Assembly: GCA_025823825.1 (NCBI GenBank)
Contig: GCA_025823825.1_4720.1
Length of the DNA: 64,000 bases
Source: a phage
Direction: 5' to 3' (one strand)
In this document: positions 1 through 64,000 of the stretch, piece after piece
Position numbering within the stretch: position 1 is the stretch's first letter
Layout of the letters: the number at the start of each line of letters is the position of its first letter
Program-made: the position numbers and the translations under genes
The notes under the pieces: model-generated
Told to the model about the DNA's origin: nothing
The model's database searches: none
Seen by the model: only the letters and a program-made list of their open reading frames with translations

Positions 1-13
1 GCATATTAACCTC

Positions 14-50
14 CCTTCCTTCCCCGGCCTTGACGGCTAGGGAAGGAAGG
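14..50. repeat. copy of the CCTTCC…GGAAGG hairpin element (terminator-like)
   Basis: CCTTCCTTCC-ccggccttgacggctag-GGAAGGAAGG; core ccttccccggccttgacggctagggaagg identical to 49892-49920. Confidence 0.6.
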
Positions 51-62
51 TTTATGGTTTAT

Positions 63-602
63 TTACTGTGTGTTCTTAGCTTCACGAATGAAAATAACAT
101 CAGGATATTCTTGGGATTCAATGAATTCAGGATTACGATAACGACGAATATGACGCATCGTTGTACAAGCAAGTTTGTAAAGATGTTCCTCCTCACGTTG
201 TGTTAATAACATCAGTTGCGCGTCTGGAATCACGAATGGGAGTCTTTCATTCACGTATTCCCGAAGGTCGTCGAGATCATCGTGATGAATGCCCTCTGAG
301 AGCTTATATAACGCTTCCAGCAATTCTAATCCACCGAACTGGTAACTTCCTATTGTCGTCTTAAACAATGCGCCAGAACGCGTGGCGGATGCTCTATCGG
401 CGACATCGTATTGTTCTAACATATATCCGTAGACCATGCTACGTCGATCCAGCGTATCCGTAACGAGATTACGCCACCGTTCCAATCTTTCGAGCGCCTT
501 GTCGATAGAGTAAACGATCATGCCATGTTCATCCAACTCTTCCGCAATACCCAATAGTTCATTGTTGTTAGGTTTTGCTGCACCGATAAGAAAAACACTC
601 AT
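63..602 (-). CDS. hypothetical protein (179 aa)
   Basis: Long ORF in a tightly packed minus-strand gene array; stop/start coupled with the next ORF at 602. No recognisable motif. Confidence 0.5.
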   Translation of the reverse strand: MSVFLIGAAKPNNNELLGIAEELDEHGMIVYSIDKALERLERWRNLVTDTLDRRSMVYGYMLEQYDVADRASATRSGALFKTTIGSYQFGGLELLEALYKLSEGIHHDDLDDLREYVNERLPFVIPDAQLMLLTQREEEHLYKLACTTMRHIRRYRNPEFIESQEYPDVIFIREAKNTQ

Positions 603-1015
603 TACTCAAACTCCTTATTCCAAAACTCGATTAATGAATCGAGCTGTTCCTTACTGGTTATCTCACCTCCCCTAACAAAATGAAATCGTTCTTGAATGGC
701 GATCTTTTCAAGGATATCGGTAAGCAAATGACGGTGACAGAAATTTCCTGCAGGACAATAACACCCTAACACCACAACCGGATGGGAGAATAAAGCCAAC
801 CATTCCGGCGTATGATCAACAAAGCTTTTGCGCATAAGCGTGTAATAGCCTGCGGTATATTCATCCTCGGTTAACGTTTTTGATTTGATTCCTGTAACAA
901 GTTCCCATGAAGGTGCGAAGAGTGGGTTACCTGTTTTCACCGTCGTGTCCAGTAGAAACGCTCGTGTGTCTGAAAGCCAACGATATTTGGCTAATTGAAG
1001 GGTGTATAAAAACAC
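602..1015 (-). CDS. hypothetical protein (137 aa)
   Basis: ORF in the same co-directional array; no recognisable motif. Confidence 0.45.
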   Translation of the reverse strand: MFLYTLQLAKYRWLSDTRAFLLDTTVKTGNPLFAPSWELVTGIKSKTLTEDEYTAGYYTLMRKSFVDHTPEWLALFSHPVVVLGCYCPAGNFCHRHLLTDILEKIAIQERFHFVRGGEITSKEQLDSLIEFWNKEFE

Positions 1016-1118
1016 AGCGCTAACCCCAAAGGATAAAAATAAAACCTTGACATAACCACCACCGCAACCCCATACAGGGCTACGGTGGGGTCATACAGAG
1101 AGACGTGTTAAGTTACAA

Positions 1119-1598
1119 TCAGTCTTTCAGCAGCTCAGCTGCATACGCACTGATGTTGTCGCGAATATGCTTAACCTGAGTTGTTGGGAAAGATTTCTTA
1201 TACGCGGTGGTCAGGCGTCCGTAAACCTGTTTCTTCTCGTTAGAGCCGAAACCAACTTCAGCGCTACGTTGAACCGTTGCGGACACAACGTCTTTGCCTA
1301 GCGGCAGGGTTACAGAAACAACGTCAACCTGCTTGTTATCCGCCATGAACTGCGCGCCAACGCGACCTACCGCCAGACCATGAGCCAGACCGATATCGGT
1401 GGTCAGTTTCTGTGCTTTTTCCAGGATTTCTTTTTCTTCCGGCGTTACCAGAGTACCCAGGAAATCACTGCCTAACTTCTGGCTACCAGATTCGTCCAGT
1501 TTAATACCAGCGGCGATTTTATCAGAAAGAGCCTGAACTTCCGGACGTACGTTAGAAGTGGTTTCAGTCGCTACGGTGGTTTCTACAGCTTCAGACAT
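1119..1598 (-). CDS. hypothetical protein (159 aa), probably highly expressed
   Basis: Strongly biased codon use (ctg, cgt, ggt, gaa); promoter-like motif CTATATTAC upstream at 1722-1730 on the minus strand. Confidence 0.6.
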   Translation of the reverse strand: MSEAVETTVATETTSNVRPEVQALSDKIAAGIKLDESGSQKLGSDFLGTLVTPEEKEILEKAQKLTTDIGLAHGLAVGRVGAQFMADNKQVDVVSVTLPLGKDVVSATVQRSAEVGFGSNEKKQVYGRLTTAYKKSFPTTQVKHIRDNISAYAAELLKD

Positions 1599-1733
1599 GT
1601 TAATACTCCAATTAGTTTTTTCGATCGATCAAAAGGATAAAATCAGAAGATTCTTTCTTCATAGGGAAAACACAAGTCGGTTAAGGTTTACTTCTTAAAC
1701 TCCTTGCGTTCTATCAGTTAGGTAATATAGACC

Positions 1734-2534
1734 TCAACTTTTTTCCAATAATGCTGCAACGTTCCGCGCGAAACGAATTACCTTGTAATTGCGGGTCTGT
1801 TTGATATCTTCTTCCCCATCATTGTCACCTTCAGACGGATCTTCCCACATGAAGTCTTGTTCGTCCGCTTTCTGTAAGTAGCGGTATAACTGCACCATGC
1901 TGCGTGCAGTCGGAGAGATAGCGCGAAGCTCATCCAATTCTTCATCCGTGAGCAGAACATGCGGTGAACGCAGTGGTTCCATTGTTGTATTACACAACAG
2001 ACGAATCAGCAGATCGACGCACGGAATAACCGAACCTGGTGAGGCGATTTCTGGGTGTAATGTATAACCCCAATATACGGTGTTAAAATACGTCAAAACA
2101 GCAGGTAGTGACGGATGTTCCATCGCACGACCAATTTGCTGTCTTACGATAGATGCACGATCGTTCAATACATCGAAAGTAATCTGCTGCGGTTCCATAA
2201 CCGCAAGTGAAATACCGTATGCGTCAGCCACACCCAGGATTTCATGAAGGACCGAACGTTCTTCTTCGGTGGATATTGTCCCGATTGCCTTACGCCCTGC
2301 AAGGTCAATCAGCATCGGTGAAACAGCTTCTTTAACCGCATTAAAAGAAGCCTGGTAAGCGTGTTTGTGAATATACAGTGTCCACGCTAATGCGCGCTCA
2401 GCCGCATGAAGCAGATCGACATAAGACAGTTCTTGATGGCATGGGCCATACACACTCACAGCAAGCTTGGTGGCTTTCTCAGAGGCTTGCATAATAACAT
2501 CTGGTGATTTAGGCATATCGCGTTCTTCTTGCAT
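1734..2534 (-). CDS. hypothetical protein (266 aa)
   Basis: Long ORF, no overlapping competitor; function not recognisable. Confidence 0.55.
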   Translation of the reverse strand: MQEERDMPKSPDVIMQASEKATKLAVSVYGPCHQELSYVDLLHAAERALAWTLYIHKHAYQASFNAVKEAVSPMLIDLAGRKAIGTISTEEERSVLHEILGVADAYGISLAVMEPQQITFDVLNDRASIVRQQIGRAMEHPSLPAVLTYFNTVYWGYTLHPEIASPGSVIPCVDLLIRLLCNTTMEPLRSPHVLLTDEELDELRAISPTARSMVQLYRYLQKADEQDFMWEDPSEGDNDGEEDIKQTRNYKVIRFARNVAALLEKS

Positions 2535-2816
2535 CTTTTAAATTCCTACTTAACAATAAAGTTCATATACGGCGTATGTATCCGTAGAATAATGGGTTCT
2601 GGTAAGATCTTACATTAAAATGACGGCATAAAAAGTACCCCCTTACCCACATGGGTAAGGAGGTTCGTCCATCACGACGAAAGGACGTTATGTGACGCGG
2701 TGTCCATAACGGCCCTGGTAGCAGGCATTAAAGATAACAAAAAGGATGTAAGTTGAGCTAAACCACCTAAATACGGTAACGATTACTTCCGTACACAATA
2801 TAACGCAACATCTTTT

Positions 2817-3626
2817 TTACCAATGATTAAAGCTGCCCGCTTTAACGACGTCACAGCGCAGATGGTTACGTAACTGATCCAGGAAGACAACCGGACTGTC
2901 ACCAGACAACATAGCCAGCGCGTGTTGGCCACCGGAACGAACAACAAGCTCATCAACCATTGGTGCTGTAATCGGGAGATCATACGCATCCATGATTGCC
3001 TTGGCTTCCTGTTCTACGTCTTTCTGGAACCCTTCCATCGTCGGAGAGTCATATTTGGTTGCAAACTCGATCCCAGGCAAGTTAACGTAATCGTAAGTCA
3101 TGACACGGGTCATAACACGACGGCGCTCACGTTGCCAGATCTGAGGATCGGTTAACGCGCGAACCGAAAAACACACGTTCACCAACGGCGTTTCAAAATC
3201 TTTACGTAATGGATCACCGTACGGCCCGCAAGGAATAACATCCCCCATCACCATCACGACAGGACGACCACGACGATCGCGTCCCGCTTCTTCTAACCAA
3301 ATCTTAGAAAAGCAATGGCTTACCTTCGTTTCTTCGATTCGTAACGCTCGCTGCAAAAAGCTGGTTGCATCCTGACCGATCTCTGGTTTAGGGTGACCGT
3401 ATTCACCTTTCAACGAACGATTGCGTGCGTTTGTTTGCAGTAAGCTGTTTTCCAGAAACAGCGGTTTCGAACGCTCAAGTTCGTAATATTCTTCGGTATT
3501 GTTAAAACAGTTAAATCCGCCGATAACACAGGTGTAGGCACCGTCAGCATTAGGACGGATAATACCTTTCTTATTCACACCAAGATAACTGGTGCAAACA
3601 AGATTACTAATTGGTGGTTGCATCAT
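2817..3626 (-). CDS. hypothetical protein (269 aa)
   Basis: Long ORF; no confident motif. Confidence 0.55.
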   Translation of the reverse strand: MMQPPISNLVCTSYLGVNKKGIIRPNADGAYTCVIGGFNCFNNTEEYYELERSKPLFLENSLLQTNARNRSLKGEYGHPKPEIGQDATSFLQRALRIEETKVSHCFSKIWLEEAGRDRRGRPVVMVMGDVIPCGPYGDPLRKDFETPLVNVCFSVRALTDPQIWQRERRRVMTRVMTYDYVNLPGIEFATKYDSPTMEGFQKDVEQEAKAIMDAYDLPITAPMVDELVVRSGGQHALAMLSGDSPVVFLDQLRNHLRCDVVKAGSFNHW

Positions 3627-3704
3627 AACCCCTTTATAAGCAACTGAATGAAAAAAGCGTTACATTCCCGCTTTTACGTCAGAAGGTGACGCGTAAGCGT
3701 TATA

Positions 3705-4436
3705 TCACCATTCATACGATCCGGCGCACTGATGCCCCAATAGTACCAACGCGTCGTCTTTGGCAGCTAGGTATTTCTCTAACGTTATCCGTGAAACAGA
3801 CACATTAGAGAAATCCATCACACCTAAGCGATGATCGTAATGGTTAATTTGCATCCGGTAATAACCTTTCTTTACCACCAGAAACTCACCTTGACGCAAC
3901 CATAGCGGAACGTTATCAACCTCCGCATGGATATAAAACACCGGACATTCTGTCGTAACGGAGTTTTCCTTCCCATCACTATCTGTAATTTTCCCTTTGG
4001 GAACAGCCGCGATAAAACATTCTCCGATACGCTCGGTTTGGTACCCGTTCGGATAGCGCGGATCGTGAAATAACCAATGCTCATCGCTAATATCAACATC
4101 GGATAATAACGTACGATGTGGACGTAAGGCGATATCAAACGGAACACGATAGATAACGTACCCGCCTAACCAATGGGCTAAGTGACCGCCAGAAAAATAC
4201 TGCTTGATTGCGGTACTGTAGCCGTATATACAACCCATCAAACTGCTGGACACACAGATCCTTGGAAACGACCCGTCTTCCATACGCAAGGTACGTTGAG
4301 GGATACGTGGCATCATCGTTTTCAGTTCGGTATCGGTGCTAATATGCAATAAACCGAAAGGAAGCGTTTTGCTCGGCACCCACGCACAACGTTCCATAAT
4401 CGCTCTTGGGACAATAGTCTCGATAGACGATAACAT
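3705..4436 (-). CDS. hypothetical protein (243 aa)
   Basis: Long ORF in array; function unknown. Confidence 0.5.
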   Translation of the reverse strand: MLSSIETIVPRAIMERCAWVPSKTLPFGLLHISTDTELKTMMPRIPQRTLRMEDGSFPRICVSSSLMGCIYGYSTAIKQYFSGGHLAHWLGGYVIYRVPFDIALRPHRTLLSDVDISDEHWLFHDPRYPNGYQTERIGECFIAAVPKGKITDSDGKENSVTTECPVFYIHAEVDNVPLWLRQGEFLVVKKGYYRMQINHYDHRLGVMDFSNVSVSRITLEKYLAAKDDALVLLGHQCAGSYEW

Positions 4437-4437
4437 A

Positions 4438-5148
4438 TCACCCCCTCAGAATCGCTTCTGTTTCGCTGATCGTATCCGCAGGATAAACCAAACTACTATC
4501 GATTGCGTTATTCACGTAACCACCCATTAAGTTGGTGATGGTGTTTGTACCACTATCGATAATGTTTCGTAATCCGATATCGATGGCTTTTAACGTGCTG
4601 CGTTCCTCATCCGAAAGCAAACGCCATGCTCGACGACGATCGTTGGGGTCACGTGTGGTGATAGAAGCCAGAACAGAATAGATGCTGCTATCCGCATTCA
4701 GTTTAACGCCTGCCAATTTCGCTGACGTGTAGAGCAGCTGATATTTTTCTTTCTCAGTGTACCACCATGGCACTTTACCGAGCGTATAGATCTCGTTATA
4801 CATCAGCCATGGGAAAGAGTTTCGCATCACGACATCGGTTGACACCAACACCGTGTCACCGGGAAGAAACACAAACTCATAAAACGGCTGGCCATCCATG
4901 GTAATTTCACGGATGTCAGACGGGTCGATATGGAGCTGGGTCAATGCGTGGCTGACACCATACTGACCATCGGGAAGAATAATCGGGCAGCACGCACAAA
5001 CCCGGTTCTCACTCCCGATGATAGATAAACCCAATCCCTCGTAACGGACGGGTGTCAGAATCGAACACCCGCCACGAGTAACAACAGATTTATCTTCTTG
5101 TATGTCCCAGTCCGCAAGCACCGCAGCACCGTTGCGGACAAGCGCCAT
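4438..5148 (-). CDS. hypothetical protein (236 aa)
   Basis: Long ORF, immediately adjacent to neighbours (operon-like spacing). Confidence 0.5.
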   Translation of the reverse strand: MALVRNGAAVLADWDIQEDKSVVTRGGCSILTPVRYEGLGLSIIGSENRVCACCPIILPDGQYGVSHALTQLHIDPSDIREITMDGQPFYEFVFLPGDTVLVSTDVVMRNSFPWLMYNEIYTLGKVPWWYTEKEKYQLLYTSAKLAGVKLNADSSIYSVLASITTRDPNDRRRAWRLLSDEERSTLKAIDIGLRNIIDSGTNTITNLMGGYVNNAIDSSLVYPADTISETEAILRG

Positions 5149-6672
5149 TTACACCTCGCTAATCTGGATAACGTAAAGCTGCTGGGCCACGTAATCGGTG
5201 GTCAGATGCATCGTTGCGATGGTCGCTGCTTCGAACACCGTGAGTTCAGGACGTTCACGCATAATCAAATCGATCTCATCGATGAGACGGTTAACGCCTT
5301 GAGCGTCTTCGTGATGCATGGTTTTCACGTACAGCGTACGGAAATACTGCTGGAAGTTAGCTACGTCGGTATCGGTAAGGGCAGCAACTTCACCACGTAC
5401 GATTTCCATAACCTTCTTACGGGTATCTTCATCAAGGTCCACTGTAATCAGATCGGCGAACACACCCTGCAGCGCCAGCGCGTATGCACGTAAGCGGTTT
5501 GCGGCTTGCTGGCTGGCTTTCATGTTGATGTAGTTACGGTAATGCTGCATGAAGCCTGCACCGTTAGCCAGCAGCTCATCTTTACTGATGAGTTCACGCT
5601 CTAACAGGACAGCTGCGGTTAGTGCTTCCGGTGAACCGCCTTCTTGCAGATAACCCATGTAGACATCTGCGTTAACGAAAATCGTCATCGTTGACGCATC
5701 TTCAGCACGTTGAATCTGTGAAGCTGACGGTGCAGAAAGAATCAGTTCACCACGCTCCATACGCAGAATACGATCACGACCGACGCGTGCCATCCCGTTG
5801 ATCGCCGCAGCGCGAGCTTGTTGCATTTTAGCGCGGTAGTTTTCAAGCATCATGTCGTTGCCGTCCTGGATATCTTCCAGCAGGTTAACGGCCCACATAT
5901 AGCAGAGGAACGCGGGAGTTGCCGCAGCGCGGGAACCGTGGAACGCAACGTTATCGCTATCCGGATATGTAATCAGATAAGCGGTGTTGTTCGAAGAAGG
6001 AGCGGAGCCACGGAAGAAATAGTTGTAGATGTCTTCCAGTGCCTGATCGCTCATCCCTTCCGTTGCTTGCTGTACAAAACGATCCAGGTTTTCATTACCG
6101 GTATACAGCAACGTACGCAGCTTGTCACCAGTGATAAACGCAAGCTTTTCGGTTGGGGTGAAATCGTTATTAATCGAAATCAAGCCGTTGAGATCATAAT
6201 CGCTAACTAATGCCTGATACTCTTCGGAGTTATAAAACTCAGGATAGTAACTCAGACTTACTGTCGGGATCAGTTTCGGTGCCAGGATGATCGAATCGAT
6301 ACGTTTTTCCAGTTCCGGGTACAGCGCACGGCATTTCGGCAGGATGGTATTACGCGCCAACTCTTTGGCATACACCACTTTTTCCACCACGTCTTGAACT
6401 GCAGTCTGTAAAACTTCATCGTGGATATAAACCTCGCGTTCGCTGGCAGGTGCTACAGCGCCATCTTCGGTTTCATCAAGTGTTTCAGCAACAACCATAC
6501 GTTCAGCACTAAGCTGTACCAACGCATCCGCGTCTTCCGGTGGCTGGTTCCAATGCATGGTTTCACAAACCGCGGCTAACGGGGTACCTGGAATCGCAGC
6601 GACGATTTGGTTACGTTTGATAAACCCTTCGACAATAGGCTCAACAGCATAAACGGTTTTATTGGTGATCAT
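5149..6672 (-). CDS. hypothetical protein (507 aa)
   Basis: Long uninterrupted ORF; no catalytic motif recognised. Confidence 0.6.
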   Translation of the reverse strand: MITNKTVYAVEPIVEGFIKRNQIVAAIPGTPLAAVCETMHWNQPPEDADALVQLSAERMVVAETLDETEDGAVAPASEREVYIHDEVLQTAVQDVVEKVVYAKELARNTILPKCRALYPELEKRIDSIILAPKLIPTVSLSYYPEFYNSEEYQALVSDYDLNGLISINNDFTPTEKLAFITGDKLRTLLYTGNENLDRFVQQATEGMSDQALEDIYNYFFRGSAPSSNNTAYLITYPDSDNVAFHGSRAAATPAFLCYMWAVNLLEDIQDGNDMMLENYRAKMQQARAAAINGMARVGRDRILRMERGELILSAPSASQIQRAEDASTMTIFVNADVYMGYLQEGGSPEALTAAVLLERELISKDELLANGAGFMQHYRNYINMKASQQAANRLRAYALALQGVFADLITVDLDEDTRKKVMEIVRGEVAALTDTDVANFQQYFRTLYVKTMHHEDAQGVNRLIDEIDLIMRERPELTVFEAATIATMHLTTDYVAQQLYVIQISEV

Positions 6673-6905
6673 TACTGCGCTCCCTCCAACGCATTACTAC
6701 CTACGGGTTCTTTGGTTTCCAGACGGCTGTTTAAGCGCGCAGCAACCGCATCTTCCAATCCCAACGGCATAACCTTTTTGTTCACGTCAGGATCGGCGGC
6801 ATCATTACCAACGGTTTGCCGTACGACCTCAGCAACCAACGTTACCGCGTTCGTCAGCGCAACAAAGCTCGCTGCCCGAGCCGTGTTAAGTTGTTCTTGG
6901 TTCAT
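6672..6905 (-). CDS. small hypothetical protein (77 aa)
   Basis: Short ORF start/stop-coupled to the 507-aa ORF; weak support. Confidence 0.35.
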   Translation of the reverse strand: MNQEQLNTARAASFVALTNAVTLVAEVVRQTVGNDAADPDVNKKVMPLGLEDAVAARLNSRLETKEPVGSNALEGAQ

Positions 6906-6981
6906 TCACTTTTCCTTTTTAATGTCAGAGCATCGCATTCTTGACGTACGTCAAGAAGGTACTGCGTTCAGCGAAATAAAC

Positions 6982-7007
6982 GAGCAGGGGCATGAAGCCC
7001 CCTGCTC
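6982..7007 (-). terminator. intrinsic terminator-like hairpin after the beta-like gene
   Basis: GAGCAGGGGGC-atgaa-GCCCCCTGCTC stem-loop directly 3' of the stop at 7008, followed on the minus strand by a T-rich stretch (tcgtttatttcg). Confidence 0.6.
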
Positions 7008-8135
7008 TTATTTGGCGTCGTTAAAATAAATATCAACAGCTCGTTCCGTTGCGTAGAGGAGACCAAGATTCACAGTCCCAACCACTTCCGGTGAACCGAT
7101 GATACGGTTAGCGATACTGGTGCCACTGAAGATAGCATCAAGGGTGTGCCCGTCTTCGGTTTTGTTCACACCATGACCCACGGAAGAGACAACGGATTTC
7201 GCTTGTGCTGCGAAGGTACCTTTATCACCCATCCCCGCACCAAGGTCGTAACGCATGAAAATACGGATAGCGATCTGGTTCTCGCCTAACGGATTACCGT
7301 CTATTCTCACGTTACTGTTATTGATACGCCCCGTTGTTGCTTCGTTGAGTTTCAGTTCCTTAACGCGTTTAGCTCGCGCTTTATCCGCTTCACCGACGAG
7401 CGCCGCCATGGTTTCACTCATATCCTCAATCTGAGCACGGTACAATACATCGATCTGTACAACTTCACCATGAACGTCAGCACGTGGGTTATACTGACTC
7501 ATACGACGTAATGCTTCAACGGCTTCCTGGCTCTCATCGCTCAGATCAGTTGCAATCGGTTCTTCCAGTGTTGCAAGAATCGTTCGAGGTTCAACATGAT
7601 CACCGATTTTCACGAGACCACGAATGTTGAGATGAGCGTCAACAATGAGTGTACGACTTTTAATCGATGGTGTTACGAGGCGATCAGCAAGATTGTCGAA
7701 GATATACGAGCTATCCTCGTGCGTCTCTGGAATATCCAGAATACCAACAAGAGACAGAACACCTGCACGCCAAACAACCTGACCTGGGTTCCACCAATCG
7801 CGTTTAAAATAAAGACGATGGAAAACCACCACATCCTGATCCTTAACGCGATCCCCGACTTTATAATCGGTAATGAGATCGTGAGGATAATACTTACCTG
7901 GTCCTTTCCCGATTATCGTACCGAGCTGGAAAACCTCTTCCCCTAACTCTGGATCGTCGTATTGTATCGTAAGCGCAGTTTTGGTGACCTTCTTAACAAC
8001 ACCATCGCCTTGGGCAGCTGCTGCGAAGAGTTTACCAACACGATGCGCGATGACAGTCTCGCCACCAGTACGCCACGGTTGTACATCGTAACCTTCAGCA
8101 GCAATCATGCGGTTGTGCTGTATACCTATAAATAC
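7008..8135 (-). CDS. multisubunit RNA polymerase beta-like subunit, 3' exon
   Basis: Translation aligns by eye to bacterial beta: VFIGIQHNRMIAAEGYDV ~ VVTDEIHYLSAIEEGNYV; ETHEDSSYIF ~ GYNFEDSILV; IRIFMRYDLGAGMGDKGTFAAQAKSVVSSV ~ [30 protein letters not shown]. Frame is open upstream of the annotated TTG back to a stop at about 8153-8155; joins to the exon ending at 9833. Confidence 0.75.
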   Translation of the reverse strand, partial: VFIGIQHNRMIAAEGYDVQPWRTGGETVIAHRVGKLFAAAAQGDGVVKKVTKTALTIQYDDPELGEEVFQLGTIIGKGPGKYYPHDLITDYKVGDRVKDQDVVVFHRLYFKRDWWNPGQVVWRAGVLSLVGILDIPETHEDSSYIFDNLADRLVTPSIKSRTLIVDAHLNIRGLVKIGDHVEPRTILATLEEPIATDLSDESQEAVEALRRMSQYNPRADVHGEVVQIDVLYRAQIEDMSETMAALVGEADKARAKRVKELKLNEATTGRINNSNVRIDGNPLGENQIAIRIFMRYDLGAGMGDKGTFAAQAKSVVSSVGHGVNKTEDGHTLDAIFSGTSIANRIIGSPEVVGTVNLGLLYATERAVDIYFNDAK

Positions 8136-8481
8136 CAATCTCTTGGGCGAATTTAGTTCTTATTCAACATAATCATACTATTACCAGAATAAGACTGAGA
8201 TTAGATTGTTCAGATAAGGTCGTTAATCTTATCCCGGAGGCGACGATAGGCACATCACCTCCCGCTTACGTTCTCACGCAAGAGCAGACTATATCACATC
8301 TCGTCTTAGGCTTGTTTTCACAAGTCAAACGGTGCTTCTTCAGCACCTCAACGAGAGTTCACTTCTTCCCAGCGCATCCAGCGCCATTCTCTTATCCAAG
8401 GAGAATGCCTCACTCGAGGGGTACCGGGGGATGAATCCCTTAGTCGTTGAACCGTCACCCTAGAACGTTTCACAACGATCC

Positions 8482-9693
8482 TTAGGCGATTGGCTGCGGA
8501 TTACCCTTAGCCTGCGGACCACGAACTTTTAACGTGGTCAACTCTTCATTTTTAAAGCCCGCATCACGAGTTAATCGTCTCGCTTCTTGCACGTCTAACG
8601 TTTCCGTTTCCGCTTTGGCTGAAGGCAGCATTGGGCGTCCCCGCAATTCAATGAATCTCGTCCATACGTCACCGTATAAACGGACCCGCTCTTTGTAAAC
8701 AGAATAGTAAATATATCGCTTTCCATCAGGGAATTTCTTCATTCCTTCCGACTTCAAACGGTAATCTAACAATGTAGGACTGATCCCCATTTCTTTTGCG
8801 CATTCTACACCGGAGAGATACAACTTCGGTACGTCGTCTTCAGGAATAACCACAACGGCACGTTTGTTGTTTGTTTTCTCCAGTTCGATAATGCTATCAT
8901 CCACTTCACGCCATGGTGTTTGATCGGTTGCCCATTTCGCTTGGAGGAAACCATTAACGACCGGCTGATCTGGATCGTTAACATATTCCGATGCGGTGGG
9001 AAGCTTAACACCGATATGGTTGGCGAAATCCGTTAACGAATTAAAAATCTGGATTTCTTTCGTTAACGTGGATCTGGTAATAACACCTTTACTGGAGTCT
9101 TCAGATAGCGTAGCAATCTCGTATTCCGTCGGGATGTACCATGGGTCATCGCCGCGATATTTACGGTATTGCAACCTTTCGGTAAACGGACGTTCTTCAC
9201 CACGGTAAACACGATGATGAATGAAATCAATATTCACACCAAGTTTACGTGCTGCTTCCGTCATAGACGCATAATCCGTAACTTCTCCGGTATCGATATT
9301 GCGAACCTGAATGGGTTTGCCGTAAGCTTCGATGGCTTTTCGACGCATGGTCATGATGCGTGCGTGTTCGTTGTTCTCTTTTGCCGTCACCCATTCGAGA
9401 TTATCATTCTCCGTGTTACCGTCTGGATCAAGGTAATTATTAAGTTTATTACCGTCCTTATGGTTCACGTGGAGTTCGTATGCATCATCGATGTTACGAT
9501 ATGTCAACATCAATAAACGATGCATCGAACGATATGTGACAGTACCGTCGTGGCTACGAAACGCGTATCGCCAATACCCACCCATTATAACTGGCTTATA
9601 AATAAAACCAGTTTCTTTGTTACGCAATGTCCCATCAATGGCAATTTCAAGAAACGGGAATTCCTCTACTGTTTTGTACGTCAATTTTCTCAT
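8482..9693 (-). CDS. intron-encoded HNH homing endonuclease (403 aa)
   Basis: HNH_3-type motif HVNHKDGNKLNN…NLEWVTAKENNEHA; NUMOD-like DNA-binding motif TDYASMTEAARKLGVN; lies wholly inside the intron with its own promoter-like motif at 9739-9747. Confidence 0.8.
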   Translation of the reverse strand: MRKLTYKTVEEFPFLEIAIDGTLRNKETGFIYKPVIMGGYWRYAFRSHDGTVTYRSMHRLLMLTYRNIDDAYELHVNHKDGNKLNNYLDPDGNTENDNLEWVTAKENNEHARIMTMRRKAIEAYGKPIQVRNIDTGEVTDYASMTEAARKLGVNIDFIHHRVYRGEERPFTERLQYRKYRGDDPWYIPTEYEIATLSEDSSKGVITRSTLTKEIQIFNSLTDFANHIGVKLPTASEYVNDPDQPVVNGFLQAKWATDQTPWREVDDSIIELEKTNNKRAVVVIPEDDVPKLYLSGVECAKEMGISPTLLDYRLKSEGMKKFPDGKRYIYYSVYKERVRLYGDVWTRFIELRGRPMLPSAKAETETLDVQEARRLTRDAGFKNEELTTLKVRGPQAKGNPQPIA

Positions 9694-9738
9694 TGGCTAC
9701 ATTCCTTAAATCCTGCAGTGAACTTATCCTGCACTTTC

Positions 9739-9747
9739 GTAATATAG
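9739..9747 (-). promoter_or_regulatory. promoter-like motif CTATATTAC (minus strand) inside intron 1, upstream of the HNH ORF
   Basis: Same 9-mer and orientation as four other sites (1722, 28099, 41221, 53755), each upstream of a minus-strand gene start. Confidence 0.45.
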
Positions 9748-9832
9748 CCTTAATTCTGTTTACATTGAAGCCTTAATCATCTCTATCAGCAGCAGGTACT
9801 GCAAGTGCTGATGTACTCATTATTGACGAGCT

Positions 9833-12800
9833 ACCGTCCGTTTTCTCGTCGTAGGGTTTCGTTTCACCGTATACAGACACAATGTTTGCGTTAGGTGCGA
9901 GGTAAGCAGAAATACCTACATCCCCACTATCCTTCGTACCTTCGGATACAACACCAATGTCCGACTTGTCGTATTCACGATCGCGTGCGCGTCGAAGCGA
10001 TGTCTTTGAACGACCCCCGATACCGGTCATCGTTGCTTCTTCACCCTGCTTGATATCCAACATCGGGTTGGTTTCATCGATCACGATGGACGCGCTGTCG
10101 TCGAGAATTTGGTTCCAGACGCTTACCGGACTGATTGAGATTTTCTGACGATTTCCTTGACTGCTGTTCTCATTCTGGCGAATAGCGCCAACCAGGTCCT
10201 TATACACCAATTCAGCGAACTTATCGTACGTTTTAAAACGTTGGTAGTTCACATCGTTCGTGTTAGGTGCCCAGTCATCCAGAAGCAGTTCAACAGCACG
10301 CAGTAGCAACATGGCGAAATCGGTAGGTTCTCCCATGTTCTGTAATAGCGTACGGCTTACCGGATCAACGAAAAGACGCTCCATGAGTTCAAGTTCGCGT
10401 AAATGGCGAACCTTAAGTCCAGCACCATCGACAACGTTAAAATAGATATCTCGATTGTCGAAAGCACCGCGAGCGTAACCGATGTAGTTACGGTACTCGT
10501 TAAACCCACCCAACAACAACGTCGTCATGCGATCGTCTTTACTGAAGATCAAACTTTCGTCGTCAAAGCTCACCGCGAATTCATCTGGCGCTAACCCCAT
10601 ACGAGAACCACGAGGTACCGTACGATAGTTTGCTTTAAGATGTTCTAATAACGGGGTAAGTCCACCCAGATAACTTAGAACAACGCCAACCGGAATACGT
10701 ACACCCATGAATTCAAGATCGGCAGCTTCGATCGGCATCTTAGCCGCATTGATACCGAAGAAATCAGGGAACGTCCCTACAGGTGTTGGTGTTTGTCCTG
10801 ACTGACAGATATAGAGCTGATTGCGTTCATCGATCGCTAGGAATTCACCCGATGTGTTACGTGCGAACGTCAGGAGTCCTTCGGCTAACTGTTCGTTGAA
10901 CCGATCTTCCCCAATGAACTCCGGTAGCGTTTTTATATCGAGACGTATATCCCAATCAGCAAATTGGATTTGGGTATAATTGCGCGCAAGCACTGCAAAG
11001 TAGTACGGGACTTTGACAGCCGGATCAAAGACGTTACCACGTTTTAACGTGGTTAAGGGTGAGGACTTATCGTAATACATCGCTGTAAGTTGGCGTGTTA
11101 ACCAACGACCGGCGTTATTAACGACACGCTCTGAACGTTTAACAAACACCTTACCATAGGCGGTACTCAACGCAACTTCGGATGATGATACCTTTCTAAT
11201 AGGTTTATCAACACGTTGTTTACGCATCCGGTACTTGATGCCGTTAACGACATAAATGCCATCCTTACGAACCTTCGGCAACATCACCGGGAACGTGGTT
11301 GGGACACCGCCTACAGGAGCCAGTTTAATCGTGATGACTTGATAATCCCCCATCACGTCAACAACATCTTCAACTTTATATCCCGTAACAGGGTAACCAG
11401 CTTGCTGTACCGCAACAACGGCAGCTGCGATGTCCTTTTGCATTACATGTTCAACGTAATGTTTATCCCACACCGCAAGCGTCGATTTACATAGGCTCTT
11501 GTCGACGATAACGTCCGCTTCCGGCATAACCTTTGCGGGAGCTAATTTTGCGGCTTTTGGTTTAACTTCAACATACTCGGCAAGCGTTAATCCAGAACCG
11601 TCAGGTGCTTCGATTTCATGAATAGCGTCGGCATTACGCATCGCTGCTTTATATTGGACACCACTTAACTGACCCGCATCCGCCAGATCGCTCGCGCGCA
11701 CCAACACCGCATCCGATAACGACTGAATATATTCACCGTGCGTTTTTGGTAACGTTGCCGCGTCAAAGACATCAACCTTTTCTTCTTCGGTATCGTCGGT
11801 AACGACTTCGAAGAGATCGTCGGTAATGTCCTGATCTTCATCGGGCTGGAAATCCGGCTGTACTTCTACCCCGGGTACTTCACGGACATCTTCGAACGAG
11901 CGTTCTACAATGGCGTTCCACGCATCAGCGTCATCGTCTTCATCCGAACCACCGACCAACTCCGCTTCTAACTCGTCGGGATCAAGAACGGTAGCGAGAT
12001 CTTCACCGTTAGGAAGCATGACATCGCGATCATCGTACTCCGCATCCGGGCTGTCCGCAAGAATATCTCGCTCTTGACGAAGAACCTGTTCCTCTTCTTG
12101 TTTCTGTTCTTCTTCATTCGCGCTCTGCGACCACAGACGTGTTACCGCCATCATCCAACGACGCTGGAAGGTTTCAAGTGTCGTTTTATCGAGTTCTTCC
12201 CCTTCCTTTACAAGTCCGGTACGCCATTCTTCCAGCAGGCCAAGATTCAGCGTAAAGAAGTACACACCGTCTGTAAATACAACGTTAAGCTTATCCAGCG
12301 TGGCTCTGTCTAACGAAGCCATTGTGCTGTTCTCACGATCGGTTCCCAACCAGCGGAAGAAGTCAAAGAACGACAGCTCCTCCGGCGTAGCGAAATTCAT
12401 GAGGTTGTTACGGGTCGGTGCCTGTTGCGTGGTACGCATCAACGAAATCTTCGGCAATGTTGACGGTATACGGAACAACAGAAAGTGTTGACGATCGTTT
12501 TGTTGTGCGATTTCGTTGGCTTTCGACCAAATCGTTTTACGTACGTTGAACCATTCATCATACCAACGGGTGAGCGTTGGACGATAGATGTACATGTGGT
12601 TAAGATGTGCGTAGTTAGCAACGATCTGAGCGTTGATGTTTTTCTCCACCGCGCTTAGATCGGTAACCAAACGAAAACGACGATGCGATGCACGATAATC
12701 CAATTTCGCTCGTGGGAGTTGGAATCGTTGATCGCGTCGAGGCGCACCCTGTTTGGTTGCGAGATCATCAGCAAACGAAATCCATAGTTGAGCACTTTCT

Positions 12801-12982
12801 TTACTCAGCATGTATTCGTTTTCTGGAGGACCTATCAATGATGGATCCGTTGCGGTGTAATGATAGACAGCATAACGCGGCAGCTGCAATAGCTGCACTA
12901 AACGTAATCTCGGCGACAATAGCTCTTGGTAGCGTCGGACACCAAACTGTCGGTAGTAATCAAGGTATTTAAGTTTTGCCAT
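9833..12982 (-). CDS. multisubunit RNA polymerase beta-like subunit, 5' exon
   Basis: ATG at 12982 with GGAG ribosome-binding site. C-terminal region matches beta motifs: SEGTKDSGDVGISAYLAPNANIVSVYGETKPYDEKTDG ~ [36 protein letters not shown]. The last 20 codons of the annotated 1069-aa ORF (SSSIMSTSALAVPAADRDD) are intron read-through. Confidence 0.75.
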
Positions 12983-12985
12983 GGG

Positions 12986-13165
12986 TTAGGCTCCACGAGG
13001 TCCCGTTAAGTTGCGTAATAGGAACGCAACCGTATCGTAACCAATATCGATGTTGAATTTATTTTTACCACTTACCCAGAAAGCTCGCTTCTTGTGCGAG
13101 TTGGTAATTTCGTCAATGGCTTCCATGGAATAAAGAACGTTAACCGAGACCGTATCACCATCGAA
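12986..13165 (-). CDS. multisubunit RNA polymerase beta'-like N-terminal subunit, 3' exon (57 codons + stop)
   Basis: In-frame translation FDGDTVSVNVLYSMEAIDE… matches beta' catalytic region [22 protein letters not shown]; ends at TAA 12986-12988, three nt before the beta-like gene ATG. Missed by the ORF track because it has no start codon. Confidence 0.7.
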   Translation of the reverse strand, partial: FDGDTVSVNVLYSMEAIDEITNSHKKRAFWVSGKNKFNIDIGYDTVAFLLRNLTGPRGA

Positions 13166-15220
13166 CCTTGTCTTCGCCTCAGTTCGCTACGCTGAGACCG
13201 CCTGCATGGATACGTACATCACAGGCTGCTTGCACTTTCATGCAAGAGGAGACTATATCAAACCGTCAGCTTCACCTTCTCGATCGTATCGAGAATGCGG
13301 CGCTGAAGAATACTTCAGCAGCACCTGTTACGGTAACCTACACTTCGAAGACGCTTGTCCTCTACAGGGTGGTAAATCCCTTAGTCGTTGAACCTGCGTT
13401 GTTTCACATTTTTGCAAACAAGAATGCCGTATTGCTACGCAACAACCAGGCTGCTGATTGCCCATTGTTTCGCACCTTAGCACCGCTTACGCGGCTTTTC
13501 TTTCAGCCTAAGCCTCTTACGGAGGTAGTGCATCTCAACTTTTGTTTCTGCCTTTCGGCACCTCATGGGTCGTTGAGCTTTAGGGGTTCCCAGCAATTCG
13601 TAGGTTTTTCAAGCACTCCCTTTCGGGAATACCGGACCTTTACCCTTTAGCTAATTTATTTAAGTATCTGAAATCCCACTTATCTTTACGTCGTTTATCG
13701 CACTTAATGTCAGGATGATTAACACGATGTCTGATGGTCGTCGCTGACAGCTGACTGAGATTCTCAGCAGATCGTGCGCCAAGAACAACGAGTTTTGTGT
13801 CGTCTGGACGCGTAACTTCTACTGCCCGATAATGCTTACGTAACACATCACGCCAATATTCACGACGTTCTGGTTCAGCATACTCAAGCATGTAACCGTT
13901 AACATCTACTAAACCGTAGCTTTCGTTTAATCGAGAGGTAGCGGCTGGTTTACTAATACCGATTGCTTTAGCCGCATCGACCACGGTTTTATACGGGGTC
14001 TCATTACCGTCTCTATCTACAACCATAATGAAATCTGGACGTGAATCGAGTAGCTGCTGTCTGCGTTCGACGGCTTGTTGATGAAGTACCATGTTAACGT
14101 GTTCGAACCCGTAACCTTCTGGGCCACGCCATCCTGGATTGTTGTTCGCTCGATAAAGTATCGTCGATGATTTCACTCCAGTCTGACGCGATGCCTCGTT
14201 TGCGCTATGAACAACCGTGGTAGAGCCGTCAGGATGATATATCCGTATCTGGTTCATTATACCGGAACCAATGAAGTTACCGTCGGCTGATTTAATGTCC
14301 GGCCATGGTTGCGGGTCATCTTTGAATTTAACCACCCAGCGGTTGTTAAACAGCTTAACTTTTCGAACATGTTTGCCTAATGTCGTATCCGTAACACCTG
14401 CGATCACTGATGCTTGTGTGATGCTCAGGTACTCAGTAACGGTATCGTTCCAAGTATCCCAAAGCAGAACCGGTTTATTGTCGTCGCGTAAACCATGTTC
14501 GATAGCATGTAGGACATTACGACTTCTGGTCGCCCATTCCAGGTTATCGAGAGAATAGTTCCACTTATCAGCATCAAGATGATTAACGTCCAGACTATCG
14601 ACATTTGCTGGATATTCCCGCCACGCCAACATCAAGCAACGGTGTAATCCCTTATTACCAGCCTTCTGGCGACAATCATGTTTCAAGCAGACAGTAACGT
14701 AACGGTTCGTTTCGAAACGTGGATGATAGATACTCCCGTCCTTTCTGTCTCTGATTTCACCTGCTTCGTTTATTACGTATCTCGTCATTCCTGGAATAAC
14801 ACGATAACCGGGGTACTTAGCGATCTCATAAGCAGGCTCGAAACGATAGGACAAATTATCAACATCCCAATTAGATTCGTTACCGTCAACAAACATCGCT
14901 TTGACGTACTTCTGTGTTTCAATATCAACCAGGATGTTTTTGTGTGCGATACAAATCAATGCTGGGATATTGAATTCGCGACCGACTAAATTAACTGTGT
15001 CGCCGTTTCTCGGTATCTCGACGTGGGTATCGCGATACCGTAAGTTTCCATAGCCGTCTATTTCAATCCAGCTCAGAAACGGAATAGATATAAATTCTTT
15101 TTCAGATACACGCCATTTAAACATATAAACCTCTGTATAACCTTACTATCACACTAAGAGGTTTATCTGTAAATTCTTACAAAACGGCGTAAATTACTAA
15201 AAAGGTCGATCACCGCCTAA
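13166..15220 (-). mobile_element. group I intron (about 2.05 kb) inside the beta'-like RNAP gene, carrying an HNH homing endonuclease ORF
   Basis: On the minus strand: Q-like AATCAGCAGC (about 13456-13465), R-like GUUCAACGACUAAGGGAUU (about 13377-13396), S-like GAUAUAGUCUCC (about 13250-13261), then the 3' splice site after a G. 5' exon ends in U (…gcc ggt). Spliced junction gives …YLAG|FDGD…, rebuilding a YNADFDGD-like catalytic motif. Confidence 0.75.
13640..15124 (-). CDS. intron-encoded HNH homing endonuclease (494 aa)
   Basis: HNH_3-type motif VNHLDADKWNYSLDNLEWATRSRNVLHA; NUMOD-like motif SITQASVIAGVTDTTLGKHV; own ribosome-binding site (agagg) before ATG at 15124. Confidence 0.8.
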   Translation of the reverse strand: MFKWRVSEKEFISIPFLSWIEIDGYGNLRYRDTHVEIPRNGDTVNLVGREFNIPALICIAHKNILVDIETQKYVKAMFVDGNESNWDVDNLSYRFEPAYEIAKYPGYRVIPGMTRYVINEAGEIRDRKDGSIYHPRFETNRYVTVCLKHDCRQKAGNKGLHRCLMLAWREYPANVDSLDVNHLDADKWNYSLDNLEWATRSRNVLHAIEHGLRDDNKPVLLWDTWNDTVTEYLSITQASVIAGVTDTTLGKHVRKVKLFNNRWVVKFKDDPQPWPDIKSADGNFIGSGIMNQIRIYHPDGSTTVVHSANEASRQTGVKSSTILYRANNNPGWRGPEGYGFEHVNMVLHQQAVERRQQLLDSRPDFIMVVDRDGNETPYKTVVDAAKAIGISKPAATSRLNESYGLVDVNGYMLEYAEPERREYWRDVLRKHYRAVEVTRPDDTKLVVLGARSAENLSQLSATTIRHRVNHPDIKCDKRRKDKWDFRYLNKLAKG

Positions 15221-16717
15221 ACCGGCGAGGTATGGGGCTGGGACAATAGTCGTTTCTACGAATGAAGCATTAGGTAACCAGTCGGGGTATTCCCATGCGA
15301 TAAATCGTTCATCCGTTATTGGTTCCCAGTTACTATCCAGTTCGGTTTTCGGTTTTGCGGCGACGGTTGTACGTGCGTAACAGGTTAACGGGATAACGGA
15401 TTGCATACCTGATACCGGATAACGTGTTACCATTGCAGCCAGGTTATTCCAGTACTTATATCCGGCAATATAGATAAGCTCGGTGTAAGTAATGGGGTGA
15501 ACATCCGCGCCAGGTTTATTCAACATCTCCGGGGGTAATTCACTCATGCCACGGAATAACCGAAACGAATCGTTGTTCACATAGACGAGGCAAAGATATC
15601 GTCCATTGACCATGATAGGCTCGTTACGCACGCCAGGATCGCTTAAGGTGTTCAGTAAACGTTCTATTCCGTCCCATGTTGTAAAGTCATCGATGGTGTC
15701 TGGATCAAGCGTGACGCGCTCACGTTCCATCGTTTCGGTATCAATAAGTTCAACTTCTGTAACATCACGGACAAATATTTCCTGCAAAATACCGGTACGT
15801 AACGCATGTTGCGTTACTGGGAGAGCGGCTTTACTCATCTGGTATAACCCTAACTGAACCGCGGTACAGGAAGGCTGGTTAGGCGACCCTAATACCTCCG
15901 TTGTGGGGTTAATTGCCGAAATAACGTTACGGGTTGAGTTCCAAACACGACGTGAGCCGAACTTACCTTGGAAGATCCCTTTCTTACCTTGGAACATATC
16001 CAACAACAAAGCGTAGATATCGTTAAATGTTCTCTGTAAGCTCCAGCGCTGGCCGTCGTAAACGGGATCAGAATAATCTTTTAATCCATCAGGGACGGTG
16101 TTAGAAATTGCAAGGAAACGACGATACAACTCTGTGATTTCTTGCTCGCTTTCATACCCGCCTTCTTTTACTTCTATTTCACGTAAGCCTGCAGGTAAAA
16201 CCAGTAAGTGACGGGTCATCGCTTTGAACATGTTCTCTTCGACGACTTTAATACGTAGCTCTCGTTGAGCTGAACCCGTTGAAACGAACTTAATATCAGC
16301 GACGTGTTGTGCGAAGAACCCGTATCCTGTTTGTCCTGTTAATGCATCAGACGCAACGAAGTCGCGTTGTTCTGGATCCCAACGCGCGTACGCCTTTCCT
16401 GACATGATATCACCATAGAGGTGTTTTAGTCGAATGAGGCGATCGTAAATGACAGGATGCAGGATTTCAACTTTGCATTCAATCACCGCAAATCGACGGT
16501 CTCGGTCTTCACTGCCCGCACTACCAAAGATGGTGTAAGAATAGAAACCGTCATCATGGAAATTACCGGTGCTTGGGTCACGAATGCTCATGCTCGTGAT
16601 CTTGGGGAGAAAACGTAACTGCTGTTTATCGAGGTGTAAAATACTAATGTTAAACGGCTCTCTGACTTTAGCCATGGAGACACTCCTCTTTACCACCACC
16701 GGCTGCGGCGGTATCAT
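15221..16717 (-). CDS. multisubunit RNA polymerase beta'-like N-terminal subunit, 5' exon
   Basis: beta' homology: GKKGIFQGKFGSRRVWNSTRNVISAINP ~ [35 protein letters not shown] ~ LPPDLRP; YRRFLAISN ~ YRRVINRNN. Likely true start is the ATG of MAKVREPF (about 16674) preceded by AGAGGAG. The annotated stop at 15197 lies in the intron. Confidence 0.75.
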
Positions 16718-16827
16718 CTGAACACACGAGAGACGTAATGGGTGATGGCGTCACCCATCGCTTCCTTGCTTGAGGCGAGGAAGTTATTAGGTTACGTACC
16801 TGCCTGATTTTATCAGGTGGGCGATGT

Positions 16828-19800
16828 GTGAAGTTACGCTTCAACATTATCAATGCCGAAGGTAAACTTCGTGCATCACGTTCCAACGTAACATGGGAAC
16901 GTATCGAACTGGAGGTATACATGGTAGATAAAACCCGTGTTGAGGGTGATGATAATTGGGATAACTGGGATGAAGACTTCTCCCTGGATCTCGATTTTAA
17001 CGAACCCAAAGACGATCGTAAACCGATAACACGCTTTGCGATAGGAGCGGTTAAAGGTGCTGCTGAGGATCTTACTTCCTACGAAAGAATGAAGGAGATC
17101 GCCAGAAACGCATTGCCTAAGGGCTACAGCGACGGTATGGATCTTATCGATTCCGCCGTCGGATCCACGAAGGAACTATACAATGAAGCCGTTCGTGACG
17201 TTCTTCCTAAGGTCCAAAGCTCAAAACGGTTAGCTGCACAACTAACCAAGAAATACCGTGCGAGCATGCCCGATTTCTCGAAGAAAATTCTTGAGCAATG
17301 GGAGCGAGAAGCCAAGGAAGAAGACGAACGTAAACAAGCTGAAGAAACCCTTCGTCAACGCATGGCGAGCGCGGGGGACGATGAGATCGCCCGCAAGGTT
17401 GCCGAGGCATTAGGCGAATCAGCAAACCAAAGCGCGGATCAGTTCGCTGAACAGCAAGCGAAAGAGAGTATCCGTGACGATATCGCTGACAAACGGTACG
17501 CTGTAACCAACAAACAAATGAGTGCGATGCAAGAAGGCGTCGCCAAGATGGTTGGTTTCAACAATGAATTCGCTGCGCGCTACATGCGTAAAAGCCTGGA
17601 ACTGAAATATCGTTCCTTAGCGATTCAGCGTGCAAGTTTTGATCAGCATAAAAAGTTAGCCGAAGTCTATATCGGTTTATTACAAAACATCCAGAAGAAT
17701 ACGGCTTTACCTGATGCAGCTAAAGCGAAGATGTCGGAAGAATTCCGTCGTAGTGCATACCAACGTTTCTTTGGTAATGCGTTAGATGCGATGGGTTCTT
17801 TCGAGAACCGTTTCTTTGCCGATGTTAAGAAGAACCTCGCCACCAACGCATTAGGTGCTTTAAAAGGCGTCGTGTCTGGCGCAAACGATGCGTTATACGG
17901 TTTAAACGAAGCACGTGACTCGATGTCCATGATGGACGGGATGGGGTCAGAAGGCGATATTAAGGAAATGCAAGGAAGGATGTTGGGTCAGTTCATTGGC
18001 TCAACTGTCGCGCCGTGGATGGCTAATAAAGGCAGGATGGCGTTACGCGATTTAGCAAAACGTCACCCCAATGCTAAATTCGCTAGCGCGTTAAAAGCCG
18101 TGGATCAAGGTGGTGAGGCTGCCGCTTACACGACGCGTAATCTCGGTAAACTGCTCCAGGAAGATATTCGTAAAAACGAATTCAATCTTAACGATCCGTT
18201 TTACAAGCAGTTGTTGCGTGGTGCAGGGCGTTGGGCGTTCAACATGGACAGCGGACGTAACTTCCGCGTGATGAACGACACCGCTGAAACACTGGCGGAG
18301 CAAACGTCTTTCGACGGTTTAACTTACCGCAGTATCAATGAAGTTATTCCTGGTTTTCTTGCACGCATTCTGAAAAGCAGTGAAGGTATCCGCACCGGAA
18401 ACAGCGATCCTGACTACGAGGTCTATGACGGCATCAGCGGACAATTCGTGTCTCAGCGCACGCGTGAGCAAAGCGTCAACGACACGCTGTTTAACAAACG
18501 TACATTTGGTTATTACGCCAGCCGTTTCAATGAGGTTATCTCGGTCATCGATCCCGATAAACAATTATCGGATAACGCAAGAAAAGGATTAGCAAAACAG
18601 CTAGCTCGTGACAGCGACGCAAACATTGCATTCGACCCGGCTCGTTTTACGGATGAAAGCAACTTCGATCGTAGTATCGACCGCGACGCTATTAAGGAAC
18701 TTTCTAATTACTTCCGTAACCGTTACGGTATCGACTACGTACCCGATGAAAAAGGACAACACCATCAGGTCATTGGAAACCGCGGGCAATATTACACGGA
18801 ACGTAACCGAGCTGACCTTCGCTACGGTAATTTGAAATCGTTACAACCGGATATCCAGCGTAACCTTAACCTACTGAAACGTACTGGTGACGTCCAATAT
18901 CTGGAACGTATCGGTATTGTGACGAGAAATAGCGACGGAAGCTACTCAGTTAATCACGATCGGTATTTCTCTGAAATCGATCAATACATCGACCGACCGG
19001 AGTACGCTGACCGCGGCGATGTTAATACGCGATTAACCGCTCAGGAAACAAGAGCTCTGGCGTTGGGTTATCGTGACGCAAAACCATCAGTTGATGACGT
19101 CCAAAATGCGGGTCTGCCGAACATCGAACGTAAGGCTGCTGGAACAGTAACCGTTGATGAAAACATCGGCTACGATAAATGGTGGAACGACACAGGTGTT
19201 ATCACCACATCGCTTGAAGAACAGAATCGAGCATGGCAAGAGCTTTATCTCGAAGCGTTGTCTGAAGCATCCGAACAACGTGTTGAAATGCTTGCGTTGC
19301 TGAAAGCCATTTCTGAGAAAGACTGGTCTAATAATGTTTCACTGGATGGCGAAGACGTACCTGAAGGCGCAGCGCCTATTTCATTTATTGATCGCGCCAA
19401 ACAAAAACTCGGCGGACGCAACCTCTTTAAAGGCGGCCGTAATCTCCTCTGGAAAGGAATTAAAAATACCGCACGATTGGGTGTTAAAGGTGCGCGCTGG
19501 GGAGCAGAACGTACATTAGGTAGTTTGGTAAATTCCGGTCGACGTATTATCAATTTCAACCGCTTCGTGTTCGGTGCGTTATCCAAAGTCGATCAGGTTC
19601 CGTTTGACATTTACGTTAAAGGGGAATCCCAACCACGCATATTGGCTGCCAAACTTCGTCAGGGGTTATACTTCGACGAGGCGACAGGAAAAGCCGTCAA
19701 ACGGATGAAGGATATCAAAGGTCCACTCGTTGATGCAGATGGAAACATCGTAATCAGCAACGAGGATATCGAGAAAGGGTTGGTCACTCGCGCTGGTCGT

Positions 19801-22800
19801 GCCTTTGAGAATTCAGGACTTAAGGCGTGGGCACGTGAAGGTCTTAATGGAATAACGACGGTATTAAGTCTGCCACGGATGTTAAAACGCGGCGCGGTTG
19901 AGATCTACAAACAGCTTGACAGAACACCCGACGTTTACGTCAAGGGAGAATCAACGCCTCGTCTATTGTCCATGGTGTTGGCGGCAGGTGGGTATTTCCG
20001 TCGGTCGGACGGACAAGTCATCAAAAATCTTGAAGACATCGATGGTGATGTTGTTGATGCACAAGGTAACGTCGTACTTACGCTTGCCGACATGCAGAAA
20101 GGACTTGTCGATAAATACGGTAAAGCGATTCGTCGCTTAAAAGAAAAGCTCATCAACTTCGGTGTAAAAGCTTTTACGTTACCGTTAACCTTACTACGCA
20201 AGACAAAGGACATCCTTAAAGCCCTTCCAGGTAAAACCGTTAACGGTCTACGGCGGATGGGATTAAATTTCCAATCACCTGACGCATTACTGGTGGGAAC
20301 AACGTCGAGTATGGTAGATCGTCTCGATGCGATTTATAAGCTCCTCGACCAGCGTATGCCGGGAGGTGACAAGGATTACCGCGATTGGAATGGCGATGGT
20401 GTTCGAGAAGGATCGTTGGAAGACCTGAAACGTAAGCGTGAAGCCAAGGAAAACGGTAAGGATGACACCGGCAAAGATTCCAATAAAGGGGAAGAAAAGG
20501 AGAAGAAACGAGGATTACTCGGAAGCCTTTTCGATATGCTCGGCGATACCGCATTAGGTAAACGCCTCATGGCGAGTCCGCTTGGAAAAATTCTAGGTGG
20601 TCTTGGGGCGGTGTTAAGCGGCGGTGCATCGTTAACCGGGTTGTTGGGCAAAGGTCTCATTAGAGGAACCGGCGCGCTGGTCAAGGGAGGACTAAGTGCG
20701 GCAGGATGGTTAGGGCGTGGTGCGTTAATGGCGGGTGGAGCTGCATTGAACGCCGTTGGTGGGTTATCGGGATTAGGTGCATTCCTCATCTCACCTGTTG
20801 GGCTTGCTATCGCTGGCGGTGCGTTGGCTGCTTATGCTGGATGGAAGATCTATCAGCATTTCGCCGAGAAGCCTGACCCGATGCAGAAGCTCCGTCTTAT
20901 TGCATACGGTGCAAAAGGGGACGATAAAGACTTCAATAAGAAGCTGCTTGCGACAGAAACATACCTCACCGACCATGTGGTTATGACCGGGGATACCATC
21001 GGATTCGATCCGAAAGCCGATTCTGAAAAGATTCTCGAAATCTGGGAATTGTCTCTGGAAGATTCCGACCGAATGAACGAATGGAAACGCTGGTATCTGC
21101 ATCGTTTTATTCCTGTTTTCGCTCGTGCATACAAACTCTGGAAAGAGCATATGCCGGACGAGAAGAAATACATGGAAATGGATAAATATCCGAACGGTGA
21201 GAACAAAGTGAAATGGTCGGAAGCGTTTATCTGGCCTTCCGATAGTCCTGATGGTCCGTATTACGTCGAAGCTAACCCGTTGGGTTCTTCTGGTGCGACG
21301 CGTTATATTGCTGGTCAAGACGTCAAAACCTTGATGCTGAAACAACTCGAAGCCATCAAGAAAGAGTACCAGAATCAGATTAAGCAATACACTCATGATG
21401 AGGCTATTGCTGATTGGTCACGGATGTCTGACACACAACGTAAATCCGTTGCGCCTAACGCATTACGTGGTCAGAAAGCGTCATTACGTTTTAACGATAA
21501 ACGTTACAACAGCGCTGGTGCTAAAGGACGACAGAAACTGGATGCAACCGCGGTTATTGAAAGCGTAGACCGCCGTGGTAGGAAATGGGTTGCCGGTGGA
21601 TACATCGATGAACTCACCAGTCTTCGTGTTCGTGCGTACGGTATTAAGGTTCCGTTGTTAAGTCAGATAAAAGTGCTGATGGAACTTGAAGACGCTGTAG
21701 AACCTGGCGTTGTCGCTGAAGGTAAAGGTGTTAAATACGGTGGCGGTCTTGTCGCGCTCTACAAGAAATTCGCGACGAAGTTCGGAAGAGACGTTAACAG
21801 CAAGCATGATCAGGATATCTGGTTTGCTTGGATGAACAACCGTTTCCTGCCCGTCTTTTTAACCTATTACCAACAAGTTAGCGACATGGGCGGTCAAGGA
21901 CTTCTGTCCGACGTGGTACAGAACCTGAAAGACAGCCAACGCTGGGAAATCGGTGAAGCACTTGTCGCAACGCAATACCGTGATGAGAAAGGTACACTGC
22001 AGCCTGTATGGTCCTGGAATAGTTGTGGTTTCTCCGGTACTGAAGCTAACACCACCAGCAGTTCAACAAAGAGCCAACTCGATCTGTTAAAAGAATATGC
22101 GGATAAAGAGAAGGTTCGTGAGAAGAACGCGGAAGCATCGCAAGAGGATACCGATAAATTATCGAAGATCCAAGAGCTGATGATGAAGCAGGCTGGGTAC
22201 GAGAAGAAAGACGGTGTCTGGCAGAAGAAATCTCGCATTACCGGCGGGATGAGTAACTCCGAAGCGAATTACAACCCCAATAGGAATAAGGTCGGTGAAA
22301 GCAGCTTTACGGCTTCGGCTACTTCCAATGCGGGATTAGGGTCAACCGGCGATCTTACCGGATTGCCTAACATGGGCTTACAGAAACCTGCAATGGGACC
22401 AGGTCCTGAAGCTGGACGTCGTGCGCTTGTTAAATCCGCTGTAAAACGCGGCATTACCGATCCGATGGAAATGGCGATGTTCCTTGCGAACATCGAACAT
22501 GAATCGGGGAACTACACTCACGTACGTGAGGGGAACTATAAGACACCAGAGCATCTTAAACAGGTCTTCCCTTACAAATTCCGTGATGTGCAGGATGCCG
22601 CACAGACGATCAGCATGGGGCCGGAAGCGGTATTCGAACGTGTGTATGGTAATCGTAAAGATCTCGGGAACACACAGAAAGGGGACGGGGCGAAGTATTT
22701 AGGACGTGGTTTCATTCAGGTTACCGGTAAAGCTAACTACGCTCGTCTGTCTAAGACCTTGAATAAGGATCTTGTCAGCGATCCGACATACCTGGAAACG

Positions 22801-23586
22801 CCGGAAGGTGCGGCGGAAGGTAGTGTTGCATGGTGGCTCAACCGAGGTAACGTATTACGCGATCCCGCAAAACGGGGTGATGTGCGCCAAGTTCGTTATC
22901 TGGTTAACGGCGGCTATAACGGATTACGTGATGTTGAACAACGTTCAGCTTATTGGATTCAGGCGGCTAAGAATGGCACCCTGAAGAAAATGATGGACGA
23001 GTTATCAGGGTCAACATCAGACGATCAAGCTGAAGGACCGACCACTGCCGAACAGGTGAAGAACGAAGCAGCACAAGAGGCAAACGGAACACCTGCTGTA
23101 AGCAACGATCCGCAAGCCCCAGTATCTTCTACTACCCCTGAAGCTAAACCGTCTGCGGCTGCCGGGACGGCCCCAGCACCTGGAGAAGCATCACCAACGC
23201 CTGGAAGTTTCGAAACAGCAAAAGCCGCGGCAGGACAACCGACATCAACTCCAGCACCTAGCGATTTGCCGTCAAACCCGGGCGCAAATCGAGGGATATC
23301 GGTTCCGAATACGCCTGCACAGGTTGCGCAGTCTGCGACACAAACATCGGCTGCGAGTGAGAACTTCTACGGTAGTGCAGGTGAAATTCTCCGACAGCAG
23401 CTGACCACACAGCAGAACATCGAGAAGAACACCGGTAGAACGAATGAACTTATTTCGGAATTAATCCAAGCCGTTAAGGGTTCTTCTATCGGTAAGGGTT
23501 CTGCAAGTCCTTCTCAACAACAGGCGATGTCGCTACCTAATCGTCCGCAAGGAATCTCTCCAACACGGACAAGGTACGCACAGTAG
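16828..23586 (+). CDS. giant virion-associated protein (2252 aa) with C-terminal GH19-like peptidoglycan hydrolase domain
   Basis: Single 6.76-kb ORF, GTG start. Two tandem ~90-aa repeats (nt about 19590-20150). Gly-rich hydrophobic segment (nt about 20560-20860). GH19-like motifs FLANIEHESG, GRGFIQVTGKANY, AWWLNRG (nt about 22420-22960). Pro/Thr/Ala-rich tail (nt about 22990-23580). Confidence 0.85.
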   Translation: MKLRFNIINAEGKLRASRSNVTWERIELEVYMVDKTRVEGDDNWDNWDEDFSLDLDFNEPKDDRKPITRFAIGAVKGAAEDLTSYERMKEIARNALPKGYSDGMDLIDSAVGSTKELYNEAVRDVLPKVQSSKRLAAQLTKKYRASMPDFSKKILEQWEREAKEEDERKQAEETLRQRMASAGDDEIARKVAEALGESANQSADQFAEQQAKESIRDDIADKRYAVTNKQMSAMQEGVAKMVGFNNEFAARYMRKSLELKYRSLAIQRASFDQHKKLAEVYIGLLQNIQKNTALPDAAKAKMSEEFRRSAYQRFFGNALDAMGSFENRFFADVKKNLATNALGALKGVVSGANDALYGLNEARDSMSMMDGMGSEGDIKEMQGRMLGQFIGSTVAPWMANKGRMALRDLAKRHPNAKFASALKAVDQGGEAAAYTTRNLGKLLQEDIRKNEFNLNDPFYKQLLRGAGRWAFNMDSGRNFRVMNDTAETLAEQTSFDGLTYRSINEVIPGFLARILKSSEGIRTGNSDPDYEVYDGISGQFVSQRTREQSVNDTLFNKRTFGYYASRFNEVISVIDPDKQLSDNARKGLAKQLARDSDANIAFDPARFTDESNFDRSIDRDAIKELSNYFRNRYGIDYVPDEKGQHHQVIGNRGQYYTERNRADLRYGNLKSLQPDIQRNLNLLKRTGDVQYLERIGIVTRNSDGSYSVNHDRYFSEIDQYIDRPEYADRGDVNTRLTAQETRALALGYRDAKPSVDDVQNAGLPNIERKAAGTVTVDENIGYDKWWNDTGVITTSLEEQNRAWQELYLEALSEASEQRVEMLALLKAISEKDWSNNVSLDGEDVPEGAAPISFIDRAKQKLGGRNLFKGGRNLLWKGIKNTARLGVKGARWGAERTLGSLVNSGRRIINFNRFVFGALSKVDQVPFDIYVKGESQPRILAAKLRQGLYFDEATGKAVKRMKDIKGPLVDADGNIVISNEDIEKGLVTRAGRAFENSGLKAWAREGLNGITTVLSLPRMLKRGAVEIYKQLDRTPDVYVKGESTPRLLSMVLAAGGYFRRSDGQVIKNLEDIDGDVVDAQGNVVLTLADMQKGLVDKYGKAIRRLKEKLINFGVKAFTLPLTLLRKTKDILKALPGKTVNGLRRMGLNFQSPDALLVGTTSSMVDRLDAIYKLLDQRMPGGDKDYRDWNGDGVREGSLEDLKRKREAKENGKDDTGKDSNKGEEKEKKRGLLGSLFDMLGDTALGKRLMASPLGKILGGLGAVLSGGASLTGLLGKGLIRGTGALVKGGLSAAGWLGRGALMAGGAALNAVGGLSGLGAFLISPVGLAIAGGALAAYAGWKIYQHFAEKPDPMQKLRLIAYGAKGDDKDFNKKLLATETYLTDHVVMTGDTIGFDPKADSEKILEIWELSLEDSDRMNEWKRWYLHRFIPVFARAYKLWKEHMPDEKKYMEMDKYPNGENKVKWSEAFIWPSDSPDGPYYVEANPLGSSGATRYIAGQDVKTLMLKQLEAIKKEYQNQIKQYTHDEAIADWSRMSDTQRKSVAPNALRGQKASLRFNDKRYNSAGAKGRQKLDATAVIESVDRRGRKWVAGGYIDELTSLRVRAYGIKVPLLSQIKVLMELEDAVEPGVVAEGKGVKYGGGLVALYKKFATKFGRDVNSKHDQDIWFAWMNNRFLPVFLTYYQQVSDMGGQGLLSDVVQNLKDSQRWEIGEALVATQYRDEKGTLQPVWSWNSCGFSGTEANTTSSSTKSQLDLLKEYADKEKVREKNAEASQEDTDKLSKIQELMMKQAGYEKKDGVWQKKSRITGGMSNSEANYNPNRNKVGESSFTASATSNAGLGSTGDLTGLPNMGLQKPAMGPGPEAGRRALVKSAVKRGITDPMEMAMFLANIEHESGNYTHVREGNYKTPEHLKQVFPYKFRDVQDAAQTISMGPEAVFERVYGNRKDLGNTQKGDGAKYLGRGFIQVTGKANYARLSKTLNKDLVSDPTYLETPEGAAEGSVAWWLNRGNVLRDPAKRGDVRQVRYLVNGGYNGLRDVEQRSAYWIQAAKNGTLKKMMDELSGSTSDDQAEGPTTAEQVKNEAAQEANGTPAVSNDPQAPVSSTTPEAKPSAAAGTAPAPGEASPTPGSFETAKAAAGQPTSTPAPSDLPSNPGANRGISVPNTPAQVAQSATQTSAASENFYGSAGEILRQQLTTQQNIEKNTGRTNELISELIQAVKGSSIGKGSASPSQQQAMSLPNRPQGISPTRTRYAQ

Positions 23587-23596
23587 TCATTAGTTA

Positions 23597-23617
23597 AGGG
23601 CGGGAGATTCCCGCCCT
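23597..23617 (+). terminator. terminator-like hairpin after the giant gene
   Basis: AGGGCGGGA-gatt-CCCGCCCT stem-loop 10 nt after the stop, followed by cttcttg. Confidence 0.55.
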
Positions 23618-23635
23618 CTTCTTGAGGAATGTTAC

Positions 23636-25777
23636 ATGGGTATTCTTGTTCAAAACGCCCTAATCACCAAACAGGCATTTTTATTACCGGGCGATAGCAG
23701 CACGCTTAGTGCCGACATGATTAAAGCGAGACATACACCGTATTCCTACGATAACGTCGATGATACCACCTTAGGTGGGAACTGGGTGCTTAACCCACCA
23801 CCGCAATATACAAAATTTGCTGATATCAAAGAACGACGGCGTGCGGTTATGCCGGGATCAACGGGCATGGGCCGAGGCTATAGTGAAAGCATTAACAGCT
23901 TTAAAGAAGTCGTTACGTTACGATTCGGTAAACCTCGCTTTACGGGCGCAAGTATCTTCTTTACCGATTTCTACGATGCGGATGTTGCCGTAACGGTTAA
24001 AACCGGTCGCGATCCCGGTATTCTTTATTACGCAGCCAAAGCGTATACCACCGTTCTTTCTTACCTCACACCTCTACCCTACTTGTATATGGTTGGACGT
24101 ATTGGTCGATATTTCCTGGGTAAGCCTACCAGTCAATATTACTATCAAGTACCAACCATGCATGTGTATTGGGCGTCTTTCCAGACGCTGGTAAACCAAA
24201 CAGCGATAAACATGGGTCTTATCGCCGGTGCTGGTAAAGATAAAGGCTACGTGGAAGAAGGAGGTACCGTACTTCACCAATATTCAATCGGTGGTCAGAA
24301 CGTTGAAGAATTCATCAACTACGCCTCTAAGACGCTACCAGGGATTTATAAGAAAGGTGGTGGGATCGATATCTATCAGATCGCAACACGCCGTCAGCGT
24401 ATACAGAACGCATGGGTACGTCGTATTCAATCCATGATGGAAAACGACTACTCGTCTTACGAGGAGTTCTGGAACGATCTTGATAAACGACTTGATAGCG
24501 GGGCGTTTCCATCGGATGTAACCGGTCGTACGCTAACGCAGTATCTCGCCGACACACAGAAGTCTGCTGTTTACAGTGCGACAGCTGGTGATAATAAACA
24601 AACGATGGACGACCTTTTATTTGGAAGAGCCTCGTACACCAATAAAGATGCTGACGCCAACTTCAATGTCTCAGCGGCTACCTCCGACGGAGGTACGTCA
24701 ACACAGAGTCAGGGTACAACAGCCAATGTCGGTAATTCGACATCAGGGACAACACAAGCTTCAACAGCAGCATCGACGGCTGGAGGCGCGAACGTACAGA
24801 GCAAAGGAATCGGGCAAACGAACGCAGCCGAGGAGGCTACGTTTCTTGATCTGATGGATGCTGAACTGGCCGATGGTGCCCAGTTTATCAGTTTTCGAGT
24901 CGACTCTGTCACCAGTGTAACCGAAACGTTTTCAAACAGCGCTTCAGAAAGTTCTATCGCGCAGACGATGAATAGCCGTGCGCAAGCGAACATCGAACGT
25001 CGTTTCACCCTCTCCGGTGGTAATACAGGTTGGGCTGTACTAGACGAAGCCATCAAAGCCGGTTCCGATCTCGTTAATGGCGCTATTTCCGGGATGGGTC
25101 TGGATGGTATTTTTGGTGCCTTCATGGGTTCCGGATTCGCAGACATTCCGAAATTCTATTCTGGATCATCGGTAAGTCTTCCGCGTGCAGATCTGACGAT
25201 GGAATTACGTTCCTGGAGTGGAGATCGCTGGTCGATCTTTACAAACCTCATGGTACCTCTTTTAGCTATCCTTGCAGGTGGTTTGCCTCAGGCTACCGGT
25301 AAATCGTCCTACGGGATGCCGTTCATGTGTGAGTGTTATATTCCCGGTAAAGTCCAGATTAAAATGGGCCTTATCGACAACATCACTGTGACGCGTCATG
25401 TTGGAAACGTGCCGTCAACACGTGAGCGATTACCGTTAGGCATCGATGTCAGCTTCAGTGTTTATGATCTGTCGTCCATCGTCGCAATGCCGATCACAAC
25501 GACAGCCGCATCGATCGCAAAATTAGATCCTCGTGGCTTCTTAAGTGATCTTCTTGCTGACGATACTCCACTCAACAACTATCTTGCTGTGTTATCGGCA
25601 TTGACGCTTACGGAACAAGTTTACATGATTCCGGATTTAAGTCGTCGCATGCATAAAACCATGGCCGATATCGATAGTTTCTGGAGCAAAGGTAATTTTG
25701 CTAGCTGGTTGTCTGACACCATGCCTGGCAGGATAGCATCAGGGCTGTTATGGAAACGTACAGAACGACCGTTCTGA
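23636..25777 (+). CDS. hypothetical protein (713 aa), possible virion protein
   Basis: Long ORF directly downstream of the giant gene on the same strand; Ser/Thr/Gly-rich central region. Function not recognisable. Confidence 0.6.
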   Translation: MGILVQNALITKQAFLLPGDSSTLSADMIKARHTPYSYDNVDDTTLGGNWVLNPPPQYTKFADIKERRRAVMPGSTGMGRGYSESINSFKEVVTLRFGKPRFTGASIFFTDFYDADVAVTVKTGRDPGILYYAAKAYTTVLSYLTPLPYLYMVGRIGRYFLGKPTSQYYYQVPTMHVYWASFQTLVNQTAINMGLIAGAGKDKGYVEEGGTVLHQYSIGGQNVEEFINYASKTLPGIYKKGGGIDIYQIATRRQRIQNAWVRRIQSMMENDYSSYEEFWNDLDKRLDSGAFPSDVTGRTLTQYLADTQKSAVYSATAGDNKQTMDDLLFGRASYTNKDADANFNVSAATSDGGTSTQSQGTTANVGNSTSGTTQASTAASTAGGANVQSKGIGQTNAAEEATFLDLMDAELADGAQFISFRVDSVTSVTETFSNSASESSIAQTMNSRAQANIERRFTLSGGNTGWAVLDEAIKAGSDLVNGAISGMGLDGIFGAFMGSGFADIPKFYSGSSVSLPRADLTMELRSWSGDRWSIFTNLMVPLLAILAGGLPQATGKSSYGMPFMCECYIPGKVQIKMGLIDNITVTRHVGNVPSTRERLPLGIDVSFSVYDLSSIVAMPITTTAASIAKLDPRGFLSDLLADDTPLNNYLAVLSALTLTEQVYMIPDLSRRMHKTMADIDSFWSKGNFASWLSDTMPGRIASGLLWKRTERPF

Positions 25778-25794
25778 TATTCACCGCATAAACC

Positions 25795-25826
25795 CCCTCT
25801 CCCTTCCCTGATGGGTTGGGAGAGGG
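25795..25826. terminator. bidirectional terminator-like hairpin between convergent genes
   Basis: CCCTCTCCC-ttccctgatgggtt-GGGAGAGGG between the stop of 23636..25777 (+) and the stop of 25833..26951 (-). Confidence 0.55.
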
Positions 25827-25832
25827 ATTATG

Positions 25833-26951
25833 TTAACCTAACGACACCGTCGGTAAATCAGGATAAAGTTTCTTCAAGCCTGCCATCGTGGTGGTAGTTG
25901 TATAATTCTTACCCATCGCAGCAAGAGATGCGTATTTCCTACTGCGGGAGAAAAGAGAATAGAACCCACTGGATGTTTCCATCCACATCGTGAGGAGTTC
26001 TGCATCGTTACCGTGATAGTTCGTTTTACCCCATCCAGGTTTAAACGCATCGGCAAAATCAATTAAACGCGAGGCTTCAGCGTCGTATTCTTTAAGGGTA
26101 ATGTACGATGGAATGCGGTAGTTACGAAACAGTAACGTAATGAGTTCGGGGACAACGCTACGGGCACGTTCGGCAGTAATGAGTTCGGTGATCACAGCAG
26201 CTGTACGGAAATCGCCGTTAAGACCAACGCTGCTTAACGATTCCGCTAAAGTGGTCGCCATCGCCACTTTATCCTCCGCCGACCCAGAGTCATACAGACT
26301 ACGTACATCGATGTAGTTGCCTGCTAATGCGGCTTGACGAATCAACGATGTGACAACCGTCCGGTTCGTCTTATAGTCGTTGTAACTGAATTCGGTTCGC
26401 GTTTTCCCTTGATAGTCGAGATACCGATCAACAATCGTCGACAGTTTATAATACTCATCGCCCGACATCAGACTATCGAGAAGCTTAACGTTTCCATCTT
26501 TATCAATAAGCTTCCCTAACGCACCATTGGATTGCTGGTTAATGGTACTGTAAATCTGGTCTTTTACTTGCGATAAGATGTTATCGGTTGACGATATATT
26601 CAGGCCAGTAACATCTTTGATCTTATTCATCAATGCGTTTTCATTCAGGGAGATTTTGCCTCCGCTGATATCGATGAAAGAGTTAAGATCGCTTATGGAA
26701 ATCAAGTTTCCCGTTAACGCCGATAATGTACTATTGATACTGTTCGTAATACTGCTACGAAAACTGGTTAACGCATCCGCCGCTGAAACAGCGGTACCGC
26801 TAACCGCTTTAAGGAGCGTATCTCGCCCTGTCGAAAAATCGCTGGTGATGGTTTTGATCTTGGACGTATCTATACTCGGCAGTTTGTCGTAAAGACTCAT
26901 CACGTCCTCCTGAAAAAGAAAAAAGAAATACGGCATAAAGCCTACCCACAC
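25833..26951 (-). CDS. hypothetical protein (372 aa)
   Basis: Long ORF; Ser/Thr/Asn-rich; no motif recognised. Confidence 0.55.
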   Translation of the reverse strand: MWVGFMPYFFFLFQEDVMSLYDKLPSIDTSKIKTITSDFSTGRDTLLKAVSGTAVSAADALTSFRSSITNSINSTLSALTGNLISISDLNSFIDISGGKISLNENALMNKIKDVTGLNISSTDNILSQVKDQIYSTINQQSNGALGKLIDKDGNVKLLDSLMSGDEYYKLSTIVDRYLDYQGKTRTEFSYNDYKTNRTVVTSLIRQAALAGNYIDVRSLYDSGSAEDKVAMATTLAESLSSVGLNGDFRTAAVITELITAERARSVVPELITLLFRNYRIPSYITLKEYDAEASRLIDFADAFKPGWGKTNYHGNDAELLTMWMETSSGFYSLFSRSRKYASLAAMGKNYTTTTTMAGLKKLYPDLPTVSLG

Positions 26952-26982
26952 AATGGTGGGTAGGCTAAGATCAACATCGATG

Positions 26983-27540
26983 TTAAACTTCTTCGTTTTC
27001 TGAACCTAACGATTCAGCATCTGGATCGTCAACAGGAATTGTTGCATCAAAATACCGTTTCGTATGCGTGGTTGTATATCCTACGCTATCGGTGATGGAA
27101 ATCGTAAACGTGACTTCCCTTGCACGGATTAAGCGTAGTTTATTCATGAAGTTACGGAACGGCATCGATCCCCGATTCAACTCCTTAATGACGTTTCCCC
27201 GAATACTGGAAATGTCTTTATTCGTTTTATCAGGGTGTCGTTTCTTCACATCACGCATATGTCGGGTAATATACGAATTGAGCTGATTTGCGCCGATCCC
27301 TCTCTCCGTATAAATCTGCAACAGGAACTCCGTAAGGAAATCCTGTCTACCCGTAGGCGTCCAGAAATTGTTACCGTGATTGTAGTTAGTCGCTCGTCCT
27401 CGATTGCTTTGAGGATTTTCATCATCGCTTTCATCACGACGCTTAAGCGGATTAATGCGTGCGCGGAAAGAGACTTCATTATATTTATTTGTCATAATAC
27501 ACCAGTGTACTGACTGAGTGCGAAGGTTAGGAGTTCGCAA
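26983..27540 (-). CDS. hypothetical protein (185 aa)
   Basis: ORF preceded by hairpin 26941-26970; basic, Arg-rich. Confidence 0.5.
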   Translation of the reverse strand: MRTPNLRTQSVHWCIMTNKYNEVSFRARINPLKRRDESDDENPQSNRGRATNYNHGNNFWTPTGRQDFLTEFLLQIYTERGIGANQLNSYITRHMRDVKKRHPDKTNKDISSIRGNVIKELNRGSMPFRNFMNKLRLIRAREVTFTISITDSVGYTTTHTKRYFDATIPVDDPDAESLGSENEEV

Positions 27541-28007
27541 CAGTCTCTCGCTAGTTTCCTTGTTTTGCGTAATCCATAAGCCGCATCCAAATCGTCACGT
27601 TCCGCCAGCGCGTCTAACCACGTCGCAAGTATGCGTCCATACTCGATAACGTCACGCATGAGAACGTCGAACTGGATAACACGACCATCGGCATCAGCAA
27701 GCCAACGATTGAATGTGATTTGTGGTGCTAGTATTGCATATGTTCTCTCCTCTAATGCGATTATGTTTATGTTGCCTTCGTTATCGAACGCTTGATGCCA
27801 ACGGCGAAGGTCAAGCATCAACGACTCAGCGTCCATATACCACAACGGTAAATACGTTTTACGTGCAACGCGTATATCGTAGATGTTGTGAACCCAGGAC
27901 GTTGTTTTATAAAGCAACAAGAGTTCGTTTAACCGTTGCCTATCATCTTGAAACGTCTTCCTTTTATAACGTTGGAACGCACGCCTCAAGAAAAAGCGAT
28001 GTAACAT
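27492..28007 (-). CDS. hypothetical protein (171 aa)
   Basis: ORF with promoter-like motif at 28099-28107 about 90 nt upstream. Confidence 0.5.
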   Translation of the reverse strand: MLHRFFLRRAFQRYKRKTFQDDRQRLNELLLLYKTTSWVHNIYDIRVARKTYLPLWYMDAESLMLDLRRWHQAFDNEGNINIIALEERTYAILAPQITFNRWLADADGRVIQFDVLMRDVIEYGRILATWLDALAERDDLDAAYGLRKTRKLARDCCELLTFALSQYTGVL

Positions 28008-28098
28008 GGCATCACCTATGTATCATTCTTGCAGGCATCAATGAAGCCATCACAAGAAGGTAACGTTATACGTCGCCTTCATGACTGTCATCATGAAG

Positions 28099-28107
28099 GT
28101 AATATAG
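28099..28107 (-). promoter_or_regulatory. promoter-like motif CTATATTAC (minus strand)
   Basis: Extended match catcatgaaggtaatatag shared over 19 nt with the site at 53745-53763. Confidence 0.5.
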
Positions 28108-28140
28108 TCCTGTTATTTTTTTCAATACGGAGAATGTAAA

Positions 28141-28770
28141 ATGAGCGAATATGGTGTTGCCCCCGTAGATGATGAACCGCAAGAAGCACCTGATAAATTC
28201 GAGGTCCGTCTTGACGAAACCCGTAATATCCGCCAACGATTTATTCAACGCCTTGAAATGCTGTTAGATAGCGAATTCAAAGATTTCGAGCTTAATCCTG
28301 GCGCTGATAACAAAGCCATGGTCGACGTCGAAAACGTCGACCGAATAGGTAAGCTGTTGTTGAAATCGTTGGGCGATAACGACAAAGTCGACTTAACGTT
28401 GAAACGTATCAGTGCCGACCAGGCCATGAACGACAGCGCACTGAAAACAGCACAAGCCCTAACCGAAACCATGCTGCGCCGCTTAGGTCAGATGGATCAA
28501 CATCCTCTCGCAGCAGGGGCTGTTTATGAAGGCGAAGTCGTGAAGCCGGTCACACCTGAAGAACGTGATCGTCGACTTGGTTTTGCGTCATTGGAAGAGT
28601 TCGATAGCAAGGAGTTTTCACCAGGCGTTCTCATCCAGGGACGTGTCGAAGAAACCAGTGATGCTTTCTACGCTAGAATGGCTCAACTGACGGCGTCGGT
28701 TCGTGAGGAGGTATCTCAGAAGATGGTTGCAGACCATCAGTCTTCGGAGGCGTCACACGAGGAGGAATAA
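28141..28770 (+). CDS. acidic hypothetical protein (209 aa)
   Basis: ORF with ribosome-binding site (ggagaatg); Asp/Glu-rich product. Confidence 0.5.
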   Translation: MSEYGVAPVDDEPQEAPDKFEVRLDETRNIRQRFIQRLEMLLDSEFKDFELNPGADNKAMVDVENVDRIGKLLLKSLGDNDKVDLTLKRISADQAMNDSALKTAQALTETMLRRLGQMDQHPLAAGAVYEGEVVKPVTPEERDRRLGFASLEEFDSKEFSPGVLIQGRVEETSDAFYARMAQLTASVREEVSQKMVADHQSSEASHEEE

Positions 28771-29461
28771 AATAACTGAACCATTTTATTCCAAAGAACC
28801 GCATGAACATCACAGGTGCGTTAGAAAGTTCGATTGCTTCGTAAAGTTTGTCGTAAGCCAGATCGGAATCAGGGATGGTTTCGCTGATTCGTCTGGCTAC
28901 AACCAATACGTTACAAATCGGATTGTCTTCTAACAGCATCTGATTGGGGAGGTGCCAGCGTTTGAAATCGTAAAAGAACATCGCATTATACGTCTTACGG
29001 ATTTCTGACGGATGCAGTGTGGCCGGATGACGGTAAATAATCTCAACGCTATCTTGCGCGCCGAGGTATTGCTGGATGCCTTCTTTTAACGCCGTCGCTG
29101 CATCTCCCACAAATTCAAACGGGTACGTATTCACATGAACCGAAAAATCCGGTGCGGCAATCCCTGTCAAGCGGTCTTTCATGTAGTCCGCAACCACGTA
29201 ACATAATCGCCACATCAACTCCGTCGGAATGCATTTATCAAGAATGGTTTCATCGATATTTGCCAACGCACCCTTAAACTCTTCGTAAGTGTAAGTAACA
29301 CCCGCCTGCTTCTCCGGCTCCAGGTTATAGGGTCGGTAATGCCATTTCTTCCCCCACTTTCTGATAGCCTCCGGATCCAACGTTGTTGCTACCGCCATTT
29401 CGATATCAAGCAGCGCCTCGAGTTCTACGTACACCGTCACTAACGCCGCATTTCCAGTCAT
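28673..29461 (-). CDS. hypothetical protein (262 aa)
   Basis: Long ORF; 3' end overlaps the convergent ORF 28141..28770 by about 98 nt. Confidence 0.5.
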   Translation of the reverse strand: MTGNAALVTVYVELEALLDIEMAVATTLDPEAIRKWGKKWHYRPYNLEPEKQAGVTYTYEEFKGALANIDETILDKCIPTELMWRLCYVVADYMKDRLTGIAAPDFSVHVNTYPFEFVGDAATALKEGIQQYLGAQDSVEIIYRHPATLHPSEIRKTYNAMFFYDFKRWHLPNQMLLEDNPICNVLVVARRISETIPDSDLAYDKLYEAIELSNAPVMFMRFFGIKWFSYFIPPRVTPPKTDGLQPSSEIPPHEPTPSVEPF

Positions 29462-30165
29462 CGTTGCTCTCCAGCTTCACCGGTTAACATCTGCATATCG
29501 GGAGACGTTTTAATTTTCTTCTCGTACTCTTTTGTTTGTTTGAATACCAACTCACCGATTTCTTCCAATTCTTCAACGGTGACGGTATGCAAATAAAGCA
29601 ACGGAATAATCCAGGTATTCGCACGAAGCATATCCCGAATATCATCAACGGTGGGTAATTCCGTAAAGAACTGTTCGTCTACCGCGAATAAATCCCGGGC
29701 GATACCATCCACCAGTTTATGATTGCTTTCATGGATCCATGCAAAACTTCCAGCAAGATGATCGATAAGCATATCGATGTCATCGACCGTTGAGAACACT
29801 GTACGGCGAACATGCGTTGTGAGGTCCATCGTAAAACCCATTAACGAAGGGGTTTCCTCAGAACGGAGTTCACGCCAAAGACGGATCATGTTTTCAGGGA
29901 TAAACAAATCATGGATGAACGTCACACTGAATTTCGTAACCCAGTCACGAATTGTTGCACCTTTGGAATATTGTTGCGGTGGGGAATACAGATACACCCA
30001 ACGTTTTGTGTACGCGATAACTTCCTTTCGCATCGCCGCATCTAAAACAAGCACATAACGATCGGAAGCAAGCTCTTCTAATAAAAGCTCGAACGCAGTA
30101 TCACTCTCTGGGGAGAACGATCGTTTTATTTCTGCGATACGTCGTGATAACCGACCACGTAACAT
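29458..30165 (-). CDS. hypothetical protein (235 aa)
   Basis: ORF with 4-nt start/stop overlap with the downstream gene. Confidence 0.5.
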   Translation of the reverse strand: MLRGRLSRRIAEIKRSFSPESDTAFELLLEELASDRYVLVLDAAMRKEVIAYTKRWVYLYSPPQQYSKGATIRDWVTKFSVTFIHDLFIPENMIRLWRELRSEETPSLMGFTMDLTTHVRRTVFSTVDDIDMLIDHLAGSFAWIHESNHKLVDGIARDLFAVDEQFFTELPTVDDIRDMLRANTWIIPLLYLHTVTVEELEEIGELVFKQTKEYEKKIKTSPDMQMLTGEAGEQR

Positions 30166-30167
30166 AA

Positions 30168-30842
30168 TTAGCCCTCATCAAGGTTATTCTGGAGATGCAT
30201 CGCGGTGAGGATAACGCCAACCGCCGAAACCGATTTTGCCTTGCTGTCTTCAGGGAGCTGCTCCAAGCTTACGGTACCTGTTTCTAACAGCATGCGGTTC
30301 ATCGCGTTGAACTTCTTATCGTCACCACCACGAGCCTGCATCAGCTCTCGGTTCACGTTCGGCATCGACCGTCCTAACGTCGCTTGCATTTCCGGCTGGC
30401 TCCAAGTGGAACCCTTACTTTCACCCGTCGGCTGATTGGTGAGCTGGTCCTTGGTGTTGTTGTTTTTCGGAATCGAAATTTTAGCACTCAACGTTTCGGC
30501 TTGTCGGCGGTTTGGAATCAGGTACAATCTGGTTGGGCGGTCACGAAGCACCAGTTGTCCTGTTTTCTGGTCGGTGAGGTAAATACGCTGGAAGAAAGGG
30601 AAACCGTATTTCTTACCGACTTCCAACGCACGTTTTATCGTCACCTCGTTTTTGTTCATGTTGGGTACCCAGATGGGTAGAATCTCTTTCTTATCCCGAC
30701 ATAAACGCATATAGGCATCAAACGTCTCATCATCGATTTCAGCAAAACGTTTTTTGTAAATAGCGTAAGTCGGGCTCGATTCACCCACCAGGTCTTTGAT
30801 ATACCCAAGAATGAATTTTTCTGCTGCAGCGCGGTTGGACAT
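30168..30842 (-). CDS. hypothetical protein (224 aa)
   Basis: ORF in operon-like array. Confidence 0.5.
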   Translation of the reverse strand: MSNRAAAEKFILGYIKDLVGESSPTYAIYKKRFAEIDDETFDAYMRLCRDKKEILPIWVPNMNKNEVTIKRALEVGKKYGFPFFQRIYLTDQKTGQLVLRDRPTRLYLIPNRRQAETLSAKISIPKNNNTKDQLTNQPTGESKGSTWSQPEMQATLGRSMPNVNRELMQARGGDDKKFNAMNRMLLETGTVSLEQLPEDSKAKSVSAVGVILTAMHLQNNLDEG

Positions 30843-30851
30843 AAACGTCTC

Positions 30852-31193
30852 CTATTGTCGTGTCTGTTGCGGAAATACCCGAAACACCTGGACAATGATG
30901 TTCTTGTCCTCGCGGTTGGCGATGTCGATCATGTGTTTTGTTCCAGGACTTTTGAAATCCCAGAACGCAATTAAATGCGTAATGACATCACCCATCCACT
31001 CATTGCGTCTGAATCCAGCACCTTTACGATAAGGACCATCCCAATCGGCAGGAAACGTGGTGTATTTGAACCCGTAATCCTTCGCATAGCGGCGCACATG
31101 CAAATCAGCACCTGAACGCGCACCGCCAGCAATGAGATGAACTTTGTCGTGAGGAAGGTTATGTAACATCTGGTTCATACGCTTTTCGAACAA
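30852..31193 (-). CDS. hypothetical protein (113 aa), possible nucleotide-binding SLOG/DUF2493-like fold
   Basis: Motif LIAGGARSGADLHVRRYAKDYG…FPADWDGPYRKGAGFRRNEWM resembles Rossmann-like SLOG-family proteins; assignment is tentative. Confidence 0.4.
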   Translation of the reverse strand: MFEKRMNQMLHNLPHDKVHLIAGGARSGADLHVRRYAKDYGFKYTTFPADWDGPYRKGAGFRRNEWMGDVITHLIAFWDFKSPGTKHMIDIANREDKNIIVQVFRVFPQQTRQ

Positions 31194-31246
31194 GGGATAA
31201 TCATCCCAGTAGCGTGATCCTGATACCCCTACACGATAGGGTTCGC

Positions 31247-31567
31247 TTATCTTCCACCGCGCAATGACTTTACGTTGCGTGCGATAAAGGGTGCAACGTA
31301 ATCACGGAAATTATGGATCCATCCTTTAATGGGTTGGTTGTCTAGTAAGCACTCACGTACCGAAAACGTACTTACTTCTAATACACCAAACTGTAGTCGC
31401 CAATAGCGATTGATTTCAGCTTGGGTATGTTCTAATGTCATGTACTCAGGAACACGAGCCAATAGGTCGTGTTTAAATTGCTCAGCAATCGCTGGTTGAT
31501 GTGACGCAATTGTCTGCGTGATAACATCAATCAGTTCATGTGCATGCTTGATAGCAGGTGCGGTCAT
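31247..31567 (-). CDS. hypothetical protein (106 aa)
   Basis: Short ORF in array. Confidence 0.4.
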   Translation of the reverse strand: MTAPAIKHAHELIDVITQTIASHQPAIAEQFKHDLLARVPEYMTLEHTQAEINRYWRLQFGVLEVSTFSVRECLLDNQPIKGWIHNFRDYVAPFIARNVKSLRGGR

Positions 31568-31579
31568 TTATTTAGCCTT

Positions 31580-33070
31580 TTATTTTTTACTCGGACGATT
31601 CAATGCGGGTACCGGGTTCTTTGGTTGCTTTGTCTTTTCATCCATCCAGTACGGGAAGTACTCACCAGTACGCATACGCAATAAGTCCATTGTGGACAGG
31701 AACGGCAGTGGGTTAGGATCGTCCAAATACGTCCAGTAACCACGCGTGTTTAACAATACATCCCAATCGAAACCTTTTGCTTTAAGATCGTCGTACAGTT
31801 CCTGTGGGGTGCAATACAGCTGTGGGTTTTCGTAAACCTCTTGACGCCAGAGATTATGCATCTGACACAGCTCCGACGTAATTTCCAGAGCACGCTGTAA
31901 ATACTCATCCTCTTCGCAGAGAGAACGAATGGTCGTACGCTGCAACGCAACATCCGGATAAATATCCAAATATACCGTTGAAGCACCATCAGCTGACTTA
32001 CCACCTGACGCATGCATACCCCAACCACGCATCCAATCTTTATCACGCAGGTAGTGGTATTCCGTTAATGATGGTTTAACCCCTTCGCTCTGACTAACCA
32101 CAATCGGGAACGGTAAGCCGGTGGGTCCGTTTTTAGCGCGCATGTTAAAGACTTGAATCAACTGCAGATCGGTATCCCCGATAAGGTTGTCACCAGGCCC
32201 ACGCGGATAAAGGACGCGTTTATCCGCGTTCTGAAGAATCGTCAGTTTATCGATTTTCCAGAGGTTATTCGTATAAAACGTGAAGCGTTCCGGGACGTTC
32301 TTAAACTTCTCATCGCCCTTAAACCCTTTCAGTTTTCGTACCGGTTGCTGTCCCGGCATACCACCAACGTTTACACCGTCACCAAGGTGGGCGGTCATGG
32401 TAATGTAGATACCCGCCGACGCTGTGAGTACTGGCATCTGTGATAGAATCTGGCTTTTCGCAGCTGCTGAACGCATCGCTTCAGCATTCAGTTTTGCGCC
32501 ACCCGCGGTTTCTTTATCGAACAGTGCATCAACGGCATCGATTGGTAATCCAGAGAAACTGTCGATGAGTACAACGGTCGGCAACCACCAGGTATAGTTC
32601 TCACCATGTTTATTAATAAACGGAACGGCTTTGCGTTGAGATTTATCTTTGACCTTGTCGTCACGGAATTTCTTAATCGCATCAAACCAAATGTTACCGC
32701 TCATCTGAACAGCATCGGTGATAAACACACGTTCTTCTTCGAAAAGATCGACACCGGCGATATTAGACATGTTCATCGCAAGCGTTAAGATACGTGTTGT
32801 CGTTAACGACATTTCTGTGTCGTAAACGCTACTATTGCTGTTTGCGTAACGATCGATAACGCGTAACAAGCGAAACATTATGAACGTGGTTTTGTTCATG
32901 TTGCCGCGAGCGCCTGCGCCCTCAACAAGCATCATACCGCCGTTACAAATGCTTTCACCGTGTTTACCGACATAGTACCGACCACCAGATGTGGGAATAT
33001 CCATTAAGCAACCAATGTTGAGATTAAAACGCATCTCTTCACCAGGAGAAAGGTACTTATTAAGATTCAT
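31580..33070 (-). CDS. RecA/UvsX-like recombinase-family ATPase (496 aa)
   Basis: RecA-core-like order of motifs: VLIDSFSGL (Walker B-like), AMRSAAAKSQILSQ (cf. ARLMSQALRKL), GFKGDEKFKNVPERFTFY (cf. GNPETTTGGNALKFY). The Walker A region (EGAGARGNMNKTT) is non-canonical. Confidence 0.45.
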   Translation of the reverse strand: MNLNKYLSPGEEMRFNLNIGCLMDIPTSGGRYYVGKHGESICNGGMMLVEGAGARGNMNKTTFIMFRLLRVIDRYANSNSSVYDTEMSLTTTRILTLAMNMSNIAGVDLFEEERVFITDAVQMSGNIWFDAIKKFRDDKVKDKSQRKAVPFINKHGENYTWWLPTVVLIDSFSGLPIDAVDALFDKETAGGAKLNAEAMRSAAAKSQILSQMPVLTASAGIYITMTAHLGDGVNVGGMPGQQPVRKLKGFKGDEKFKNVPERFTFYTNNLWKIDKLTILQNADKRVLYPRGPGDNLIGDTDLQLIQVFNMRAKNGPTGLPFPIVVSQSEGVKPSLTEYHYLRDKDWMRGWGMHASGGKSADGASTVYLDIYPDVALQRTTIRSLCEEDEYLQRALEITSELCQMHNLWRQEVYENPQLYCTPQELYDDLKAKGFDWDVLLNTRGYWTYLDDPNPLPFLSTMDLLRMRTGEYFPYWMDEKTKQPKNPVPALNRPSKK

Positions 33071-33168
33071 TGGGTAAAGACTCCTTCGATTCTTCGACTA
33101 ATTCTTAGTGTTCAGAGAATAACTATTTTTAGTTAAGACTGACAACCGCTATTTCCACGAGGACAATC

Positions 33169-34011
33169 ATGCATAAATTTACCATTCCTGAAGACCCGAT
33201 TACACTGCAGACCCTTTGGGATTCACATCGTGCTTTATCAATGGAAGGCTTTGCGCAAGACTTCGCTTCACTTACCGCAGTAACGAACCTTCGTAGTATG
33301 TTTACCAACGGTAAGAAGTTTGTTACCGATTGGCTTAAGAAACGTGATGTGACGGTTTATCCTAAAGTCTTCGATGACCTCGACACCATCTTTAGCAACA
33401 ACGCTTACAGCGAGCTCATTGGGTATCGCGCTTTTATTCCGAATGGTTTAAATGCGCCGATGTCAGATTATGTTGTTGCTTTAACCCAGAGCCTGGATAG
33501 CGTGATCGGTACCATCCTACCTGATTTGGATAAGTTGACCGTAACGTGCGCTAAAGCCGTCAACGACGTTAACTTCCGTCGTAGTAGTGGTATGGCTCAA
33601 ACGCTACCTAAAAACGATCCAGAGAACGTTCTAGAGACGTTACGTGCGATGTTCAAACAAGGGACGGTAACACAGACCACTGTAGGCCGTGCATATAAGA
33701 ACGAAGACGATATTCGTCAGATCGGAAAAGATCTGGATGCTTCCCGTATCCGTGCGCTTGACGTTAATCCTAAAGACGTGAAGAAGGCAATCGAACGTTT
33801 CATGGAGGTAGCTGACCGTTTAACCGAAATCCTGGTTCAAGACTACAATGAAGGTGCGGTGAGCAACGCGATGATTCGCGATATTAGTGACGCTATCTAC
33901 CAAACAGCCAAGCAGGCTGAACTGTATGCGTTTCTCGTGAACGCTTTGGCTGAGGCGATCATCGCATATAACGACACTTGGGACGCTGTTAAAAAGAACG
34001 CGAAAAAATAA
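33169..34011 (+). CDS. hypothetical protein (280 aa)
   Basis: ORF followed by hairpin 34027-34059. Confidence 0.5.
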   Translation: MHKFTIPEDPITLQTLWDSHRALSMEGFAQDFASLTAVTNLRSMFTNGKKFVTDWLKKRDVTVYPKVFDDLDTIFSNNAYSELIGYRAFIPNGLNAPMSDYVVALTQSLDSVIGTILPDLDKLTVTCAKAVNDVNFRRSSGMAQTLPKNDPENVLETLRAMFKQGTVTQTTVGRAYKNEDDIRQIGKDLDASRIRALDVNPKDVKKAIERFMEVADRLTEILVQDYNEGAVSNAMIRDISDAIYQTAKQAELYAFLVNALAEAIIAYNDTWDAVKKNAKK

Positions 34012-34062
34012 CATAATAACCCACCCTACTACCCCGTTAAGGGCGGTAGGGTGGGATAAGGT

Positions 34063-34494
34063 TTATTTGCCGTATAGTTGTACCACTCGTTGTGTCGTAG
34101 GAACGCAGACTCTTACCAGAAGCTTTTTAATCTCCTGACGAATCGTTGCTTTATCATCATAATAAAGCCATGGTGGAACGCGTTGCATTATGCACTGCAC
34201 GGCTTCATCGTAGTTCGTCGTCTCATTAAGTAACGTCTCACTATCCAGATCTTTCCATGCAGTAATACCAAGTCGCGCAGCAAACATCAACGCTGAAACC
34301 GACTCAGCTATCTCCAATCGCTCATTCATATCCGCAAGACCTTTCAGCATGATGTAATTATCGTCATGCTGGTGCAGGGTACCATACAAACTTCCGAAGA
34401 GAAGTATGCGTTTAGCTTTTGCGGTTAAGAGGAATGACAGGAGAGCGTATTTCAACGGTTGTTTCTCACGTTCTACCTGTTCGACCATCACCAT
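34063..34494 (-). CDS. hypothetical protein (143 aa)
   Basis: ORF in array. Confidence 0.45.
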   Translation of the reverse strand: MVMVEQVEREKQPLKYALLSFLLTAKAKRILLFGSLYGTLHQHDDNYIMLKGLADMNERLEIAESVSALMFAARLGITAWKDLDSETLLNETTNYDEAVQCIMQRVPPWLYYDDKATIRQEIKKLLVRVCVPTTQRVVQLYGK

Positions 34495-34497
34495 TGA

Positions 34498-36036
34498 TTA
34501 CTCCAACACATAACGTGGGTTACTGTATATGTTAGCCCATATACCAACGTCGTCGCCTGATTCAATAATCACAGCGAAACGAAACGCAACATCAGACTCA
34601 CGATAGGTTACCGCGTACGCTTTCGTTTCTGGCGATGCTAAATAGCTCAAGTTCAGACGTTGAGGCAGGTCTAACCCCAAGGACATGGTACAAGACGTAA
34701 CGCCCTGCTTATCGGGGTTCAGTCTGTAATTCACATCCACCTTCAGGCTTTTCGTAACCTGCGTAATCGCACTATGCACTTTGGTAACCGTTTTGCCTTT
34801 CTTATCCTTTTCTGTTTCGAAAAGAACGTCGGTAATTTCGGTTACAACCAGGCGCGGTGTGGATTCGCGGTTAGCGTCAAGCCATTCATCCAGTAACGTC
34901 TTTAAGAAGTTCAAAGAATCAATCGCGCGCCAAGCAAGGTTAGGTGGATTGCACGCTTCCATTAGAATGGCTGTGTTGGATCCACCTAGCGGAAGATGCA
35001 CGCTCTTACCGAGGCCCGTCGGACGCATCGTAAGATCGCACTCGCCCTCAAGAATATCGCGATGATATTGACGATGATGAAGGTTATCCGTGTATGCGAT
35101 ATACACTGACTCCGTTGTCCCATGCTCTAATACCCGAGATGCATGCGTACGCATAATCTCAACAGCGTCATCCGGCTTGCTTAAATAGATAACACTATAC
35201 GCACTATCGCTAATCCTTTTCCCTAACTCAAGACGTCCCTTGTTGTCTTTATCAGTGTTACCACCGAAATAGATGTAGCGGCCATCTTTCGCACGCTCTT
35301 GCTGCTGGTTGGTGGTAAAGTAGCAGCGTGAGAACGTAAAGAACGGGCTTATTTCCGGTTCGGGGCTCCAATACCCCTTAGCCGGAAGTTCGCGGCGTAT
35401 TTGGGTTCTTACAGCCCAGTCCTGGTTTTGTGACAGATATGTTCCACGCGTCGCCAGCATATCCGCACGTTCGTTACCTACATTGCCCTCATGTCCAGGA
35501 ACGTAGCGCAGCGAAATATCGATAGCGTCGCGCTTCGCATCCCTTATCGCGCTATCGAGTTTCCGCCACCGTTCCGCATTCATTAACGGTTTATTGTCGG
35601 ATTTAACCCAGTTGTTCTCTCGCCAATTAGCAAGATGGTTGGTGGCACCTACAACAACATATTGGCTGTCCGACAACAGCTGGATCCGTTTTGCCCCCTT
35701 TGCTTTTCCAAGTTCAATCGCACGTATTGCGGCATCCAACTCAGCCTGATTGTTCGTTACGTTGAAACCCAAAGCCTCTAACTCATCCACGTATTCCTTG
35801 GGTTCGACCAGCACAGCGTCTTTAGGAAAGTCGAGTTTAGGGTCAACATAACCGTATTGCGTTGGTTTGGGCTTCCCACTTTTTGAGGGTTCCAAGGTGC
35901 CTTTTATTTCTTTCACCATATCGTAGGTGTAGCCATGCACGCCGTAGCCACCATACCCACTCGATGTTGGACGGGATCCTCCATCGCAGTAGAAAACGGC
36001 ACCAAGCTCAGTATTTCCTGCCATTGTAAACCTCAT
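34498..36036 (-). CDS. RNase H-domain protein with about 300-aa C-terminal extension (512 aa)
   Basis: N-terminal RNase HI signature: FYCDGGSRP…, NNQAELDAAIRAIE, LLSDSQYVV, PGHEGNVGNERADMLA. C-terminal half has no recognisable motif. Confidence 0.65.
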   Translation of the reverse strand: MRFTMAGNTELGAVFYCDGGSRPTSSGYGGYGVHGYTYDMVKEIKGTLEPSKSGKPKPTQYGYVDPKLDFPKDAVLVEPKEYVDELEALGFNVTNNQAELDAAIRAIELGKAKGAKRIQLLSDSQYVVVGATNHLANWRENNWVKSDNKPLMNAERWRKLDSAIRDAKRDAIDISLRYVPGHEGNVGNERADMLATRGTYLSQNQDWAVRTQIRRELPAKGYWSPEPEISPFFTFSRCYFTTNQQQERAKDGRYIYFGGNTDKDNKGRLELGKRISDSAYSVIYLSKPDDAVEIMRTHASRVLEHGTTESVYIAYTDNLHHRQYHRDILEGECDLTMRPTGLGKSVHLPLGGSNTAILMEACNPPNLAWRAIDSLNFLKTLLDEWLDANRESTPRLVVTEITDVLFETEKDKKGKTVTKVHSAITQVTKSLKVDVNYRLNPDKQGVTSCTMSLGLDLPQRLNLSYLASPETKAYAVTYRESDVAFRFAVIIESGDDVGIWANIYSNPRYVLE

Positions 36037-36074
36037 TAATCATTGTCCGTATGATAGCCCAAAGTTGTACGGTA

Positions 36075-36632
36075 TTACCGATTACCGTCGGTTGACGTTG
36101 GTTGATTGCGATTGACTTTCATTGACCGCAGTTTTCCGCCGTTAATTACGCATTGATTGCGTTGTTCGACGGAGGTCAGACTATTACAAACATAATAGGT
36201 ATCGATAAAACGATCAACGCGTTCTTGAAACTTCCTCTCGTCAACTTGCTCTTTTTCAAAAGTTCGTAACGCTCGATCAACCTCACCCTGGAGAATCCGG
36301 TTCTGTTCAACCATACTGTCGATTAAACGGCCTCGTACTTCGTTCGATGTGTAGAGTTGACGAATCAGTTCTCGGTTGGTGTCTCGCGCATAACGCAATG
36401 TTGTATTTTCCTGACGTAAACTATTCACATCAGCCATCAAGGTAATGATTTTTTCGCCAGCAAATAACGTCACGATACCCAATACGATGAAAAAACCCGT
36501 AATCAAGAATATCGAGGACTGTCGAGCTCCATCTCGACGAGAACGTGTAGGCGGTCGCTTACTTCGCCGAAACAACTCGCGAAGAAAAGGGAAAAGCCAG
36601 GGCAACGCCTTGAGTGTAGTAAACATGCGTGT
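36075..36632 (-). CDS. membrane-anchored coiled-coil protein (about 185 aa)
   Basis: Start corrected to the ATG at 36632 (MFTTLKALPW…); the annotated 231-aa ORF extends further upstream. Hydrophobic segment IFLITGFFIVLGIVTLFAG followed by predicted coiled coil. Confidence 0.5.
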   Translation of the reverse strand, partial: TRMFTTLKALPWLFPFLRELFRRSKRPPTRSRRDGARQSSIFLITGFFIVLGIVTLFAGEKIITLMADVNSLRQENTTLRYARDTNRELIRQLYTSNEVRGRLIDSMVEQNRILQGEVDRALRTFEKEQVDERKFQERVDRFIDTYYVCNSLTSVEQRNQCVINGGKLRSMKVNRNQPTSTDGNR

Positions 36633-36680
36633 GTCCTTGATAGTATGAAATTTCCAATACAACTTAACCGAGGACGTCGA

Positions 36681-38021
36681 ATGATTAGTATTTTTGGTTT
36701 TTATACGTACAAAGGGTACGCTAATAACCACCCAAAAACCACGGCGAAATTCGGTGAGTTCAGTCAGCACAGTGCTACGTTCAGTCGCGAGATCGGCATC
36801 TATACCAACACGGCGTACGCACGTACGACCTTATTAGTGTTGAATGCAGAAAACGAAGCTGGTGAGGCACAAACGCTGGATGACGACACCGCAGGCCGCA
36901 TTCTTCAGGTTGGTCAATGGTTGCTGGAAAAAGCCTCATCGGGCGAAATCCAGGAAGACCGAGACCAAGTTATCAGCTACCTAAAAGACGACTTCACAAC
37001 GTATCTGGATTCTATCGACATCCCAACACCCACCACCGATGGGAAAGTCTATCTACCGGCGTGGATCAGTTTCAAGATAACAGCCACCGGCGATGTTGTC
37101 AAGATTTGGTTGTCTGATAGCGTATTCCAAAGTCAATATCCAAAATACGAATATGAAGTCGTTCCTCCTGTTCCTAAGGATCAGTTAGATACCTTCTTCG
37201 AAGATCTGGCAACATTGAAGAAACTGGTTGACAGTCGAAGCAGCGAGAAACTGACCGAAGAAATCAACGAGGTGCGCGACCAATTCCCAGACACACAATT
37301 GTGGACGAAAACCTATAAAGCGTACGATTACACCGACGATTCGAAATACATTAATACCGATTGGACGGTGATTATCTACGGTGCAGCAGGTAACAACATT
37401 GATAATATCAAGGAGTTCCTGCAAAACTGGATTCTTAGCAATAGCACGCACGGACGTCCAGACTGGGAAATCGTTCTGCCGGATCTTTTTATTCCGACAG
37501 AACACATCTTCATCCCAATCTGGAACCGCCACAGTGCGCCAGAGATGACCAATCAGGCACGTATCTATAGCCCTATCTTCGATGATTCGTTGATGGATAC
37601 CTACCTGAAAAACTTTGCTGATGGTTACGGCGAAACCGCCGAAGTCCGTAAAACGCTTCAAGCGGTGCCGACGTTGTGGCGTTCGATCGGTTTCTTAAGC
37701 GTTGGTAACTCACGTAACCGTGACGGTAAACTTAAGTTCTACGATCGTTGGCCGCAATACGCGCTCATCAGCACAACCAGCATCGACATTAACCGTATCG
37801 ACGATGCGACACGTGAATTCATCACGTTCACTTACGAAATGCTGAAACTGGCAGAATCGCTCACCGAAGACGACCCGGTACCGTTGGGTTATAGTCGTGT
37901 TACGCGCGGTAGCAATAGCTTCTTAGCGAAAAGCCACAACGATGTTCAGTATCTCTTCTTAACAAAAGAAGCGTTCCTGAAGAAAATGCCGGATGAAGCC
38001 GACACGCCTGTTGGAGGTTGA
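36681..38021 (+). CDS. hypothetical protein (about 446 aa)
   Basis: Start corrected to ATG at 36681 (MISIFGFY…) with ribosome-binding site gaggacg; the annotated start at 36645 overlaps the divergent gene. Confidence 0.55.
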   Translation: MISIFGFYTYKGYANNHPKTTAKFGEFSQHSATFSREIGIYTNTAYARTTLLVLNAENEAGEAQTLDDDTAGRILQVGQWLLEKASSGEIQEDRDQVISYLKDDFTTYLDSIDIPTPTTDGKVYLPAWISFKITATGDVVKIWLSDSVFQSQYPKYEYEVVPPVPKDQLDTFFEDLATLKKLVDSRSSEKLTEEINEVRDQFPDTQLWTKTYKAYDYTDDSKYINTDWTVIIYGAAGNNIDNIKEFLQNWILSNSTHGRPDWEIVLPDLFIPTEHIFIPIWNRHSAPEMTNQARIYSPIFDDSLMDTYLKNFADGYGETAEVRKTLQAVPTLWRSIGFLSVGNSRNRDGKLKFYDRWPQYALISTTSIDINRIDDATREFITFTYEMLKLAESLTEDDPVPLGYSRVTRGSNSFLAKSHNDVQYLFLTKEAFLKKMPDEADTPVGG

Positions 38022-38650
38022 TTATGGCTGTAACACGCATGACGCCAAGTCCCGGTGCGGTCGGGGTATTCACAGTATCAGCGCCGTTCTCCGTTGGTGC
38101 GTCAACGCTATATACTGTTACAGCGTTGCGAAGATTCAGCGAAGTCATCGGTAGTGGAATCGATCTATTTACGGAACTGTACGAACCGTTATCAATAGAC
38201 AAATCCACTTTCGAAGCGCATCTCGAAGCGAATGCTTATCTCGTCACGTTGCAACCGGATTACGGTGCACCCGTACTGGTACCTGATACGTATATCACGT
38301 CGTACCCAAAGAACGATTCCTTGCGGTATCGTCGCATTATTCTGGGTATCGATTTCGGGCCTCTTCCTCCCGGTCTTGACCTTTCGTATTTAACAACGAT
38401 ATTGAAAGGTAAGGCTAGTGATATTCTTGGTGTCGAACCTGAAGTTAAAACGATGGAAATCACTCTCGATGATACCGTTACTCAGGAACAGCATCAGATA
38501 AACGAAGCCCGTCGTCAGGCTGCGATAAAAGAGCGAGATACCATTTACGCACGCTGTGAAACGCAAGAGAAGCAGATAACGGCTTTACTTGCAACCCAAA
38601 AGCAACTTATCAAATTGCTTCAAGACGCCGGTATCAATCCGACACCTTAA
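38018..38650 (+). CDS. hypothetical protein (210 aa)
   Basis: ORF 4-nt coupled to the upstream gene; followed by hairpin 38658-38688. Confidence 0.5.
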   Translation: MIMAVTRMTPSPGAVGVFTVSAPFSVGASTLYTVTALRRFSEVIGSGIDLFTELYEPLSIDKSTFEAHLEANAYLVTLQPDYGAPVLVPDTYITSYPKNDSLRYRRIILGIDFGPLPPGLDLSYLTTILKGKASDILGVEPEVKTMEITLDDTVTQEQHQINEARRQAAIKERDTIYARCETQEKQITALLATQKQLIKLLQDAGINPTP

Positions 38651-38657
38651 CATATTC

Positions 38658-38688
38658 CCTCCTCCTTCCCTGACGGGTTGGAGGAGGG
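38658..38688. terminator. terminator-like hairpin of the CCTCC/GGAGG family
   Basis: CCCTCCTCC-ttccctgacgggtt-GGAGGAGGG; same family as the hairpins at 25795, 42811, 54461 and 56286. Confidence 0.5.
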
Positions 38689-38700
38689 TTATGCCGTCAA

Positions 38701-38755
38701 GCAAAAAAAAAAAAAAATGATAGTCACAGGCCCTCCAATGAAGGAGAGCCGTGAC
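38701..38755 (-). terminator. intrinsic terminator for the minus-strand gene ending at 38763 (hairpin plus U15 tract)
   Basis: On the minus strand, an imperfect hairpin (plus 38722-38755) is followed by a 15-nt T run (plus A15 at 38701-38715). Confidence 0.55.
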
Positions 38756-38762
38756 CGTCAGT

Positions 38763-39482
38763 TTAGGATGCGGATAATCTAGCGTACTTCTGTCGAATAT
38801 AGTTCTTACGGCGAACTTCGTCATCCTCGTCACGCCATTCGAGATAAGCAACGAAACGGCGTAACTGTGCCGCAGTCATCGTTGACGATCGGTCTTTTAC
38901 ATCTAGAACGACGTAACGAACGTCATCAACGCCGTCGCAACCAACATAACGGAATACCAAAAGACCGTTATCGTATTCAATGATGATAACTTCGAATCGT
39001 TTCTCGAACAAATAAAACAGTTCTGATTCAATGATCATCGGAACTACGCATTTATCATCATGATCGATGATTTTCATCATCACCCGTAACGCGCGAGGAG
39101 TATGACGAGCGAACTGACCGTCGAAACGTTGTTTCATCGTTTGTTCCACGTCGTCTGTTTTTGTTCCAGGCCAAGGACGCACTACAGATTTCGGTGGTGT
39201 AAGACGGCAGCGGTACGCTTGTATAAACAACAGAATATCAGCAACATTAGGAAATTCATCCTGGTCTTTGTATAGCTTACGGATAATATCCGGGATCGTA
39301 GTCAACAAATATTTCTTATCGCCTCCCACTTTCTCGAGATTAGCGATATGTCCTTCTACCACAGGCTGGTAAACAAAATTATACCAGTGGTGGTATTTTG
39401 CAACGTGTTGGTATTTCGGGATGAGATTAAGAACAGTATTTACTGCGCGTTTTAATGGGTTCATCAGAAGAATCCTTCTCAT
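38763..39482 (-). CDS. hypothetical protein (239 aa)
   Basis: ORF with terminator downstream. Confidence 0.5.
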   Translation of the reverse strand: MRRILLMNPLKRAVNTVLNLIPKYQHVAKYHHWYNFVYQPVVEGHIANLEKVGGDKKYLLTTIPDIIRKLYKDQDEFPNVADILLFIQAYRCRLTPPKSVVRPWPGTKTDDVEQTMKQRFDGQFARHTPRALRVMMKIIDHDDKCVVPMIIESELFYLFEKRFEVIIIEYDNGLLVFRYVGCDGVDDVRYVVLDVKDRSSTMTAAQLRRFVAYLEWRDEDDEVRRKNYIRQKYARLSAS

Positions 39483-39913
39483 GTTTTAATATGCACATCG
39501 TCAATCCCCTCGGTAATCCAGCCGATGGGAAGGACAATCGTTGTTATCGTGTTATGTGTGTAAGGATTAAGAAAATGGAAATAGTAATTTGTGTTGGATT
39601 GTTCGATACGTAGGTCGAGCTGTGCGTCTTCAGGTAACCGTAACCAAGCACCGTACAGTTCATTAAACTTACGCTGAATTTTACCGGGGTTCATTGGAAC
39701 CCCACGACCACGTTGATGCAGCTGACGTAATGATTCAATCAAACACTCAGAGATACCCGTTGTCGTTCCGTTATCGCTCGTATCAACAACGATGAACTCT
39801 CGTGACCCACGACCAAGATAAAAACCAGCAACAAAAGCTGCAGCAACAAAAAATATCGTACCGATACCAATATACCAGTAGTAAGCATCCATAACGGCCT
39901 CACTTATACCCAA
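39479..39913 (-). CDS. small membrane protein (144 aa)
   Basis: N-terminal hydrophobic helix YWYIGIGTIFFVAAAFVAGFYLG. Confidence 0.45.
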   Translation of the reverse strand: MGISEAVMDAYYWYIGIGTIFFVAAAFVAGFYLGRGSREFIVVDTSDNGTTTGISECLIESLRQLHQRGRGVPMNPGKIQRKFNELYGAWLRLPEDAQLDLRIEQSNTNYYFHFLNPYTHNTITTIVLPIGWITEGIDDVHIKT

Positions 39914-40437
39914 TAGTCGGCAAGCGGTTTCACCTTATTAATGGGCAACTGTACTTTACCGATGTTCTCTACATCCGCATCCGCATAGAGAACAATTTTA
40001 TCATCGTCTCTTTCCCAACGAATAATGAATCGACCAGGAAGAAGATTACCCTGTTCAAGAGACGCAGTAACCTGTTGTGTTAAAACAGACAACCAAGCAG
40101 GCATCAGTGTTGCGATGTCTAAGTCATTTGACCACTCAGCGCGTTGCTCCACTGGACGTAACATACGTTCGACGGTGCGTTGAACTGTTGCGGTGATATA
40201 GCCTTTATCTTCGTCACTGATTGGATCAGGGCGAGACACAAAACGTTCAGCAGGCTTGTGGGTAATATACTCATGCAAATCGATGAGTGGTGTTGTCATA
40301 GTACTCGCTCCATCAGAATGTAATTGGGTAACCCGTAGGGTTGTCTGCATGCTATTCAGCAGCGCAAAAGCGCCATAAACAACAATGATACTAAGTACGA
40401 CCAAAACAGAAATCATTAATGTGTATTGCATTGCCAT
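39904..40437 (-). CDS. membrane protein (177 aa)
   Basis: N-terminal hydrophobic helix LMISVLVVLSIIVVYGAFALL. Confidence 0.45.
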   Translation of the reverse strand: MAMQYTLMISVLVVLSIIVVYGAFALLNSMQTTLRVTQLHSDGASTMTTPLIDLHEYITHKPAERFVSRPDPISDEDKGYITATVQRTVERMLRPVEQRAEWSNDLDIATLMPAWLSVLTQQVTASLEQGNLLPGRFIIRWERDDDKIVLYADADVENIGKVQLPINKVKPLADYWV

Positions 40438-40532
40438 CTCCTACTCACACGTATCTTGAAGATTAGTTAAAATCAACAAAAGAAAAAACGATATAAAGCA
40501 AGGTCCTCTGATATCAGAGGACCTTGGATCAA

Positions 40533-41189
40533 TTAGCTTGCAGCTTCTTCATTTGTATCAGGTTTGCTTCCCCCTAACAAACCGTCAAACAGACCCGTAT
40601 GTTTCAGGTAGAAGAGAGCGATAGCACCCATTGCCGCTGCGCTCGTCGCCGTTAACGCAACCCCAGCACGATACTGCCATTTACGGTCAGGCTTTTGATC
40701 AAGCGCCATACGACGCATGTATTCAGCCTCTGCTTCATTCCGATGAATTTCGGATTCAGCCAAGCGGGCTAAGGTATCGCGGTCAAGGTTATCATAACGT
40801 ACGTTCATGGTGGTTTCCTCTTGTTTGGAAGTTGATTGCTTAGTGGATTCTTGGTCAACAGTCGTTTCAGATGGTTCAAACGGCTGGTTGTTCATTTTCT
40901 TATCTTTATCGGACATGATGGACTCCTTCGATTTTTGAGATGAAATTGATTTAAACCATCGTGGATGGCGGTATTCTGTTTTACATGTACAGTTAAGTTT
41001 CTCGTGCAGGAAAGCGTAAAAACGTTTTGCGCCTACACGTAAGGCTTTCAGCATTACCCATCCACGAGCACTCAAACGGTGTAGCTGTTGCGGTATGTCT
41101 AGTTTCCTAGCCAAGCGAAAGTATCTTTCAATCACTTCGATAGGAAACCATTGTTGTTCCACATCGGTGAGACTGAAAGTCTTATCCAT
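40533..41189 (-). CDS. tail-anchored membrane protein (218 aa or shorter)
   Basis: C-terminal hydrophobic helix GVALTATSAAAMGAIALFYL; promoter-like motif at 41221-41229 about 30 nt upstream. Confidence 0.45.
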   Translation of the reverse strand: MDKTFSLTDVEQQWFPIEVIERYFRLARKLDIPQQLHRLSARGWVMLKALRVGAKRFYAFLHEKLNCTCKTEYRHPRWFKSISSQKSKESIMSDKDKKMNNQPFEPSETTVDQESTKQSTSKQEETTMNVRYDNLDRDTLARLAESEIHRNEAEAEYMRRMALDQKPDRKWQYRAGVALTATSAAAMGAIALFYLKHTGLFDGLLGGSKPDTNEEAAS

Positions 41190-41220
41190 GAATGAAATCT
41201 CGCTGGCTTACTTCACCTAA

Positions 41221-41229
41221 GTAATATAG
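41221..41229 (-). promoter_or_regulatory. promoter-like motif CTATATTAC (minus strand)
   Basis: Shares gtaatatagccgtgaaa with the site at 53755. Confidence 0.5.
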
Positions 41230-41321
41230 CCGTGAAAAATGTTGGATTAAGTTAAATACTGCAACCGTAACTGATTTTATGGGCTTTTAGCCTAAACCAA
41301 TCATCTTCGGAATCATCATCT

Positions 41322-42161
41322 TTGAAACAGGAATCTATCATGGAAAAAGTATTTGTTTGTAAGTTGTTTACCAACGGCAATAGCCAACCAATGTATCTGA
41401 CCGATCCTGTTCTAGGTAATCGGAACAGTACCGTATTCAAAGAAGCTTTCGAATACGCTAAAAATAAAGCCGTGAGAACACTGACGTCTGATGACTGTAT
41501 CAACGGTATCACGTGGGCAGAGTTATTCGGTGATGCTGTTAGACACTTCGTTCAGGACGCAAGAAAACAGGAAATCAGTCTCACGACTATCGTTGTGCGC
41601 GAAAACGCAGAAATTTTATCAAACGTTTTGGTTGATTTTAATGACGTTTGCGTGTTTAATCCAGAGAACACGTTTGAACAATATCTTACTGCCCTGAACA
41701 ACCAGCTCGGTAAAGATATTCATCCCGAATTCGCCAAGTTAACGTATCAAGTGCTTTTTAACGACGTCGATCCAAACACAAAGATCAACACCAGCTTATC
41801 GCCCCTGGTAAAGAAATACGGATCGGTTCTTGCTACGGCAACACCCACCACCGATGGCGGTTACGATATCGAATTGGATGGTCCATTAAAAGAACAAGAG
41901 CCTACTGGGGTTCGGGCGGTACATCACAACCTCGTCGTTAAATCTGATGGATGCGATGAACATTACGCTATGATGAACGATGAAAACAATTACCGTTTAA
42001 GTCAAGCGATTGGTGTTCTACGCTATACCGAACCCACTGTTGTAGACGATTATACATCGACAACAACACACACCACATGTTTCATTTTCATCTACCCCAA
42101 TGAAAGTGTGTACATTACTGACTGCTACGGCAACACTGTAGATAGCTTACGTCGTTACTAA
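41322..42161 (+). CDS. hypothetical protein (279 aa)
   Basis: ORF followed by hairpin and T-run at 42168-42195 (GCCTGTCC-ttcg-GGGCAGGC-ttttatg). Confidence 0.5.
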   Translation: MKQESIMEKVFVCKLFTNGNSQPMYLTDPVLGNRNSTVFKEAFEYAKNKAVRTLTSDDCINGITWAELFGDAVRHFVQDARKQEISLTTIVVRENAEILSNVLVDFNDVCVFNPENTFEQYLTALNNQLGKDIHPEFAKLTYQVLFNDVDPNTKINTSLSPLVKKYGSVLATATPTTDGGYDIELDGPLKEQEPTGVRAVHHNLVVKSDGCDEHYAMMNDENNYRLSQAIGVLRYTEPTVVDDYTSTTTHTTCFIFIYPNESVYITDCYGNTVDSLRRY

Positions 42162-42495
42162 TCGTCGAGCCTGTCCTTCGGGGCAGGCTTTTATGCTGTT
42201 AAATATCAGGAATAAGAATTAACAAAATAGGAAAATGGTGTGTATATAACACAAAGGAGGGAGATGATTATGTTACTCATTCTAATGGAGAGAGCATTGC
42301 TGGCGGGTATCTGCGCATTCTCTGTTAAACACGCTGTTGCTATCATGGCTGAAGAAAGGCGTAATACGCATAATGTATTACGCTGAAAACACTGTGTGCA
42401 TTAGTGTATGACGAGAAATCGTCGAGGCCCCCGTCTTCACGAGGGCCAACACCTATGCATGATTATCCATCGTCTGTTAAACAAAGGTTATAAAT

Positions 42496-42804
42496 ATGAG
42501 CAATTTGAACGTTGAATTTACTTCAACAACGCCTGTCATGAATGGTGTTGGCACTGAAACCAAAATCGTATTAGAACCCATTCCAGGGTTACGTGATCTC
42601 GGTGATTTTTATCAACTGATGCCGCGTATACGGAAGGCCTTAAACAGCATCGATCTTGATTCCAATAAAGATTTCCAACACGATACAGAAAATACTGATC
42701 ATGTATTGCTACCATCGGGGATCGCAAAATTCACCTACACGCAAACATTGAAAGCCTCCGATGGTGAAATCCGTCGTTTTATCGTTGAAGTAGAAAGCGC
42801 ATAA
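42496..42804 (+). CDS. hypothetical protein (102 aa)
   Basis: ORF with ribosome-binding site (aaggttataaatatg); hairpin 42811-42835 downstream. Confidence 0.45.
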   Translation: MSNLNVEFTSTTPVMNGVGTETKIVLEPIPGLRDLGDFYQLMPRIRKALNSIDLDSNKDFQHDTENTDHVLLPSGIAKFTYTQTLKASDGEIRRFIVEVESA

Positions 42805-42857
42805 AAACCATCCTCCCAACCCGTAAGGGAAGGGAGGATGAAATATGCCGTTAAACG

Positions 42858-43499
42858 TTATTCAACAAACCCTGCGTTCAACAGATTGTCGTAAACACGA
42901 TTAGCGACATCAACAGGAGAATGTGTGTTACTGGTGTCTATACACAACGTTTTCGCGTCGCCGAGATAGTCCATAAAATCCATGTAACGATAACGTCGTT
43001 TATTGAATGTCGCTTCATCGATGTTATCAAACATCTGATGTTTAGCGTGACGAACACGGAACCGTCTTAAATACGTAGGATAGTCGATATCCAGATAAAC
43101 ATAGTAAGACGGCATGATAATCGACGGTAGGTTCGGCAACAATGCGTCAAACAACTTAACGTTGGCATCATTAACCTGATAAACATACGTCGAAGCAATC
43201 GAACGATCGCTAAGCACAGTCTTCCCTTCGTTAAGGGCTGGATGAATCACCTTGTTGAAGAGATGATTGCGTTGCGACATCATCGCCAATAGCTCAGTTT
43301 CTGGATCGAATCTGTTCGTTGGCGTCTGATCTTCCAGGATAAGTTTACGAATGGCTTCTCCGTAGAGTGTACCGCCGGGTTCGCGTACGACACAAACATT
43401 GTTTAAACGACTGTGTAAAGACGAGATAACCGAACTCTTTCCTGAATAATCCAGGCCTTCAATAACGATATATTTATTACGAGACATTCCCCGCTCCAA
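42858..43499 (-). CDS. tmk: thymidylate kinase (dTMP kinase)
   Basis: P-loop YIVIEGLDYSGKSS, REPGGT motif, and overall collinearity with bacterial Tmk (lid and dTMP-binding regions). True start probably the Met of MSRNKY. Confidence 0.85.
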   Translation of the reverse strand: MERGMSRNKYIVIEGLDYSGKSSVISSLHSRLNNVCVVREPGGTLYGEAIRKLILEDQTPTNRFDPETELLAMMSQRNHLFNKVIHPALNEGKTVLSDRSIASTYVYQVNDANVKLFDALLPNLPSIIMPSYYVYLDIDYPTYLRRFRVRHAKHQMFDNIDEATFNKRRYRYMDFMDYLGDAKTLCIDTSNTHSPVDVANRVYDNLLNAGFVE

Positions 43500-43503
43500 T
43501 TAA

Positions 43504-44727
43504 CTACTTCGTTTTCGCCGTTATCGGCTGCGATACTGTAATCTCGACACGATTTTCATCGGTACGTTTAACGATGATAAGGTTGCGTTCATCACCGAAC
43601 GGTTCTGAGATCTTACAAGCCTCTTTAAGATTTTCGAGAATCTTGCCATGGGGTTCAAACACCGCAAAACCGGAACTAGCGTCTATTCTTATTAGACTTA
43701 CACGCGTGCCGTTTACGGTAATAACATCTTCCGTCTTGAATTCACAACAGGAGGGTAGACGGAACTGGCCGGGAATACCGGCTACGTATGCCTCACCACC
43801 GAACATTTCTATTAATGTCACCGGTTTGAATGTTTTCTCTGGGAAAGCATTATTGAGGATATCGTTTCCATTCACAAACCAGATCGTTACTTTATCTTCA
43901 GAATACGCTAGTCGGTACGGTTGGGTTGCGGACGCTTGCGCTTTATGCTGGTTAAATAACTTTGATTTTGTCGCAATCACGGCACGACCTTCGGCGTCGA
44001 AGTACAGAACTTCATATCCAACACATCCGATAAACACGCGACGGTTATTAAGTTCCGGAATTCTGACTACTAACGCATTACCATCTTCCGTCGGTGTAAT
44101 ACCACGTAGGATGATAGATTCATTGTTCAATGTTGAGTTGCTCACGATGACGCTTCGCATTACCGCTGGCGACACTATTTTATCTGCTGCAGGTTCAAGT
44201 TGCTCCGCTGTTACAGTCATGGATCTGTCTTCGTTTTCAACTGGCCGGTTGAAAAGGATTGTTTTATTAAGACAAACAATTGGGGTAATTTCGCCGATAC
44301 TCCGTATCTTGACTGAGGGGCAATTGCACACATACGGAACAAAAACATCAATATCGTTGGTCGCTTCTTCAAGCATGCTAGCATACGCCATTGCTTCGGG
44401 ACGATCGGTGAGATGAATAACAGCATAGACGATATCGTCTTTTAACCACGCACGTTTCACTCGTCCTATAACACGATTGATGTCTACAATAACTCTCTGA
44501 GCTTTCATCTCCCATTTTACTGCATCAGTACCACCCGCAACCACGTTTGGTTTATCCGTGTTTACACGATGAAGGAAACTATTGATTATTTCCTCATTGA
44601 TCTGGATATCCTTTCTCGCAAAATTCAACAACGGAATAACGAACTCATTGTTACCGCACTTCTCTGCTCCGCGAATGATAGGAGTACACTTCTTGTTCTC
44701 ATCTGATCCCCAGATAACTTTAGTCAT
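43504..44727 (-). CDS. hypothetical protein (407 aa)
   Basis: Long ORF tightly coupled to tmk; no motif recognised. Confidence 0.5.
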   Translation of the reverse strand: MTKVIWGSDENKKCTPIIRGAEKCGNNEFVIPLLNFARKDIQINEEIINSFLHRVNTDKPNVVAGGTDAVKWEMKAQRVIVDINRVIGRVKRAWLKDDIVYAVIHLTDRPEAMAYASMLEEATNDIDVFVPYVCNCPSVKIRSIGEITPIVCLNKTILFNRPVENEDRSMTVTAEQLEPAADKIVSPAVMRSVIVSNSTLNNESIILRGITPTEDGNALVVRIPELNNRRVFIGCVGYEVLYFDAEGRAVIATKSKLFNQHKAQASATQPYRLAYSEDKVTIWFVNGNDILNNAFPEKTFKPVTLIEMFGGEAYVAGIPGQFRLPSCCEFKTEDVITVNGTRVSLIRIDASSGFAVFEPHGKILENLKEACKISEPFGDERNLIIVKRTDENRVEITVSQPITAKTK

Positions 44728-44760
44728 TTTCTGTTTCCTTCTTGGGTTTTGTACATGTTG

Positions 44761-45402
44761 CTAACGGCGTTTTGTACCGACCTTCCCATTTCGATGGTCA
44801 TCAAGAATACGCCATTCTTCGAACAGGAGTTCGGCTGCGAAATAACCTACAGCGATGCTGTCTATCGCATGCTCATCAAGATTCGCTAACACAACACCGT
44901 TTCTGGGTGTGATGTTCATGAGGTTCAACACTTTCTGGCGAACATCGTCCTTACCGACACGGGACGTCATGATCCCAACAGCGCGTTTTGCGCTTCGGTT
45001 ATCAACTCCTAAGAAAGACACCGTAGGGTCAAAATCGATAACCGTTGTCTGAATCGCTGAAAACAGCTCGCTGAGCGCCATACCGCTTTGCTTGAAACGA
45101 CCGATGAACGGTGTCTCACAAGCAACCGCTTGCGGCTGGTACTCTTGTAATAACGATGTCAGCGAACGACGGTGTTCTTGGATACGTGCGGCACGATTAC
45201 CGTATCCAAGCGCAATATCGCCATCAGGATCATATCGACGCGAAGCGTGCCATGTCCCCGCATACAGCAGTTCAATATCTTCGACACGCACGTCCAAACG
45301 TAGTAACGACGCACCGAGTGTATCGGTGCCAGGGTCGATTGCCAGAATATCGTAAGCGTATTCTGGTGGGATCATGGTGTTACAACAGCCTCTACTGACC
45401 AT
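44761..45402 (-). CDS. RuvC-like Holliday junction resolvase (213 aa)
   Basis: N-terminal ILAIDPGTDTLGASLL (cf. RuvC ILGIDPGSRVTGYGV), conserved acidic Glu in VACETPF, C-terminal DEHAIDSIAVGYF (cf. DAADALAIAITH). Confidence 0.6.
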   Translation of the reverse strand: MVSRGCCNTMIPPEYAYDILAIDPGTDTLGASLLRLDVRVEDIELLYAGTWHASRRYDPDGDIALGYGNRAARIQEHRRSLTSLLQEYQPQAVACETPFIGRFKQSGMALSELFSAIQTTVIDFDPTVSFLGVDNRSAKRAVGIMTSRVGKDDVRQKVLNLMNITPRNGVVLANLDEHAIDSIAVGYFAAELLFEEWRILDDHRNGKVGTKRR

Positions 45403-46187
45403 GGGAAGGTTTTCGCAACAACACCTTCCAGGAAGCGTTCAACTTCCGATTGCTCATACACCGAAAGCTTTTCGAACGGCGTTTGGTCTTCGGTTAAACC
45501 TACCGAATGAATAGGACCCAGGTCTTTAACCAGGGTAACTTCGCCTTTAACGCCTTCGCGCTTAACGATGATCGCATGATCATTAACCTTGGGATCGTAC
45601 AGCACGCGCATCATGGTTACTGCATCATCCGGTTCATAACCGAAATCGATGGCAACACGAGCATTCGTCCCTTCATCGTCCAGAAGCTTGCTTAGCGCTT
45701 TACAACGGTCTTCAATCCAATCCAACGCGACCACGGTTTCTTGGCGTAGCTGAACCTCAACCTCTTTTCCTTGTTCGTCGATACGTTTCACGGTAACAAA
45801 ATCGTGTAATAAACGGTCAGGAAGGAGAGAAGCAATAAGCTCAACGTCGGGTTCAGGTTTTTCGTTTTCCAGAATGATGGTCGCTTGTGCGTCCAGATGT
45901 TCTTTAAAACGGATATAGCGTGTTAATCGCAGAACTTCGTCTTGGGATTTTGCGTCTTCGGGAATAATCTCCGTCATGACGTTATAAATCTTTTCAGCGA
46001 ACGTCGGAATTACGGTGATTGTAATTCGTGCTGGTGTACCACGCTCCTGGTACTCATCGGCTAACTTCTTCGCCATCCCGTTAAAGTAGGTCTGGAGAAA
46101 CGGTTGCTGCGTTAAAAACATTTTCTCCAGATCGGAATAGCGATGCTTGCGTGCATGGCCTAGCTTCTTCATGGGTTTTTTCATCAA
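45372..46187 (-). CDS. hypothetical protein (271 aa)
   Basis: ORF downstream of the Rad50-like gene; lacks Mre11 phosphoesterase motifs. Confidence 0.5.
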   Translation of the reverse strand: MMKKPMKKLGHARKHRYSDLEKMFLTQQPFLQTYFNGMAKKLADEYQERGTPARITITVIPTFAEKIYNVMTEIIPEDAKSQDEVLRLTRYIRFKEHLDAQATIILENEKPEPDVELIASLLPDRLLHDFVTVKRIDEQGKEVEVQLRQETVVALDWIEDRCKALSKLLDDEGTNARVAIDFGYEPDDAVTMMRVLYDPKVNDHAIIVKREGVKGEVTLVKDLGPIHSVGLTEDQTPFEKLSVYEQSEVERFLEGVVAKTFPWSVEAVVTP

Positions 46188-46205
46188 CAGAAATCCTTAT
46201 TTGTC

Positions 46206-48725
46206 TTAAATAATCGTGACGTGTTCGTTATATGTTTCAGGGAGAATGATGTTCGTTTTATCAAGAACCATACACTCGGCTTTACGGAATGATGCATGGT
46301 TGATCACGTAGTGACTGATGAACCACACCTGGCTTACGCGGTGACCATCAACCAGACGACGAACAAAATCCATGGCATTAGATTGGTGCTGCGGATCAAA
46401 TGTTGATGCGAATTCATCTAACATCAACGGATAATCCGTAAACCCCTTGTAATGCATCATCGCGATGATGAACGCGATATTGATAATTTCCTTTTGTCCC
46501 TTACTCCCATAAACAATATCTTTTCGCGGTGTCGGATACTTCTCAGTTAAAAGCGGAAAACGATAGTTCAATCCTTGCGCGTCGATAGCACACGGGAGTA
46601 TCTGAAGTTGGTATTCCCAAATACTCGCAATGATACCATTCATGTATTCGACGAACGCGTTGATGGGACCCGCAATTGTTTCGGCAATCAGTCCGTTGGA
46701 TGGACTCAACTCATCCAGAACAAGTTGTGCGTAACTGAGCTGTTCTTCCACCTCTTTTTGTGTCGTTTCCAACTGAGCCAGAAGCTGCTGGTCGGTTTTA
46801 GCTTCCTGTAGTTGCTGTTCGACATGACTTATTCGGCGAACTGTATCAGACATCGCAGCACGTAACGATTTCGTGTAGAGGTGTTGCAGATACTCTAACC
46901 ACAGTTGCGTTAACGCTTTATCGCTGTTATCAGAACGCACCTGATCTTCCATAACCGCCGTAATGGTTTCCAATCTACCTTCCGTAGCTGTGATGGCTTG
47001 TGTTAACCGCTCAACGGTTGTTAACAACTCTGTCCTGTTCTTATAAAGCAATTCTCGACGTTGCTGTAACGGTTCAACATCAACCGCTTGTACCCGTTCG
47101 AGCATGCCTTGAAGATGCTTCCGTTCCTGTTCGGCTTGTGTGTAACGCGCAAGTTTCTCAAACGCAAGCAACCAATCGTTAATGATGCCAATGCTGCGGA
47201 ATCCTAAACCGTTTTTGCGGCCTTCTTCCAGCAGATTATCCCACATGGGTTTAATAGCGTAATAATCTTTCGTCCAACGTGTTAACTGACGATGTTGTTC
47301 CATCCAAAGCGTATAGCGCTGCACCTTCTCACTAAGCTCAGCTAACGATTTCTCCTGTTCTTCAACCCAGGCATGGCCCTTCTGAATACGTTGTTCAATA
47401 CCCGCTTTGCTGGTCTTTTCTGTCTCACCAACATGAAAGCGATAATTGCATTTTGGACAGCTGGTCTGGGGTTGATGGTTAAGGTGGTCGAGATGCGCTT
47501 CCAAATCGGCTAACGCATGTTTCGCGTTACGCAAACGCATTCTTGCCGCCTCTTCCTCCTTGATGTAAGCTTCAGCATCGTAAACATGATAGGTGTTGTC
47601 GGTATCAATCCATTCTTGGAGTAATTCCGTTAACGGAGCCTGAACTTGCGTGAGCTGTTGTAAACAAACCGCAGCGTCCAGATTCATCGTTAAAAGCTCG
47701 CCTGGATGATCTTGCTGAAGTTGTTCGTCCAAACGTGCGAGGCGGGCTTTAATCTGATCGATATCACCTTCACCAGACTGTTTCAACTGGTCAAGGATAT
47801 TATCGATACCCAACAGCTCGTCAACCTGACTTTCGAGTTTCGCATTCGCATTCGCGAGTTGCTCTCTTAGTTCAGCCAGATTCTGCTGTTCTTGTTGCGA
47901 TGTTCCTCCTTGGTAACGAACAACCGCATGAAGAAGCTCGCGATTAAAATGATGAGCACGTTGTGCGGATTCCAGAAGCTGTCGTTGATCAACATCACTA
48001 TCGAATAACGGCAATCCCATCATCGCTTCGAGCGCTGAGCGTTGCTGCTTTAACTCCGCTTCCAATCCCTGGTGGTCGGTTCCGGTGTATTTCGCTTCAA
48101 TGCGCTGTGATGTTTCAACCAACTTATTCAATGTATGCTCATTCACCGCTTTCAGTGAACGTACTTGTTGCTTAACAACCTGAAACAACTCGAGCGCATA
48201 ATCGACGTTAACCGGGCATATCTGCGTTAATCGTTCGCGACGTTTCATCGGTCCCATTTCGGTGAACTGGTAAGCTGTTTCGTAACCTAACAACAAACGA
48301 ATGGTGTCGTCATTAAGTTCGAAATGTTCTTCGATCAGTTTCCACTGGGCCGGTTGTGTGCCACCACCATTCAGGTTCTCGCTATCGTTAACGTAGAACT
48401 CATGCTTAAACCCTTTTTCTAAACGACTGATAAGACGGTATTGCTTATTACGGTGTTCGCAGCGGTACTCGTAATACCCGTCTTTATCAAAATCGGCACG
48501 CTCAGGAACGGTCGGATACAGCAAAGGCAATAGACTACTCTTACCCGAACCATTACTGCCTAAAATGAGTTGTACGGGATTATCTGGCCGGATGACCAGC
48601 TCCCGAATCATCCCGGTATCAAAACGATTGAATCCACGTAAGTGGAGATAGGTGCATCGCATGCTATGATAATCCTTCTTCGATACCTTCTGAACCCGTG
48701 GTTCAGAATGCGAAGCTGAAGCCAT
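46206..48725 (-). CDS. Rad50/SbcC-like SMC-family ATPase (839 aa)
   Basis: N-terminal Walker A LILGSNGSGKSSLL; long central coiled coil with CPKC zinc-hook-like motif; C-terminal Walker B/D-loop LMLDEFASTFD. Confidence 0.8.
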   Translation of the reverse strand: MASASHSEPRVQKVSKKDYHSMRCTYLHLRGFNRFDTGMIRELVIRPDNPVQLILGSNGSGKSSLLPLLYPTVPERADFDKDGYYEYRCEHRNKQYRLISRLEKGFKHEFYVNDSENLNGGGTQPAQWKLIEEHFELNDDTIRLLLGYETAYQFTEMGPMKRRERLTQICPVNVDYALELFQVVKQQVRSLKAVNEHTLNKLVETSQRIEAKYTGTDHQGLEAELKQQRSALEAMMGLPLFDSDVDQRQLLESAQRAHHFNRELLHAVVRYQGGTSQQEQQNLAELREQLANANAKLESQVDELLGIDNILDQLKQSGEGDIDQIKARLARLDEQLQQDHPGELLTMNLDAAVCLQQLTQVQAPLTELLQEWIDTDNTYHVYDAEAYIKEEEAARMRLRNAKHALADLEAHLDHLNHQPQTSCPKCNYRFHVGETEKTSKAGIEQRIQKGHAWVEEQEKSLAELSEKVQRYTLWMEQHRQLTRWTKDYYAIKPMWDNLLEEGRKNGLGFRSIGIINDWLLAFEKLARYTQAEQERKHLQGMLERVQAVDVEPLQQRRELLYKNRTELLTTVERLTQAITATEGRLETITAVMEDQVRSDNSDKALTQLWLEYLQHLYTKSLRAAMSDTVRRISHVEQQLQEAKTDQQLLAQLETTQKEVEEQLSYAQLVLDELSPSNGLIAETIAGPINAFVEYMNGIIASIWEYQLQILPCAIDAQGLNYRFPLLTEKYPTPRKDIVYGSKGQKEIINIAFIIAMMHYKGFTDYPLMLDEFASTFDPQHQSNAMDFVRRLVDGHRVSQVWFISHYVINHASFRKAECMVLDKTNIILPETYNEHVTII

Positions 48726-48776
48726 ACTTCAGCGTTATTTTCTATATCGTTATTTAAATCAGTAGGAGATTACAGC

Positions 48777-49865
48777 ATGAGCGATCTGGCAACAGACAAT
48801 CGCACAAAAGGGAGTCAGCTAGCTCCAGACAACAACGTAAGCGTTTTCCGTATCTTTGCCTTGGGTACTGTTGCTGCCGACTTTTCCAATAAAAGTCTGG
48901 AGGAAGATCCTAACCAAACGCTGGAGGTCTTTCTTGATGAGATGATGTCGGGCGCTGATGGGAAAGTTGAAGCGGCGGGAAGCGTTAAAGAAGTCAGTGC
49001 AACAGACGCTCAAGGGAACAGCTATACGGCGAAAGCGGCAACAACAACCAGCGTACAGTGTTACTGGTTACCCTTCGGCAGTAACCGGATGACAGCACCT
49101 AACTTGAGGAAAGGTCAGCGTGTGGTGGTCTGGCGTACCGCCGATGAAGAACAACTCTACTGGCAGCCCAAAGGAGGGGATAGCGAGCTGATGACCATGG
49201 AATCGGTTATCCTCACCGTCAGCGCACGTCCTAGCGCTAAGAAGGACCGTAAATCGATTTCAACGGAAGACTGCTATTACCTAATGGTTGATACCTTCCT
49301 CAAGAAAGCGGTTATCGGTACCAGCGCACAGCTTGGTGAAGTTACCCAAGTTTACATGGAACTTAATCTGGACGAGGGTTACCTACAGGTTGCGGACAGC
49401 GTCCATCAAAATCTGCTGTTACTCCATTTCGTTGAACATATGCTGCGTTATCAAAACCAGGACGACAGCATCATCGACGTGACAAAAAAGAACATCACAT
49501 TCCAGTGCGAGGATACGCTCAAAGCAATTGCTAAGAACGATATCCGAATGAAAGCAAAAAATATTTATACGGAATGTGAGAACTTCGAGCGTACCAGCAA
49601 AACAGAAAGCGTTACGAGTCAGAATGTTTCTTTGAAGTGTGATCGTTACACCGCGCAAGTATCAGGACAGACCACGTTTAAATGTCCGAATACGGTATTC
49701 ACTGGAGCTGTAAGCTTCACAGGTGAAGACGGAAACACGATGACGTTGAATGGGAACTTCATACACGTCGCAGGCTCTTGGCGTTCACCAACCGGAACAA
49801 ACGTATACACCCACGATCACGGTGGTGTAGATCGTGGCAGCGGTCGTACAGACCCATTCCAATAA
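48777..49865 (+). CDS. hypothetical protein (362 aa)
   Basis: ORF with ribosome-binding site (aggagattacagcatg); followed by A11 tract and hairpin. Confidence 0.55.
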   Translation: MSDLATDNRTKGSQLAPDNNVSVFRIFALGTVAADFSNKSLEEDPNQTLEVFLDEMMSGADGKVEAAGSVKEVSATDAQGNSYTAKAATTTSVQCYWLPFGSNRMTAPNLRKGQRVVVWRTADEEQLYWQPKGGDSELMTMESVILTVSARPSAKKDRKSISTEDCYYLMVDTFLKKAVIGTSAQLGEVTQVYMELNLDEGYLQVADSVHQNLLLLHFVEHMLRYQNQDDSIIDVTKKNITFQCEDTLKAIAKNDIRMKAKNIYTECENFERTSKTESVTSQNVSLKCDRYTAQVSGQTTFKCPNTVFTGAVSFTGEDGNTMTLNGNFIHVAGSWRSPTGTNVYTHDHGGVDRGSGRTDPFQ

Positions 49866-49888
49866 AAAAAAAAAGAAATGCTATACAA

Positions 49889-49923
49889 CCTCCTTCCCCG
49901 GCCTTGACGGCTAGGGAAGGAGG
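49889..49923. terminator. bidirectional terminator-like hairpin; 29-nt core identical to the hairpin at 14-50
   Basis: CCTCCTTCC-ccggccttgacggctag-GGAAGGAGG between convergent genes; T-rich on the plus side (tttatttatt) and A11 on the other side (U-run for the minus strand). Confidence 0.6.
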
Positions 49924-49938
49924 ATTATAGTTTATTTA

Positions 49939-50328
49939 TTAACGCGTTGCATTCTGGATGATTTCTTTTCCGATCTTAACCAAAGCGGGTATCTGTACAG
50001 CGGTTGCGCCTCGATGACGAAACGCGGTCGTTAACGCGGTATCGATACTCACCGCACGTCCGTGAAGACGATCGAAATAGACTTGAGTGATTGCAGCAGC
50101 ATAATCCTTTCGCTGTTTCTTGGTTTGGTTCAACAGCGTCGCACTATGACTAACGATGAAGTAAGCGATTAAGAAGAACGCCGCTGAACGCGAACCGGGT
50201 AGAAAACCTTGTCGCTTAGGAAGCATCTCACAATCGCGAACAGAATTATCGTTCGCGAGCTCTTCCATGTCAACACAGCATAATTTTGCATAGGTGTGGA
50301 GATAGTGGGTAAAAGTTGAATTTAACAT
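49939..50328 (-). CDS. hypothetical protein (129 aa)
   Basis: ORF in minus-strand array of small genes. Confidence 0.45.
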   Translation of the reverse strand: MLNSTFTHYLHTYAKLCCVDMEELANDNSVRDCEMLPKRQGFLPGSRSAAFFLIAYFIVSHSATLLNQTKKQRKDYAAAITQVYFDRLHGRAVSIDTALTTAFRHRGATAVQIPALVKIGKEIIQNATR

Positions 50329-50433
50329 TTTCTTTCCTCGATTGCCATGAGTTCAATGTATAGCTTAAACGTCACAGAACGACGTATAACGGTTTGTTTT
50401 AATTTCTAAGGGGTTTCCTTATCTACGATTGAA

Positions 50434-50796
50434 TTAAAGCGTTCTGAAGAGTTCTGTAGCGTTCTCGTCACGTAGACAGGCTTCGTTCAACAATTCAGCT
50501 AACAGCTTCGACCGAACTTCAACAAATGTCCTGAGGCGATGCTCCCATTCTAAACGGATAGTGTACGTATTATCCAGGTTTTTGTAATCAACGACAGATG
50601 TAGAACAACGGGCTTCGCGTTTGTTCACAGCACTCCAAACATCACGGATAACCGTCACGCCTTTCTTGGTACACGTAAACGTTAAAATAAAGCGATTATT
50701 CGCTGCTTCTTCACGGACATGACTAAATTCACTTCGTAACGATGAGACTTTGATCAGTCGGTCAATAGCTAACGATAAACCGATACGTTGTTGCAT
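50434..50796 (-). CDS. hypothetical protein (120 aa)
   Basis: ORF in array. Confidence 0.45.
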   Translation of the reverse strand: MQQRIGLSLAIDRLIKVSSLRSEFSHVREEAANNRFILTFTCTKKGVTVIRDVWSAVNKREARCSTSVVDYKNLDNTYTIRLEWEHRLRTFVEVRSKLLAELLNEACLRDENATELFRTL

Positions 50797-50797
50797 A

Positions 50798-51223
50798 TCA
50801 AATTCCTTCTTTCAAAATCTCATTAAGACCGTCAGTAATCCAGTCGAACTTCGTCTTAATCATGGCTGGGTTCAATCCATATACTTCCCACACAAGCTGG
50901 GGTTTATGTGTTCCATCGTCCAAACAAAGCACATCGATTGAGAGTACCATACCACCCGTCAATTTCATGTTCTCGCAACTACGAAGATATGCGGATTCTA
51001 GCAATACTTTCCCTAACGCAGTGCAAGCAAATGTTAACCGGGAAGAGTACAGGTACGATGACGTTTTACAGTAGGTTGCTGATATCGGTTGAATATGTTT
51101 GCGGAGTTTGGCGTCTTCACGTAAAAGCAATAACGTGTGATGTAACCGCGTATGCTCGGTAACCGATGAGCTATACTCACCGATACACTCTTCGGCGACT
51201 GATTTAGGCCATTTAATTTGCAT
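50798..51223 (-). CDS. hypothetical protein (141 aa)
   Basis: ORF in array, 1-nt spacing to the neighbour. Confidence 0.45.
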   Translation of the reverse strand: MQIKWPKSVAEECIGEYSSSVTEHTRLHHTLLLLREDAKLRKHIQPISATYCKTSSYLYSSRLTFACTALGKVLLESAYLRSCENMKLTGGMVLSIDVLCLDDGTHKPQLVWEVYGLNPAMIKTKFDWITDGLNEILKEGI

Positions 51224-51238
51224 GTTCGATTCCCCTTA

Positions 51239-51682
51239 TTAGCAGTACGTGTCGTTCAACACGCGACTCACGTCTAAATGTTCTAGTTGATGTATAATGC
51301 CATCAGCAATGCGTTGTAGATAGGCTGTCTTATCCAATACCGAATCCGATGAAATCGCCCAGTAGGCTTCTGATACCCGATATTCGCTACCTTCACCGAG
51401 ACTGACCTGATTAACCAGCTTCACATCAGCGTATCTCGTCCCACGTTCAGCGTACCAGTAGATGTTTTCCAGTACGTCCTTTCCCGTTTGTGAAAACACA
51501 AACCAAAGCTTCACGTCTAAGCCGGATACTTCGACATCAACGCAGCGAAGATGATTCTCCAAAGGCGCAAAAGAGGCTAAACGTTCCAGCGCGTTTTGCA
51601 GCGTGGGGTGATTAAGCTTTTCTAGATCTTTAGCGGGTTGTTTAGATGATAGCGCGATCGATTTACAGAATTTGGTTTCCAC
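51239..51682 (-). CDS. hypothetical protein (147 aa)
   Basis: ORF in array. Confidence 0.45.
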   Translation of the reverse strand: METKFCKSIALSSKQPAKDLEKLNHPTLQNALERLASFAPLENHLRCVDVEVSGLDVKLWFVFSQTGKDVLENIYWYAERGTRYADVKLVNQVSLGEGSEYRVSEAYWAISSDSVLDKTAYLQRIADGIIHQLEHLDVSRVLNDTYC

Positions 51683-51790
51683 GGTAGGTTCCTCTTGATA
51701 GATGGTAGTAACGGGGATACCGCGGTATCCCCTAAGTCTTTATAACACATTCCAAGCCATATTGGATACAGGCTCGTTACGTTCGATGAA

Positions 51791-52192
51791 TCACATCAGT
51801 TGTTCTTTAAGTTGGGTTAACTTATTCGCAACGATGGTCTCAACATCGATGATCTTGTTCATGTTGTCGAGGGTATCCTGCCAGATGAAAATATCCACAG
51901 AACGGGTTCCGGCTAACCCGTTCTCAGGACGATGGTCGCGGGTCACGTAGCGTGGTCTCTGCGGGCAGGTTTGTAACTCGATCCAAAGCGCATCTAACGG
52001 ACCACGGTCCGTGACACCTAAGGCGAAGAATTCACCTCGTACGACCAGAACATCATCAGCCGTCCTGACACGGGTTGATCCTTCGTACACCAATTCCATC
52101 TTTGCTCGGCAGGCTGGGTTCTCGTTCCACGCCTGGACGGCATCGGCAAGGGCTATTGACGTTGCGGTGGTGTTCGTTTGATCATGTTGCAT
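51791..52192 (-). CDS. hypothetical protein (133 aa)
   Basis: ORF in array. Confidence 0.45.
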   Translation of the reverse strand: MQHDQTNTTATSIALADAVQAWNENPACRAKMELVYEGSTRVRTADDVLVVRGEFFALGVTDRGPLDALWIELQTCPQRPRYVTRDHRPENGLAGTRSVDIFIWQDTLDNMNKIIDVETIVANKLTQLKEQLM

Positions 52193-52269
52193 TCTAAGCT
52201 CCTGTAACGCTCTCTAAGCGTCGTTTTAAGTTAAGGTATAGTTTCCCTTCTTTGGATTCGTTTATTGCG

Positions 52270-52545
52270 TTATACGGCTTTTCTGTGCGCGTAGAACGCC
52301 TTCGTTCCGTTGTTGATTGCTTCAACCACATCCCGGGTTAACACAACGGCGTTATCGCTTCGAGACGACGGTGCGTAATACCCTTCACCGTTCTCGGTAA
52401 TCAGGCGATAACGGACTAAGCCTATGCTCGGTTCAACACGTAGCACCTTTTCAAGTTTGTATTTGATGATCTTCGTCAGGCTGACTGTGTCTGACGCGTA
52501 GATTGCTTTATAAACCTTGTTCTTTGCTGTCGGTTTCATCAACAT
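52270..52545 (-). CDS. hypothetical protein (91 aa)
   Basis: Short ORF in array. Confidence 0.4.
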   Translation of the reverse strand: MLMKPTAKNKVYKAIYASDTVSLTKIIKYKLEKVLRVEPSIGLVRYRLITENGEGYYAPSSRSDNAVVLTRDVVEAINNGTKAFYAHRKAV

Positions 52546-52585
52546 GATTTCTGTTGTACTTTCCTTTTCGCTTGTTGGTGTTGGA

Positions 52586-52939
52586 TTAAGGTTTAGGTTC
52601 CGTTTTGTGTTGTGTGAGTAGTGTGTTGATCTGCTCCCGTTGTTCTTTTAAGTATGCGGGAAGCTGGTCTTCCCATACCGTTCCGATTTCCAACGTGATG
52701 TACCAGCGTTGTTCGGAAGCCAGCCATTGAAAACCGCTCTGTAAACGAAGGATGCTAGGATCACGTACCTTGCTTGCGCTGTAACGGTTGAACCAATCCA
52801 GGTATTCTGCTTTCCCTTCATCGTCGGCAACGTAACGCTGCACGCTGTTCTTCCCTTTGTTCTCGTATCCCGTTGCACGTATCATGCGAGCGTTGCTCCC
52901 GTATCGTGTTGCGTATGGCGTAGCATGGTAGCATCCCAT
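52586..52939 (-). CDS. hypothetical protein (117 aa)
   Basis: ORF in array; overlaps the upstream ORF's 3' end. Confidence 0.4.
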   Translation of the reverse strand: MGCYHATPYATRYGSNARMIRATGYENKGKNSVQRYVADDEGKAEYLDWFNRYSASKVRDPSILRLQSGFQWLASEQRWYITLEIGTVWEDQLPAYLKEQREQINTLLTQHKTEPKP

Positions 52940-53664
52940 TGTACGATCCGGCTCCGGCTTACCCGCATCATGATGGATTCGTCATCAAGCCCTGGTTGCA
53001 CAACCGGCAACCAACGTTCGTTAAGCACCTTCGCTTCAACGCGTTTCTTGCGGGGATTGTAACGCACCTCGCTAACCCAAGCGAATCCAAGTGGATGCAC
53101 AACCCGTGGATAATACATGCGGAGCAATTGATGCATCCGATCTGTCACCTCCAGGTTAACATCCACCATGTAAGGTTTCACCATGGTAAGCTTTTTGGTG
53201 TAATACGTTCCAACGGTATGGTTACGCCAGCATGGCAAGGCATGATCCCCTTCTCTCAGTTTGCTATCCGGGTTCATCGGCCAGAACTGCTGTTCACCGC
53301 CCAGCATCGCGTGCCGCCGATCAACGCAACGAACCTGATCGGCGAACAATGGATCCAGGATATCATCCACCGCGCCCTTATTGCGATAACCGTGATGTAC
53401 CACCAACCTGCTTGCGCTCATCCGTTGCGGATGCTGGCTCTTATGCGCATACAGTCCTCCATCACCGCGCGTGTCGTAAAGATAGCCGCATGCGCCACGC
53501 CATATCACCTTGCCTACGGTTCTCTCGTTTTCAAGCAGCATCGTCGGCCCATCAAGCAAATTGGTGAACCACTGCACCTTCACGCATTCCGCTTGGACAT
53601 GCTCAGGTAATGCCTGATACTCTTTTTGGGTGTATAAGGTATCAAAAATGATTTCATCGTTCAT
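52882..53664 (-). CDS. hypothetical protein (260 aa)
   Basis: First gene of the array; promoter-like motif at 53755-53763 about 90 nt upstream. Confidence 0.5.
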   Translation of the reverse strand: MNDEIIFDTLYTQKEYQALPEHVQAECVKVQWFTNLLDGPTMLLENERTVGKVIWRGACGYLYDTRGDGGLYAHKSQHPQRMSASRLVVHHGYRNKGAVDDILDPLFADQVRCVDRRHAMLGGEQQFWPMNPDSKLREGDHALPCWRNHTVGTYYTKKLTMVKPYMVDVNLEVTDRMHQLLRMYYPRVVHPLGFAWVSEVRYNPRKKRVEAKVLNERWLPVVQPGLDDESIMMRVSRSRIVQWDATMLRHTQHDTGATLA

Positions 53665-53754
53665 TTAAAAGATCCTCTGTTTTTCACGTTAATTAAACAA
53701 CGTATTGATTTCTATTCGATAGCAATACGAACATCGTACGTATGCATCATGAAG

Positions 53755-53763
53755 GTAATATAG
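53755..53763 (-). promoter_or_regulatory. promoter-like motif CTATATTAC (minus strand)
   Basis: Extended conservation with sites at 28099 and 41221 (TTTCACGGCTATATTACCTTCATGATG on the minus strand). Confidence 0.5.
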
Positions 53764-54507
53764 CCGTGAAAGGATTTGTGTTACAGAAGGGTTTTGTTGT
53801 TTTTAAGAAGGGATGGATTTAGAAGAGGTGTTTCAAGGAAGGTAAACGAGGATAGGTATTTTGATTTAAGTAAGTAAGATGTTATCTGTATTTGTTAAAA
53901 GTGTATTGTTTATCTTAGGTTATGTCTTATTGTTTAATCGTTTAATATTTTTATCTACGTAGGTTTAACTCTATCTTGTTTGTATATTTAAATTAATTTA
54001 AAAGTAAGTCAATAAGCGTATCTTCAAAACAATGGATAACATGTGTTTACTACCTTAACGGTAACACATGTCATCTGTGCATTACACTCCGTTACATGCT
54101 GGTTAAATCGGATAACTCAAAAAAACATTTGTGATACTCTTCTTCACGTTGTTCATCAGAGTATCTCGTCTATACTCATTGCATTCGTATACGACATAAC
54201 CGTTATACGCTAACGCTACGCTTATAGCTTGATAACTCTAAGGATAAAAACATAAACTCGCTTCGCTCGTTTAGTTTTTCTTTTTCTTAGAGTTATCCTG
54301 TTGCTCGTCTCTAAAGGACTTCGCTCCTCCCCCGTCCCCCGAAGGGGCCGAGGTCGTGGAAATTTTACTTTCCAAATACATTTACAACATCTGTAAACTT
54401 TTACTCCAGGTACTTAATCTTATCATTAGAAATTATAAAAGAGAAGAATAAACATAAACATAAACCTTCCTCCAACCCAGCAGGGAAGGAGGAAGGGAGA
54501 GATTAAA

Positions 54508-55401
54508 TTATTCGGAAACGTTATAGCCGAATACTGCTTTACCGTAGGTGTGGGTACCGTCAGCTAACGACACCACTAACACATTGCTGTACGTAGCGTT
54601 AACACCATTGTCGGTAGAACTGGTGGTAGCACCGTTATAGACAAAGGTAGCTGTTTGCAGATTGGTTTTCAGTTCATTGATGATATCATCACTTACGCCG
54701 GTCTGCTCTTTGATCAGGGTGGTCAGGTTACCTGCTAAGCTTGCATCGATCTTGGTGTCGTTACTGGTAATAGCTTGTAAACCTGCAGTGTAGGTGCTGA
54801 AGTCTAACGGATAGGTTAACAGACGCGCTGAGGTCTTGGTACCATCGCCTTCATCAACGTAGGTTAAGTTACCCAGGTTGGTAACCTCGATGATGTTAGC
54901 CAGATCCAGCGTGGTGTTATAAACTTTAACTTGAACAGAGCCATACCACGCCAACGAATCTTCTTTGGCTTCCAGGGTGATCGTCTGGATACCAGACTGA
55001 TCGAAGGTAACCGGAGTAGCTAACGTTTCGGCTTTGATGTCTTTCGCTTTATCCAGGAACTTCTCACCGGAAGGCGTGATCATACCGTAGCGTTGAGCTA
55101 CAAGGTCAACCACATCACCGATGGTGGTGTTCGCCTCAACGTTAACACGTACGGCGATCTTCTGGAACCACTTAGCCAGATCCAGACGATGGTAGGTAAC
55201 ATCGCGGTTATTGAAGTAAGGGGTACCTTCACCAGGACTAAGTGTTAAAGTTGCTTCTGGAGCAGAAGGATTCTTTTCTTTAAGGACGTATTTAAGGTCG
55301 GTATATTTAAAGCTGGCACCAGTGTCAGCGTTAAGCTGGTTGATCTCATCAACGATAAGTTGCCAAGGTGTTTTTAAAGTAAGCGATACTTGAGCAGTCA
55401 T
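54508..55401 (-). CDS. probable abundant structural protein (about 297 aa)
   Basis: Start corrected to ATG at 55401 (MTAQVSLTLK…) with ribosome-binding site aggaag; the annotated N-terminal 91 codons overlap the divergent gene and are rejected. Strong codon bias; Thr/Asn/Ser-rich. Confidence 0.55.
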   Translation of the reverse strand: MTAQVSLTLKTPWQLIVDEINQLNADTGASFKYTDLKYVLKEKNPSAPEATLTLSPGEGTPYFNNRDVTYHRLDLAKWFQKIAVRVNVEANTTIGDVVDLVAQRYGMITPSGEKFLDKAKDIKAETLATPVTFDQSGIQTITLEAKEDSLAWYGSVQVKVYNTTLDLANIIEVTNLGNLTYVDEGDGTKTSARLLTYPLDFSTYTAGLQAITSNDTKIDASLAGNLTTLIKEQTGVSDDIINELKTNLQTATFVYNGATTSSTDNGVNATYSNVLVVSLADGTHTYGKAVFGYNVSE

Positions 55402-55540
55402 TTTCTTCCTCGATAGTTGGTACATCACTCTCAAAAGATGTAAGTGTTTACAGAAATTAATATATTTTATATTAAATGTGAATATTATGGAGAACGACTC
55501 CGAATCTCCTTTTCGACCATCAAAATCAGAGGACACGAAC

Positions 55541-56086
55541 ATGTCTACTTTAGACTTTAACAAAGCAGCGAAATCCCTTCTGCTTGATCTTATTAACACC
55601 AAAGCGACCCGCACATTGGCTGAAGAAGAACTGCAGTTCGGTACTCCGCAGGAATCTTCCGAACATGAAAAGAACACCGTTATTCAGCTGGACGCGGCGG
55701 CTGAAGCAGCTAACCTGCAGGGTACTCAGCAGTTCTACTACGATCGTCTGGCTCTGTCTGACGTTTTCGCTGATGTAACTGGTGATGTTACTTTCGAACT
55801 GCCGCACGGTACTGACAGCATTCAGGCTTCTGAGCTGGTAAGCAAGCTGGTCACCAAATTCGGTCTGGCTTCCCTGAATGGTGAAATCAGAGAAGAAACC
55901 TTCCAGCTGTCTGCCGGTACTGTTGGTGAGGTAATTCTGAATGCGATCGAGGGTGGCCTGGTATACACTGGTACTCTGCGAGTTGCCCTGACCTACGCAC
56001 TGGCACCAAAAGACGAACTGGCAACCGTTCTGGCGAATAACGTAGCTGAAGGTTTCGAGAAACCGACCGTTAGCGTTGTTGGCTAA
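55541..56086 (+). CDS. probable abundant acidic protein (about 181 aa)
   Basis: Start corrected to the ATG of MSTLDFNK (about 55541) with ribosome-binding site gagga; very strong codon bias (ctg, ggt, cgt, gaa); divergent from 54508..55401 across an AT-rich promoter region. Confidence 0.55.
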   Translation: MSTLDFNKAAKSLLLDLINTKATRTLAEEELQFGTPQESSEHEKNTVIQLDAAAEAANLQGTQQFYYDRLALSDVFADVTGDVTFELPHGTDSIQASELVSKLVTKFGLASLNGEIREETFQLSAGTVGEVILNAIEGGLVYTGTLRVALTYALAPKDELATVLANNVAEGFEKPTVSVVG

Positions 56087-56380
56087 TAAGCACATAGAGC
56101 AATAGTATGGGTTTTGTACAGCTCGGCTATTGATCTTCTACAATTTGGTTGTAACAATCTGCGTGGTTGCACGCTTATCTTTCTCATTGAACGCTTCGTA
56201 TGAAGCGTGGTGTTGAAAGGGTTGTGGATCTCCTCAAGCGGCCAGGGACCCAGACCAACCTGAATAAACACAAACACATGTTAAGCCCCTCCTCATCCGT
56301 TATTGGGTGGGGAGGGGTCTTATACGTCTTTATGCGTTCCGTTCGTTCTGGATCGTTTTAGGACGGTTTATGATGGTGTT

Positions 56381-57016
56381 TTACTCAACACTGAACCCGT
56401 TCAAGATGATCGCTTCATAACGCTTACGTTCACGACGTTTGCGTGCCTGCCAACCGTAGATGAATTTCTCATCTTTCTCACGACGTTCCGCTAATTCGAT
56501 GTAATAGGTGCTCTGCATATCCAGCATCGCGTCGATGAGATAATCCTTACCGGTTGCACCACGCTTAGCGATGTAAGCATCAAGAGCTGCCAGTGATTTG
56601 GGACCCATTGCACCATCAGCATCAATATCTTTCCAGTAAGTTTGACGGTTGTTCATGACGTTCAGGTAACGCTGGAGGTTCTTAACTGCGACTGATTTGC
56701 CTGCGTTGATACCCAGGTCAAAGAGACGGTCAGCTAAAAACACAGAACGTTTCATGACTTCATCAAGCTTCATCTTATCCCAGAAGTGGGTCTTGTAGAT
56801 AAAGAACGCCATTTCCGTGGTAAGGTTACGCATGTTACCGTTCCAGCCGAATTTCGTTTTCAGTGTGGTTTTGTATTGATTGGCAAGCGCTTGCGTAATG
56901 CCGTGGTTTGTGATTCCGCCCGAATCATCGGGATCGTCGACGTAACCTGCTTCGATGCTGGTTTTGTCGCGAATGATAAATTCGCACGTAAAATCTTTTT
57001 CAGTAATCTTAGCCAT
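56381..57016 (-). CDS. endolysin candidate: GH108-type lysozyme with C-terminal peptidoglycan-binding domain (211 aa)
   Basis: N-terminal GH108 signature SIEAGYVDDPDDSGGITNHGITQ (catalytic Glu in EAG/EGG context), followed by a PG_binding_3-like region. Confidence 0.65.
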   Translation of the reverse strand: MAKITEKDFTCEFIIRDKTSIEAGYVDDPDDSGGITNHGITQALANQYKTTLKTKFGWNGNMRNLTTEMAFFIYKTHFWDKMKLDEVMKRSVFLADRLFDLGINAGKSVAVKNLQRYLNVMNNRQTYWKDIDADGAMGPKSLAALDAYIAKRGATGKDYLIDAMLDMQSTYYIELAERREKDEKFIYGWQARKRRERKRYEAIILNGFSVE

Positions 57017-57142
57017 TAGAACTCCTCGTTGGAATAACGATTTAGAGGAATAGGAAGGGTCTAGAACGCGATAAACGATTTAATCCAGGCAAACCCCAGG
57101 TTAAACTTTTCTAAGCGTTAGAACGCGTTCTAGAGCGCAATA

Positions 57143-59191
57143 TCAAATACCTTTGGTTCCCTTCACGTGATGTGCGATTTCTTCAACCATTGCACGCAGA
57201 GCACGAAGCTGTTGGTCGTGTTCGTACCAACCGCCTAACAGAACCCCGCTATACACCATGGTGTCAAGACTTAACAGTCCTTTATCTGATACGTTGATCA
57301 TTTCAGGGAACTGTTCTTGAACACGCTGTGCGATAACACCGATCTTCTCTACATCAGGATCGTAGTTGTGGCGGAAACGGGCAAGCCCGCTGCGCGCCAT
57401 TTCGCGTAAACGCTCACTAAGAGACTCTGGGTGGTCTTTCAGATAACGGATGTCGTGTTTACTGCGCTCATCCGAGCGAATGTATGCGTTAGGAACATCG
57501 ATGTTGCTGTTGAAGTACAACGCACTACCACCACCTGCAGAGTTCCCCCAATAGAAGCGTGTGATCTCACCGCCGCCATTCTCCGTGATGATGACATGTT
57601 TACCTAAACGCGTACCACCATTACCATCAACGAAGACCAGTTTGTTTCCGCTGTAAGAACCCCAGAACAAGCGTGTATCGATGATGTGTGTTGCAGCGAG
57701 ACGGGCGTTACGTGGTGTAGAATACACGGTGTTAACATCTTGCTGTGCATGCGCATCGGAAGCGATACCGTAGTTCTGTACGTTACCTAACCCAACCTGC
57801 GCTTTCGTAACAGCATGAGGGTTATCCCGACGGTTAGCGTGAGCGTTAACCAGATCGCCCGCTAATTTCTGAATTGCCCAGTTGGTAGACTGTGGTGTCA
57901 TGTAACGGTTAGTTGCAGAACCACCTTGCGCTTCAGCTTGGTTAGCGGTTGGGTAGTTCTCAACACTTCCTAACCCTACTTGTGCTTTAGACACTTGGTG
58001 TGGGTTATTCTTGTCAGCGATGTGTGCATTAAGCGGAACTAACGCAAAGGTCTCAATGGACGCTTTGGTTGTGTTCGGTGCCATTAATCGGTTAGCTGCA
58101 ACACCGGCACGCGCTTCTTCTTCAGAAGCCATTGGGTAGTCTTGCACATTCCCCAACCCAACCTGCGCTTTGGTTACCCTGTGTGGGTTGTTGTAATCGG
58201 CTTTATGCGCATTAAGTGGGATCAATGCGAACTGTTCAATCGCTGCAGCGGTGCGTAGCGGCGTCATGAAACGGTTGTTCGCTGTTCCGGCTTTCGCCTC
58301 ATCATCCGAAGCGGTCGGGAAGTTATCAACGTTCCCAAGGTTAACCTGCGCTTTCGTAACAGCATGAGGGTTATCCCGACGGTTAGCATGCGCGTCGACT
58401 AGATCGCCTGCCAGTTTAGCAATCGCCCATCCAACCGTCTGTGCCGTCATGTAACGGTCAGGTGCAGTACCGGCTTCTGCCTCCGCCTTGTTTGCGGTAG
58501 GATAGTTCTGTACGTTACCTAGTCCGACTTGGGCTTTTGTTACTTCGTGCGGGTTATCGGTACGGTTAGCGTGAGCGTAATGCAGATCGGTCAGATCTTT
58601 ATCCGCCGCTTGCATGTCTTTGCGTAGCTGATCGATTGCCGCCCAGAGACGGTTATCGGACGCAGCATCACCGATAAGTATTGCGGCCTTCAGTGAGTAG
58701 ATCGCTAAGCAAAGATGTTCGGTACCGTAAATAGCACTAACGTGGTGGATGTGTGGTTCAGGCGGATAGAGTTCCGGTTTGTTCTTGATGTCGTCCCAGT
58801 TGATCGGACGATCGTCAAGTTTGAGTTCTTCGATAGCCTGATATAACGCGTCAATAAGACTTACGTAAACACCACCGATGATACGATAGTCGTTAATTAA
58901 CGTCCCCTCGATATCATCGTTGATGATGGCGATCGCCGCACAGATTTCTTTACCTGCGTAAAGCGTCGCATCCTGATACAAGAAGATGGGTTTATAATCC
59001 ACGCCTCGTACCAGTGTCTTACCGGTAAGCTTTTCAGTGATGACCAGACTTTCGGTAAAGAACGGTCCGCCATCAAGGGCGTAACATTTATTCTCGGTTC
59101 GTGGAACGGTATGCTCTTCACCAACGATGTGGTTGCTGGCGAGTGTACCGGTCCAGTCCTCGGGGTACTTCAGGGTAATTGGTGTCGACAT
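57143..59191 (-). CDS. tail fibre protein with five tandem ~55-aa repeats (682 aa)
   Basis: Repeats of NPHxVTKAQVGLGNVxNYP…A…G…NRYMTP (nt about 57700-58620) are characteristic of phage tail fibre repeats; near-identical ~110-nt DNA repeats at about 57790-57910 and 58340-58460. Confidence 0.8.
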   Translation of the reverse strand: MSTPITLKYPEDWTGTLASNHIVGEEHTVPRTENKCYALDGGPFFTESLVITEKLTGKTLVRGVDYKPIFLYQDATLYAGKEICAAIAIINDDIEGTLINDYRIIGGVYVSLIDALYQAIEELKLDDRPINWDDIKNKPELYPPEPHIHHVSAIYGTEHLCLAIYSLKAAILIGDAASDNRLWAAIDQLRKDMQAADKDLTDLHYAHANRTDNPHEVTKAQVGLGNVQNYPTANKAEAEAGTAPDRYMTAQTVGWAIAKLAGDLVDAHANRRDNPHAVTKAQVNLGNVDNFPTASDDEAKAGTANNRFMTPLRTAAAIEQFALIPLNAHKADYNNPHRVTKAQVGLGNVQDYPMASEEEARAGVAANRLMAPNTTKASIETFALVPLNAHIADKNNPHQVSKAQVGLGSVENYPTANQAEAQGGSATNRYMTPQSTNWAIQKLAGDLVNAHANRRDNPHAVTKAQVGLGNVQNYGIASDAHAQQDVNTVYSTPRNARLAATHIIDTRLFWGSYSGNKLVFVDGNGGTRLGKHVIITENGGGEITRFYWGNSAGGGSALYFNSNIDVPNAYIRSDERSKHDIRYLKDHPESLSERLREMARSGLARFRHNYDPDVEKIGVIAQRVQEQFPEMINVSDKGLLSLDTMVYSGVLLGGWYEHDQQLRALRAMVEEIAHHVKGTKGI

Positions 59192-59204
59192 AACCTGGAG
59201 GTCC

Positions 59205-61802
59205 TTATAACGTGACTGTACCTAATTTGGTTGTCTTATTGAGATTAATGACAGAGATCTGGGTATCGCTGGTCGTAATCGTTCCGATATTAACGCGCTG
59301 TCCTTTATCATCTTCTTGCTTGTAGATGGTTAACTCCAGTTCTAACTGGTCGCCATTAGGAACAACGGAAACGTACCATGTTTTATTACCTGGTGAACTA
59401 TTATAGTCTTTTAGGTTATAATGGCCTTTAGGTAAGGTCATGGCCTTACCGGCAAACAAACATGAAATGTCCTCGTTGATATAAACGTCGAAACCGGAAG
59501 AAGCGATGACTGTTGAGGCCATTATTCGAGACGCGACGATACCACGATTATAGTCGTCGATTGTGGTACCTATGACATTGAATACTTGCCCCCCGTTACC
59601 CATAATGGTCGATTCGCTAGTGTTTACGTAGCCGATACCCCAAGTCGGATGAATGTTCCAGCGGTACCCACTGTTTTGTAAATACGTATACAAGTCTTCA
59701 TAGGCCGCATTCACCCAACTACCATCACTTTTTCGTCCAGCCCTAAATTGGAATGTGTTGCTATTTCCAGATGTTCCTCGGCCAAGAGGGACATGTCCCG
59801 CCACCAACCAACCATCTGTACTTTGCATATACGCGAACGAACCGTACGCTCTGTTATCGGCCCAAATATTCACGGTATCAACACGTTCAACGTAGGCGAT
59901 CACCTTTTGTACGCCGGTTATAGCGATTGAACCCTTGCGTGCCGACACATTAACTTCAGCAATTACGACACCCATTTTCCGCTGGCTGCTGTTAAATCCC
60001 AATACGACCATTAAACACGGTGCGTTTGTTGTTTCTGGAGGAATCGTTATCGATTGTTTCCAGTCGGTGATTCCGCTGAGTTTCGTTCCAGTATATGCGT
60101 TCCAGACGGTTTGTCCAGCCGATTTCAGATTCTGTTCAGAAATAGAAATGGCCTCGCCCTCAGGGATTAACGTGTCGTAATTGAGACCAATGTTGCTGGA
60201 TAGACGAAGGTCGTTTAAGTAAGATCCGCTGAGTGTGACGTTACCGTTACGATAAATTGTCAAGAATGGCGCAGCCAGGGAGTTTAATACCGTAAAGTTA
60301 CTCGATGGCATGAAACCATAGACATCGATGCCATTACCGTGGTAATGGTAGTTTGTCCAACTACCTTGATAACTTACGGTACGTGCATCGTAGTGGCCTT
60401 GTCCAAGACCGCTGCTGGATAACGTGTATATCTTGGTTGCTGATAGAAATGCGAGATATCCATGCGCTGCCAGAGCTCCAACTACCCTGTCTTTTATCTT
60501 TAACCAAGCTGAAGTATATAACGTACTGTCGGGATTCATTTTGGCTATTTCATCGTAAGCCGTGCCTGCGAAGTTTCCGATAGTGTACGTACGTATATCC
60601 GGCTGTCCGTTATTGTCGTTTTGTACAGCAATTACTTGCCCAGAATCATTGATATCGATATTACCGATACAGTTGTGAGCCCCCCACACCCAATATCCAT
60701 CTTTATAATTGGATTCTCCTTGTGTAAATGTCGACGGTCCTCGCCACGCGATGCCGTTCGATTCGGCGTAGTATGTAGCTTGTCCCGATCCTGGATTCAT
60801 GGCGTATCTGTTATTGGTCGGGTCAAAATCGATGTAAAAATGATGCATTCCTTGACGTTGACGGTTGTCCCGATCATTTGTCCACCACGACGAACCGACC
60901 AGAATTCGCGCTTTACCATTTTTTACAGTGGACCATAAACGTATTGCGGCGCGCCAGACGATTTGACCGATCCCGTTGGACGGGAAACTATTCGCACTGA
61001 TGCTGTTGCAGACAACGAGCTCGCTGCTGTTGTTTATTTGAGTCCCTTCAATTGTAACGCCGTTTATGTTAGTAATCAGTGTTGCCGATACGCTACCCCC
61101 TGTAGGGGCGATAGAGGAACGTTGAACGGTGTAAATTTTTAGTGATAATTTATAGCCGCTCCGAATAGCTATACCAATGTAAATAGTTCCGTTAATTTCC
61201 CAACAACAAACATCGGGCATTGTTTCTTTGAAATCGGATAAAGCACCGTCGATATACATCGCAACGTGTTTGCTGGCGTCGAATGTGCCGTCCGTTAACG
61301 CGATGAACATTTTGGCATTATTACCGTTGATATCAGCCGCTAATCCGAGTAGTATGTTGTTCTGATGACAGTAAATGGCTTTAGGCGCTAGATCCAACAT
61401 AGCTGGTTGGTACTGTCGGCTTGTTGGTATTACGCTAGTAACTGCGCCATTTTGATCCGTTTTACAAATAACGTAATATACACCGTGTATGATGCTGTTT
61501 GTCGCTGACCTCAGTAGGACGATCGTCCCGTCAGATTCACGACATATACCGTAATGGCGATAGTCGGTGATTAAACCGATAGCGCCATCGGCCGAACCTT
61601 CGATTGCCAGAGGAAAATAACTTTGGTCCCCAACCTGTTCGATATCGGTTACGCCAATATCGATGTATTTTTCCATCTCGGTGTTGAACTCAGCGGTACT
61701 GTAGGCACCGAGATCGCTCGCCTTTAGTCCCGTTGGGTTGTCACGACTGGCGATACGTGTAGTAACGCTACTCACCAGTTCGCTGAACTTTTTCATTGCC
61801 AT
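59205..61802 (-). CDS. tail fibre or tailspike-like protein (865 aa)
   Basis: Large ORF within the tail fibre cluster; N-terminus (KFSELVSSVTTRIASRDNPTGLKASDL) is paralogous to the N-termini of the two downstream small genes. Confidence 0.6.
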   Translation of the reverse strand: MAMKKFSELVSSVTTRIASRDNPTGLKASDLGAYSTAEFNTEMEKYIDIGVTDIEQVGDQSYFPLAIEGSADGAIGLITDYRHYGICRESDGTIVLLRSATNSIIHGVYYVICKTDQNGAVTSVIPTSRQYQPAMLDLAPKAIYCHQNNILLGLAADINGNNAKMFIALTDGTFDASKHVAMYIDGALSDFKETMPDVCCWEINGTIYIGIAIRSGYKLSLKIYTVQRSSIAPTGGSVSATLITNINGVTIEGTQINNSSELVVCNSISANSFPSNGIGQIVWRAAIRLWSTVKNGKARILVGSSWWTNDRDNRQRQGMHHFYIDFDPTNNRYAMNPGSGQATYYAESNGIAWRGPSTFTQGESNYKDGYWVWGAHNCIGNIDINDSGQVIAVQNDNNGQPDIRTYTIGNFAGTAYDEIAKMNPDSTLYTSAWLKIKDRVVGALAAHGYLAFLSATKIYTLSSSGLGQGHYDARTVSYQGSWTNYHYHGNGIDVYGFMPSSNFTVLNSLAAPFLTIYRNGNVTLSGSYLNDLRLSSNIGLNYDTLIPEGEAISISEQNLKSAGQTVWNAYTGTKLSGITDWKQSITIPPETTNAPCLMVVLGFNSSQRKMGVVIAEVNVSARKGSIAITGVQKVIAYVERVDTVNIWADNRAYGSFAYMQSTDGWLVAGHVPLGRGTSGNSNTFQFRAGRKSDGSWVNAAYEDLYTYLQNSGYRWNIHPTWGIGYVNTSESTIMGNGGQVFNVIGTTIDDYNRGIVASRIMASTVIASSGFDVYINEDISCLFAGKAMTLPKGHYNLKDYNSSPGNKTWYVSVVPNGDQLELELTIYKQEDDKGQRVNIGTITTSDTQISVINLNKTTKLGTVTL

Positions 61803-61814
61803 TATTCACCTCGA

Positions 61815-62300
61815 TTAAATAGGCGAGTCGGGTAGCTGACCATCATCGATCTCGATGGTGGCCACCTTACGTGTTGCAGCAAGATGTGATGTACCCTGGA
61901 TTTTGTTCCAGGTGCCGATACGCATGGCGTTTTTGTAGCTGCTATCGCTATCGTTCAGCGTGTAAACAAAACCGCTATCGGTTACGGCAAGATAGATCCA
62001 GCCTACAGACTCACTGATGCCTGACACGTCCAAAGTTGCTGCTGGCACCGTCCCTACCACCGTGTTGTATTCCGCTGTACCTTGACCAATGCTGATCCGT
62101 CCGTTGCTGTAACTGGCTGCTGGAAGCGTTTTATTTCGACTGAAGAAAAGAAACGGAAGGTAACGCTGGGTAACAAGCGGTGCAAGTTTAGGAGCCACTT
62201 CGGTCTTAACGTAGACATCTGTTTGTGCTGGCGTTACCTCGTGAGGGTTCTTTTGGGTAAGATACGTCCCCCATTCAGAAAGCAGTGTTGATAGCTTCAT
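61815..62300 (-). CDS. tail fibre-associated protein (161 aa)
   Basis: N-terminal motif LSEWGTYLTQKNPHEVTPAQTDV shared with neighbouring fibre genes. Confidence 0.5.
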   Translation of the reverse strand: MKLSTLLSEWGTYLTQKNPHEVTPAQTDVYVKTEVAPKLAPLVTQRYLPFLFFSRNKTLPAASYSNGRISIGQGTAEYNTVVGTVPAATLDVSGISESVGWIYLAVTDSGFVYTLNDSDSSYKNAMRIGTWNKIQGTSHLAATRKVATIEIDDGQLPDSPI

Positions 62301-62304
62301 GCGG

Positions 62305-62820
62305 TTACCCCATGTAACGTTTTTGGCCGAGGATGAAGACTTTGTTAAATACCACCGAAGTGATTCCTGTTGCGTTACAGCTCACCTGCCCGACGCGAAT
62401 TGCTGTTGACGTATCGACCCCAGCACTACTCTGCCAGATCCAATCGATCGATCCGTCTTTCTGACGAATGAAAAGATAACCGGTTTTGTTCGCCCAGTCG
62501 GAAGTAAGTTTTTTGATGTCTAGCGTTCCCTTCGCCAGAATATAGTCGGTACCGGCGATCATGACGGGTATTTCAGGATACGAGATTACCGTACCGCTGG
62601 CAGTAACGTTGCTGATGCGTTCGCTACGAATATCGGTACAGTCACCGAAATACGCTACGGGGAGTATCCCCTTAAGGAGCTTTTTGCCGATTCTCGTATC
62701 GATCGTGTTTTTATCGGGTGCGTCGATTTGCGCTGCGGTGACTTGGTTAGGGTTATCCTTCCTTGCGTACCATGTCGTCATGCGAGCACCCAATTCACTC
62801 ATTTTTGTGCCCATTTTCAC
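62305..62820 (-). CDS. tail fibre-associated protein (171 aa)
   Basis: N-terminal motif MSELGARMTTWYARKDNPNQVTAAQIDA shared with neighbouring fibre genes; hairpin 62848-62868 upstream. Confidence 0.5.
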   Translation of the reverse strand: MKMGTKMSELGARMTTWYARKDNPNQVTAAQIDAPDKNTIDTRIGKKLLKGILPVAYFGDCTDIRSERISNVTASGTVISYPEIPVMIAGTDYILAKGTLDIKKLTSDWANKTGYLFIRQKDGSIDWIWQSSAGVDTSTAIRVGQVSCNATGITSVVFNKVFILGQKRYMG

Positions 62821-62871
62821 ATCCTATCGAAAAATAAAAAGAAGGAAAGGTGGGTAGAACCCACCCATCCG

Positions 62872-64000
62872 TTATAACGTTTCGAAGTCGGTTGCTTTGA
62901 TAACCGCGTTGAAGTTGGCAAGGAATTCCTTAAGCAGTGCTTGGAAGACATCACGAAACGCTGTGTTCGTCTGCAAGCTGGTTAAATAATCGTTCTTAAG
63001 GTAATCGCTCAGCTTACCGATCTTCTGCATCTTCTCGCCGTCTTGGTTCTCTCCAGGTTCTTGGCTGTTGATGTTAACCCATTTGATCCCTTCGAGATCG
63101 CCATCGGCAAGGAAGTTGGCGGGTGTCTCATCGTCGTTCAGGATTTTAATCGTATCACTGGATTCAATGCCACCGTAAGCTTCCAGAAGCTGGTTGACTG
63201 TTAGCTTATTGGTGTTGATTGAACCATTGACACCATCGATACCGATGCCTGCACCTGTGATGGATGTCGCCGAAAGATCGATCGGTCCGGTTAACTTACC
63301 ACCGTTGATCGGTAACGCACCAACTTGCTCAGCGGTGTGTGTGTGGCCAGCTAACGCCGCAAACGCCACGATAGACTTATACGTCGAATACGGCGTCATA
63401 TACGCTGATTGGTTGGTGTTGTCAGCCGCTTCAGTATCGGTAGCAACATTAAAGTTCTGCACGTTGCTGAGACCGACCTGCACCTTCGTTACTTCATGCG
63501 GGTTGCTCTTATTGACAACGTGTGCTGCAAAACCATCACCAGCTAAAGCAGTGATTGCCGCTTTTGTCGCAGCCGGTGTCATATAGCGGTTGGTTGCTTC
63601 ACCCGTTTGCGCCTCTTCGTCGGAAGCAACAGGATAGTTCTCAACGCTTCCCAAACCGACCTGAGATTTTGTTACTTGGTGTGGGTTTTCGGTATTCGCA
63701 ATATGACTACTGAACCCTTGACCCGCCAGTTGCTCGATTGCGTAACGAACAAGTATTGGTGTCATGTACTTGTTGTTAACTTGACCATCGATAGCTTCTT
63801 GGGTGGTGGCAACCCCGAAGTTTTGCACGCTCCCCAACCCAACTTGCGCTTTCGTAACAGCGTGGGGGTTATTGGTGTTACCGATGTGATCGGTAACCGT
63901 TGGGGTGATTAATCCTGCGATAGCGGCTGCCGTGGTCGCAGGGGTCATGTATTTATCGTTAGCAACACCCGCAGCAGCTTCTACGTTAGATGCTACACCG
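62872..64000 (-). CDS. tail fibre protein with NPHxVTKAQVGLG repeats, 5' end beyond the window
   Basis: At least three repeats (NPHAVTKAQVGLGSVQNF, NPHQVTKSQVGLGSVENY, NPHEVTKVQVGLSNVQNF); reading frame stays open from the annotated Met at 63948 to the window edge (…NDKYMTPATT). Confidence 0.75.
   Translation of the reverse strand, partial: GVASNVEAAAGVANDKYMTPATTAAAIAGLITPTVTDHIGNTNNPHAVTKAQVGLGSVQNFGVATTQEAIDGQVNNKYMTPILVRYAIEQLAGQGFSSHIANTENPHQVTKSQVGLGSVENYPVASDEEAQTGEATNRYMTPAATKAAITALAGDGFAAHVVNKSNPHEVTKVQVGLSNVQNFNVATDTEAADNTNQSAYMTPYSTYKSIVAFAALAGHTHTAEQVGALPINGGKLTGPIDLSATSITGAGIGIDGVNGSINTNKLTVNQLLEAYGGIESSDTIKILNDDETPANFLADGDLEGIKWVNINSQEPGENQDGEKMQKIGKLSDYLKNDYLTSLQTNTAFRDVFQALLKEFLANFNAVIKATDFETL

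Follow-up and report, generated by a model that had tools for sequence, protein, structure and literature searches.

The GC-rich hairpins at gene ends in the analysed stretch of phage DNA (64,000 nt, hereafter the window) most probably act as intrinsic transcription terminators of a Goslar-like chimallivirus and belong to the same signal class as the terminator motif of phages phiKZ and 201phi2-1, a conclusion that was assigned a probability of about 0.85. A sequence-only reading of the window had proposed factor-independent, often bidirectional, terminators. This is supported by the placement of the hairpins, their greater stability on the sense strand, the covariation of their stems, their match to a motif mapped in phiKZ and the annotation of Goslar. 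The finding is correct but largely known already from the transcript ends of phiKZ and 201phi2-1. It is likely that termination occurs at these sites in the present phage too, and that it is the phage polymerases, rather than that of the host, which respond to the hairpins.

The window represents a fourth relative of Escherichia phage Goslar, with identities of 92-97% across the set and of 93.9% between Goslar and the window. Goslar is a nucleus-forming E. coli jumbo phage with its own RNA polymerases. Genes for RNA polymerase beta- and beta-prime-like subunits are annotated in its record, including one in the part of Goslar that corresponds to the window, and by this annotation the genome carries both virion and non-virion multisubunit RNA polymerases of the phiKZ type. 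A Pfam search of the window left the divergent subunit copy undetected. A Goslar RNA-seq time course has been published, with transcript ends outside its analysis (bioRxiv 10.1101/2023.09.20.558163).

Hairpins at gene ends

All 15 stem-loops listed in the sequence-only reading were found to fold. Its coordinates were offset or cut short at four sites, for which the corrected positions are 26939-26966 (replacing 26941-26970), 34020-34055 (replacing 34027-34059), 42809-42840 (replacing 42811-42835) and 54465-54496 (replacing 54461-54490). Four further hairpins (1055-1091, 16760-16784, 38721-38757 and 42426-42447) bring the total to 19 (Table 1). With corrected boundaries, folding energies ranged from -12 to -28 kcal/mol with z-scores of -2.8 to -6.7 against 200 dinucleotide shuffles, and at 16 of the 18 folded sites none of the shuffles was equally stable. 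Enrichment was assessed with a sliding 44-nt minimum free energy scan of both strands, in which 99-134 segments reached -20 kcal/mol or lower compared to 17-33 in dinucleotide shuffles. Twelve of the 14 distinct hairpins at or below -24 kcal/mol were intergenic, with intergenic sequence making up only 8% of the window.

Eleven of the 19 hairpins (those starting at 14, 1055, 2637, 25795, 26939, 34020, 38657, 42809, 49889, 54465 and 56286) possess a CCYCC-like 5' arm and a GGRGG-like 3' arm, hereafter Y/R hairpins, with the remaining eight being plain GC stems lacking this polarity. An Rfam search of the window returned group I introns only, with no hairpin matching any curated covariance model.

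The suggested placement between convergent or tandem gene ends was upheld, with a Y/R hairpin at each of the seven gapped convergent junctions of the window, which also hold the strongest copies. Across the Goslar genome, approximately 18 of 20 convergent junctions carry a hairpin by our own reading of its annotation, and hairpins were found at 18 convergent, 46 same-strand and 7 divergent junctions. Six of the 15 listed sites already carry a putative-terminator label in the GenBank record of Goslar.

Table 1. Hairpins of the window with their flanking boxes. Strand is that assigned to the element, with 'both' where no single one was assigned; energies (dG) are in kcal/mol.
Position	Strand	Element	Location	Stability, flanks and relatives
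14-50	both	two-tier Y/R hairpin, copy 1 of the 29/31-nt core	convergent junction; Goslar_00218 homologue (+) ends ~28 nt ahead, just beyond the window edge (Goslar annotation)	dG -28.2, z -6.2; TTTATGG on + side (51-57); GCATA at 1-5, giving TATGC on - side
1055-1091	-	hairpin	between tandem - genes	TATG directly 3' on - strand
2623-2664	-	hairpin 2637-2664 with box TTATGCCGT (2631-2623, - strand)
6982-7007	-	GC hairpin	tandem - genes	TTAT at most 2 nt away on both sides; putative terminator in Goslar record; identical in Goslar and U45988
16760-16784		hairpin	divergent region	absent from the earlier list
23597-23617	+	GC hairpin	between tandem + genes	z -4.9; no TTAT box beside the hairpin
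25783-25835	both	two-tier CCCTCTCCC-TT-CCC-TGAT-GGG-TT-GGGAGAGGG (25795-25826)	convergent junction	GCATAAA on one side, ATTATG on the other
26930-26966	-	hairpin 26939-26966 with TTATGCCGT (26938-26930, - strand)		identical in Goslar
34020-34055	both	36-nt Y/R hairpin	convergent junction	dG -27.6; TTATTATG on - side, GGTTTATTTGCCGT on + side; putative terminator in Goslar record
38657-38697	+	two-tier element 38657-38688, directly followed by TTATGCCGT (38689-38697)	proposed terminator of + gene 38018-38650
38703-38757	-	hairpin 38721-38757, then T15 run on - strand (38717-38703)	canonical-looking terminator of - gene 38763-39482	dG -24.7, z -6.7
40499-40526	-	perfect 12-bp hairpin, then CTTTATATCG and T-run	between tandem - genes	putative terminator in Goslar record
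42168-42199	+	hairpin 42168-42189 with TTATGCTGT (42191-42199)		putative terminator in Goslar record
42426-42447	+	weak hairpin, uncertain member of the family	tandem + genes	z -2.9; 1 of 200 shuffles equally stable
42797-42852	both	two-tier element 42809-42840	convergent junction	GCGCATAAAAAC on one side, AAATATGCCGT on the other
49889-49923	both	copy 2 of the 29/31-nt core	convergent junction	ATTATAG on + side, T-run on - side; putative terminator in Goslar record
54455-54496	-	two-tier element 54465-54496, then TTTATGTTTATG on - strand	downstream of - gene 54508-55677
56286-56317	both	Y/R hairpin	convergent junction	dG -26.4; + side CTTATACG directly after, TTTATGCG 12 nt farther; putative terminator in Goslar record; several substitutions among relatives, stem still paired
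62848-62866	-	short GC hairpin	tandem - genes	z -2.8, weakest member; then T-rich tract containing TTTTTATTTTT

Match to the phiKZ motif and the box 3' of the stem

In phiKZ, ONT-cappable-seq of 3' ends identified 61 terminator regions, which yielded the motif BCCYCCCCHWWDGGGRRGGBYTTATKYYGT, and six bidirectional terminator regions lie between convergent genes (Putzeys et al. 2024, PMC10914365). Phage 201phi2-1 is reported to share this motif (n=59), with 15 bidirectional sites and eight terminators tested in vivo (PMC11512511). The stem and 3' box of the hairpins described here agree with this motif position by position. A covariance model built from the phiKZ terminators was dropped, as MAFFT mixed the registers of the short hairpins, and IUPAC searches and flank statistics were used in its place. 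As a positive control, the motif found five sites in the first 50 kb of phiKZ, with none expected. The two-tier copies have longer loops and therefore escape the full 30-nt motif. Its 3' half alone, allowing up to three mismatches, gave 13 matches with 8.6 expected, which is not significant.

The box itself, TTATG(C/T)(C/T)GT, follows immediately after the 3' end of the stems, in many cases flanking them at both ends, and is a feature that the sequence-only reading did not report. TTATKYYGT occurs 15 times in the window (6.2 expected; none of 100 shuffles reached 15). At 13 strong flank sites TTAT was no more than 2 nt away from the stem, and either TTAT or TATG was present in 21 of the 26 flanks lying in the direction of termination. 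For Goslar, TATG is present in 40 of 82 such flanks, with 7.8 expected (p ~1e-19), and the flank consensus TTAT-K-Y-Y-g-T again agrees with the phiKZ motif at each position. It should also be noted that what resembles a Shine-Dalgarno sequence with an ATG at 1-13 (- strand) is the TATGC box of a convergent-junction element and not a gene start. TATG is common to the terminator box and the core of the phiKZ late promoter.

A canonical T-run (at least five T in 8 nt, starting 0-2 nt after the hairpin) was seen in 12 of the 26 termination-direction flanks of the window, and the share for Goslar was approximately one third; a scan for canonical terminators flagged only two of the four hairpins in the first 20 kb. 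With U-runs confined to roughly one third to one half of the sites, the hairpins appear to be phiKZ-type rather than textbook terminators, and as T-runs occupy a minority of flanks, termination is argued by analogy with phiKZ and not from the textbook rule.

The box could instead be a late promoter for the non-virion RNA polymerase, with hairpin and box forming a terminator-promoter cassette that restarts transcription at the next gene. This is considered unlikely. The phiKZ late promoter has a TATG core with +1 at the G, its activity in vitro requires TATG (PMC4666361), and at the same-strand sites 2637, 26939 and 42168 the box does lie 30-100 nt upstream of the next start codon. However, TATG alone does not suffice for a phiKZ late promoter (PMC4666361), and in Goslar the box is commonest where no promoter is needed, being present in 22 of 36 convergent flanks and 18 of 46 sense-side flanks of same-strand junctions, but in only 2 of 14 divergent flanks. 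It also occurs symmetrically on the antisense side. Its enrichment on that side of same-strand junctions (16 of 46 flanks), where termination is not obviously needed, counts against the terminator reading too.

It is somewhat less probable again that the hairpins serve mainly as 3'-end stabilisers or processing stops, at which an exonuclease trimming from downstream ends would halt without any release of polymerase. The high stability of the stems (-20 to -28 kcal/mol) and the many hairpins lacking a U-run would suit such a role, and 3'-end sequencing in phiKZ cannot fully separate termination from exonuclease trimming. On the other hand, it is not apparent what a conserved box immediately after the stem would contribute if the hairpin merely blocked an exonuclease, the strict placement at convergent junctions suits the stopping of a polymerase, and 201phi2-1 elements of the same motif class terminated transcription in two-reporter constructs in vivo (PMC11512511).

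Two-tier hairpins, exact repeat and apical inversions

A two-tier form of the hairpin, Y9-TT-CCC-N4-GGG-TT-R9, is present in four copies in the window and approximately 15 in Goslar, and is specific to this clade. Across 18 two-tier copies, 98.6% of cells were paired and compensatory changes on both sides were found in 7 of 12 pairs, a result matched by none of 500 shuffles. The outer stem varies between these paralogous copies but the apical module UUCCC-N4-GGGUU is invariant; its counterpart in the family of the 29-nt repeat is CGGCCUUGACGGCUA. Spread of the two-tier form outside the clade was rejected, as the apical 16-mer was found in Goslar and two Goslar-like IMG/VR contigs and otherwise in isolated single matches. 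The phiKZ terminators are without this module, suggesting that it is an addition specific to the Goslar clade.

The identical 29-nt core reported for two of the hairpins was confirmed (18-46 and 49892-49920) and is part of an identical run of 31 nt (17-47 and 49891-49921), for which the chance expectation is about 1e-8 per 64 kb by our own estimate. The genes flanking the two copies are not paralogs, and an origin of the repeat by gene duplication was rejected because the flanking proteins are unrelated. A database search found the 29-mer in three genomes only, namely Goslar and two Goslar-like IMG/VR contigs. The compensatory stem changes fit the earlier suggestion of a conserved family, and ten of the 19 hairpins are identical to their Goslar orthologs despite a genome divergence of approximately 6%.

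Comparison of the four genomes, which are 92-97% identical, showed that at eight of the 19 hairpins the apical part has been replaced by its exact reverse complement, leaving the palindromic stem unchanged. The apical 15 nt are inverted at 14-50 relative to Goslar and relative U45988, and at 49889-49923 relative to Goslar and relative U11560. The apical module of 25795-25826 is inverted relative to Goslar, and that of 42809-42840 is flipped in U45988. Loops are inverted relative to Goslar at 2637-2664 and 23597-23617, and two further cases were judged by eye, namely the apical part of 1055-1091 (relative to Goslar) and the loop of 38721-38757 (relative to U45988). Hairpin tips thus flip repeatedly between near-identical genomes. 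Inversion of hairpin loops by template switching or recombination between inverted arms has precedents in chloroplast DNA and in studies of how RNA hairpins originate. The present cases resemble these precedents in that the tip is an exact reverse complement and the palindromic stem stays intact, but differ in lying in phage terminators and in their high frequency. We know of no description of loop inversions in phage terminators.

These inversions bear on the earlier proposal that an RNA-binding factor recognises the ccc...ggg loop. In this alternative, which is judged improbable, the apical module UUCCC-N4-GGGUU (or CGGCCUUGACGGCUA) would be bound by a phage RNA-binding, antitermination or processing protein, as might be suspected from its invariance beside a variable outer stem, its restriction to the clade and the orientation of the Goslar copies, 13 of 15 of which carry the TT form on the - strand. 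The proposal is weakened by the reverse-complemented modules at the orthologous sites 14-50, 25795, 42809 and 49889; since the module is flipped between such close relatives, a strand-specific reading of it cannot be essential. In addition, eCLIP of ChmC, a nucleus-associated RNA-binding protein, gave no motif in PhiPA3 and placed binding near start codons; that study is uninformative on hairpins.

Strand asymmetry

At same-strand junctions of Goslar, 38 hairpins folded more stably as the sense strand and 6 as the antisense strand (Wilcoxon p=4.6e-6), compared to 172 and 149 in a coding-region control. This bias, which arises from G-U wobble pairs, points to action in RNA. The same is seen in single hairpins. 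At 1055-1091 the folding energy is -27.8 kcal/mol on the - strand and -18.0 kcal/mol on the + strand because of G-U pairs, and 2637-2664 carries a T-to-C change relative to Goslar after which pairing is kept (as G-U) in the - strand RNA only. At both sites, then, the substituted stems stay paired in the sense RNA alone, by means of G-U.

That the elements act in DNA, as cruciforms with a role in replication, recombination or packaging or as a REP/MITE-like mobile repeat, is very improbable. Perfectly palindromic stems and a multi-copy family are what such a role would give, and the frequent apical inversions show a DNA hairpin or inverted repeat to be involved in mutational events, but the G-U bias has no DNA equivalent, the elements occupy fixed, orthologous positions in the four genomes, they lie at the 3' ends of genes and not at random intergenic sites, and the same motif coincides with RNA 3' ends in phiKZ (PMC10914365). 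A masked Shine-Dalgarno sequence, in which the GGAGG arm is sequestered by the CCUCC arm to control translation of the downstream gene, is scarcely credible despite the resemblance of the 3' arms to the consensus (the + strand at 2637 reads TAAGGAGGT), and was rejected on spacing, with the next start codons 18-100 nt past the stems; moreover, convergent junctions have no downstream gene and the ATGs within the boxes open reading frames of just 2-5 codons.

Proposed mechanism and implications

Under the terminator reading, the multisubunit RNA polymerase of the phage would transcribe the element, and the RNA would fold into a very stable hairpin with a pyrimidine-rich 5' arm (CCYCC) and a purine-rich 3' arm (GGRGG). 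A short, weak rU/rA hybrid over the UUAU that follows the stem, within UUAUG(C/U)(C/U)GU, would then allow release of the transcript. The reverse complement of such a hairpin would again have a pyrimidine-rich 5' and a purine-rich 3' arm, and the box often lies on both sides (GCATAA...TTATGC); by this symmetry a single element could stop transcription from both directions. A further proposal, to which low odds are given, is that the part of the polymerase which recognises promoters also reads the box during elongation, where the box, coming after the hairpin, would signal a pause or release in a sequence-specific manner, or that the module combines a terminator with a restart site; the apical two-tier module might likewise be a clade-specific tag of mRNA 3' ends that serves, for instance, to stabilise the messages or to export them from the phage nucleus.

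The chimallivirus terminator code of a Y/R hairpin and a UUAUG box is hereby extended from two genera of Pseudomonas phages to a clade of E. coli phages. The same signal in phages of both hosts suggests that it is tuned to the conserved non-canonical phage RNA polymerases and not to the host. The finding also allows transcription units to be delimited by a simple rule in Goslar-like genomes, in which the GenBank annotation marks only some of the sites, and such very strong, compact, two-way terminators could be of use as engineering parts.

Comparison with known terminators

Bacterial Rho-independent terminators likewise consist of a GC-rich hairpin at gene ends, and an upstream A-tract combined with a downstream T-tract permits two-way use. 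The classic rule fits few of the present sites, namely 38721-38757 (T15), 2637 and 40499. Most copies differ in having UUAU in place of a U-run of 6-8 nt, followed by the conserved G(C/U)(C/U)GU, and in the strict pyrimidine/purine polarity of their arms.

The core is shared with motifs A and B of 201phi2-1, where co-occurring motifs elongate the stems; the elongating sequence differs. The stems of phiKZ are simple, with approximately 7-8 bp and a loop of 4-6 nt, whereas many copies here are two-tier, with an outer stem of 9-11 bp, an internal loop and an inner CCC/GGG or GGCC stem, and these fold far more stably (-23 to -28 kcal/mol). The host also differs, being E. coli, as does the genus, and the elements here are known from sequence and those of phiKZ from mapped 3' ends. 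The two systems nevertheless have in common the CCYCC 5' arm and GGRGG 3' arm, the TTAT right after the stem with its extension to TTATKYYGT, the intergenic position after genes and the bidirectional copies between convergent genes flanked by GCATAA...TTATG, and both belong to nucleus-forming jumbo phages which carry their own RNA polymerases.

Relationship to phage Goslar

A 4-kb probe from the window matched Escherichia phage vB_EcoM_Goslar (MK327938, 237 kb, genus Goslarvirus) over its full length with 93.9% identity, position 10070 of Goslar corresponding to 48777 of the window and the window spanning the point at which that record was arbitrarily opened. Two Goslar-like IMG/VR contigs showed 91–96% identity and, as none of these relatives is identical to it, the window represents a fourth member of the clade. 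A nucleus-forming jumbo phage, Goslar has several genes for RNA polymerase beta/beta-prime-like subunits annotated in its record, one of them within the region homologous to the window.

Hairpins at gene ends

The hairpins of the window are probably intrinsic terminators of a Goslar-like phage, with a signal of the phiKZ type (probability of about 0.85). The sequence-only reading had already interpreted them as terminators, which is backed by where they lie, by covariation and strand asymmetry, and by close agreement with the experimentally mapped motif of related phages. All fifteen stem-loops that it listed were found to fold; its coordinates held for most sites, but four pairs cut into the stems and were corrected, and four hairpins had been overlooked (see Table). 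With corrected boundaries, the 18 retained hairpins gave free energies of −12 to −28 kcal/mol and z-scores of −2.8 to −6.7 against dinucleotide shuffles. A sliding folding scan found very stable 44-nt windows to be 4–5 times commoner than in shuffled sequence; of 14 distinct hairpins at ≤ −24 kcal/mol, all but two lay in non-coding DNA (8% of the window). The proposed placement at convergent gene ends was borne out, a hairpin being present at every gapped convergent pair in the window; for the junction at 14–50, the Goslar annotation places the stop of the left-hand + strand gene just before the window start. Putative-terminator labels are already present in the Goslar GenBank record at six of the fifteen sites.

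The 29-nt exact repeat was confirmed, with exactly two copies in the window. The identical run around it is 31 nt, with weaker similarity extending into the 3′ flank, and since the genes adjoining the two copies are unrelated, the repeated unit is the hairpin element itself.

It should also be noted that homopolymers A15 (38703–38717) and A13 (49866–49878) adjoin terminator hairpins, giving U-runs on the opposite strand, and that the A15 run is the position of the arbitrary Goslar record ends. A hairpin pair at 16741–16784, identical in Goslar, lies in the divergent gap between a − strand RNA polymerase beta-like gene and a + strand gene of 2252 aa; this position excludes a role as terminators, and the pair may instead belong to a 5′ UTR or an operator.

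Features of the window (hairpins marked "added" are absent from the sequence-only reading)
Feature	Position	Strand	Remarks
Hairpin	14–50		Gapped convergent junction; clean tip flip
29-nt repeat	18–46, 49892–49920		
Hairpin	1055–1091		Added; tip flip judged by eye
Hairpin	2637–2664		Clean tip flip
Group I intron (second)	8265–8707	−	Rfam RF00028, 49.9 bits, E=2.9e-11
NUMOD1/I-TevI-like homing endonuclease ORF	8482–9693	−	Carried by intron 8265–8707
Group I intron	13229–13721	−	Rfam, 60.8 bits
ORF with HNH_3 domain	13640–15124		Adjoins intron 13229–13721
Hairpin	16760–16784		Added; divergent region
Hairpin	23597–23617		Clean tip flip
Two-tier hairpin	25795–25826	+	Gapped convergent junction; clean tip flip
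Hairpin	26939–26966		Corrected span
Hairpin	34020–34055		Corrected span; gapped convergent junction
Two-tier hairpin	38657 (start)	+	Gapped convergent junction, with 38721–38757
Hairpin	38721–38757		Added; tip flip judged by eye
Hairpin	42426–42447		Added
Two-tier hairpin	42809–42840	−	Corrected span; gapped convergent junction; clean tip flip (one relative)
Hairpin	49889–49923		Gapped convergent junction; clean tip flip
Two-tier hairpin	54465–54496	−	Corrected span
Hairpin	56286 (start)		Gapped convergent junction
Box TTATGCCGT	2631–2623, 26938–26930	−	
Box TTATGCCGT	38689–38697	+	
Box TTATGCTGT	42191–42199		
Motif TTTCACGGCTATATTACYTWAGGTGA	41218–41237, 53752–53771	−	
Hairpins	54034–54076, 54315–54353		Within 53665–54507
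Box TTATGTCGT	54191–54199		Within 53665–54507

Strand asymmetry and a conserved TTATG box

For hairpins that separate same-strand genes in Goslar, stability was higher on the sense strand in 38 cases and on the antisense strand in 6 (mean difference 3.1 kcal/mol; Wilcoxon p 4.6e-6), whereas hairpins of coding regions, taken as a control, were almost unbiased (172 vs 149). At 1055–1091 and 2637–2664, transitions between the window and Goslar produce G-U pairs in the sense RNA and C-A mismatches on the other strand, leaving 1055–1091 at −27.8 vs −18.0 kcal/mol. This points to elements that act in RNA rather than DNA.

Directly 3′ of the stems lies a conserved box, TTATKYYGT, which had gone unnoticed; further variants beside stems are TTTATGCGGT and ATATGCCGT. 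It is frequently found on both sides of a hairpin, giving a full element of GCATAA-hairpin-TTATGC. The window has 15 copies of the box where 6.2 would be expected (0/100 shuffles reached 15), and TTAT or TATG was present in 21 of 26 terminator-direction flanks, a conventional T-run in just 12. The Goslar genome holds 73 intergenic hairpins at ≤ −16 kcal/mol, with TATG in 40 of 82 terminator-direction flanks vs 7.8 expected (p ~1e-19), and alignment of the Goslar hairpin flanks gave the consensus TTAT-K-Y-Y-g-T.

Because phiKZ late promoters require TATG, with G at +1 (PMC4666361), a promoter reading of the box had to be weighed, including a dual role at same-strand junctions. This is unlikely: in Goslar the box is commonest where a promoter would be pointless, at 22/36 convergent flanks against 2/14 divergent ones, while at same-strand junctions it occurs in 18/46 sense and 16/46 antisense flanks (background 9.5%). 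This distribution over junction types favours the box as part of the termination signal. The early promoter has a different sequence.

Two-tier elements and flipped tips

Four hairpins in the window have the two-tier form Y9-TT-CCC-N4-GGG-TT-R9, an outer stem with an internal loop and an inner stem, of which Goslar has approximately 15 copies, ten at convergent junctions. Across 18 aligned copies the inner TTCCC...GGGTT was invariant, and the outer stem was variable yet paired in 98.6% of cells, with two-sided changes in 7 of 12 pairs; this level was reached by 0/500 shuffles and the covariation was lost when partners were slid by 1–3 columns. The 29-nt family, with three copies in Goslar, has the same architecture (10–11 bp Y/R stem, 1x1 internal loop, GGCC/GGCT inner stem). 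A 16-mer of the apical module recurs only in three Goslar-like genomes, bar isolated single matches elsewhere, and the two-tier form is clade-specific. In the opposite orientation, the loop of the Goslar two-tier elements reads as a GNRA-like tetraloop (GUAA or GUGA).

Orthologs of 19 window hairpins were compared in Goslar and both IMG/VR relatives; ten of the 19 proved identical to the Goslar copy, against a genome difference of ~6%. Much of the variation in the remainder consisted of a tip swapped for its exact reverse complement on unchanged stems. Such flips were seen in eight of the 19 against relatives 92–97% identical; six were clean, with 0–2 mismatches to the reverse complement vs 3–8 to the direct sequence, and two were judged by eye. 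The 29-nt core is flipped relative to Goslar in each of its two window copies. Flips of this kind are what template switching or recombination between inverted arms would produce.

The suggestion that the loop is recognised by a protein is weakened, since tips flipped between relatives show that the loop need not be read in a strand-specific manner. It is now improbable; in its favour are an apical module that does not vary among paralogs and a strand bias in Goslar. That bias, with the TTCCC...GGGTT form on the − strand in 13 of 15 two-tier elements, persists despite the frequent flips, the − strand carrying most genes. The spacing is incompatible with a GGAGG arm that serves as a masked Shine-Dalgarno sequence, the next start codons being 18–100 nt off or absent.

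Other features of the window

The RF00028 match at 8265–8707 scored just below the 50-bit gathering score. This intron splits the homologue of Goslar_00228, a single gene of 4347 nt in Goslar, and gene-span comparison indicated that ~1.3–1.6 kb of extra DNA here is missing in Goslar and IMGVR_UViG_3300045988_173921. At the place matching 13229–13721, an intron is annotated in Goslar between a phiKZ ORF179-like gene and a large upstream gene.

The motif TTTCACGGCTATATTACYTWAGGTGA is present in nine copies in Goslar, in constant orientation upstream of − strand genes, and agrees with TTTRARR-TATATTAC-...GTG, the published consensus for early promoters, those of the virion RNA polymerase, in phiKZ-like phages (PMC7058600 Table 2). 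One such early-promoter-like motif lies within 53665–54507 (~840 nt), a region with no convincing ORF, also unannotated in Goslar, which may represent non-coding RNA or small genes.

Comparison with terminators of phiKZ and 201phi2-1

The transcript ends of phiKZ have been mapped by ONT-cappable-seq (Putzeys et al., 2024; PMC10914365), showing that 61 regions with predicted intrinsic terminators have in common the motif 5′-BCCYCCCCHWWDGGGRRGGBYTTATKYYGT-3′, described as a stem-loop then TTAT; six bidirectional terminator regions between convergent genes were also reported. The motif was found again in 201phi2-1 (n=59), with 15 bidirectional sites and companion motifs that elongate the stem; eight terminators were tested in vivo, of which four were stronger than the terminator used as positive control and two were on a par with it (PMC11512511). 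Run as a positive control on the first 50 kb of phiKZ, the motif gave 5 sites vs 0 expected. Scanning 100 kb of phiKZ for hairpins followed by TTAT turned up dozens of elements of the form GCCCTCCC-loop-GGGAGGGC-TTATG, and in some of these the GCATAA...TTATG symmetry of the window elements recurs. Between the window hairpins and the phiKZ motif, agreement extends from arm polarity and TTAT to the K-Y-Y-G-T extension, and also covers placement and use in both directions. Judged by sequence, this would be a known kind of signal, present in the window with a two-tier elaboration.

Follow-up and report, generated by a model that had tools for sequence, protein, structure and literature searches.

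The window, a stretch of 64,000 nt of phage DNA, is 92-98% identical to the E. coli jumbo phage Goslar (Chimalliviridae). Its minus strand carries four groups of genes preceded by a common short motif, as well as genes for subunits of the virion RNA polymerase (RNAP), one of which is interrupted by a group I intron encoding a homing endonuclease. The sequence-only reading had listed five copies of the 9-mer GTAATATAG in a single orientation, and this count holds: the exact copies lie at 1722, 9739, 28099, 41221 and 53755, on the plus strand only, and read CTATATTAC on the minus strand. In 100 dinucleotide-preserving shuffles of the window the chance expectation was 0.35 copies and none of the shuffles gave five. 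The next minus-strand start codon begins 124, 46, 92, 32 and 91 nt, respectively, from the first motif base, close to the 30-125 nt proposed earlier. The flanks are conserved as claimed, with CTATATTACCTTCATGATG common to 28099 and 53755 and TTTCACGGCTATATTAC common to 41221 and 53755, and in the direction of the coding strand the extended consensus reads tTAATncAAaannTTTCACGnC-TAYATTAC-cTAn-GTGA. When both strands of the window were scanned with a weight matrix, only the five copies exceeded noise and the opposite strand was empty, in agreement with the claim that plus-strand genes lack the motif. The 8-mer core TATATTAC occurs eight times in the window against 2.25 expected. The three extra minus-strand copies (27266..27273, 40262-40269 and 61473-61480) are preceded by G and not C, lie within ORFs without the flanks, and are about as numerous as expected by chance.

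The same matrix applied to the Goslar genome found 12 strong sites with scores of 29.8-40.2, the next best scoring 15.6 and the null maximum being 18 across 20 Markov genomes. Each of the 12 has the orientation of the gene behind it, and 11 lie outside coding sequence, the other being within the tiny annotated CDS gp047. These sites were compared with published Goslar RNA-seq of a ChmA knockdown, in which infection halts at the early vesicle and the injected virion RNAP alone is active. The table gives one value per gene and concerns Goslar rather than the phage of the window (92-98% identity); it is seemingly unstranded, as plus-strand genes lying within early blocks look early too. The genes still transcribed in the arrest form nine blocks, and all nine start at a matrix site, eight of them strong and one weak (hypergeometric P = 1.3e-11 for 8 of 12 strong sites on 9 of 249 genes). 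The remaining four strong sites fall at internal step-ups (gp106 to gp105, gp176 to gp175, gp244/245 to chmA, the nuclear-shell gene, and gp183 to gp182), the last of which is slight. For four of the five window copies, the Goslar orthologues of the genes behind the motif persist in the arrest and their upstream neighbours fall 8- to 100-fold.

The first of these four copies, AGTTGAGGTCTATATTACCTAACTGAT (1713..1739, minus strand, 9-mer 1722-1730), has a matrix score of 29.8 against the null maximum of 18, and its predicted start site, following the AR9 rule TATATTAT-(6N)-G(+1), is the G at 1715. It precedes a unit at 63..1598 on the minus strand (ORFs 1119-1598, 602-1015 and 63-602) that encodes hypothetical proteins orthologous to Goslar gp214, gp215 and gp216; a Pfam search with the first of them returned no family. 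In Goslar, gp214 has log2FC of +1.04/+1.33/+0.91 and the upstream gp213 of -3.3 to -4.3, and along the unit the values go from about +1.1 (gp214) to about -0.05 (gp215) and -0.35 (gp216). The copy ATAACAGGACTATATTACCTTCATGAT (28090..28116, minus strand, 9-mer 28099-28107; matrix score 31.2; predicted start G at 28092) lies ahead of the orthologues of gp200 and gp201 (unit 26983..28007, minus strand; ORFs 27492-28007 and 26983-27540). Both genes persist in Goslar (log2FC +0.49/+0.60/+0.51 and +0.59/+0.64/+0.52), and the divergent neighbour gp199 is at -3.4 to -5.5. This unit stops before the orthologue of the late gene gp202 (25833-26951; log2FC about -3.5 in Goslar), and it contains the bare 8-mer at 27266, which served as a non-promoter negative control (matrix score -20.7). 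The Goslar counterpart of this 8-mer, at 225855 within gp201, is located 366 nt 5' of gp202, which is silent in the arrested state despite it. This bare 8-mer is thus shown to be inactive in Goslar.

The highest-scoring copy, TTTTCACGGCTATATTACTTAGGTGAA (41212..41238, minus strand, 9-mer 41221-41229; matrix score 39.4; predicted start G at 41214), precedes a unit at 38763..41189 on the minus strand with the orthologues of gp004 (40533-41189), gp003, gp002 and gp001. In Goslar gp004 is at +1.26/+1.28/+1.20 and the divergent gp005 at -5.3 to -7.6. Expression drops from about +1.24 at gp004 to +0.3 to +0.5 for gp003-gp001, and the position of this drop matches a predicted intrinsic terminator or attenuator directly 3' of the first gene (40499..40526, minus strand; a 12-pair stem followed by CTTTAT), the counterpart of an annotated Goslar terminator (1841-1862). 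The last copy, CTTTCACGGCTATATTACCTTCATGAT (53746..53772, minus strand, 9-mer 53755-53763; matrix score 37.8; predicted start G at 53748), is aligned with the variant TACATTAC in Goslar. Behind it lie eight small hypothetical genes (49939..53664, minus strand), orthologues of gp021-gp014, all eight of which are at log2FC +0.8 to +1.4 in Goslar, with gp021 at +1.20/+1.37/+1.19; of the flanking genes, the upstream gp022 is at -4.0 to -5.4 and gp013 is, like it, below -4.

The earlier suggestion of a phage-RNAP promoter class marking a temporal gene set is supported, because the core matches that of phiKZ and the Goslar genes behind four copies persist in the arrest; the class is the early one, attributed to the virion RNAP. 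Comparison with the published consensuses of phiKZ-family phages, also proposed then, gave exact identity, the phiKZ early promoter being published as TATATTAC (PMC7058600 Table 2). According to a review, all RNAP-encoding jumbo phages carry an AT-rich motif of about 10 nt near -10 before early operons (PMC7598289). Considering the motif, the consensus match and the block starts in arrested Goslar, the copies at 1722, 28099, 41221 and 53755 are therefore early promoters, with predicted start sites. We are confident that CTATATTAC is the early-promoter core of a nucleus-forming, Goslar-like jumbo phage. The motif would be recognized by the multisubunit virion RNAP, which is packaged in the capsid and injected with the DNA, so that early transcription would require no host sigma factor and no newly made protein. 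Each of the four copies heads an operon of small early genes. GFP-tagged gp196 co-localises with injected DNA in the early vesicle. The gp196 orthologue (30168..30842, minus strand), annotated as a virion-RNAP subunit, is a late gene (log2FC -3.3 to -6.0 in Goslar), and its product is packaged as part of the enzyme that presumably reads the early promoters in the next infection.

The motif could instead belong to host sigma-70 promoters, with TATATT serving as the -10 box for E. coli RNA polymerase. It matches TATAAT at five of six positions and one copy (53784-53757) meets the loosest sigma-70 pattern, 9 of 12. However, the best -35 boxes at the motif sites match only 1-4 of 6 positions, and counts of sigma-70-like sites show no excess (7 against 16.8 expected, 28 against 27.4 and 11 against 9.3). 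The conserved C after TATATTA, the GTG at +5 to +7 and TTTCACGG directly upstream are not sigma-70 elements, and the same core is found in Pseudomonas and Klebsiella phages, with a near-identical TATATTAT in the Bacillus phage AR9. Moreover, phiKZ-type transcription is described as independent of host RNAP (PMC7598289) and injected Goslar DNA shares the vesicle with the virion RNAP. We regard the host-promoter explanation as extremely improbable.

If the promoters are built like those of phiKZ and AR9, their core would lie at about -14 to -7 and transcription would begin at the conserved G seven bases downstream. The early start sites of Goslar-like phages are predicted from this analogy, which leaves some room for another role of the motif at operon starts: it might be used by the non-virion RNAP as a middle or late promoter, be bound by a regulator or act in the RNA as a leader element. 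In the RNA-seq paper, the legend of Extended Data Fig. 4, ambiguous in its wording, has 'TSS sequences' starting 91 nt 5' of the start codons; read literally, this puts the chmA start 11 nt before the core, and the motif would then fall inside the leader. Against such a role, published phiKZ middle and late signals differ (a weak AT-rich or TACT element near -22/-24, and TATG at the start site), and the homologous motif of phiKZ and AR9 has been tied to early starts by 5' RACE, dRNA-seq and primer extension. In addition, the genes downstream are exactly those transcribed while the genome is in the vesicle, where action of the non-virion RNAP on it is not expected. Another role is very unlikely, and the early-promoter reading is retained.

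The fifth copy lies in the group I intron (8148..9775, minus strand), which Goslar does not have: in the alignment, 8138-9806 of the window stands for 41 nt of Goslar. The intron interrupts, after the codons for ...DRDD, the virion-RNAP beta-subunit gene orthologous to gp207 (minus strand; exon 1 9776-12982, exon 2 7008..8147, from alignment to Goslar gp207), the exon junction being taken from the translation. The Rfam Intron_gpI match at 8265-8707 (minus strand) has 49.9 bits (E = 3.6e-11) and narrowly misses the gathering score of 50. The insertion site is common to PhiPA3, Serratia 2050HW, Vibrio C-ZP2022 and Klebsiella phiKp_32. The intron encodes a predicted 403-aa HNH/NUMOD homing endonuclease (8482..9693, minus strand), with Pfam matches to NUMOD1 (1.7e-8), I-TevI_DNA-bd and HNH_3, whose best match in the phage collection is PhiPA3 gp210 (36.9% identity, E = 4e-49). 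The promoter-like copy GAATTAAGGCTATATTACGAAAGTGCA (9730..9756, minus strand, 9-mer 9739-9747) sits 27 nt into the intron, within a gap of 83 nt that separates the 5' splice site from the endonuclease ATG.

By flank match this copy is the weakest of the five. Left out of the training, it scores 3.2 in the matrix, whereas true sites score 21-39; its flanks show no significant likeness to the consensus (7.7th percentile among random positions when scored alone), and the intragenic chance 8-mer at 40262 scores slightly higher. It could thus be a non-promoter: an AT-rich 9-mer present by chance, or a piece of the 5' structure of the intron (P1/P2 region), with the endonuclease expressed solely via the late transcript of the host gene (Goslar gp207 log2FC -3.85/-4.13/-3.96). 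In line with this, no clean core was found in the homologous introns of PhiPA3, 2050HW and C-ZP2022, a second intron endonuclease of the cluster (the gp206 orthologue) is motif-free and late in Goslar, and the copy is kept in IMG/VR contig 3300011560 no better than the adjoining intron sequence. On the other hand, an exact 9-mer is expected at about 3e-6 per position and strand, or about 2e-4 in the 83-nt gap on the right strand; GTG stands at the exact consensus offset, G-G-C lies directly upstream as at true sites, and the flanks are compatible with 201phi2-1 and phiKZ variants. The predicted start, a G at 9732, is 39 nt ahead of the endonuclease ATG, a leader length typical of phiKZ, where leaders are mainly 31-40 nt. 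The non-promoter explanation has a little less than an even chance. The suggestion that the copy lets the endonuclease be transcribed independently is plausible as a candidate, with a precedent in AR9; if active, the copy would give an early endonuclease transcript uncoupled from the late host gene.

Among known systems, the signal is that of the phiKZ promoter class, real but ordinary, with the weaker intron copy as the exception. The phiKZ early promoters share the 8-nt core TATATTAC, a T/A-rich upstream stretch and (G/T/A)TG four bases past the core; the seven copies of TATATTAC within the first 50 kb of phiKZ all lie between genes, in the orientation of the gene downstream, and have N4-(G/T/A)TG after them. 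They likewise precede early operons, and one lies ahead of the chimallin gene, whose promoters in phiKZ and Goslar are identical at 29 of 37 bases and have the core end 73 nt before the ATG in both phages. The Goslar-like phages differ in the proximal upstream element (TTTCACGG as opposed to TTTAAAC/GAG), in the use of the variant TACATTAC and in having start sites that are predicted. Moreover, about 12-14 sites were found here, whereas 28-32 are counted in phiKZ and attributed to the virion RNAP (Ceyssens 2014, as reported in PMC8244752 and PMC7598289). The early promoter of 201phi2-1, a bioinformatic prediction (TTAWTAVAA_HYWTTTRARR_BTATATTACDWHDGTG; PMC7058600 Table 2), has the same three-part layout of a far-upstream TTAAT/AA element, TTTxAxx and the core with N4-GTG. 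The window flanks fit its TTTRARR-B-TATATTAC-DWHD-GTG, with an exact downstream fit (DWHD-GTG) at 41221 and 9739, although two positions of TTTRARR are mostly C, not R, in Goslar sites.

As to the intron, the orthologous beta-subunit gene of PhiPA3 is likewise interrupted by a group I intron after the ...DD| codons, and gp210 of this phage was described as an intron homing endonuclease in the virion-RNAP gene by Birkholz et al. 2024 (PMC11620839), a paper silent on gp210 transcription. At the place equivalent to the exact core of the window's intron copy, PhiPA3 has TATACTCC (6 of 8), not a clean core. In T4, intron endonucleases such as I-TevI have their own promoters within the intron, of the middle or late class and used by host RNAP with phage factors. 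There too the ORF of a mobile intron has a transcription signal of its own, apart from the one that serves the gene around it, but the candidate signal of the window would be early and read by a phage-encoded virion RNAP. AR9 offers the direct precedent for an early promoter and ORF in an intron of a late gene: its early gene g190 has its own promoter within the intron of g189, and its early promoters are AAATATATATTAT-(6N)-G(+1) (PMC5312081), with a core, TATATTAT, near-identical to that of the window and the start-site G seven bases past it. Unlike the window, AR9 is a uracil-DNA Bacillus phage outside Chimalliviridae, and its sites are experimentally mapped, whereas the intron copy of the window is a weak-flanked match.

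The copies of the motif at 1722, 28099, 41221 and 53755 are supported as early promoters of the phiKZ family by motif identity, position, conservation across genera and the expression of the corresponding Goslar genes. The 9-mer GTAATATAG occurs in five exact copies in the window (1722, 9739, 28099, 41221 and 53755), all of them on the plus strand, against a mean of 0.35 in dinucleotide-preserving shuffles, none of 100 of which gave five. On the minus strand it reads CTATATTAC and lies upstream of a minus-strand ORF in each case: 124 nt before the start codon of ORF 1119-1598 (copy 1722), 46 nt before that of 8482-9693 (copy 9739), 92 nt before that of 27492-28007 (copy 28099), 32 nt before that of 40533-41189 (copy 41221) and 91 nt before that of 52882-53664 (copy 53755). 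The sequence-only reading had described five 9-mers in one orientation upstream of minus-strand genes, with shared flanks and with none before plus-strand genes. The exact count and the distances of 32-124 nt agree with this description, the shared flanks were borne out on the window sequence, and a weight matrix from Goslar motif sites yields only these five copies on either strand of the window. The core TATATTAC is exact in all five. Three additional TATATTAC 8-mers are found on the minus strand at 27266, 40262 and 61473, each preceded by G, within ORFs and with the flanks absent.

The window shares 92-98% identity with Escherichia phage vB_EcoM_Goslar, a member of the Chimalliviridae and a nucleus-forming jumbo phage, and crosses the point at which the Goslar record is arbitrarily opened (window position 1 matches Goslar at about 200216, and 38664 matches Goslar 1). 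No database genome is identical to the window, and IMG/VR holds two metagenomic relatives, 3300011560_000001 (237.5 kb) and 3300045988_173921 (183 kb). The segments 53229-53572, 44206-44733, 59505-60938 and 14615-14788 did not align to Goslar by megablast, within surroundings that are 92-98% identical; one of them falls within the orthologue of gp021, which opens an early operon, and one in a tail-fibre-like region. The stretch 53773-54507, about 735 nt upstream of the 53755 promoter, is unusually long, contains no ORF of more than 56 aa and had no Rfam match at the gathering threshold; in Goslar the corresponding gp022-gp021 gap measures 854 nt. Because intergenic regions are nearly identical throughout the Goslar-like genomes, conservation among them is uninformative on selection.

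The Goslar genome has 10 exact copies of TATATTAC, every one on the minus strand, and eight of these are intergenic with strongly conserved flanks. The matrix was built from these eight intergenic sites and additionally picks up a TACATTAC variant. Scanned with it, Goslar gave 12 strong sites at 29.8-40.2, the next best scoring 15.6 and the maximum across 20 Markov-simulated genomes being 18. The coding-strand consensus of the Goslar sites is tTAATncAAaannTTTCACGnC-TAYATTAC-cTAn-GTGAt, and its T-rich TTTxAxx upstream and N4-GTG downstream are both present at 1722, 28099, 41221 and 53755 (matrix scores 29.8-39.4 against the null maximum of 18). The 12 strong sites of Goslar, like the five of the window, all precede genes on their own strand, and none has the opposite orientation; apart from one Goslar site within the small annotated CDS gp047, the strong sites lie outside coding sequence.

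Expression data for Goslar come from Armbruster et al. (bioRxiv 10.1101/2023.09.20.558163), who knocked down chimallin, the nuclear-shell protein encoded by chmA, and found infections arrested at an early membrane vesicle. The arrested vesicle contains the injected DNA and the virion-RNAP subunit gp196 (bioRxiv 10.1101/2023.09.20.558163). Log2 ratios of knockdown over control, taken from the per-gene reads at 30 min in Supplementary Table 2 of that work, are bimodal, with still-transcribed genes at about -1 to +1.4 and nucleus-dependent genes at -3 to -8. Genes that remain transcribed are grouped in nine blocks, each of them on the minus strand: gp004 to gp001, gp021 to gp014, gp040 to gp037, gp047/046 to gp044, gp075 to gp070, gp159 to gp094, gp225 through chmA to gp162, gp214 to gp216, and gp200 to gp201. 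A matrix site is located in the gap directly before the first gene of each of the nine, strong in eight blocks and weak in one, the TACATTAC site upstream of gp225. The chance of finding eight of the 12 strong sites on nine block-head genes among 249 is 1.3e-11. The remaining four strong sites coincide with internal step-ups of the ratio, from gp106 (about +0.1) to gp105 (about +1.0), from gp176 (about -0.5) to gp175 (about +0.9), from gp244 (about -1.1) to chmA (about +0.9) and, only slightly, from gp183 (about +1.0) to gp182 (about +1.3).

For the four window copies, the Goslar orthologues have ratios of +0.5 to +1.4 downstream of the site and of -3 to -7 upstream of it. Downstream of 1722, gp214 stands at +1.04/+1.33/+0.91, compared with -3.3 to -4.3 for gp213; for 28099, gp200 is at about +0.5 and gp199 at -3.4 to -5.5; for 41221, gp004 is at about +1.25 and gp005 at -5.3 to -7.6; and for 53755, gp021 is at about +1.25 and gp022 at -4.0 to -5.4. 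Thus, the proposal that the motif is a phage-RNAP promoter class marking a temporal gene set holds for these copies, which head genes that are early in the knockdown data. That the virion RNAP reads the motif, without host RNAP or new protein synthesis, has indirect support from the presence of gp196 in the transcribing vesicle. A bare 8-mer within gp201, 366 nt upstream of gp202, leaves gp202 at about -3.5, and therefore the core alone is insufficient. The 8-mers at 27266, 40262 and 61473 were rejected as further promoters, being intragenic and flankless, and this gp201 8-mer, the Goslar counterpart of 27266, fails to rescue gp202.

Two weak variant sites were also seen in Goslar, 151618-151644 (TACATAAC), upstream of the RNAP gene gp165, and 187623-187649, upstream of gp225. 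The largest early block has no candidate at its 5' edge other than the latter, an indication that fairly degenerate flanks can still function. In the annotated 62-aa CDS gp047 (Goslar 49584-49772), a strong site occupies the 5' part (49716-49742); since the annotated start codon is upstream of the predicted transcription start, this CDS is probably mis-annotated or begins further downstream. Step-ups at gp183, gp236, gp156 and gp111, where the matrix has no site, were considered as degenerate promoters and rejected, as no core-like sequence is present there; each is preceded by a terminator-like hairpin, CCCTCCC...GGGAGGG-TTTAT. Such hairpins (CCCTCCC, loop, GGGAGGG, then TTTAT) are found at Goslar 166925-167060, 180565-180700, 140933-141060 and 117667-117760, with window positions 40499-40526, 2637-2664 and 6982-7007 also noted, and resemble the conserved phiKZ terminator motif BCCYCCCC...GGGRRGG..TTAT of Putzeys et al. 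The knockdown/control RNA ratio rises directly after several of the Goslar hairpins.

A host sigma-70 promoter would place TTGACA at -35 and TATAAT at -10 with a spacing of 16-18 nt. One of the five copies passes such a pattern, and only at the lowest threshold (9 of 12 positions); the best -35 matches at the motif copies reach 1-4 of 6, pattern-scan sites are at or below shuffle expectation, and with no enrichment this reading was rejected. Nor does the motif resemble a middle or late signal, as those published for phiKZ differ from it. A further reading, held unlikely, makes the motif an element of the transcribed leader. According to the legend of Extended Data Fig. 4 of the Goslar RNA-seq paper, the "TSS sequences" of chmA and of the next gene begin 91 nt before the start codons, and for chmA this distance, taken literally, falls 11 nt upstream of the core. 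As we read the legend, the 91 nt mark the start of the displayed sequence and not a start site, because the value is the same for both genes and covers nearly the whole 92-nt chmA-gp247 gap. For the promoter reading, a start position can be derived from phage AR9, whose mapped early consensus is AAATATATATTAT-(6N)-G with the G as the start site (PMC5312081). This 6N-G rule, together with the motif centre near -10 given in a review (PMC7598289), would put the predicted start some 7 nt beyond the core. The final G of the conserved GTG would then be the first transcribed base, at 1715, 9732, 28092, 41214 and 53748 in the window and near 172964 in Goslar for chmA.

The copy at 9739 lies in a different setting. 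Positions 8138-9806 stand in place of 41 nt of Goslar gp207, the large virion-RNAP beta-subunit gene; in translation, exon 1 ends ...DRDD at 9776 and exon 2 restarts (P/G)KRLVF... at 8147. A group I ribozyme core at 8265-8707 scores 49.9 bits in Rfam (E = 3.6e-11), 0.1 bit short of the gathering score of 50; this intron is missed at the gathering threshold and its match appears in E-value mode alone. The intron ORF encodes 403 aa with NUMOD1, I-TevI DNA-binding and HNH signatures, and its closest relative in the phage collection is PhiPA3 gp210 (36.9% identity, E = 4e-49). The gp210 intron endonuclease nicks the phiKZ virion-RNAP gene and gives PhiPA3 an advantage in co-infection (PMC11620839). 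The Goslar allele at the insertion site is intron-less, whereas in PhiPA3, Serratia 2050HW, Vibrio C-ZP2022 and Klebsiella phiKp_32 the orthologue is interrupted at the same ...DD| position by an insert that carries an endonuclease. By its ribozyme core, ORF, site and intron-less allele, the insert is a group I intron with a predicted homing endonuclease of the PhiPA3 gp210 type.

Synonymous differences from Goslar (CGT>AGA, CTG>TTG, GGA>GGT, CAA>CAG and others) cluster densely at 8100-8147 and 9776-9806, on both sides of the insertion, with a possible Gly>Pro change at the intron junction. The cluster has the look of a co-conversion tract or of a homing site recoded to resist cleavage. Compared with the metagenomic relative 3300011560_000001, the first 75 nt of the intron and the ribozyme are 98-100% identical and the endonuclease ORF has 62-88% DNA identity. 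Around the 8482-9693 locus, ribozyme and flanking exons are 95-100% identical and the endonuclease region begins to diverge directly downstream of the predicted start-site GTG, as though this cassette were evolving or being exchanged separately from the remaining intron. Only one further copy of the intron was found in IMG/VR and none in a metagenome scan, the pattern of which left out the motif.

The motif at 9739 begins 27 nt into the intron and, on the right strand, has its end 45 nt upstream of the endonuclease ATG. Its downstream GTG and proximal GGC are the only parts of the flanking consensus present, and it scores 3.2 when left out of matrix training, against 21-39 for true sites likewise left out one by one. 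Against random positions its flank-only score falls at the 7.7th percentile, and a slightly higher score is reached by the chance 8-mer at 40262, so that evidence for activity of the copy is slim. The flanks, ATTAAGG-C-core-GAAA-GTG, are closer to the 201phi2-1 and phiKZ variants than to Goslar's own. The motif is kept in 3300011560_000001, to no greater degree than the structural elements next to it. In the virion-RNAP cluster a further group I intron, between the two upstream parts (13229-13721, minus strand; Rfam 60.8 bits), is an internal contrast: it has no TATATTAC-type motif, its ORF (13640-15124, minus strand) encodes a 494-aa HNH/NUMOD protein, and the Goslar orthologue of this ORF, gp206, is late, with a ratio of about -4.

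Taking this evidence together, we give 9739 about an even chance of being an active early promoter. As the host gene gp207 is late in Goslar (about -4), activity of this copy would free endonuclease expression from that of gp207, as in AR9, where g190, within an intron of g189, is uncoupled from the host gene by its own promoter (PMC5312081). It is conceivable, although we lean slightly against it, that a working early promoter travels with the mobile intron and that the gp210-like endonuclease is made at the vesicle stage, long before the late host gene. Such timing would suit a nuclease that cuts the virion-RNAP gene of an intron-less phage in the same cell as soon as genomes become accessible and, if the copy is active, would tie the timing of a selfish element to the part that gp210-type endonucleases are known to play in co-infection competition.

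The homologous introns of PhiPA3, 2050HW, C-ZP2022 and phiKp_32 have no clean core. Each has an AT-rich element 29-38 nt from the 5' splice site and about 25-30 nt upstream of the endonuclease ATG (TATACTCC, TTAATATG, TAATTACA and AATATTAT). At the equivalent place PhiPA3 reads GAAGTC-TATACTCC, and the AATATTAT of phiKp_32 agrees at 7 of 8 positions with that phage's own TAYATTAY candidate cores, at 44147 and 4688 of its sequence (L029), which are the only two reference sites in the 50 kb scanned. A tblastn search with chimallin did not reach these four phages, the protein being too divergent to locate their early promoters. These elements hint at a possible early promoter that the intron family had ancestrally and that has decayed to varying degrees; they may also be simply a structural feature of the introns.

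This kind of promoter is well known, and what is new relative to the literature searched is the consensus and early-unit map for Goslar-like phages; only the intron copy at 9739 has some potential for novelty. Neither "promoter" nor "motif" occurs in the Goslar RNA-seq paper (bioRxiv 10.1101/2023.09.20.558163), and no description of Goslar early promoters was found elsewhere in that literature. The consensus and transcription-unit map serve the E. coli model of nucleus-forming phages, and the consensus can be used in annotating early genes of new chimalliviruses and in designing early-expressed insertions in engineered phages.

According to a review (PMC7598289), every jumbo phage with its own RNAPs has an AT-rich conserved motif of about 10 nt near -10, before early operons; it is the early-promoter consensus wherever transcripts were profiled and is attributed to the virion RNAP. 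Predicted early promoters include TATATTAC in phiKZ, TTAWTAVAA_HYWTTTRARR_BTATATTACDWHDGTG in 201phi2-1, ...ATATTATYWWADTG in OBP and ...TACATTATY in EL (PMC7058600, Table 2). The comparison with phiKZ-family consensuses suggested with the first description of the motif thus gives a direct match, the core of all five window copies being that of phiKZ. In phiKZ, dRNA-seq located the motif at 32 primary start sites, among them that of the chimallin gene PHIKZ054 (PMC8244752), and in the first 50 kb of its genome each of the seven TATATTAC copies lies between genes, has the orientation of the next gene and precedes N4-(G/T/A)TG. From the end of the core to the ATG the distance is 73 nt for PHIKZ054 and Goslar chmA alike, and these chimallin promoters have 29 of 37 bases in common. 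E. coli and Pseudomonas phages with barely alignable proteins therefore share a nearly identical signal, which implies that the surface by which the virion RNAP would recognize its promoters is very old and under strong constraint.

Follow-up and report, generated by a model that had tools for sequence, protein, structure and literature searches.

The Escherichia coli phage Goslar (vB_EcoM_Goslar, NC_048170) is a 237-kb member of the Chimalliviridae. The RNA polymerase (RNAP) module that Goslar has in common with phiKZ and their relatives is already known biology, and its interruption by mobile self-splicing introns is likewise familiar in this phage family. Mass spectrometry of Goslar virions found gp205 and gp207, two of the five subunits of the virion RNAP (vRNAP), and also supports gp210 as the fifth subunit. 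Introns have been mentioned in phiKZ gp55 and gp180 (PMC11512511), and long-read transcriptomics of phiKZ detected no splicing at the intron that contains gp179 (PMC10914365). For 201phi2-1, splicing of gp273/274 was seen in a few reads (PMC11512511). The intron that carries gp210 of phage PhiPA3 has been described as "weaponised": the gp210 endonuclease nicks the intron-less gp178 of phiKZ at the DD site, that is, the site of two conserved Asp residues within the vRNAP β-N gene (PMC11620839).

The window, the whole stretch of 64,000 nucleotides of phage DNA that was analysed, has Goslar as its only megablast match. Gene order is the same in the two phages, and the DNA identity is 94-98% in the gp205-gp207 region. 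Positions 7008-16717 hold five minus-strand open reading frames (ORFs), in order 506, 494 (HNH), 1069, 403 (HNH), and 376 aa; the limits that the first-pass annotation had given for the module coincide exactly with the outer ORF boundaries. With a probability of about 0.9, this segment is the β'-N/β-N gene pair of a virion-packaged multisubunit RNAP in a nucleus-forming jumbo phage, a chimallivirus of the Goslar type, and each gene is split by a group I intron that encodes an HNH/NUMOD homing endonuclease. The first-pass annotation had proposed a phiKZ-like split β/β' virion RNAP beside a giant protein with a lysozyme domain, and the PHROG and profile matches, the identity with Goslar, and the synteny with phiKZ agree. 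That annotation had also held that a genome below 100 kb would speak against the proposal; the contigs of relatives measure 236-248 kb, so this objection falls away. The RNAP module is chiefly useful for recognising the window as Goslarvirus.

The first exon of the β'-N gene (15209..16717, minus strand) contains 503 codons from the first ATG and ends ...PAPYLAGLGGD; gene callers on relatives choose M15, at position 16675, as the start. The second exon (12986..13165, minus strand) contains 59 codons plus a stop codon and runs from FDGDTVSVNVLYS to ...GPRGA. The β'-N protein matches PHROG 2986 (labelled 'RNA polymerase beta subunit') at E 2e-179, and this match is contiguous over the exon junction. 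When compared with the PDB, a profile of the β'-N family finds the β' chain of the non-virion RNAP (nvRNAP) of phage AR9 (7S01_d, E 5.6e-17) together with about 78 cellular β' chains (E about 1e-8), and the cellular matches take in the NADFDGD region (E. coli β' 447-514). A single-sequence phmmer search of the PDB yields a marginal AR9 match only (E 5e-4). In the predicted spliced protein, GGDFDGD occupies residues 500-506 of 562, and the end lies about 55 aa past DFDGD, which bears out the earlier description of the β'-like product as N-terminal through the catalytic motif.

Exon 1 of the β-N gene (9776..12982, minus strand; 1069 codons, with the end ...VPAADRDD) covers positions 2-1050 of PHROG 3148, and exon 2 (7008..8147, minus strand; 379 codons plus a stop codon, with the start PKRLVFIGIQ...) covers positions 1051-1420; against the PHROG 'RNA polymerase beta subunit' families the two exons score E 1e-290 and 3e-120. 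A single-sequence phmmer search of the PDB with β-N gave no match. The β-N family profile finds Thermus β (1IW7_C, E 1.2e-13) over Thermus residues 533-696 and 822-880, a match that spans both the 'DDANR' and the 'GDK...NPLGVPSR' segments. The β-like product ends just past the NPLGVPSR-equivalent region, as had been noted before. At its other end, β-N carries a long, non-β N-terminal extension: solved β chains are matched from about position 945 of the 1419-position profile onward, and β-like motifs can be seen by eye from about residue 590 (VNGIKYRMRKQR).

Judged from such comparisons, the similarity of these proteins to bacterial RNAP β' and β is real but remote. Neither Pfam, searched with raw ORFs and with spliced proteins, nor NCBIfam gives a significant RNAP domain match for any of the proteins, because they are too divergent for both libraries and family-level profiles are required. 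The profile-HMM check proposed in the first-pass annotation came out divided: blank with Pfam and NCBIfam, significant with family-level profiles and with PHROG. A result of no significant RNAP domain hits, which that annotation had named as grounds for giving up its reading, is what Pfam or NCBIfam would have returned. Since both libraries are blind to these polymerases, automated pipelines go on calling them hypothetical proteins.

The coding pieces of each gene are separated by a group I intron. Intron 1 (13166..15208, minus strand; 2043 nt) splits the catalytic motif between GGD and FDGD and matches Rfam RF00028 at positions 13721-13229 with 60.8 bits (threshold 50) and E 6e-13. Intron 2 (8148..9775, minus strand; 1628 nt) is inserted after the conserved DD of β-N and matches the same model at positions 8707-8265 with E 3.3e-11 and 49.9 bits, 0.1 bit under the curated threshold of 50. 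Conserved core blocks of both introns are common to the introns of phiKZ, PhiPA3, and 2050HW. The boundaries of intron 1 (15208/13166) are set to the base because two intron-less alleles in public assemblies (L007 and L010) break alignment there; those of intron 2 (9775/8148) are set because Goslar gp207 is intron-less and the family consensus reads DDPKR. The PHROG vRNAP family matches run unbroken across both junctions, and excising both introns restores an uninterrupted conserved reading frame.

Splicing in this phage, as deduced from the DNA, would have two consequences. Removal of intron 1 would bring ...AGLGGD and FDGDTVS... together and so restore DFDGD, the Mg-binding motif of the active site, within a β'-N of 548-562 aa. 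Removal of intron 2 would join ...AADRDD to PKRLVF... and generate a β-N of 1448 aa; this is the length of Goslar gp207, and the 'DDPKR' at the junction is the family consensus. In the DNA, the predicted joins read GGTGAT|TTCGAT for intron 1 and GATGAT|CCCAAG for intron 2. An example of a junction-spanning peptide predicted from the splicing of intron 1 is ...AGLGGDFDGDTVSVNVLYSMEAIDEITNSHK, and an example of an exon 2 or junction peptide of spliced gp205 is FAWEYPDWLPNASFVETTIVPAPYLAGLGGDFDGDTVSVNVLYSMEAIDEITNSHK. Exon 2 of β'-N is unannotated both in the Goslar RefSeq record (gp205) and in phiKZ (gp180). These reference annotations therefore miss the short second exon with the catalytic FDGD, and a correction is called for.

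It could be argued instead that nothing is spliced, that the HNH genes are free-standing between separate genes, and that the RNAP pieces are separate polypeptides (a β'-N without DFDGD and a β-N in two parts) or pseudogenes. In the database records of Goslar, PhiPA3, and 2050HW, the pieces do stand as separate CDSs, and splicing at phiKZ gp179 was unseen in the long reads mentioned above (PMC10914365). A P1 helix was also not identified: candidates for P1 and for an internal guide sequence with the U-G wobble are weak or non-canonical in both introns, and no P1 conserved between variants was found by folding the 5' intron ends, by inspecting the sequence upstream of the core, or by folding the ORF-less intron of L008. 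The Rfam RF00028 model begins 71 nt inside the ORF-less intron, with P1 outside its coverage. However, the two coding pieces of each gene are separated precisely by a complete group I core, the exon preceding each intron ends in U, and each intron ends in G. In addition, exon 2 of β'-N has no start codon ahead of FDGD, and an unspliced enzyme would miss the catalytic Mg-binding motif. Removal of the introns gives the contiguous proteins of intron-less relatives residue for residue; the predicted spliced β'-N is 100% identical to two such proteins of 548 aa (P0040 and P0042). Elsewhere, there is splicing or proteomic support for 201phi2-1 gp273/274 (PMC11512511), and gp211/209 of PhiPA3 has been handled as one interrupted gene (PMC11620839). 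Taken with these observations, an arrangement of separate, unspliced genes is very unlikely.

Interrupted ORFs as such could also come from inteins or from assembly or frameshift artefacts, and nothing beyond the interruptions themselves favours these sources. An in-frame stop is present no more than 4 codons after the end of each exon 1, which makes protein splicing impossible; the covariance-model matches to Rfam introns are present; and exactly the same protein from intron 2, described below, recurs on at least 23 contigs that were assembled independently. Both sources were thus rejected, and the chance that either applies is close to nil.

Each of the two group I introns contains its own endonuclease gene. 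HNH homing endonuclease 1 (13640..15124, minus strand; 494 aa) occupies the 5' part of intron 1 and runs at its 3' end into the ribozyme core. It matches Pfam HNH_3 (E 1e-7) and also PHROG 59, and its amino acid identity is 84% to Goslar gp206 and 32% to phiKZ gp179. HNH homing endonuclease 2 (8482..9693, minus strand; 403 aa) lies inside intron 2 and matches Pfam NUMOD1 (E 1.7e-8). PhiPA3 gp210 is both its top tblastn match (E 4e-49) and the nearest relative that has been characterised. The two proteins are 37-39% identical (39% by BLASTP), the 'VNHKDG...NLEWVT' motif aligns, and H78 corresponds to the catalytic H82 of gp210; the HNH motif of endonuclease 2 is intact.

Among close relatives (92-98% DNA identity in aligned blocks), the DFDGD site can be empty, can contain an ORF-less intron, or can contain an intron plus endonuclease, and at the DD site the intron can be present or absent. 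Compared with Goslar, the exon sequence on the upstream side of each insertion site has diverged to an unusual degree; like the mixture of intron-plus and intron-minus alleles, this bears on homing indirectly. Two adjacent vRNAP genes contain homing-endonuclease introns, and every stage of the homing cycle is represented among close relatives. What is new here is modest: a second intron in the Goslar-like lineage and the three-state intron polymorphism among close relatives. By analogy with PhiPA3, the most likely targets of the HNH endonucleases are copies of the same genes that lack the intron, in relatives that infect the cell at the same time; nicking there would promote intron homing and could put a competitor phage at a disadvantage. 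The intron-less DD site of Goslar gp207 reads GACCGTGACGAT before the insertion point and GGAAAACGT after it. More tentatively, warfare by intron endonucleases, of the PhiPA3/phiKZ type, may take place naturally among the Goslar-like phages of E. coli, Salmonella, and Shigella; HNH2 might in that case nick Goslar gp207 and so favour the intron-bearing phage in a mixed infection. With a PhiPA3-gp210-like intron and with natural intron-plus, ORF-less, and intron-minus alleles, this lineage of E. coli jumbo phages is a tractable system for intron homing and interference competition.

The assignment of the gene pair to the virion enzyme has to be weighed against the non-virion (middle/late) RNAP, since both enzyme sets are built of split β/β' homologues. 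The best PDB match of β'-N is to the AR9 non-virion enzyme, with no virion enzyme among the PDB matches, and PHROG 2987, a second β'-like family, is matched weakly (E 1.5e-5). Yet PHROG 2986, the gp180-type family, is matched about 170 orders of magnitude more strongly. The locus also has the gene order of phiKZ gp180/gp178 (which carry the annotation of structural head proteins) next to gp181, and the near-identical Goslar gp205 and gp207 have been detected in virions. It is highly improbable, then, that these subunits belong to the non-virion polymerase.

The gene next to the vRNAP pair is divergent (16828..23586, plus strand) and encodes a virion protein of 2252 aa of the phiKZ gp181/Goslar gp204 type, which matches PHROG 3201 (E 1e-292) and PHROG 181 (E 1e-52). 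The first-pass annotation had described this neighbour as longer than 2200 aa and as containing a lysozyme domain, and an endolysin/GH19-like domain is indeed present at residues 1866-2089. In the related phages, phiKZ gp181, PhiPA3 gp213, and Goslar gp204 stand at the corresponding place. The locus lies upstream of a head protease block, and Peptidase_S80 genes are present in related loci.

Two further probable vRNAP subunits are encoded in the window. The fifth subunit (4438..5148, minus strand) is the homologue of Goslar gp210, reported in that role, of the phiKZ gp176/PhiPA3 gp206 type; it belongs to PHROG 2926, and its DNA is 97.7% identical to that of Goslar. A probable C-terminal fragment of β (β-C; 30168..30842, minus strand; 224 aa) is the homologue of Goslar gp196 and matches PHROG 3233 (E 2e-65). 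It contains the stretch 'TGESKGSTWSQPEMQ', which, set against E. coli β, we take to be the equivalent of GGQRFGEME. Searches of the PDB with β-C gave no match by phmmer or by a narrow-family profile. An AlphaFold2 model of low confidence (pLDDT 65.7) was compared with the PDB by Foldseek, and all 50 of the matches listed are RNAP, mostly β chains (best E 2.8e-3); this result is supportive, not decisive. The assignment of β-C draws on family labels, the literature, and weak fold matches. The C-terminal fragments of both large subunits had been thought to lie outside the window. For β-C this appears mistaken; for β'-C it stands, as a tblastn search of the window for gp78 found nothing better than E 3.6, and in Goslar the β'-C gene gp78 sits at 88 kb. 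The β'-N and β-N proteins would assemble with β-C, the fifth subunit, and the β'-C encoded outside the window. On the model of Goslar and phiKZ, the resulting vRNAP would be packed in the capsid, injected with the DNA, and used to transcribe early genes.

Transcription of β'-N and β-N would start in the divergent intergenic region of 110 bp (16718-16827), proceed leftward, and stop at a G+C-rich hairpin directly after the β-N stop codon (6982..7007). The hairpin stem consists of 9 base pairs (7 G-C), and a T-rich tail follows it on the minus strand; this hairpin is likely the terminator of the module, and the equivalent site in Goslar is annotated as a terminator. In a scan for σ70 promoters, matches were no more frequent than in shuffled sequence, and a tRNA scan found none.

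Comparison with described systems places the locus at different distances from each. By sequence, the closest solved structure to β'-N is the nvRNAP β' N-terminal subunit of Bacillus phage AR9 (7S00/7S01 chain d), in which 'LSGDYDGD' corresponds to 'LGGDFDGD'. However, the AR9 protein belongs to a non-virion enzyme of a distantly related, uracil-DNA Bacillus phage, and the intron is absent at the FDGD site. In phiKZ, the order gp180-gp179-gp178 beside gp181 is the same, and a group I intron that scores 92 bits with Rfam and contains the HNH gene gp179 splits gp180 identically, between LGAD and FDGD; in contrast, the β'-N proteins are only about 38% identical, the HNH identity of 32% extends over 45% of the length, and gp178 is intron-less. 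In Serratia phage 2050HW, the β-N gene is likewise interrupted by an intron at the DD site. PhiPA3 gp211/gp210/gp209 also has an HNH group I intron directly after the two conserved Asp of the vRNAP β-N gene (Birkholz et al. 2024, Science; PMC11620839), its ribozyme core blocks recur in intron 2, and the catalytic His of gp210 is kept in HNH2. The hosts differ, however (Pseudomonas versus E. coli/Salmonella), and HNH2 is about 70 aa longer. Goslar is the nearest of these systems: the order gp205/gp206/intron/gp207, intron 1 with its HNH gene at the same site, the 2252-aa neighbour, and the terminator are all found there. Unlike the phage studied here, Goslar lacks intron 2 and encodes gp207 as a single 1448-aa ORF, and HNH1 differs from gp206 (84% amino acid identity), with an internal block of only 59-68% DNA identity.

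On the minus strand, 7008-16717 of the window contains five large ORFs, encoding 506 aa (16717-15197), 494 aa (15124-13640), 1069 aa (12982-9773), 403 aa (9693-8482), and 376 aa (8138-7008); an ORF of 2252 aa begins divergently at 16828. The sole megablast match of this module among ~50,000 phage records is vB_EcoM_Goslar, a phage of E. coli (93.7% identity across 81% of the region), and the unmatched portion is a single block, 8138-9789. The entire window is colinear with Goslar from 200 kb to 237 kb and then from 1 to 25 kb; its source is thus a Goslar-like phage within the Chimalliviridae. The 54 bases at 38664-38717 align to both extremities of the linear Goslar record, its last bases and its first; thus, the window crosses the reference ends uninterrupted, suggesting either a terminal repeat or a linearization point chosen arbitrarily. 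Goslar alignment is poor or absent in short blocks at 59759-60613, 44208-44734, and 53228-53576, within surroundings that are 89-96% identical. The first of these, which may be linked to host range, lies within the homologue of gp026, adjoining the virion structural gene gp025 (Peptidase_S74 domain). Exact protein copies of the two HNH endonucleases of the module, HNH1 (the 494-aa ORF) and HNH2 (the 403-aa ORF), are present in E. coli and Salmonella assemblies on contigs up to 241 kb, with close variants of HNH1 in Shigella too, and Goslar-like contigs overall are 236-248 kb. This is consistent with a report that has enlarged the genus Goslarvirus, by recovery from bacterial assemblies, to 237 genomes (bioRxiv 10.1101/2025.05.06.652010).

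The module genes are homologues of Goslar gp205 and gp207, the N-terminal portions of β' (β'-N) and β (β-N) of the virion RNA polymerase (vRNAP); mass spectrometry of Goslar virions places gp205 and gp207 among its five vRNAP subunits. The first-pass annotation, which had read the module as a phiKZ-like split β/β' RNAP, observed something real and was essentially right in its interpretation. Pfam and NCBIfam scans of the ORFs and of the predicted spliced proteins give no RNAP match, literally the outcome that the annotation had set against itself; however, this silence is a problem of sensitivity, since PHROG and both family profiles do match RNAP. Matches to the phage-specific PHROG families that bear the label "RNA polymerase beta subunit" have E values of 2e-179, 1e-290, and 3e-120. 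A β'-N profile built from 20 diverse homologues matches the N-terminal β' chain of phage AR9 RNAP (7S01_d, E 5.6e-17) and ~78 bacterial and plastid β' chains (E 1e-8 to 1e-6), the cellular matches spanning E. coli β' 447-514 (the NADFDGD loop) and about 230-320. A β-N profile from 18 homologues matches Thermus β (E 1.2e-13), aligning "LSPGSDRDDPKRVNF" with "LIPFLEHDDANRALM" and "GDKG...DG..iDaif" with "GDK..GNKG...DGTPVDVILNPLGVPSR". These alignments bear out where the β'-like and β-like products had been said to end. The first ~590 residues of β-N (within exon 1, 9776-12982) have no similarity to cellular β in these searches, and residues about 285-400 form a long, strongly acidic low-complexity stretch (EEEQKQEEEQ...DEDDDADAW...).

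Both C-terminal portions had been placed outside the window. This holds for β', as tblastn of Goslar gp78 (β'-C, at 88 kb in Goslar) finds nothing in the window, and is wrong for β, since a 224-aa homologue of gp196 (β-C) lies at 30168-30842. A homologue of Goslar gp210, reported as the fifth vRNAP subunit, is at 4438-5148. A sequence profile search of the PDB with the 224-aa protein gives no match. RNAP entries, mostly bacterial β chains plus AR9 chain C, make up all 50 Foldseek matches listed for its AF2 model, although the model is of low confidence and the best E is only 2.8e-3; direct evidence here for a β C-terminus is thus weak.

Each N-terminal gene is split by a group I intron. β'-N exon 1 ends ...GGC GGT GAT, with an in-frame stop four codons on. 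About 2 kb downstream, directly past an Rfam group I match (13721-13229, 60.8 bits), is the open frame TTC GAT GGT GAT ACG... (FDGDTVSVNV...), an exon of 59 codons whose stop lies 3 nt ahead of the β-N ATG; the intron therefore divides the catalytic Mg-binding motif. Among related loci retrieved via the exact HNH2 protein, two (L007 and L010) contain β'-N as one contiguous 548-aa ORF reading ...YLAGLGGDFDGDTVSV..., and their alignment to the window breaks precisely at 15209 and 13165. Since, in addition, contiguous P0040 and P0042 (cluster of 235 members) match the predicted spliced protein at 100% identity, intron 1 is assigned to 15208-13166 (minus strand, 2043 nt). The second group I intron, in β-N, is detected by Rfam in E-value mode at 8707-8265 (49.9 bits, E 3.3e-11); a standard scan of the window, with the gathering threshold at 50 bits, misses it. 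Goslar, the only reference genome, lacks this intron and supplies the empty site (DRDD-G-KRLVF vs DRDD|PKRLVF in the window); together with the family consensus DDPKR at the junction, it places intron 2 at 8148-9775 (minus strand, 1628 nt). The two β-N exons divide PHROG 3148 between them, exon 1 covering positions 2-1050 and exon 2 positions 1051-1420. At both introns U ends the preceding exon and G ends the intron; a convincing P1 helix could not be assigned in either. A stable hairpin (z-scores -2.2 to -5.3), ending a few bases before the start codon, precedes each of the HNH genes carried by these vRNAP introns (window 15124-15170 and 9696-9749; phiKZ locus L006 5785-5813; L004 6809-6847; L005 5896-5936; Goslar locus L001 14487-14531) and may occlude the ribosome-binding site. 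Such an occluding hairpin has been described for T4 I-TevI.

Near-identical phages carrying identical HNH2 differ at the β'-N DFDGD site (about 2000-2700 in each of L007-L012): it is empty in L007 and L010, holds a 539-nt ORF-less intron in L008, L011, and L012, and holds a 2-kb intron with HNH in L009 and the window (13166-15208). Intron 2 is present in all six. More broadly, the β-N site is empty in Goslar and many members of protein cluster P0001 and occupied in many others, and the 1448-aa and 1069-aa forms share one 90% identity cluster. Upstream of each insertion site, Goslar identity falls from about 97% to 70-92% across ~400 nt of exon (9776-10191 and 15209-15584), whereas downstream flanks are barely affected; the changes inspected beside the splice sites are mostly synonymous. 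The upstream flanks look like co-conversion tracts or the result of selection for endonuclease resistance. Within HNH1, identity to Goslar gp206 falls to 59-68% at 14388-14837, against 87-95% in neighbouring blocks, suggesting a mosaic or recombinant endonuclease. Such patterns would be expected from homing with co-conversion and endonuclease turnover. For this phage, splicing, packaging, and activity of the endonucleases are inferences.

Goslar, phiKZ, and PhiPA3 already provide known examples of the RNAP module itself. The present findings add modestly to these: an intron of the PhiPA3 gp210 type within the Goslarvirus lineage, natural alleles that display stages of the homing cycle, and an FDGD-bearing exon left out of reference annotations. 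phiKZ shares the layout: gp180 ending ...LGAD*, the HNH gene gp179, a group I core (92 bits), an unannotated FDGDTVSFNAV... exon, and gp178. In the reference records, Goslar gp205 and phiKZ gp180 are both annotated only as far as the intron, which omits the second exon (FDGD plus about 55 residues; L001 12348-12593 and L006 about 7185-7390, respectively). About a quarter of β'-N homologues in a big protein collection end at the same point (86-88% query coverage, about 480-510 aa), and tblastn matches to some phiKZ-like phages stop at residue 503; thus, the DFDGD intron looks widespread in the family. Beyond the window, Goslar gp069 (L013 19280-20470), an HNH/NUMOD gene noted as "similar to phiKZ ORF179", directly follows a DNA polymerase gene fragment and may be a further intron or free-standing endonuclease. 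In Serratia phage 2050HW and its relatives, the matching place in the gene order holds a similar element, and conserved blocks are common to all five ribozyme cores compared. Intron 2 of the window occupies the site of the PhiPA3 intron described by Birkholz et al., and PhiPA3 gp210 is the best database match of HNH2 (37-39% identity), which keeps the catalytic His. PhiPA3 gp210 nicks intron-less phiKZ gp178 at the intron 2 site, handicapping phiKZ in co-infection (Birkholz et al., PMC11620839).

Follow-up and report, generated by a model that had tools for sequence, protein, structure and literature searches.

I-HmuI and I-BasI are nicking HNH endonucleases encoded by group IA2 introns in the DNA polymerase genes of Bacillus phages (SPO1, SP82, Bastille). 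In phage PhiPA3, gp210 is a proven nicking homing endonuclease aimed at a site in the beta-subunit gene of the virion RNA polymerase (vRNAP), and its H82R mutant is inactive (PMC11620839). The PhiPA3 intron was termed "putative" in that study, which contained no RT-PCR (Birkholz et al. 2024, Science; PMC11620839).

We analysed a stretch of phage DNA of 64,000 nucleotides, called the window below. Its source is a Goslar-like chimallivirus, an E. coli jumbo phage, and Escherichia phage Goslar shares about 96% identity with the window. To judge by its sequence, the virion RNA polymerase beta gene very probably carries a mobile group I intron of type IA with an HNH/NUMOD ORF (9775..8148, minus strand). 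The intron site, which is the target of gp210, has already been published for PhiPA3 (PMC11620839), and the intron of the window extends its range to the Goslar lineage. No mechanism beyond the known kind is called for. An initial annotation of the window had proposed that the beta-like RNA polymerase gene is interrupted by a group I intron encoding a homing endonuclease of the HNH type. Indeed, the gene is broken, with the HNH/NUMOD ORF at 9693..8482 (minus strand). The predicted features of the locus are as follows.

9776..12982, minus strand: exon 1 of the beta-like gene, 1069 codons ending in ...AADRDD, colinear with codons 1-1069 of Goslar gp207
8148..9775, minus strand: group I intron, 1628 nt, beginning with UAAGGC and ending with ...AAAUUCG, equal in length to the insertion relative to the intron-less Goslar gp207
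9739..9746, minus strand: candidate phage promoter of the intron ORF, motif TATATTAC in the context GGCTATATTAC, located 46 nt before the ATG of the endonuclease
8482..9693, minus strand: intron ORF, 403 aa, putative homing endonuclease of the HNH/NUMOD (I-HmuI-like) type, orthologue of PhiPA3 gp210
7008..8147, minus strand: exon 2 of the beta-like gene, 379 codons and a stop, first codons CCC AAG AGA (PKR), colinear with codons 1070-1448 of Goslar gp207

The locus shares with PhiPA3 the host gene (the homologue of phiKZ gp178), the insertion after two conserved aspartates (GAU GAU|), the order of exon, short leader, HNH ORF, ribozyme core and exon, and the GUC guide just 5' of a GNRA-capped P2. 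However, the window belongs to a Goslar-like coliphage, and the nucleotide sequences can be aligned in the core motifs only. The intron is longer (1628 nt, compared to 1352 nt in PhiPA3), with larger P5, P7.2, P8 and P9 peripheries, and so is the ORF (403 and 330 aa, respectively). The ORF overlaps the core by approximately 215 nt, from P1' to P6, whereas the overlap in PhiPA3 is about 44 nt. Exon 2 starts with Pro and not with Met, in contrast to PhiPA3. The nicking and competition experiments were done in PhiPA3; the system of the window is known from its sequence.

The HNH and NUMOD make-up (Pfam I-HmuI_NUMOD-like, NUMOD1) is that of the I-HmuI/I-BasI type, and, as in those introns, the insertion breaks an essential polymerase gene within a catalytic motif. 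A core of the IA type with P7.1/P7.2 is also common to the Bacillus phage introns and the intron of the window. However, the host gene here encodes an RNA polymerase rather than a DNA polymerase, the nucleotide sequences show no detectable resemblance, and the ORF of the window intron is located in the P1 loop.

The interrupted gene encodes the beta subunit of the virion-packaged RNA polymerase and is homologous to phiKZ gp178, PhiPA3 gp211/209 and Goslar gp207. It contains counterparts of the beta motifs EHDDANR, FED and GDK...KG in this order. Searches of Pfam and PDB with the beta fragments as single sequences produced no match, and thus a family profile was needed. The profile of eight family members matches Thermus beta subunits 1hqm_C (E 8e-12) and 1iw7_C (E 1e-11). 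It aligns DRDDPKR with EHDDANR, and the junction falls on FLEHDD|ANRALMG of T. aquaticus beta. The E. coli alignment from which the initial annotation had derived its border (VVTDEIHYLSAIEEGNYV) turned out to be a misalignment.

Goslar gp207 is uninterrupted, and relative to it the window contains an insertion of exactly 1628 nt. Thus the insertion point is exactly fixed. The two genes are colinear through the 19 codons SSSIMSTSALAVPAADRDD (window) and ISSVMSTSALAVPAVDRDD (Goslar), and also over KRL, upstream of the annotated TTG. Consequently, what had been described as 20 unrelated codons preceding the stop is genuine exon, colinear with gp207 and ending in the catalytic ...DRDD. The final base of exon 1, T9776, is the U of the 5' splice site; the first bases of the intron, UAAGGC, create an in-frame stop for exon 1, and its terminal G is at position 8148. 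The upstream exon ends in U and the intron in G not only in the window but also in five same-site orthologues, from PhiPA3, Serratia 2050HW, Vibrio C-ZP2022 and two metagenomic Goslar-like contigs, all of them interrupted at DD|. The predicted splice junction is DRDD|PKRLVF, the counterpart of EHDD|ANRALMG in bacterial beta subunits. The site, between the two conserved aspartates and PKR, is equivalent to ...EHDD675|ANR of E. coli RpoB. The ligated RNA is predicted to read ...GAUGAU|CCCAAGAG at the junction (as cDNA, ...GCTGATAGAGATGAT|CCCAAGAGATTGG), and the intron-less target site of Goslar gp207 reads GTAGACCGTGACGAT|GGAAAACGTCTGG. Gly as the junction residue, as in Goslar, was rejected, because Pro is the family consensus (DRDDPKR in P0002-P0005, PKR in L002, L008 and 2050HW) and no U...G border pair yields Gly. 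The predicted spliced coding sequence (4347 nt) and its product (1448 aa) have the same lengths as Goslar gp207, and the proteins are 99% identical (15 differences).

The intron ORF is intact, and its last 60-70 codons or so run through the ribozyme core. It has a Pfam NUMOD1 match of 34.9 bits (cut-off 22.8) and weaker matches to I-TevI_DNA-bd, I-HmuI_NUMOD-like and HNH_3; the NUMOD-type modules are C-terminal to the nuclease. Its best phage match is PhiPA3 gp210 (tblastn E 4e-49, 37% identity over 87% of the ORF; BLASTP 39% identity over 297 aligned residues). The HNH motif VNHKDG...NLEWVT...NNEH aligns with VNHKNG...NLEWVT...NIEH of gp210, and the catalytic histidine H78 with H82. The candidate promoter motif TATATTAC occurs in the window in eight exact copies, all on the minus strand and most with a shared flank, when 2.25 are expected. 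It is conserved in L008 and, with one mismatch, in L002; a literature search for this motif found nothing relevant.

One possibility, which we consider unlikely, is that splicing persists while the endonuclease has lost its homing activity, so that a domesticated or decaying ORF travels in an intron that is vertically inherited baggage. HNH_3 is indeed below the Pfam cut-off (17.2 against 24.8 bits), and the C-terminal 60 aa, a read-through into the ribozyme, evolve in a nearly neutral mode (dN/dS 0.78). On the other hand, both the catalytic His and the NUMOD modules have been retained, and codons 1-330, compared with L008, have pN 0.15 and pS 0.76 (pN/pS about 0.2) and are under purifying selection. 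The distribution of the intron and the sequence of its flanks also argue against an inactive endonuclease. The baseline of mismatches to Goslar is about 2-3 per 100 nt, while the bins over nt 2800-3299 contain 13, 6, 14, 30 and 18 mismatches, and all 18 of the last bin lie no further than 30 nt past the junction at nt 3207. This tract of approximately 10-fold raised divergence from the intron-less Goslar covers about 400 nt upstream and 30 nt downstream of the junction, as would be expected of a co-conversion tract. The same flank haplotype is present in a second intron-plus genome, L008. Moreover, both this intron (intron 2) and the intron of the neighbouring polymerase gene (intron 1) vary in presence and absence among genomes about 96% identical in this gene: the intron 1/intron 2 state is +/- in Goslar, -/+ in L008 and +/+ in the window. 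Thus the two polymerase introns have been gained and lost independently.

The RNA elements of the intron are as follows.

9753..9782, minus strand: candidate 5' strand of the long-range P1, consisting of exon AGAUGAU with U9775, GCUU (9771-9768) and UGUAAACAGAAU (9764-9753), paired by inspection
8678..8705, minus strand: candidate 3' strand of P1, containing the internal guide sequence, AUUCUGUUUACA-AA-GAGC-G-GGUC(C)GUUU
8212..8679, minus strand: ribozyme core P2-P9.2, with P2, P3, P4, P5 with an extension, P6/6a/6b, P7, P7.1, P7.2a-c, P8/8a, P9, P9.1 and P9.2
8148..8211, minus strand: variable 3' tail that contains an additional hairpin, UCUUAUUC...GAAUAAGA, and closes with the terminal G

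The presence of P7.1/P7.2 assigns the intron to type IA. A covariance-model search finds a full-length group I core (Rfam RF00028, Intron_gpI) at 8707..8265 (minus strand) with E 3.8e-11 and 49.9 bits, 0.1 bit below the curated cut-off of 50 bits. For this reason the default Rfam gathering scan of the window produced intron 1 only, and the core of intron 2 was recovered by a local E-value covariance scan. The same-site introns score 82.6, 67.8, 64.3, 51.4 and 40.2 bits, four of the five being in the range 51-83 and Vibrio C-ZP2022 having the lowest score. The strings assigned in the initial annotation to Q, R and S occur in the right order at 8502-8493, 8452-8434 and 8295-8285, and Q overlaps the 3' end of the endonuclease ORF, as was observed there.

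In the hand-built P2-P9.2 model, the comparison with L002 (104 pairs counted, 88.6% of cells paired) reveals 24 compensatory pairs, compared to 2-5 pairs and about 40% of cells paired in slid controls; the structure was derived from the window, one of the two sequences compared. Helices P2, P3, P4, P5, P8 and P8a are 100% paired in this comparison, which includes the P3/P7 pseudoknot. Covariation was counted in the window/L002 pair only, because MAFFT misaligned the 3' halves in the five-way alignment of the cores. The structure was supplied by hand, since RNAalifold cannot represent the P3/P7 pseudoknot, and its structure, in which P3 was mispaired with R, was discarded. A GAG/CUC extension of P3 was dropped as well, being incompatible with P8 and not conserved in L002. 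P6b contains a U-U mismatch, and P10 has only about 2 bp. Between the window and L008, the identity amounts to 87-99% in the core, whereas it is 65-85% in the ORF. Together with the compensatory pairs, this indicates selection on the RNA fold. The 3' tail is partly deleted in L008 and absent in L002, PhiPA3 and 2050HW, with ...UUCG| kept.

P1 is a long-range helix with the endonuclease ORF in its loop. The perfect 12-bp complement 9764-9753/8705-8694 is matched by one of 2000 shuffles, and in L008 the helix is extended to 13 bp by an A-to-U change. Within the guide GGUC(C)GUUU, G8685 is the candidate wobble partner of U9776. Each of the five same-site orthologues examined has, directly 5' of P2/P3, an RGUC element able to pair with the invariant exon GAU, and in Vibrio this pairing extends over 6 bp (GUCGUC/GACGAU). 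In the window, the exon portion of P1 is short, with a bulged C and several G-U pairs, and its last two pairs compete with P2. In L002, 2050HW and Vibrio, the duplex energies of P1 differed weakly or not significantly from those of shuffled sequences; in AU-rich sequence this procedure does not discriminate, and the test by the longest perfect run is informative for the Goslar-like introns only. A guide in the 82-nt leader, or one found by a brute-force scan of the intron, was also considered. The scan produced only chance-level hits within the ORF, for example Val-Val codons pairing with Asp-Asp codons, and the leader was abandoned because the orthologues have a conserved GUC just before P2.

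It is very improbable that the gene is simply split, with a decayed ribozyme, a free-standing HNH gene and a beta subunit assembled from two polypeptides. The RNA polymerases of jumbo phages are naturally split, the beta and beta-prime subunits of chimalliviruses coming in several pieces; the Rfam score is just below the threshold, and splicing has so far been deduced indirectly, in PhiPA3 too. However, exon 2 lacks a start codon at PKR, and the earliest one in it is an internal TTG at 8138, which has no plausible ribosome-binding spacing. The break would fall within the catalytic loop, and neither the compensatory pairs in the core helices nor the excess of core identity over ORF identity would be expected of a decayed ribozyme. 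The borders 9832..8136 of the initial annotation can be practically discarded: exon 1 would end in ...EKTDG and exon 2 start with VFIGIQ (junction ...ACGGACGGT|GTATTTATAGG, compared to ...GATGAT|CCCAAG with the borders 9775..8148), and, although this obeys the U...G rule and keeps the reading frame, it puts the 5' border 57 nt and the 3' border 12 nt off relative to Goslar gp207, which is colinear through SSSIMSTSALAVPAADRDD and PKRL, requires an insertion of 1697 nt instead of 1628, loses 23 residues including the catalytic DRDD aligned with bacterial EHDD, and disagrees with every orthologue, all of which break at DD|. Thus the rule that the exon ends in U and the intron in G, invoked in that annotation, does hold, but misplaced borders obey it too.

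For a splicing, mobile intron with the borders 9775..8148, the anatomy suggests the following course of events. The exon end AGAUGAU would pair with the guide GGUC(C)GUUU, located immediately 5' of P2 some 1.1 kb further along the transcript, and the 12-bp helix would clamp both ends of the ORF-bearing loop. Guanosine would attack after U9776, the terminal G8148 would dock, and the exons would be joined into DRDD-PKRLVF, yielding a 1448-aa beta subunit colinear with Goslar gp207. Homology and the population data point to mobility: the ORF product, an orthologue of gp210, is likely to be a nicking endonuclease of the HNH/NUMOD type. If it behaves as gp210 does, it should nick the intron-less allele near the insertion site upon co-infection, and repair would then copy the intron and flanking exon sequence into the recipient. 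The endonuclease may also handicap intron-less competitors such as Goslar.

Intron 1 (15208..13166) splits the beta-prime-like gene at GGD|FDGD; its counterpart in Goslar is gp206, ncRNA Intron_gpI. Similar to intron 2, it has a leader, an HNH ORF and a core of the IA type, and it too interrupts the virion RNA polymerase at a catalytic motif, although in a different gene. The 19-nt R string (the R/P7.1 segment) is identical in the two introns, 19 positions of 19, recurring at 13393-13375. The initial annotation took this for a sign of related introns that had spread within the genome. However, as a recent event this is not supported: the alignment of the introns contains only two short blocks of similarity, both belonging to the universal core (87.5% identity over 32 nt and 77% over 52 nt), and the two HNH proteins share 32% identity over a stretch of 139 aa. 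The endonuclease of intron 2 is closer to PhiPA3 gp210 (37-39% identity) than to the HNH protein of intron 1. Thus the two introns are not recent copies of each other.

In nucleus-forming phages, transcription occurs within a protein-shelled nucleus and translation outside it. Under coupled transcription and translation, an overlap of an ORF with the ribozyme core is normally penalised. We tentatively suggest a joint reading, in which both polymerase introns are actively homing in Goslar-like coliphages and the placement of the ORF is relaxed. The Goslar-like coliphages would then be a natural tractable population in which both introns act as competition weapons. Further, since transcription and translation are separated by the nucleus, the latter would shield ribozyme folding from ribosomes, leaving the ORF free to grow approximately 215 nt into the core.

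For annotation, this means that the beta subunit is very probably one 1448-aa protein and not two fragments of 1069 and 376 aa, and that the neighbouring gene called "beta" is really beta-prime-like and also interrupted, within the DFDGD motif. The "weaponised intron" site of PhiPA3 is now found in the lineage of Goslar, the E. coli model of nucleus-forming phages. The nearly identical alleles with and without the intron, which display an apparent co-conversion tract, provide ready material for studies of homing and competition in E. coli.

The minus strand of 7000-13000 has a single match in the phage collection, Escherichia phage Goslar, a nucleus-forming jumbo phage (96.2% identity, 72% query cover, two pieces). 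The gene order at the Goslar locus is that of phiKZ gp178-gp181. Goslar gp207 ("RNA polymerase beta subunit", 1448 aa) is a single uninterrupted gene, with which the window aligns to 9790 and again from 8137. Between the pieces, 1652 nt of the window and 24 nt of Goslar are unaligned, a net insertion of 1628 nt. Across the insertion point Goslar reads ...EKTDGISSVMSTSALAVPAVDRDD-G-KRLVFVGIQHNRM, whereas the window reads ...EKTDGSSSIMSTSALAVPAADRDD followed by a stop, and further on ...PKRLVFIGIQHNRM. Thus the 20 codons described as unrelated in the initial annotation are exon.

The only borders that keep the length, an exon-final U and an intron-final G are exon end T9776, intron 9775..8148, exon start C8147. 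The spliced coding sequence is then 4347 nt, as in Goslar, and 15 residues differ between the two proteins. The junction residue is Pro in the window and Gly in Goslar. Pro is the family norm: metagenomic homologues contain DRDDPKRVN, and exon 2 starts with PKR in a Logan metagenomic contig (L002), an IMG/VR Goslar-like genome (L008) and Serratia phage 2050HW (L005). The initial annotation had located the ORFs, the HNH/NUMOD ORF and the Q, R and S strings correctly, as well as the identical R 19-mer in the window's other intron, but its splice sites were wrong. The borders it proposed, 9832..8136, satisfy the U/G rule too, yet splicing there would remove the catalytic motif. A UAA in frame with exon 1 opens the intron in the window (9773-9775), L008 and 2050HW, so that translation would end precisely at the 5' splice site; the reading frame enters the intron by 15 codons in PhiPA3 and by 6 in L002.

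Pfam and single-sequence PDB searches with the beta-like protein produced no match. A profile of eight family members matches bacterial RNAP beta (E 8e-12) and aligns STSALxAPAADRDDPKRV with T. aquaticus FSLNTNLIPFLEHDDANRAL, followed in order by the FED and GDK motifs. The intron site thus corresponds to EHDD|ANR, the second Asp being the counterpart of E. coli RpoB D675 (PMC11620839). A second insertion site with a gp210-like HNH ORF lies about 5 codons downstream (DDPKR-V/L-x|) in Klebsiella phage phiKp_32 (about 3780-5200) and in metagenomic contig L003 (5330-6530). The latter has at least three introns in the beta gene, one with a DUF723 ORF. The stretch of the beta gene around DDPKR is an intron hot spot.

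The default Rfam scan reported only the intron of the neighbouring gene (intron 1); the beta-gene intron (intron 2) was absent. A local covariance search bore out the initial group I assignment: intron 2 matches Intron_gpI over the full model length at 8707..8265 (minus strand; E 3.8e-11, score 49.9 bits, cut-off 50).

Rfam scores of other introns at the identical DD| site
Serratia phage 2050HW (L005), 82.6 bits
PhiPA3 (L004), 67.8 bits
Logan metagenomic contig (L002), 64.3 bits
IMG/VR Goslar-like genome (L008), 51.4 bits
Vibrio phage C-ZP2022 (L006), 40.2 bits

Elements P2-P9.2 of the window intron were drawn by hand, including the P3/P7 pseudoknot and the P7.1/P7.2 hairpins, which are typical of subgroup IA. 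In the alignment with L002, 88.6% of cells pair. This value is inflated, since one of the two aligned sequences had served to build the structure, but the count of compensatory changes is not: 24 pairs versus 2-5 with partners slid by 1-3 columns. P2, P3, P4, P5, P8 and P8a pair fully in both. Judging from sequence comparison, 9775..8148 is very probably a group I intron with an HNH homing endonuclease, and it is quite likely to self-splice. The stems of the P9.2 hairpin (8212-8234) differ, but its UAACGA loop is kept in 6/6 same-site introns (window, L002, L004, L005, L006, L008) and may form a tertiary contact. Two copies of the Q-like heptamer UCCGCAG lie 19 nt from each other, at about 8513-8519 and 8494-8500 (GGUCCGCAGGCUAAGGGUAAUCCGCAGCC); the one upstream could act as a competitor for the 5' strand of P4.

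No guide sequence was found in the 82-nt leader. Directly 5' of P2 (P3 in Vibrio) there is an RGUC motif, conserved in 5/5 same-site orthologues examined for it and able to base-pair with GAU, the invariant end of the exon (in Vibrio, GUCGUC/GACGAU).

Proposed P1 pairings (minus strand)
9782-9775 with 8686-8678, exon part, AGAUGAU|U with GGUC(C)GUUU
9771-9768 with 8691-8688, second stretch, GCUU with GAGC
9764-9753 with 8705-8694, 12-bp perfect helix, UGUAAACAGAAU with AUUCUGUUUACA

A perfect run as long as 12 bp arose in 1/2000 shuffles, and a leader substitution in L008 extends the helix to 13 bp. This long-range pairing would place the endonuclease ORF within an extended P1, in its loop. 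P10 has at most 2 bp. L002, 2050HW and PhiPA3 have shorter counterparts of the long-range helix, none of them individually significant.

The endonuclease ORF (403 aa) contains NUMOD1 above the cut-off and weaker matches to HNH_3, I-HmuI-NUMOD and I-TevI DNA-binding domains. Of 50,697 phage records, the one it matches best is PhiPA3 gp210 (E 4e-49), the HNH nicking endonuclease of the PhiPA3 intron. Nicking by gp210 is abolished by mutation of H82 (PMC11620839), with which H78 of the window ORF aligns. The end of gp210 corresponds to residue 343; the 60 extra residues are read-through over P1', P2, P3, P4 and P5 into P6. Relative to the L008 orthologue, pN is 0.15 and pS is 0.76 in codons 1-330, indicating purifying selection on the predicted protein. 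In codons 331-403 both are suppressed (pS 0.065, pN 0.051), as conservation of the RNA fold in that part would predict. The candidate phage promoter motif TATATTAC occurs 8 times in the window (2.25 expected), in each case on the minus strand (9739-9746, 1722, 27266, 28099, 40262, 41221, 53755, 61473) and frequently within GGC/GAC-TATATTAC-C ahead of ORFs; the copy at 9739-9746 is 46 nt before the endonuclease ATG.

Intron 1 (13166-15208, minus strand, 2043 nt; exons 15209-16717 and 12986-13165) lies outside the beta gene and splits the neighbouring beta-prime-like gene in the catalytic Asp-triad motif, GGD|FDGDTVSV. Its borders are fixed by an intron-less allele in L008. The spliced 562-aa product matches the AR9 nvRNAP beta-prime subunit (7S00/7S01); in the Goslar annotation this gene, gp205, is a 'beta subunit' ended at the intron. 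The initially suggested spread of related introns within this genome lacks support as a recent event, and neither intron is a recent copy of the other. Their similarity is limited to two short core blocks, and the HNH proteins are distant relatives. The 19-mer common to both consists of the R segment, which is near-universal, and the first P7.1 strand.

Mismatches to Goslar number about 2-3 per 100 nt along the beta gene, and 13, 6, 14, 30 and 18 in the 100-nt bins of nt 2800-3299. The 18 in the last bin all lie in the first 30 nt past the junction (nt 3207), and 14 mismatches in 30 nt at the junction are almost all synonymous. In the upstream flank, the intron-containing L008 has 2 mismatches per 100 nt to the window versus 29 per 100 to Goslar. 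Raised divergence together with the flank shared by L008 is the pattern expected of exon-marker co-conversion during homing from a diverged donor. Intron presence is mosaic among these genomes, about 96% identical in the beta gene: intron 1 alone is present in Goslar, intron 2 alone in L008, and the two together in the window. Between intron 2 of the window (8148-9775) and of L008 (3923-5505), nucleotide identity is 65-85% in the ORF, where synonymous sites are saturated, 87-99% in the core and about 96% in the flanking exons. Thus the ORF and the ribozyme have different histories, and seem to have been exchanged independently.

Birkholz et al. 2024 (PMC11620839) showed that the PhiPA3 enzyme gp210 nicks phiKZ gp178 as well as the PhiPA3 site without the intron, that escapers of phiKZ map to D1072, and that gp210 favours PhiPA3 in co-infection. 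The window element is of the same kind, with the same insertion site and an orthologous enzyme, but belongs to another phage lineage; the literature searched did not mention it for Goslar-like phages. By homology and the population pattern, its enzyme may nick the Goslar allele and drive homing or competition.
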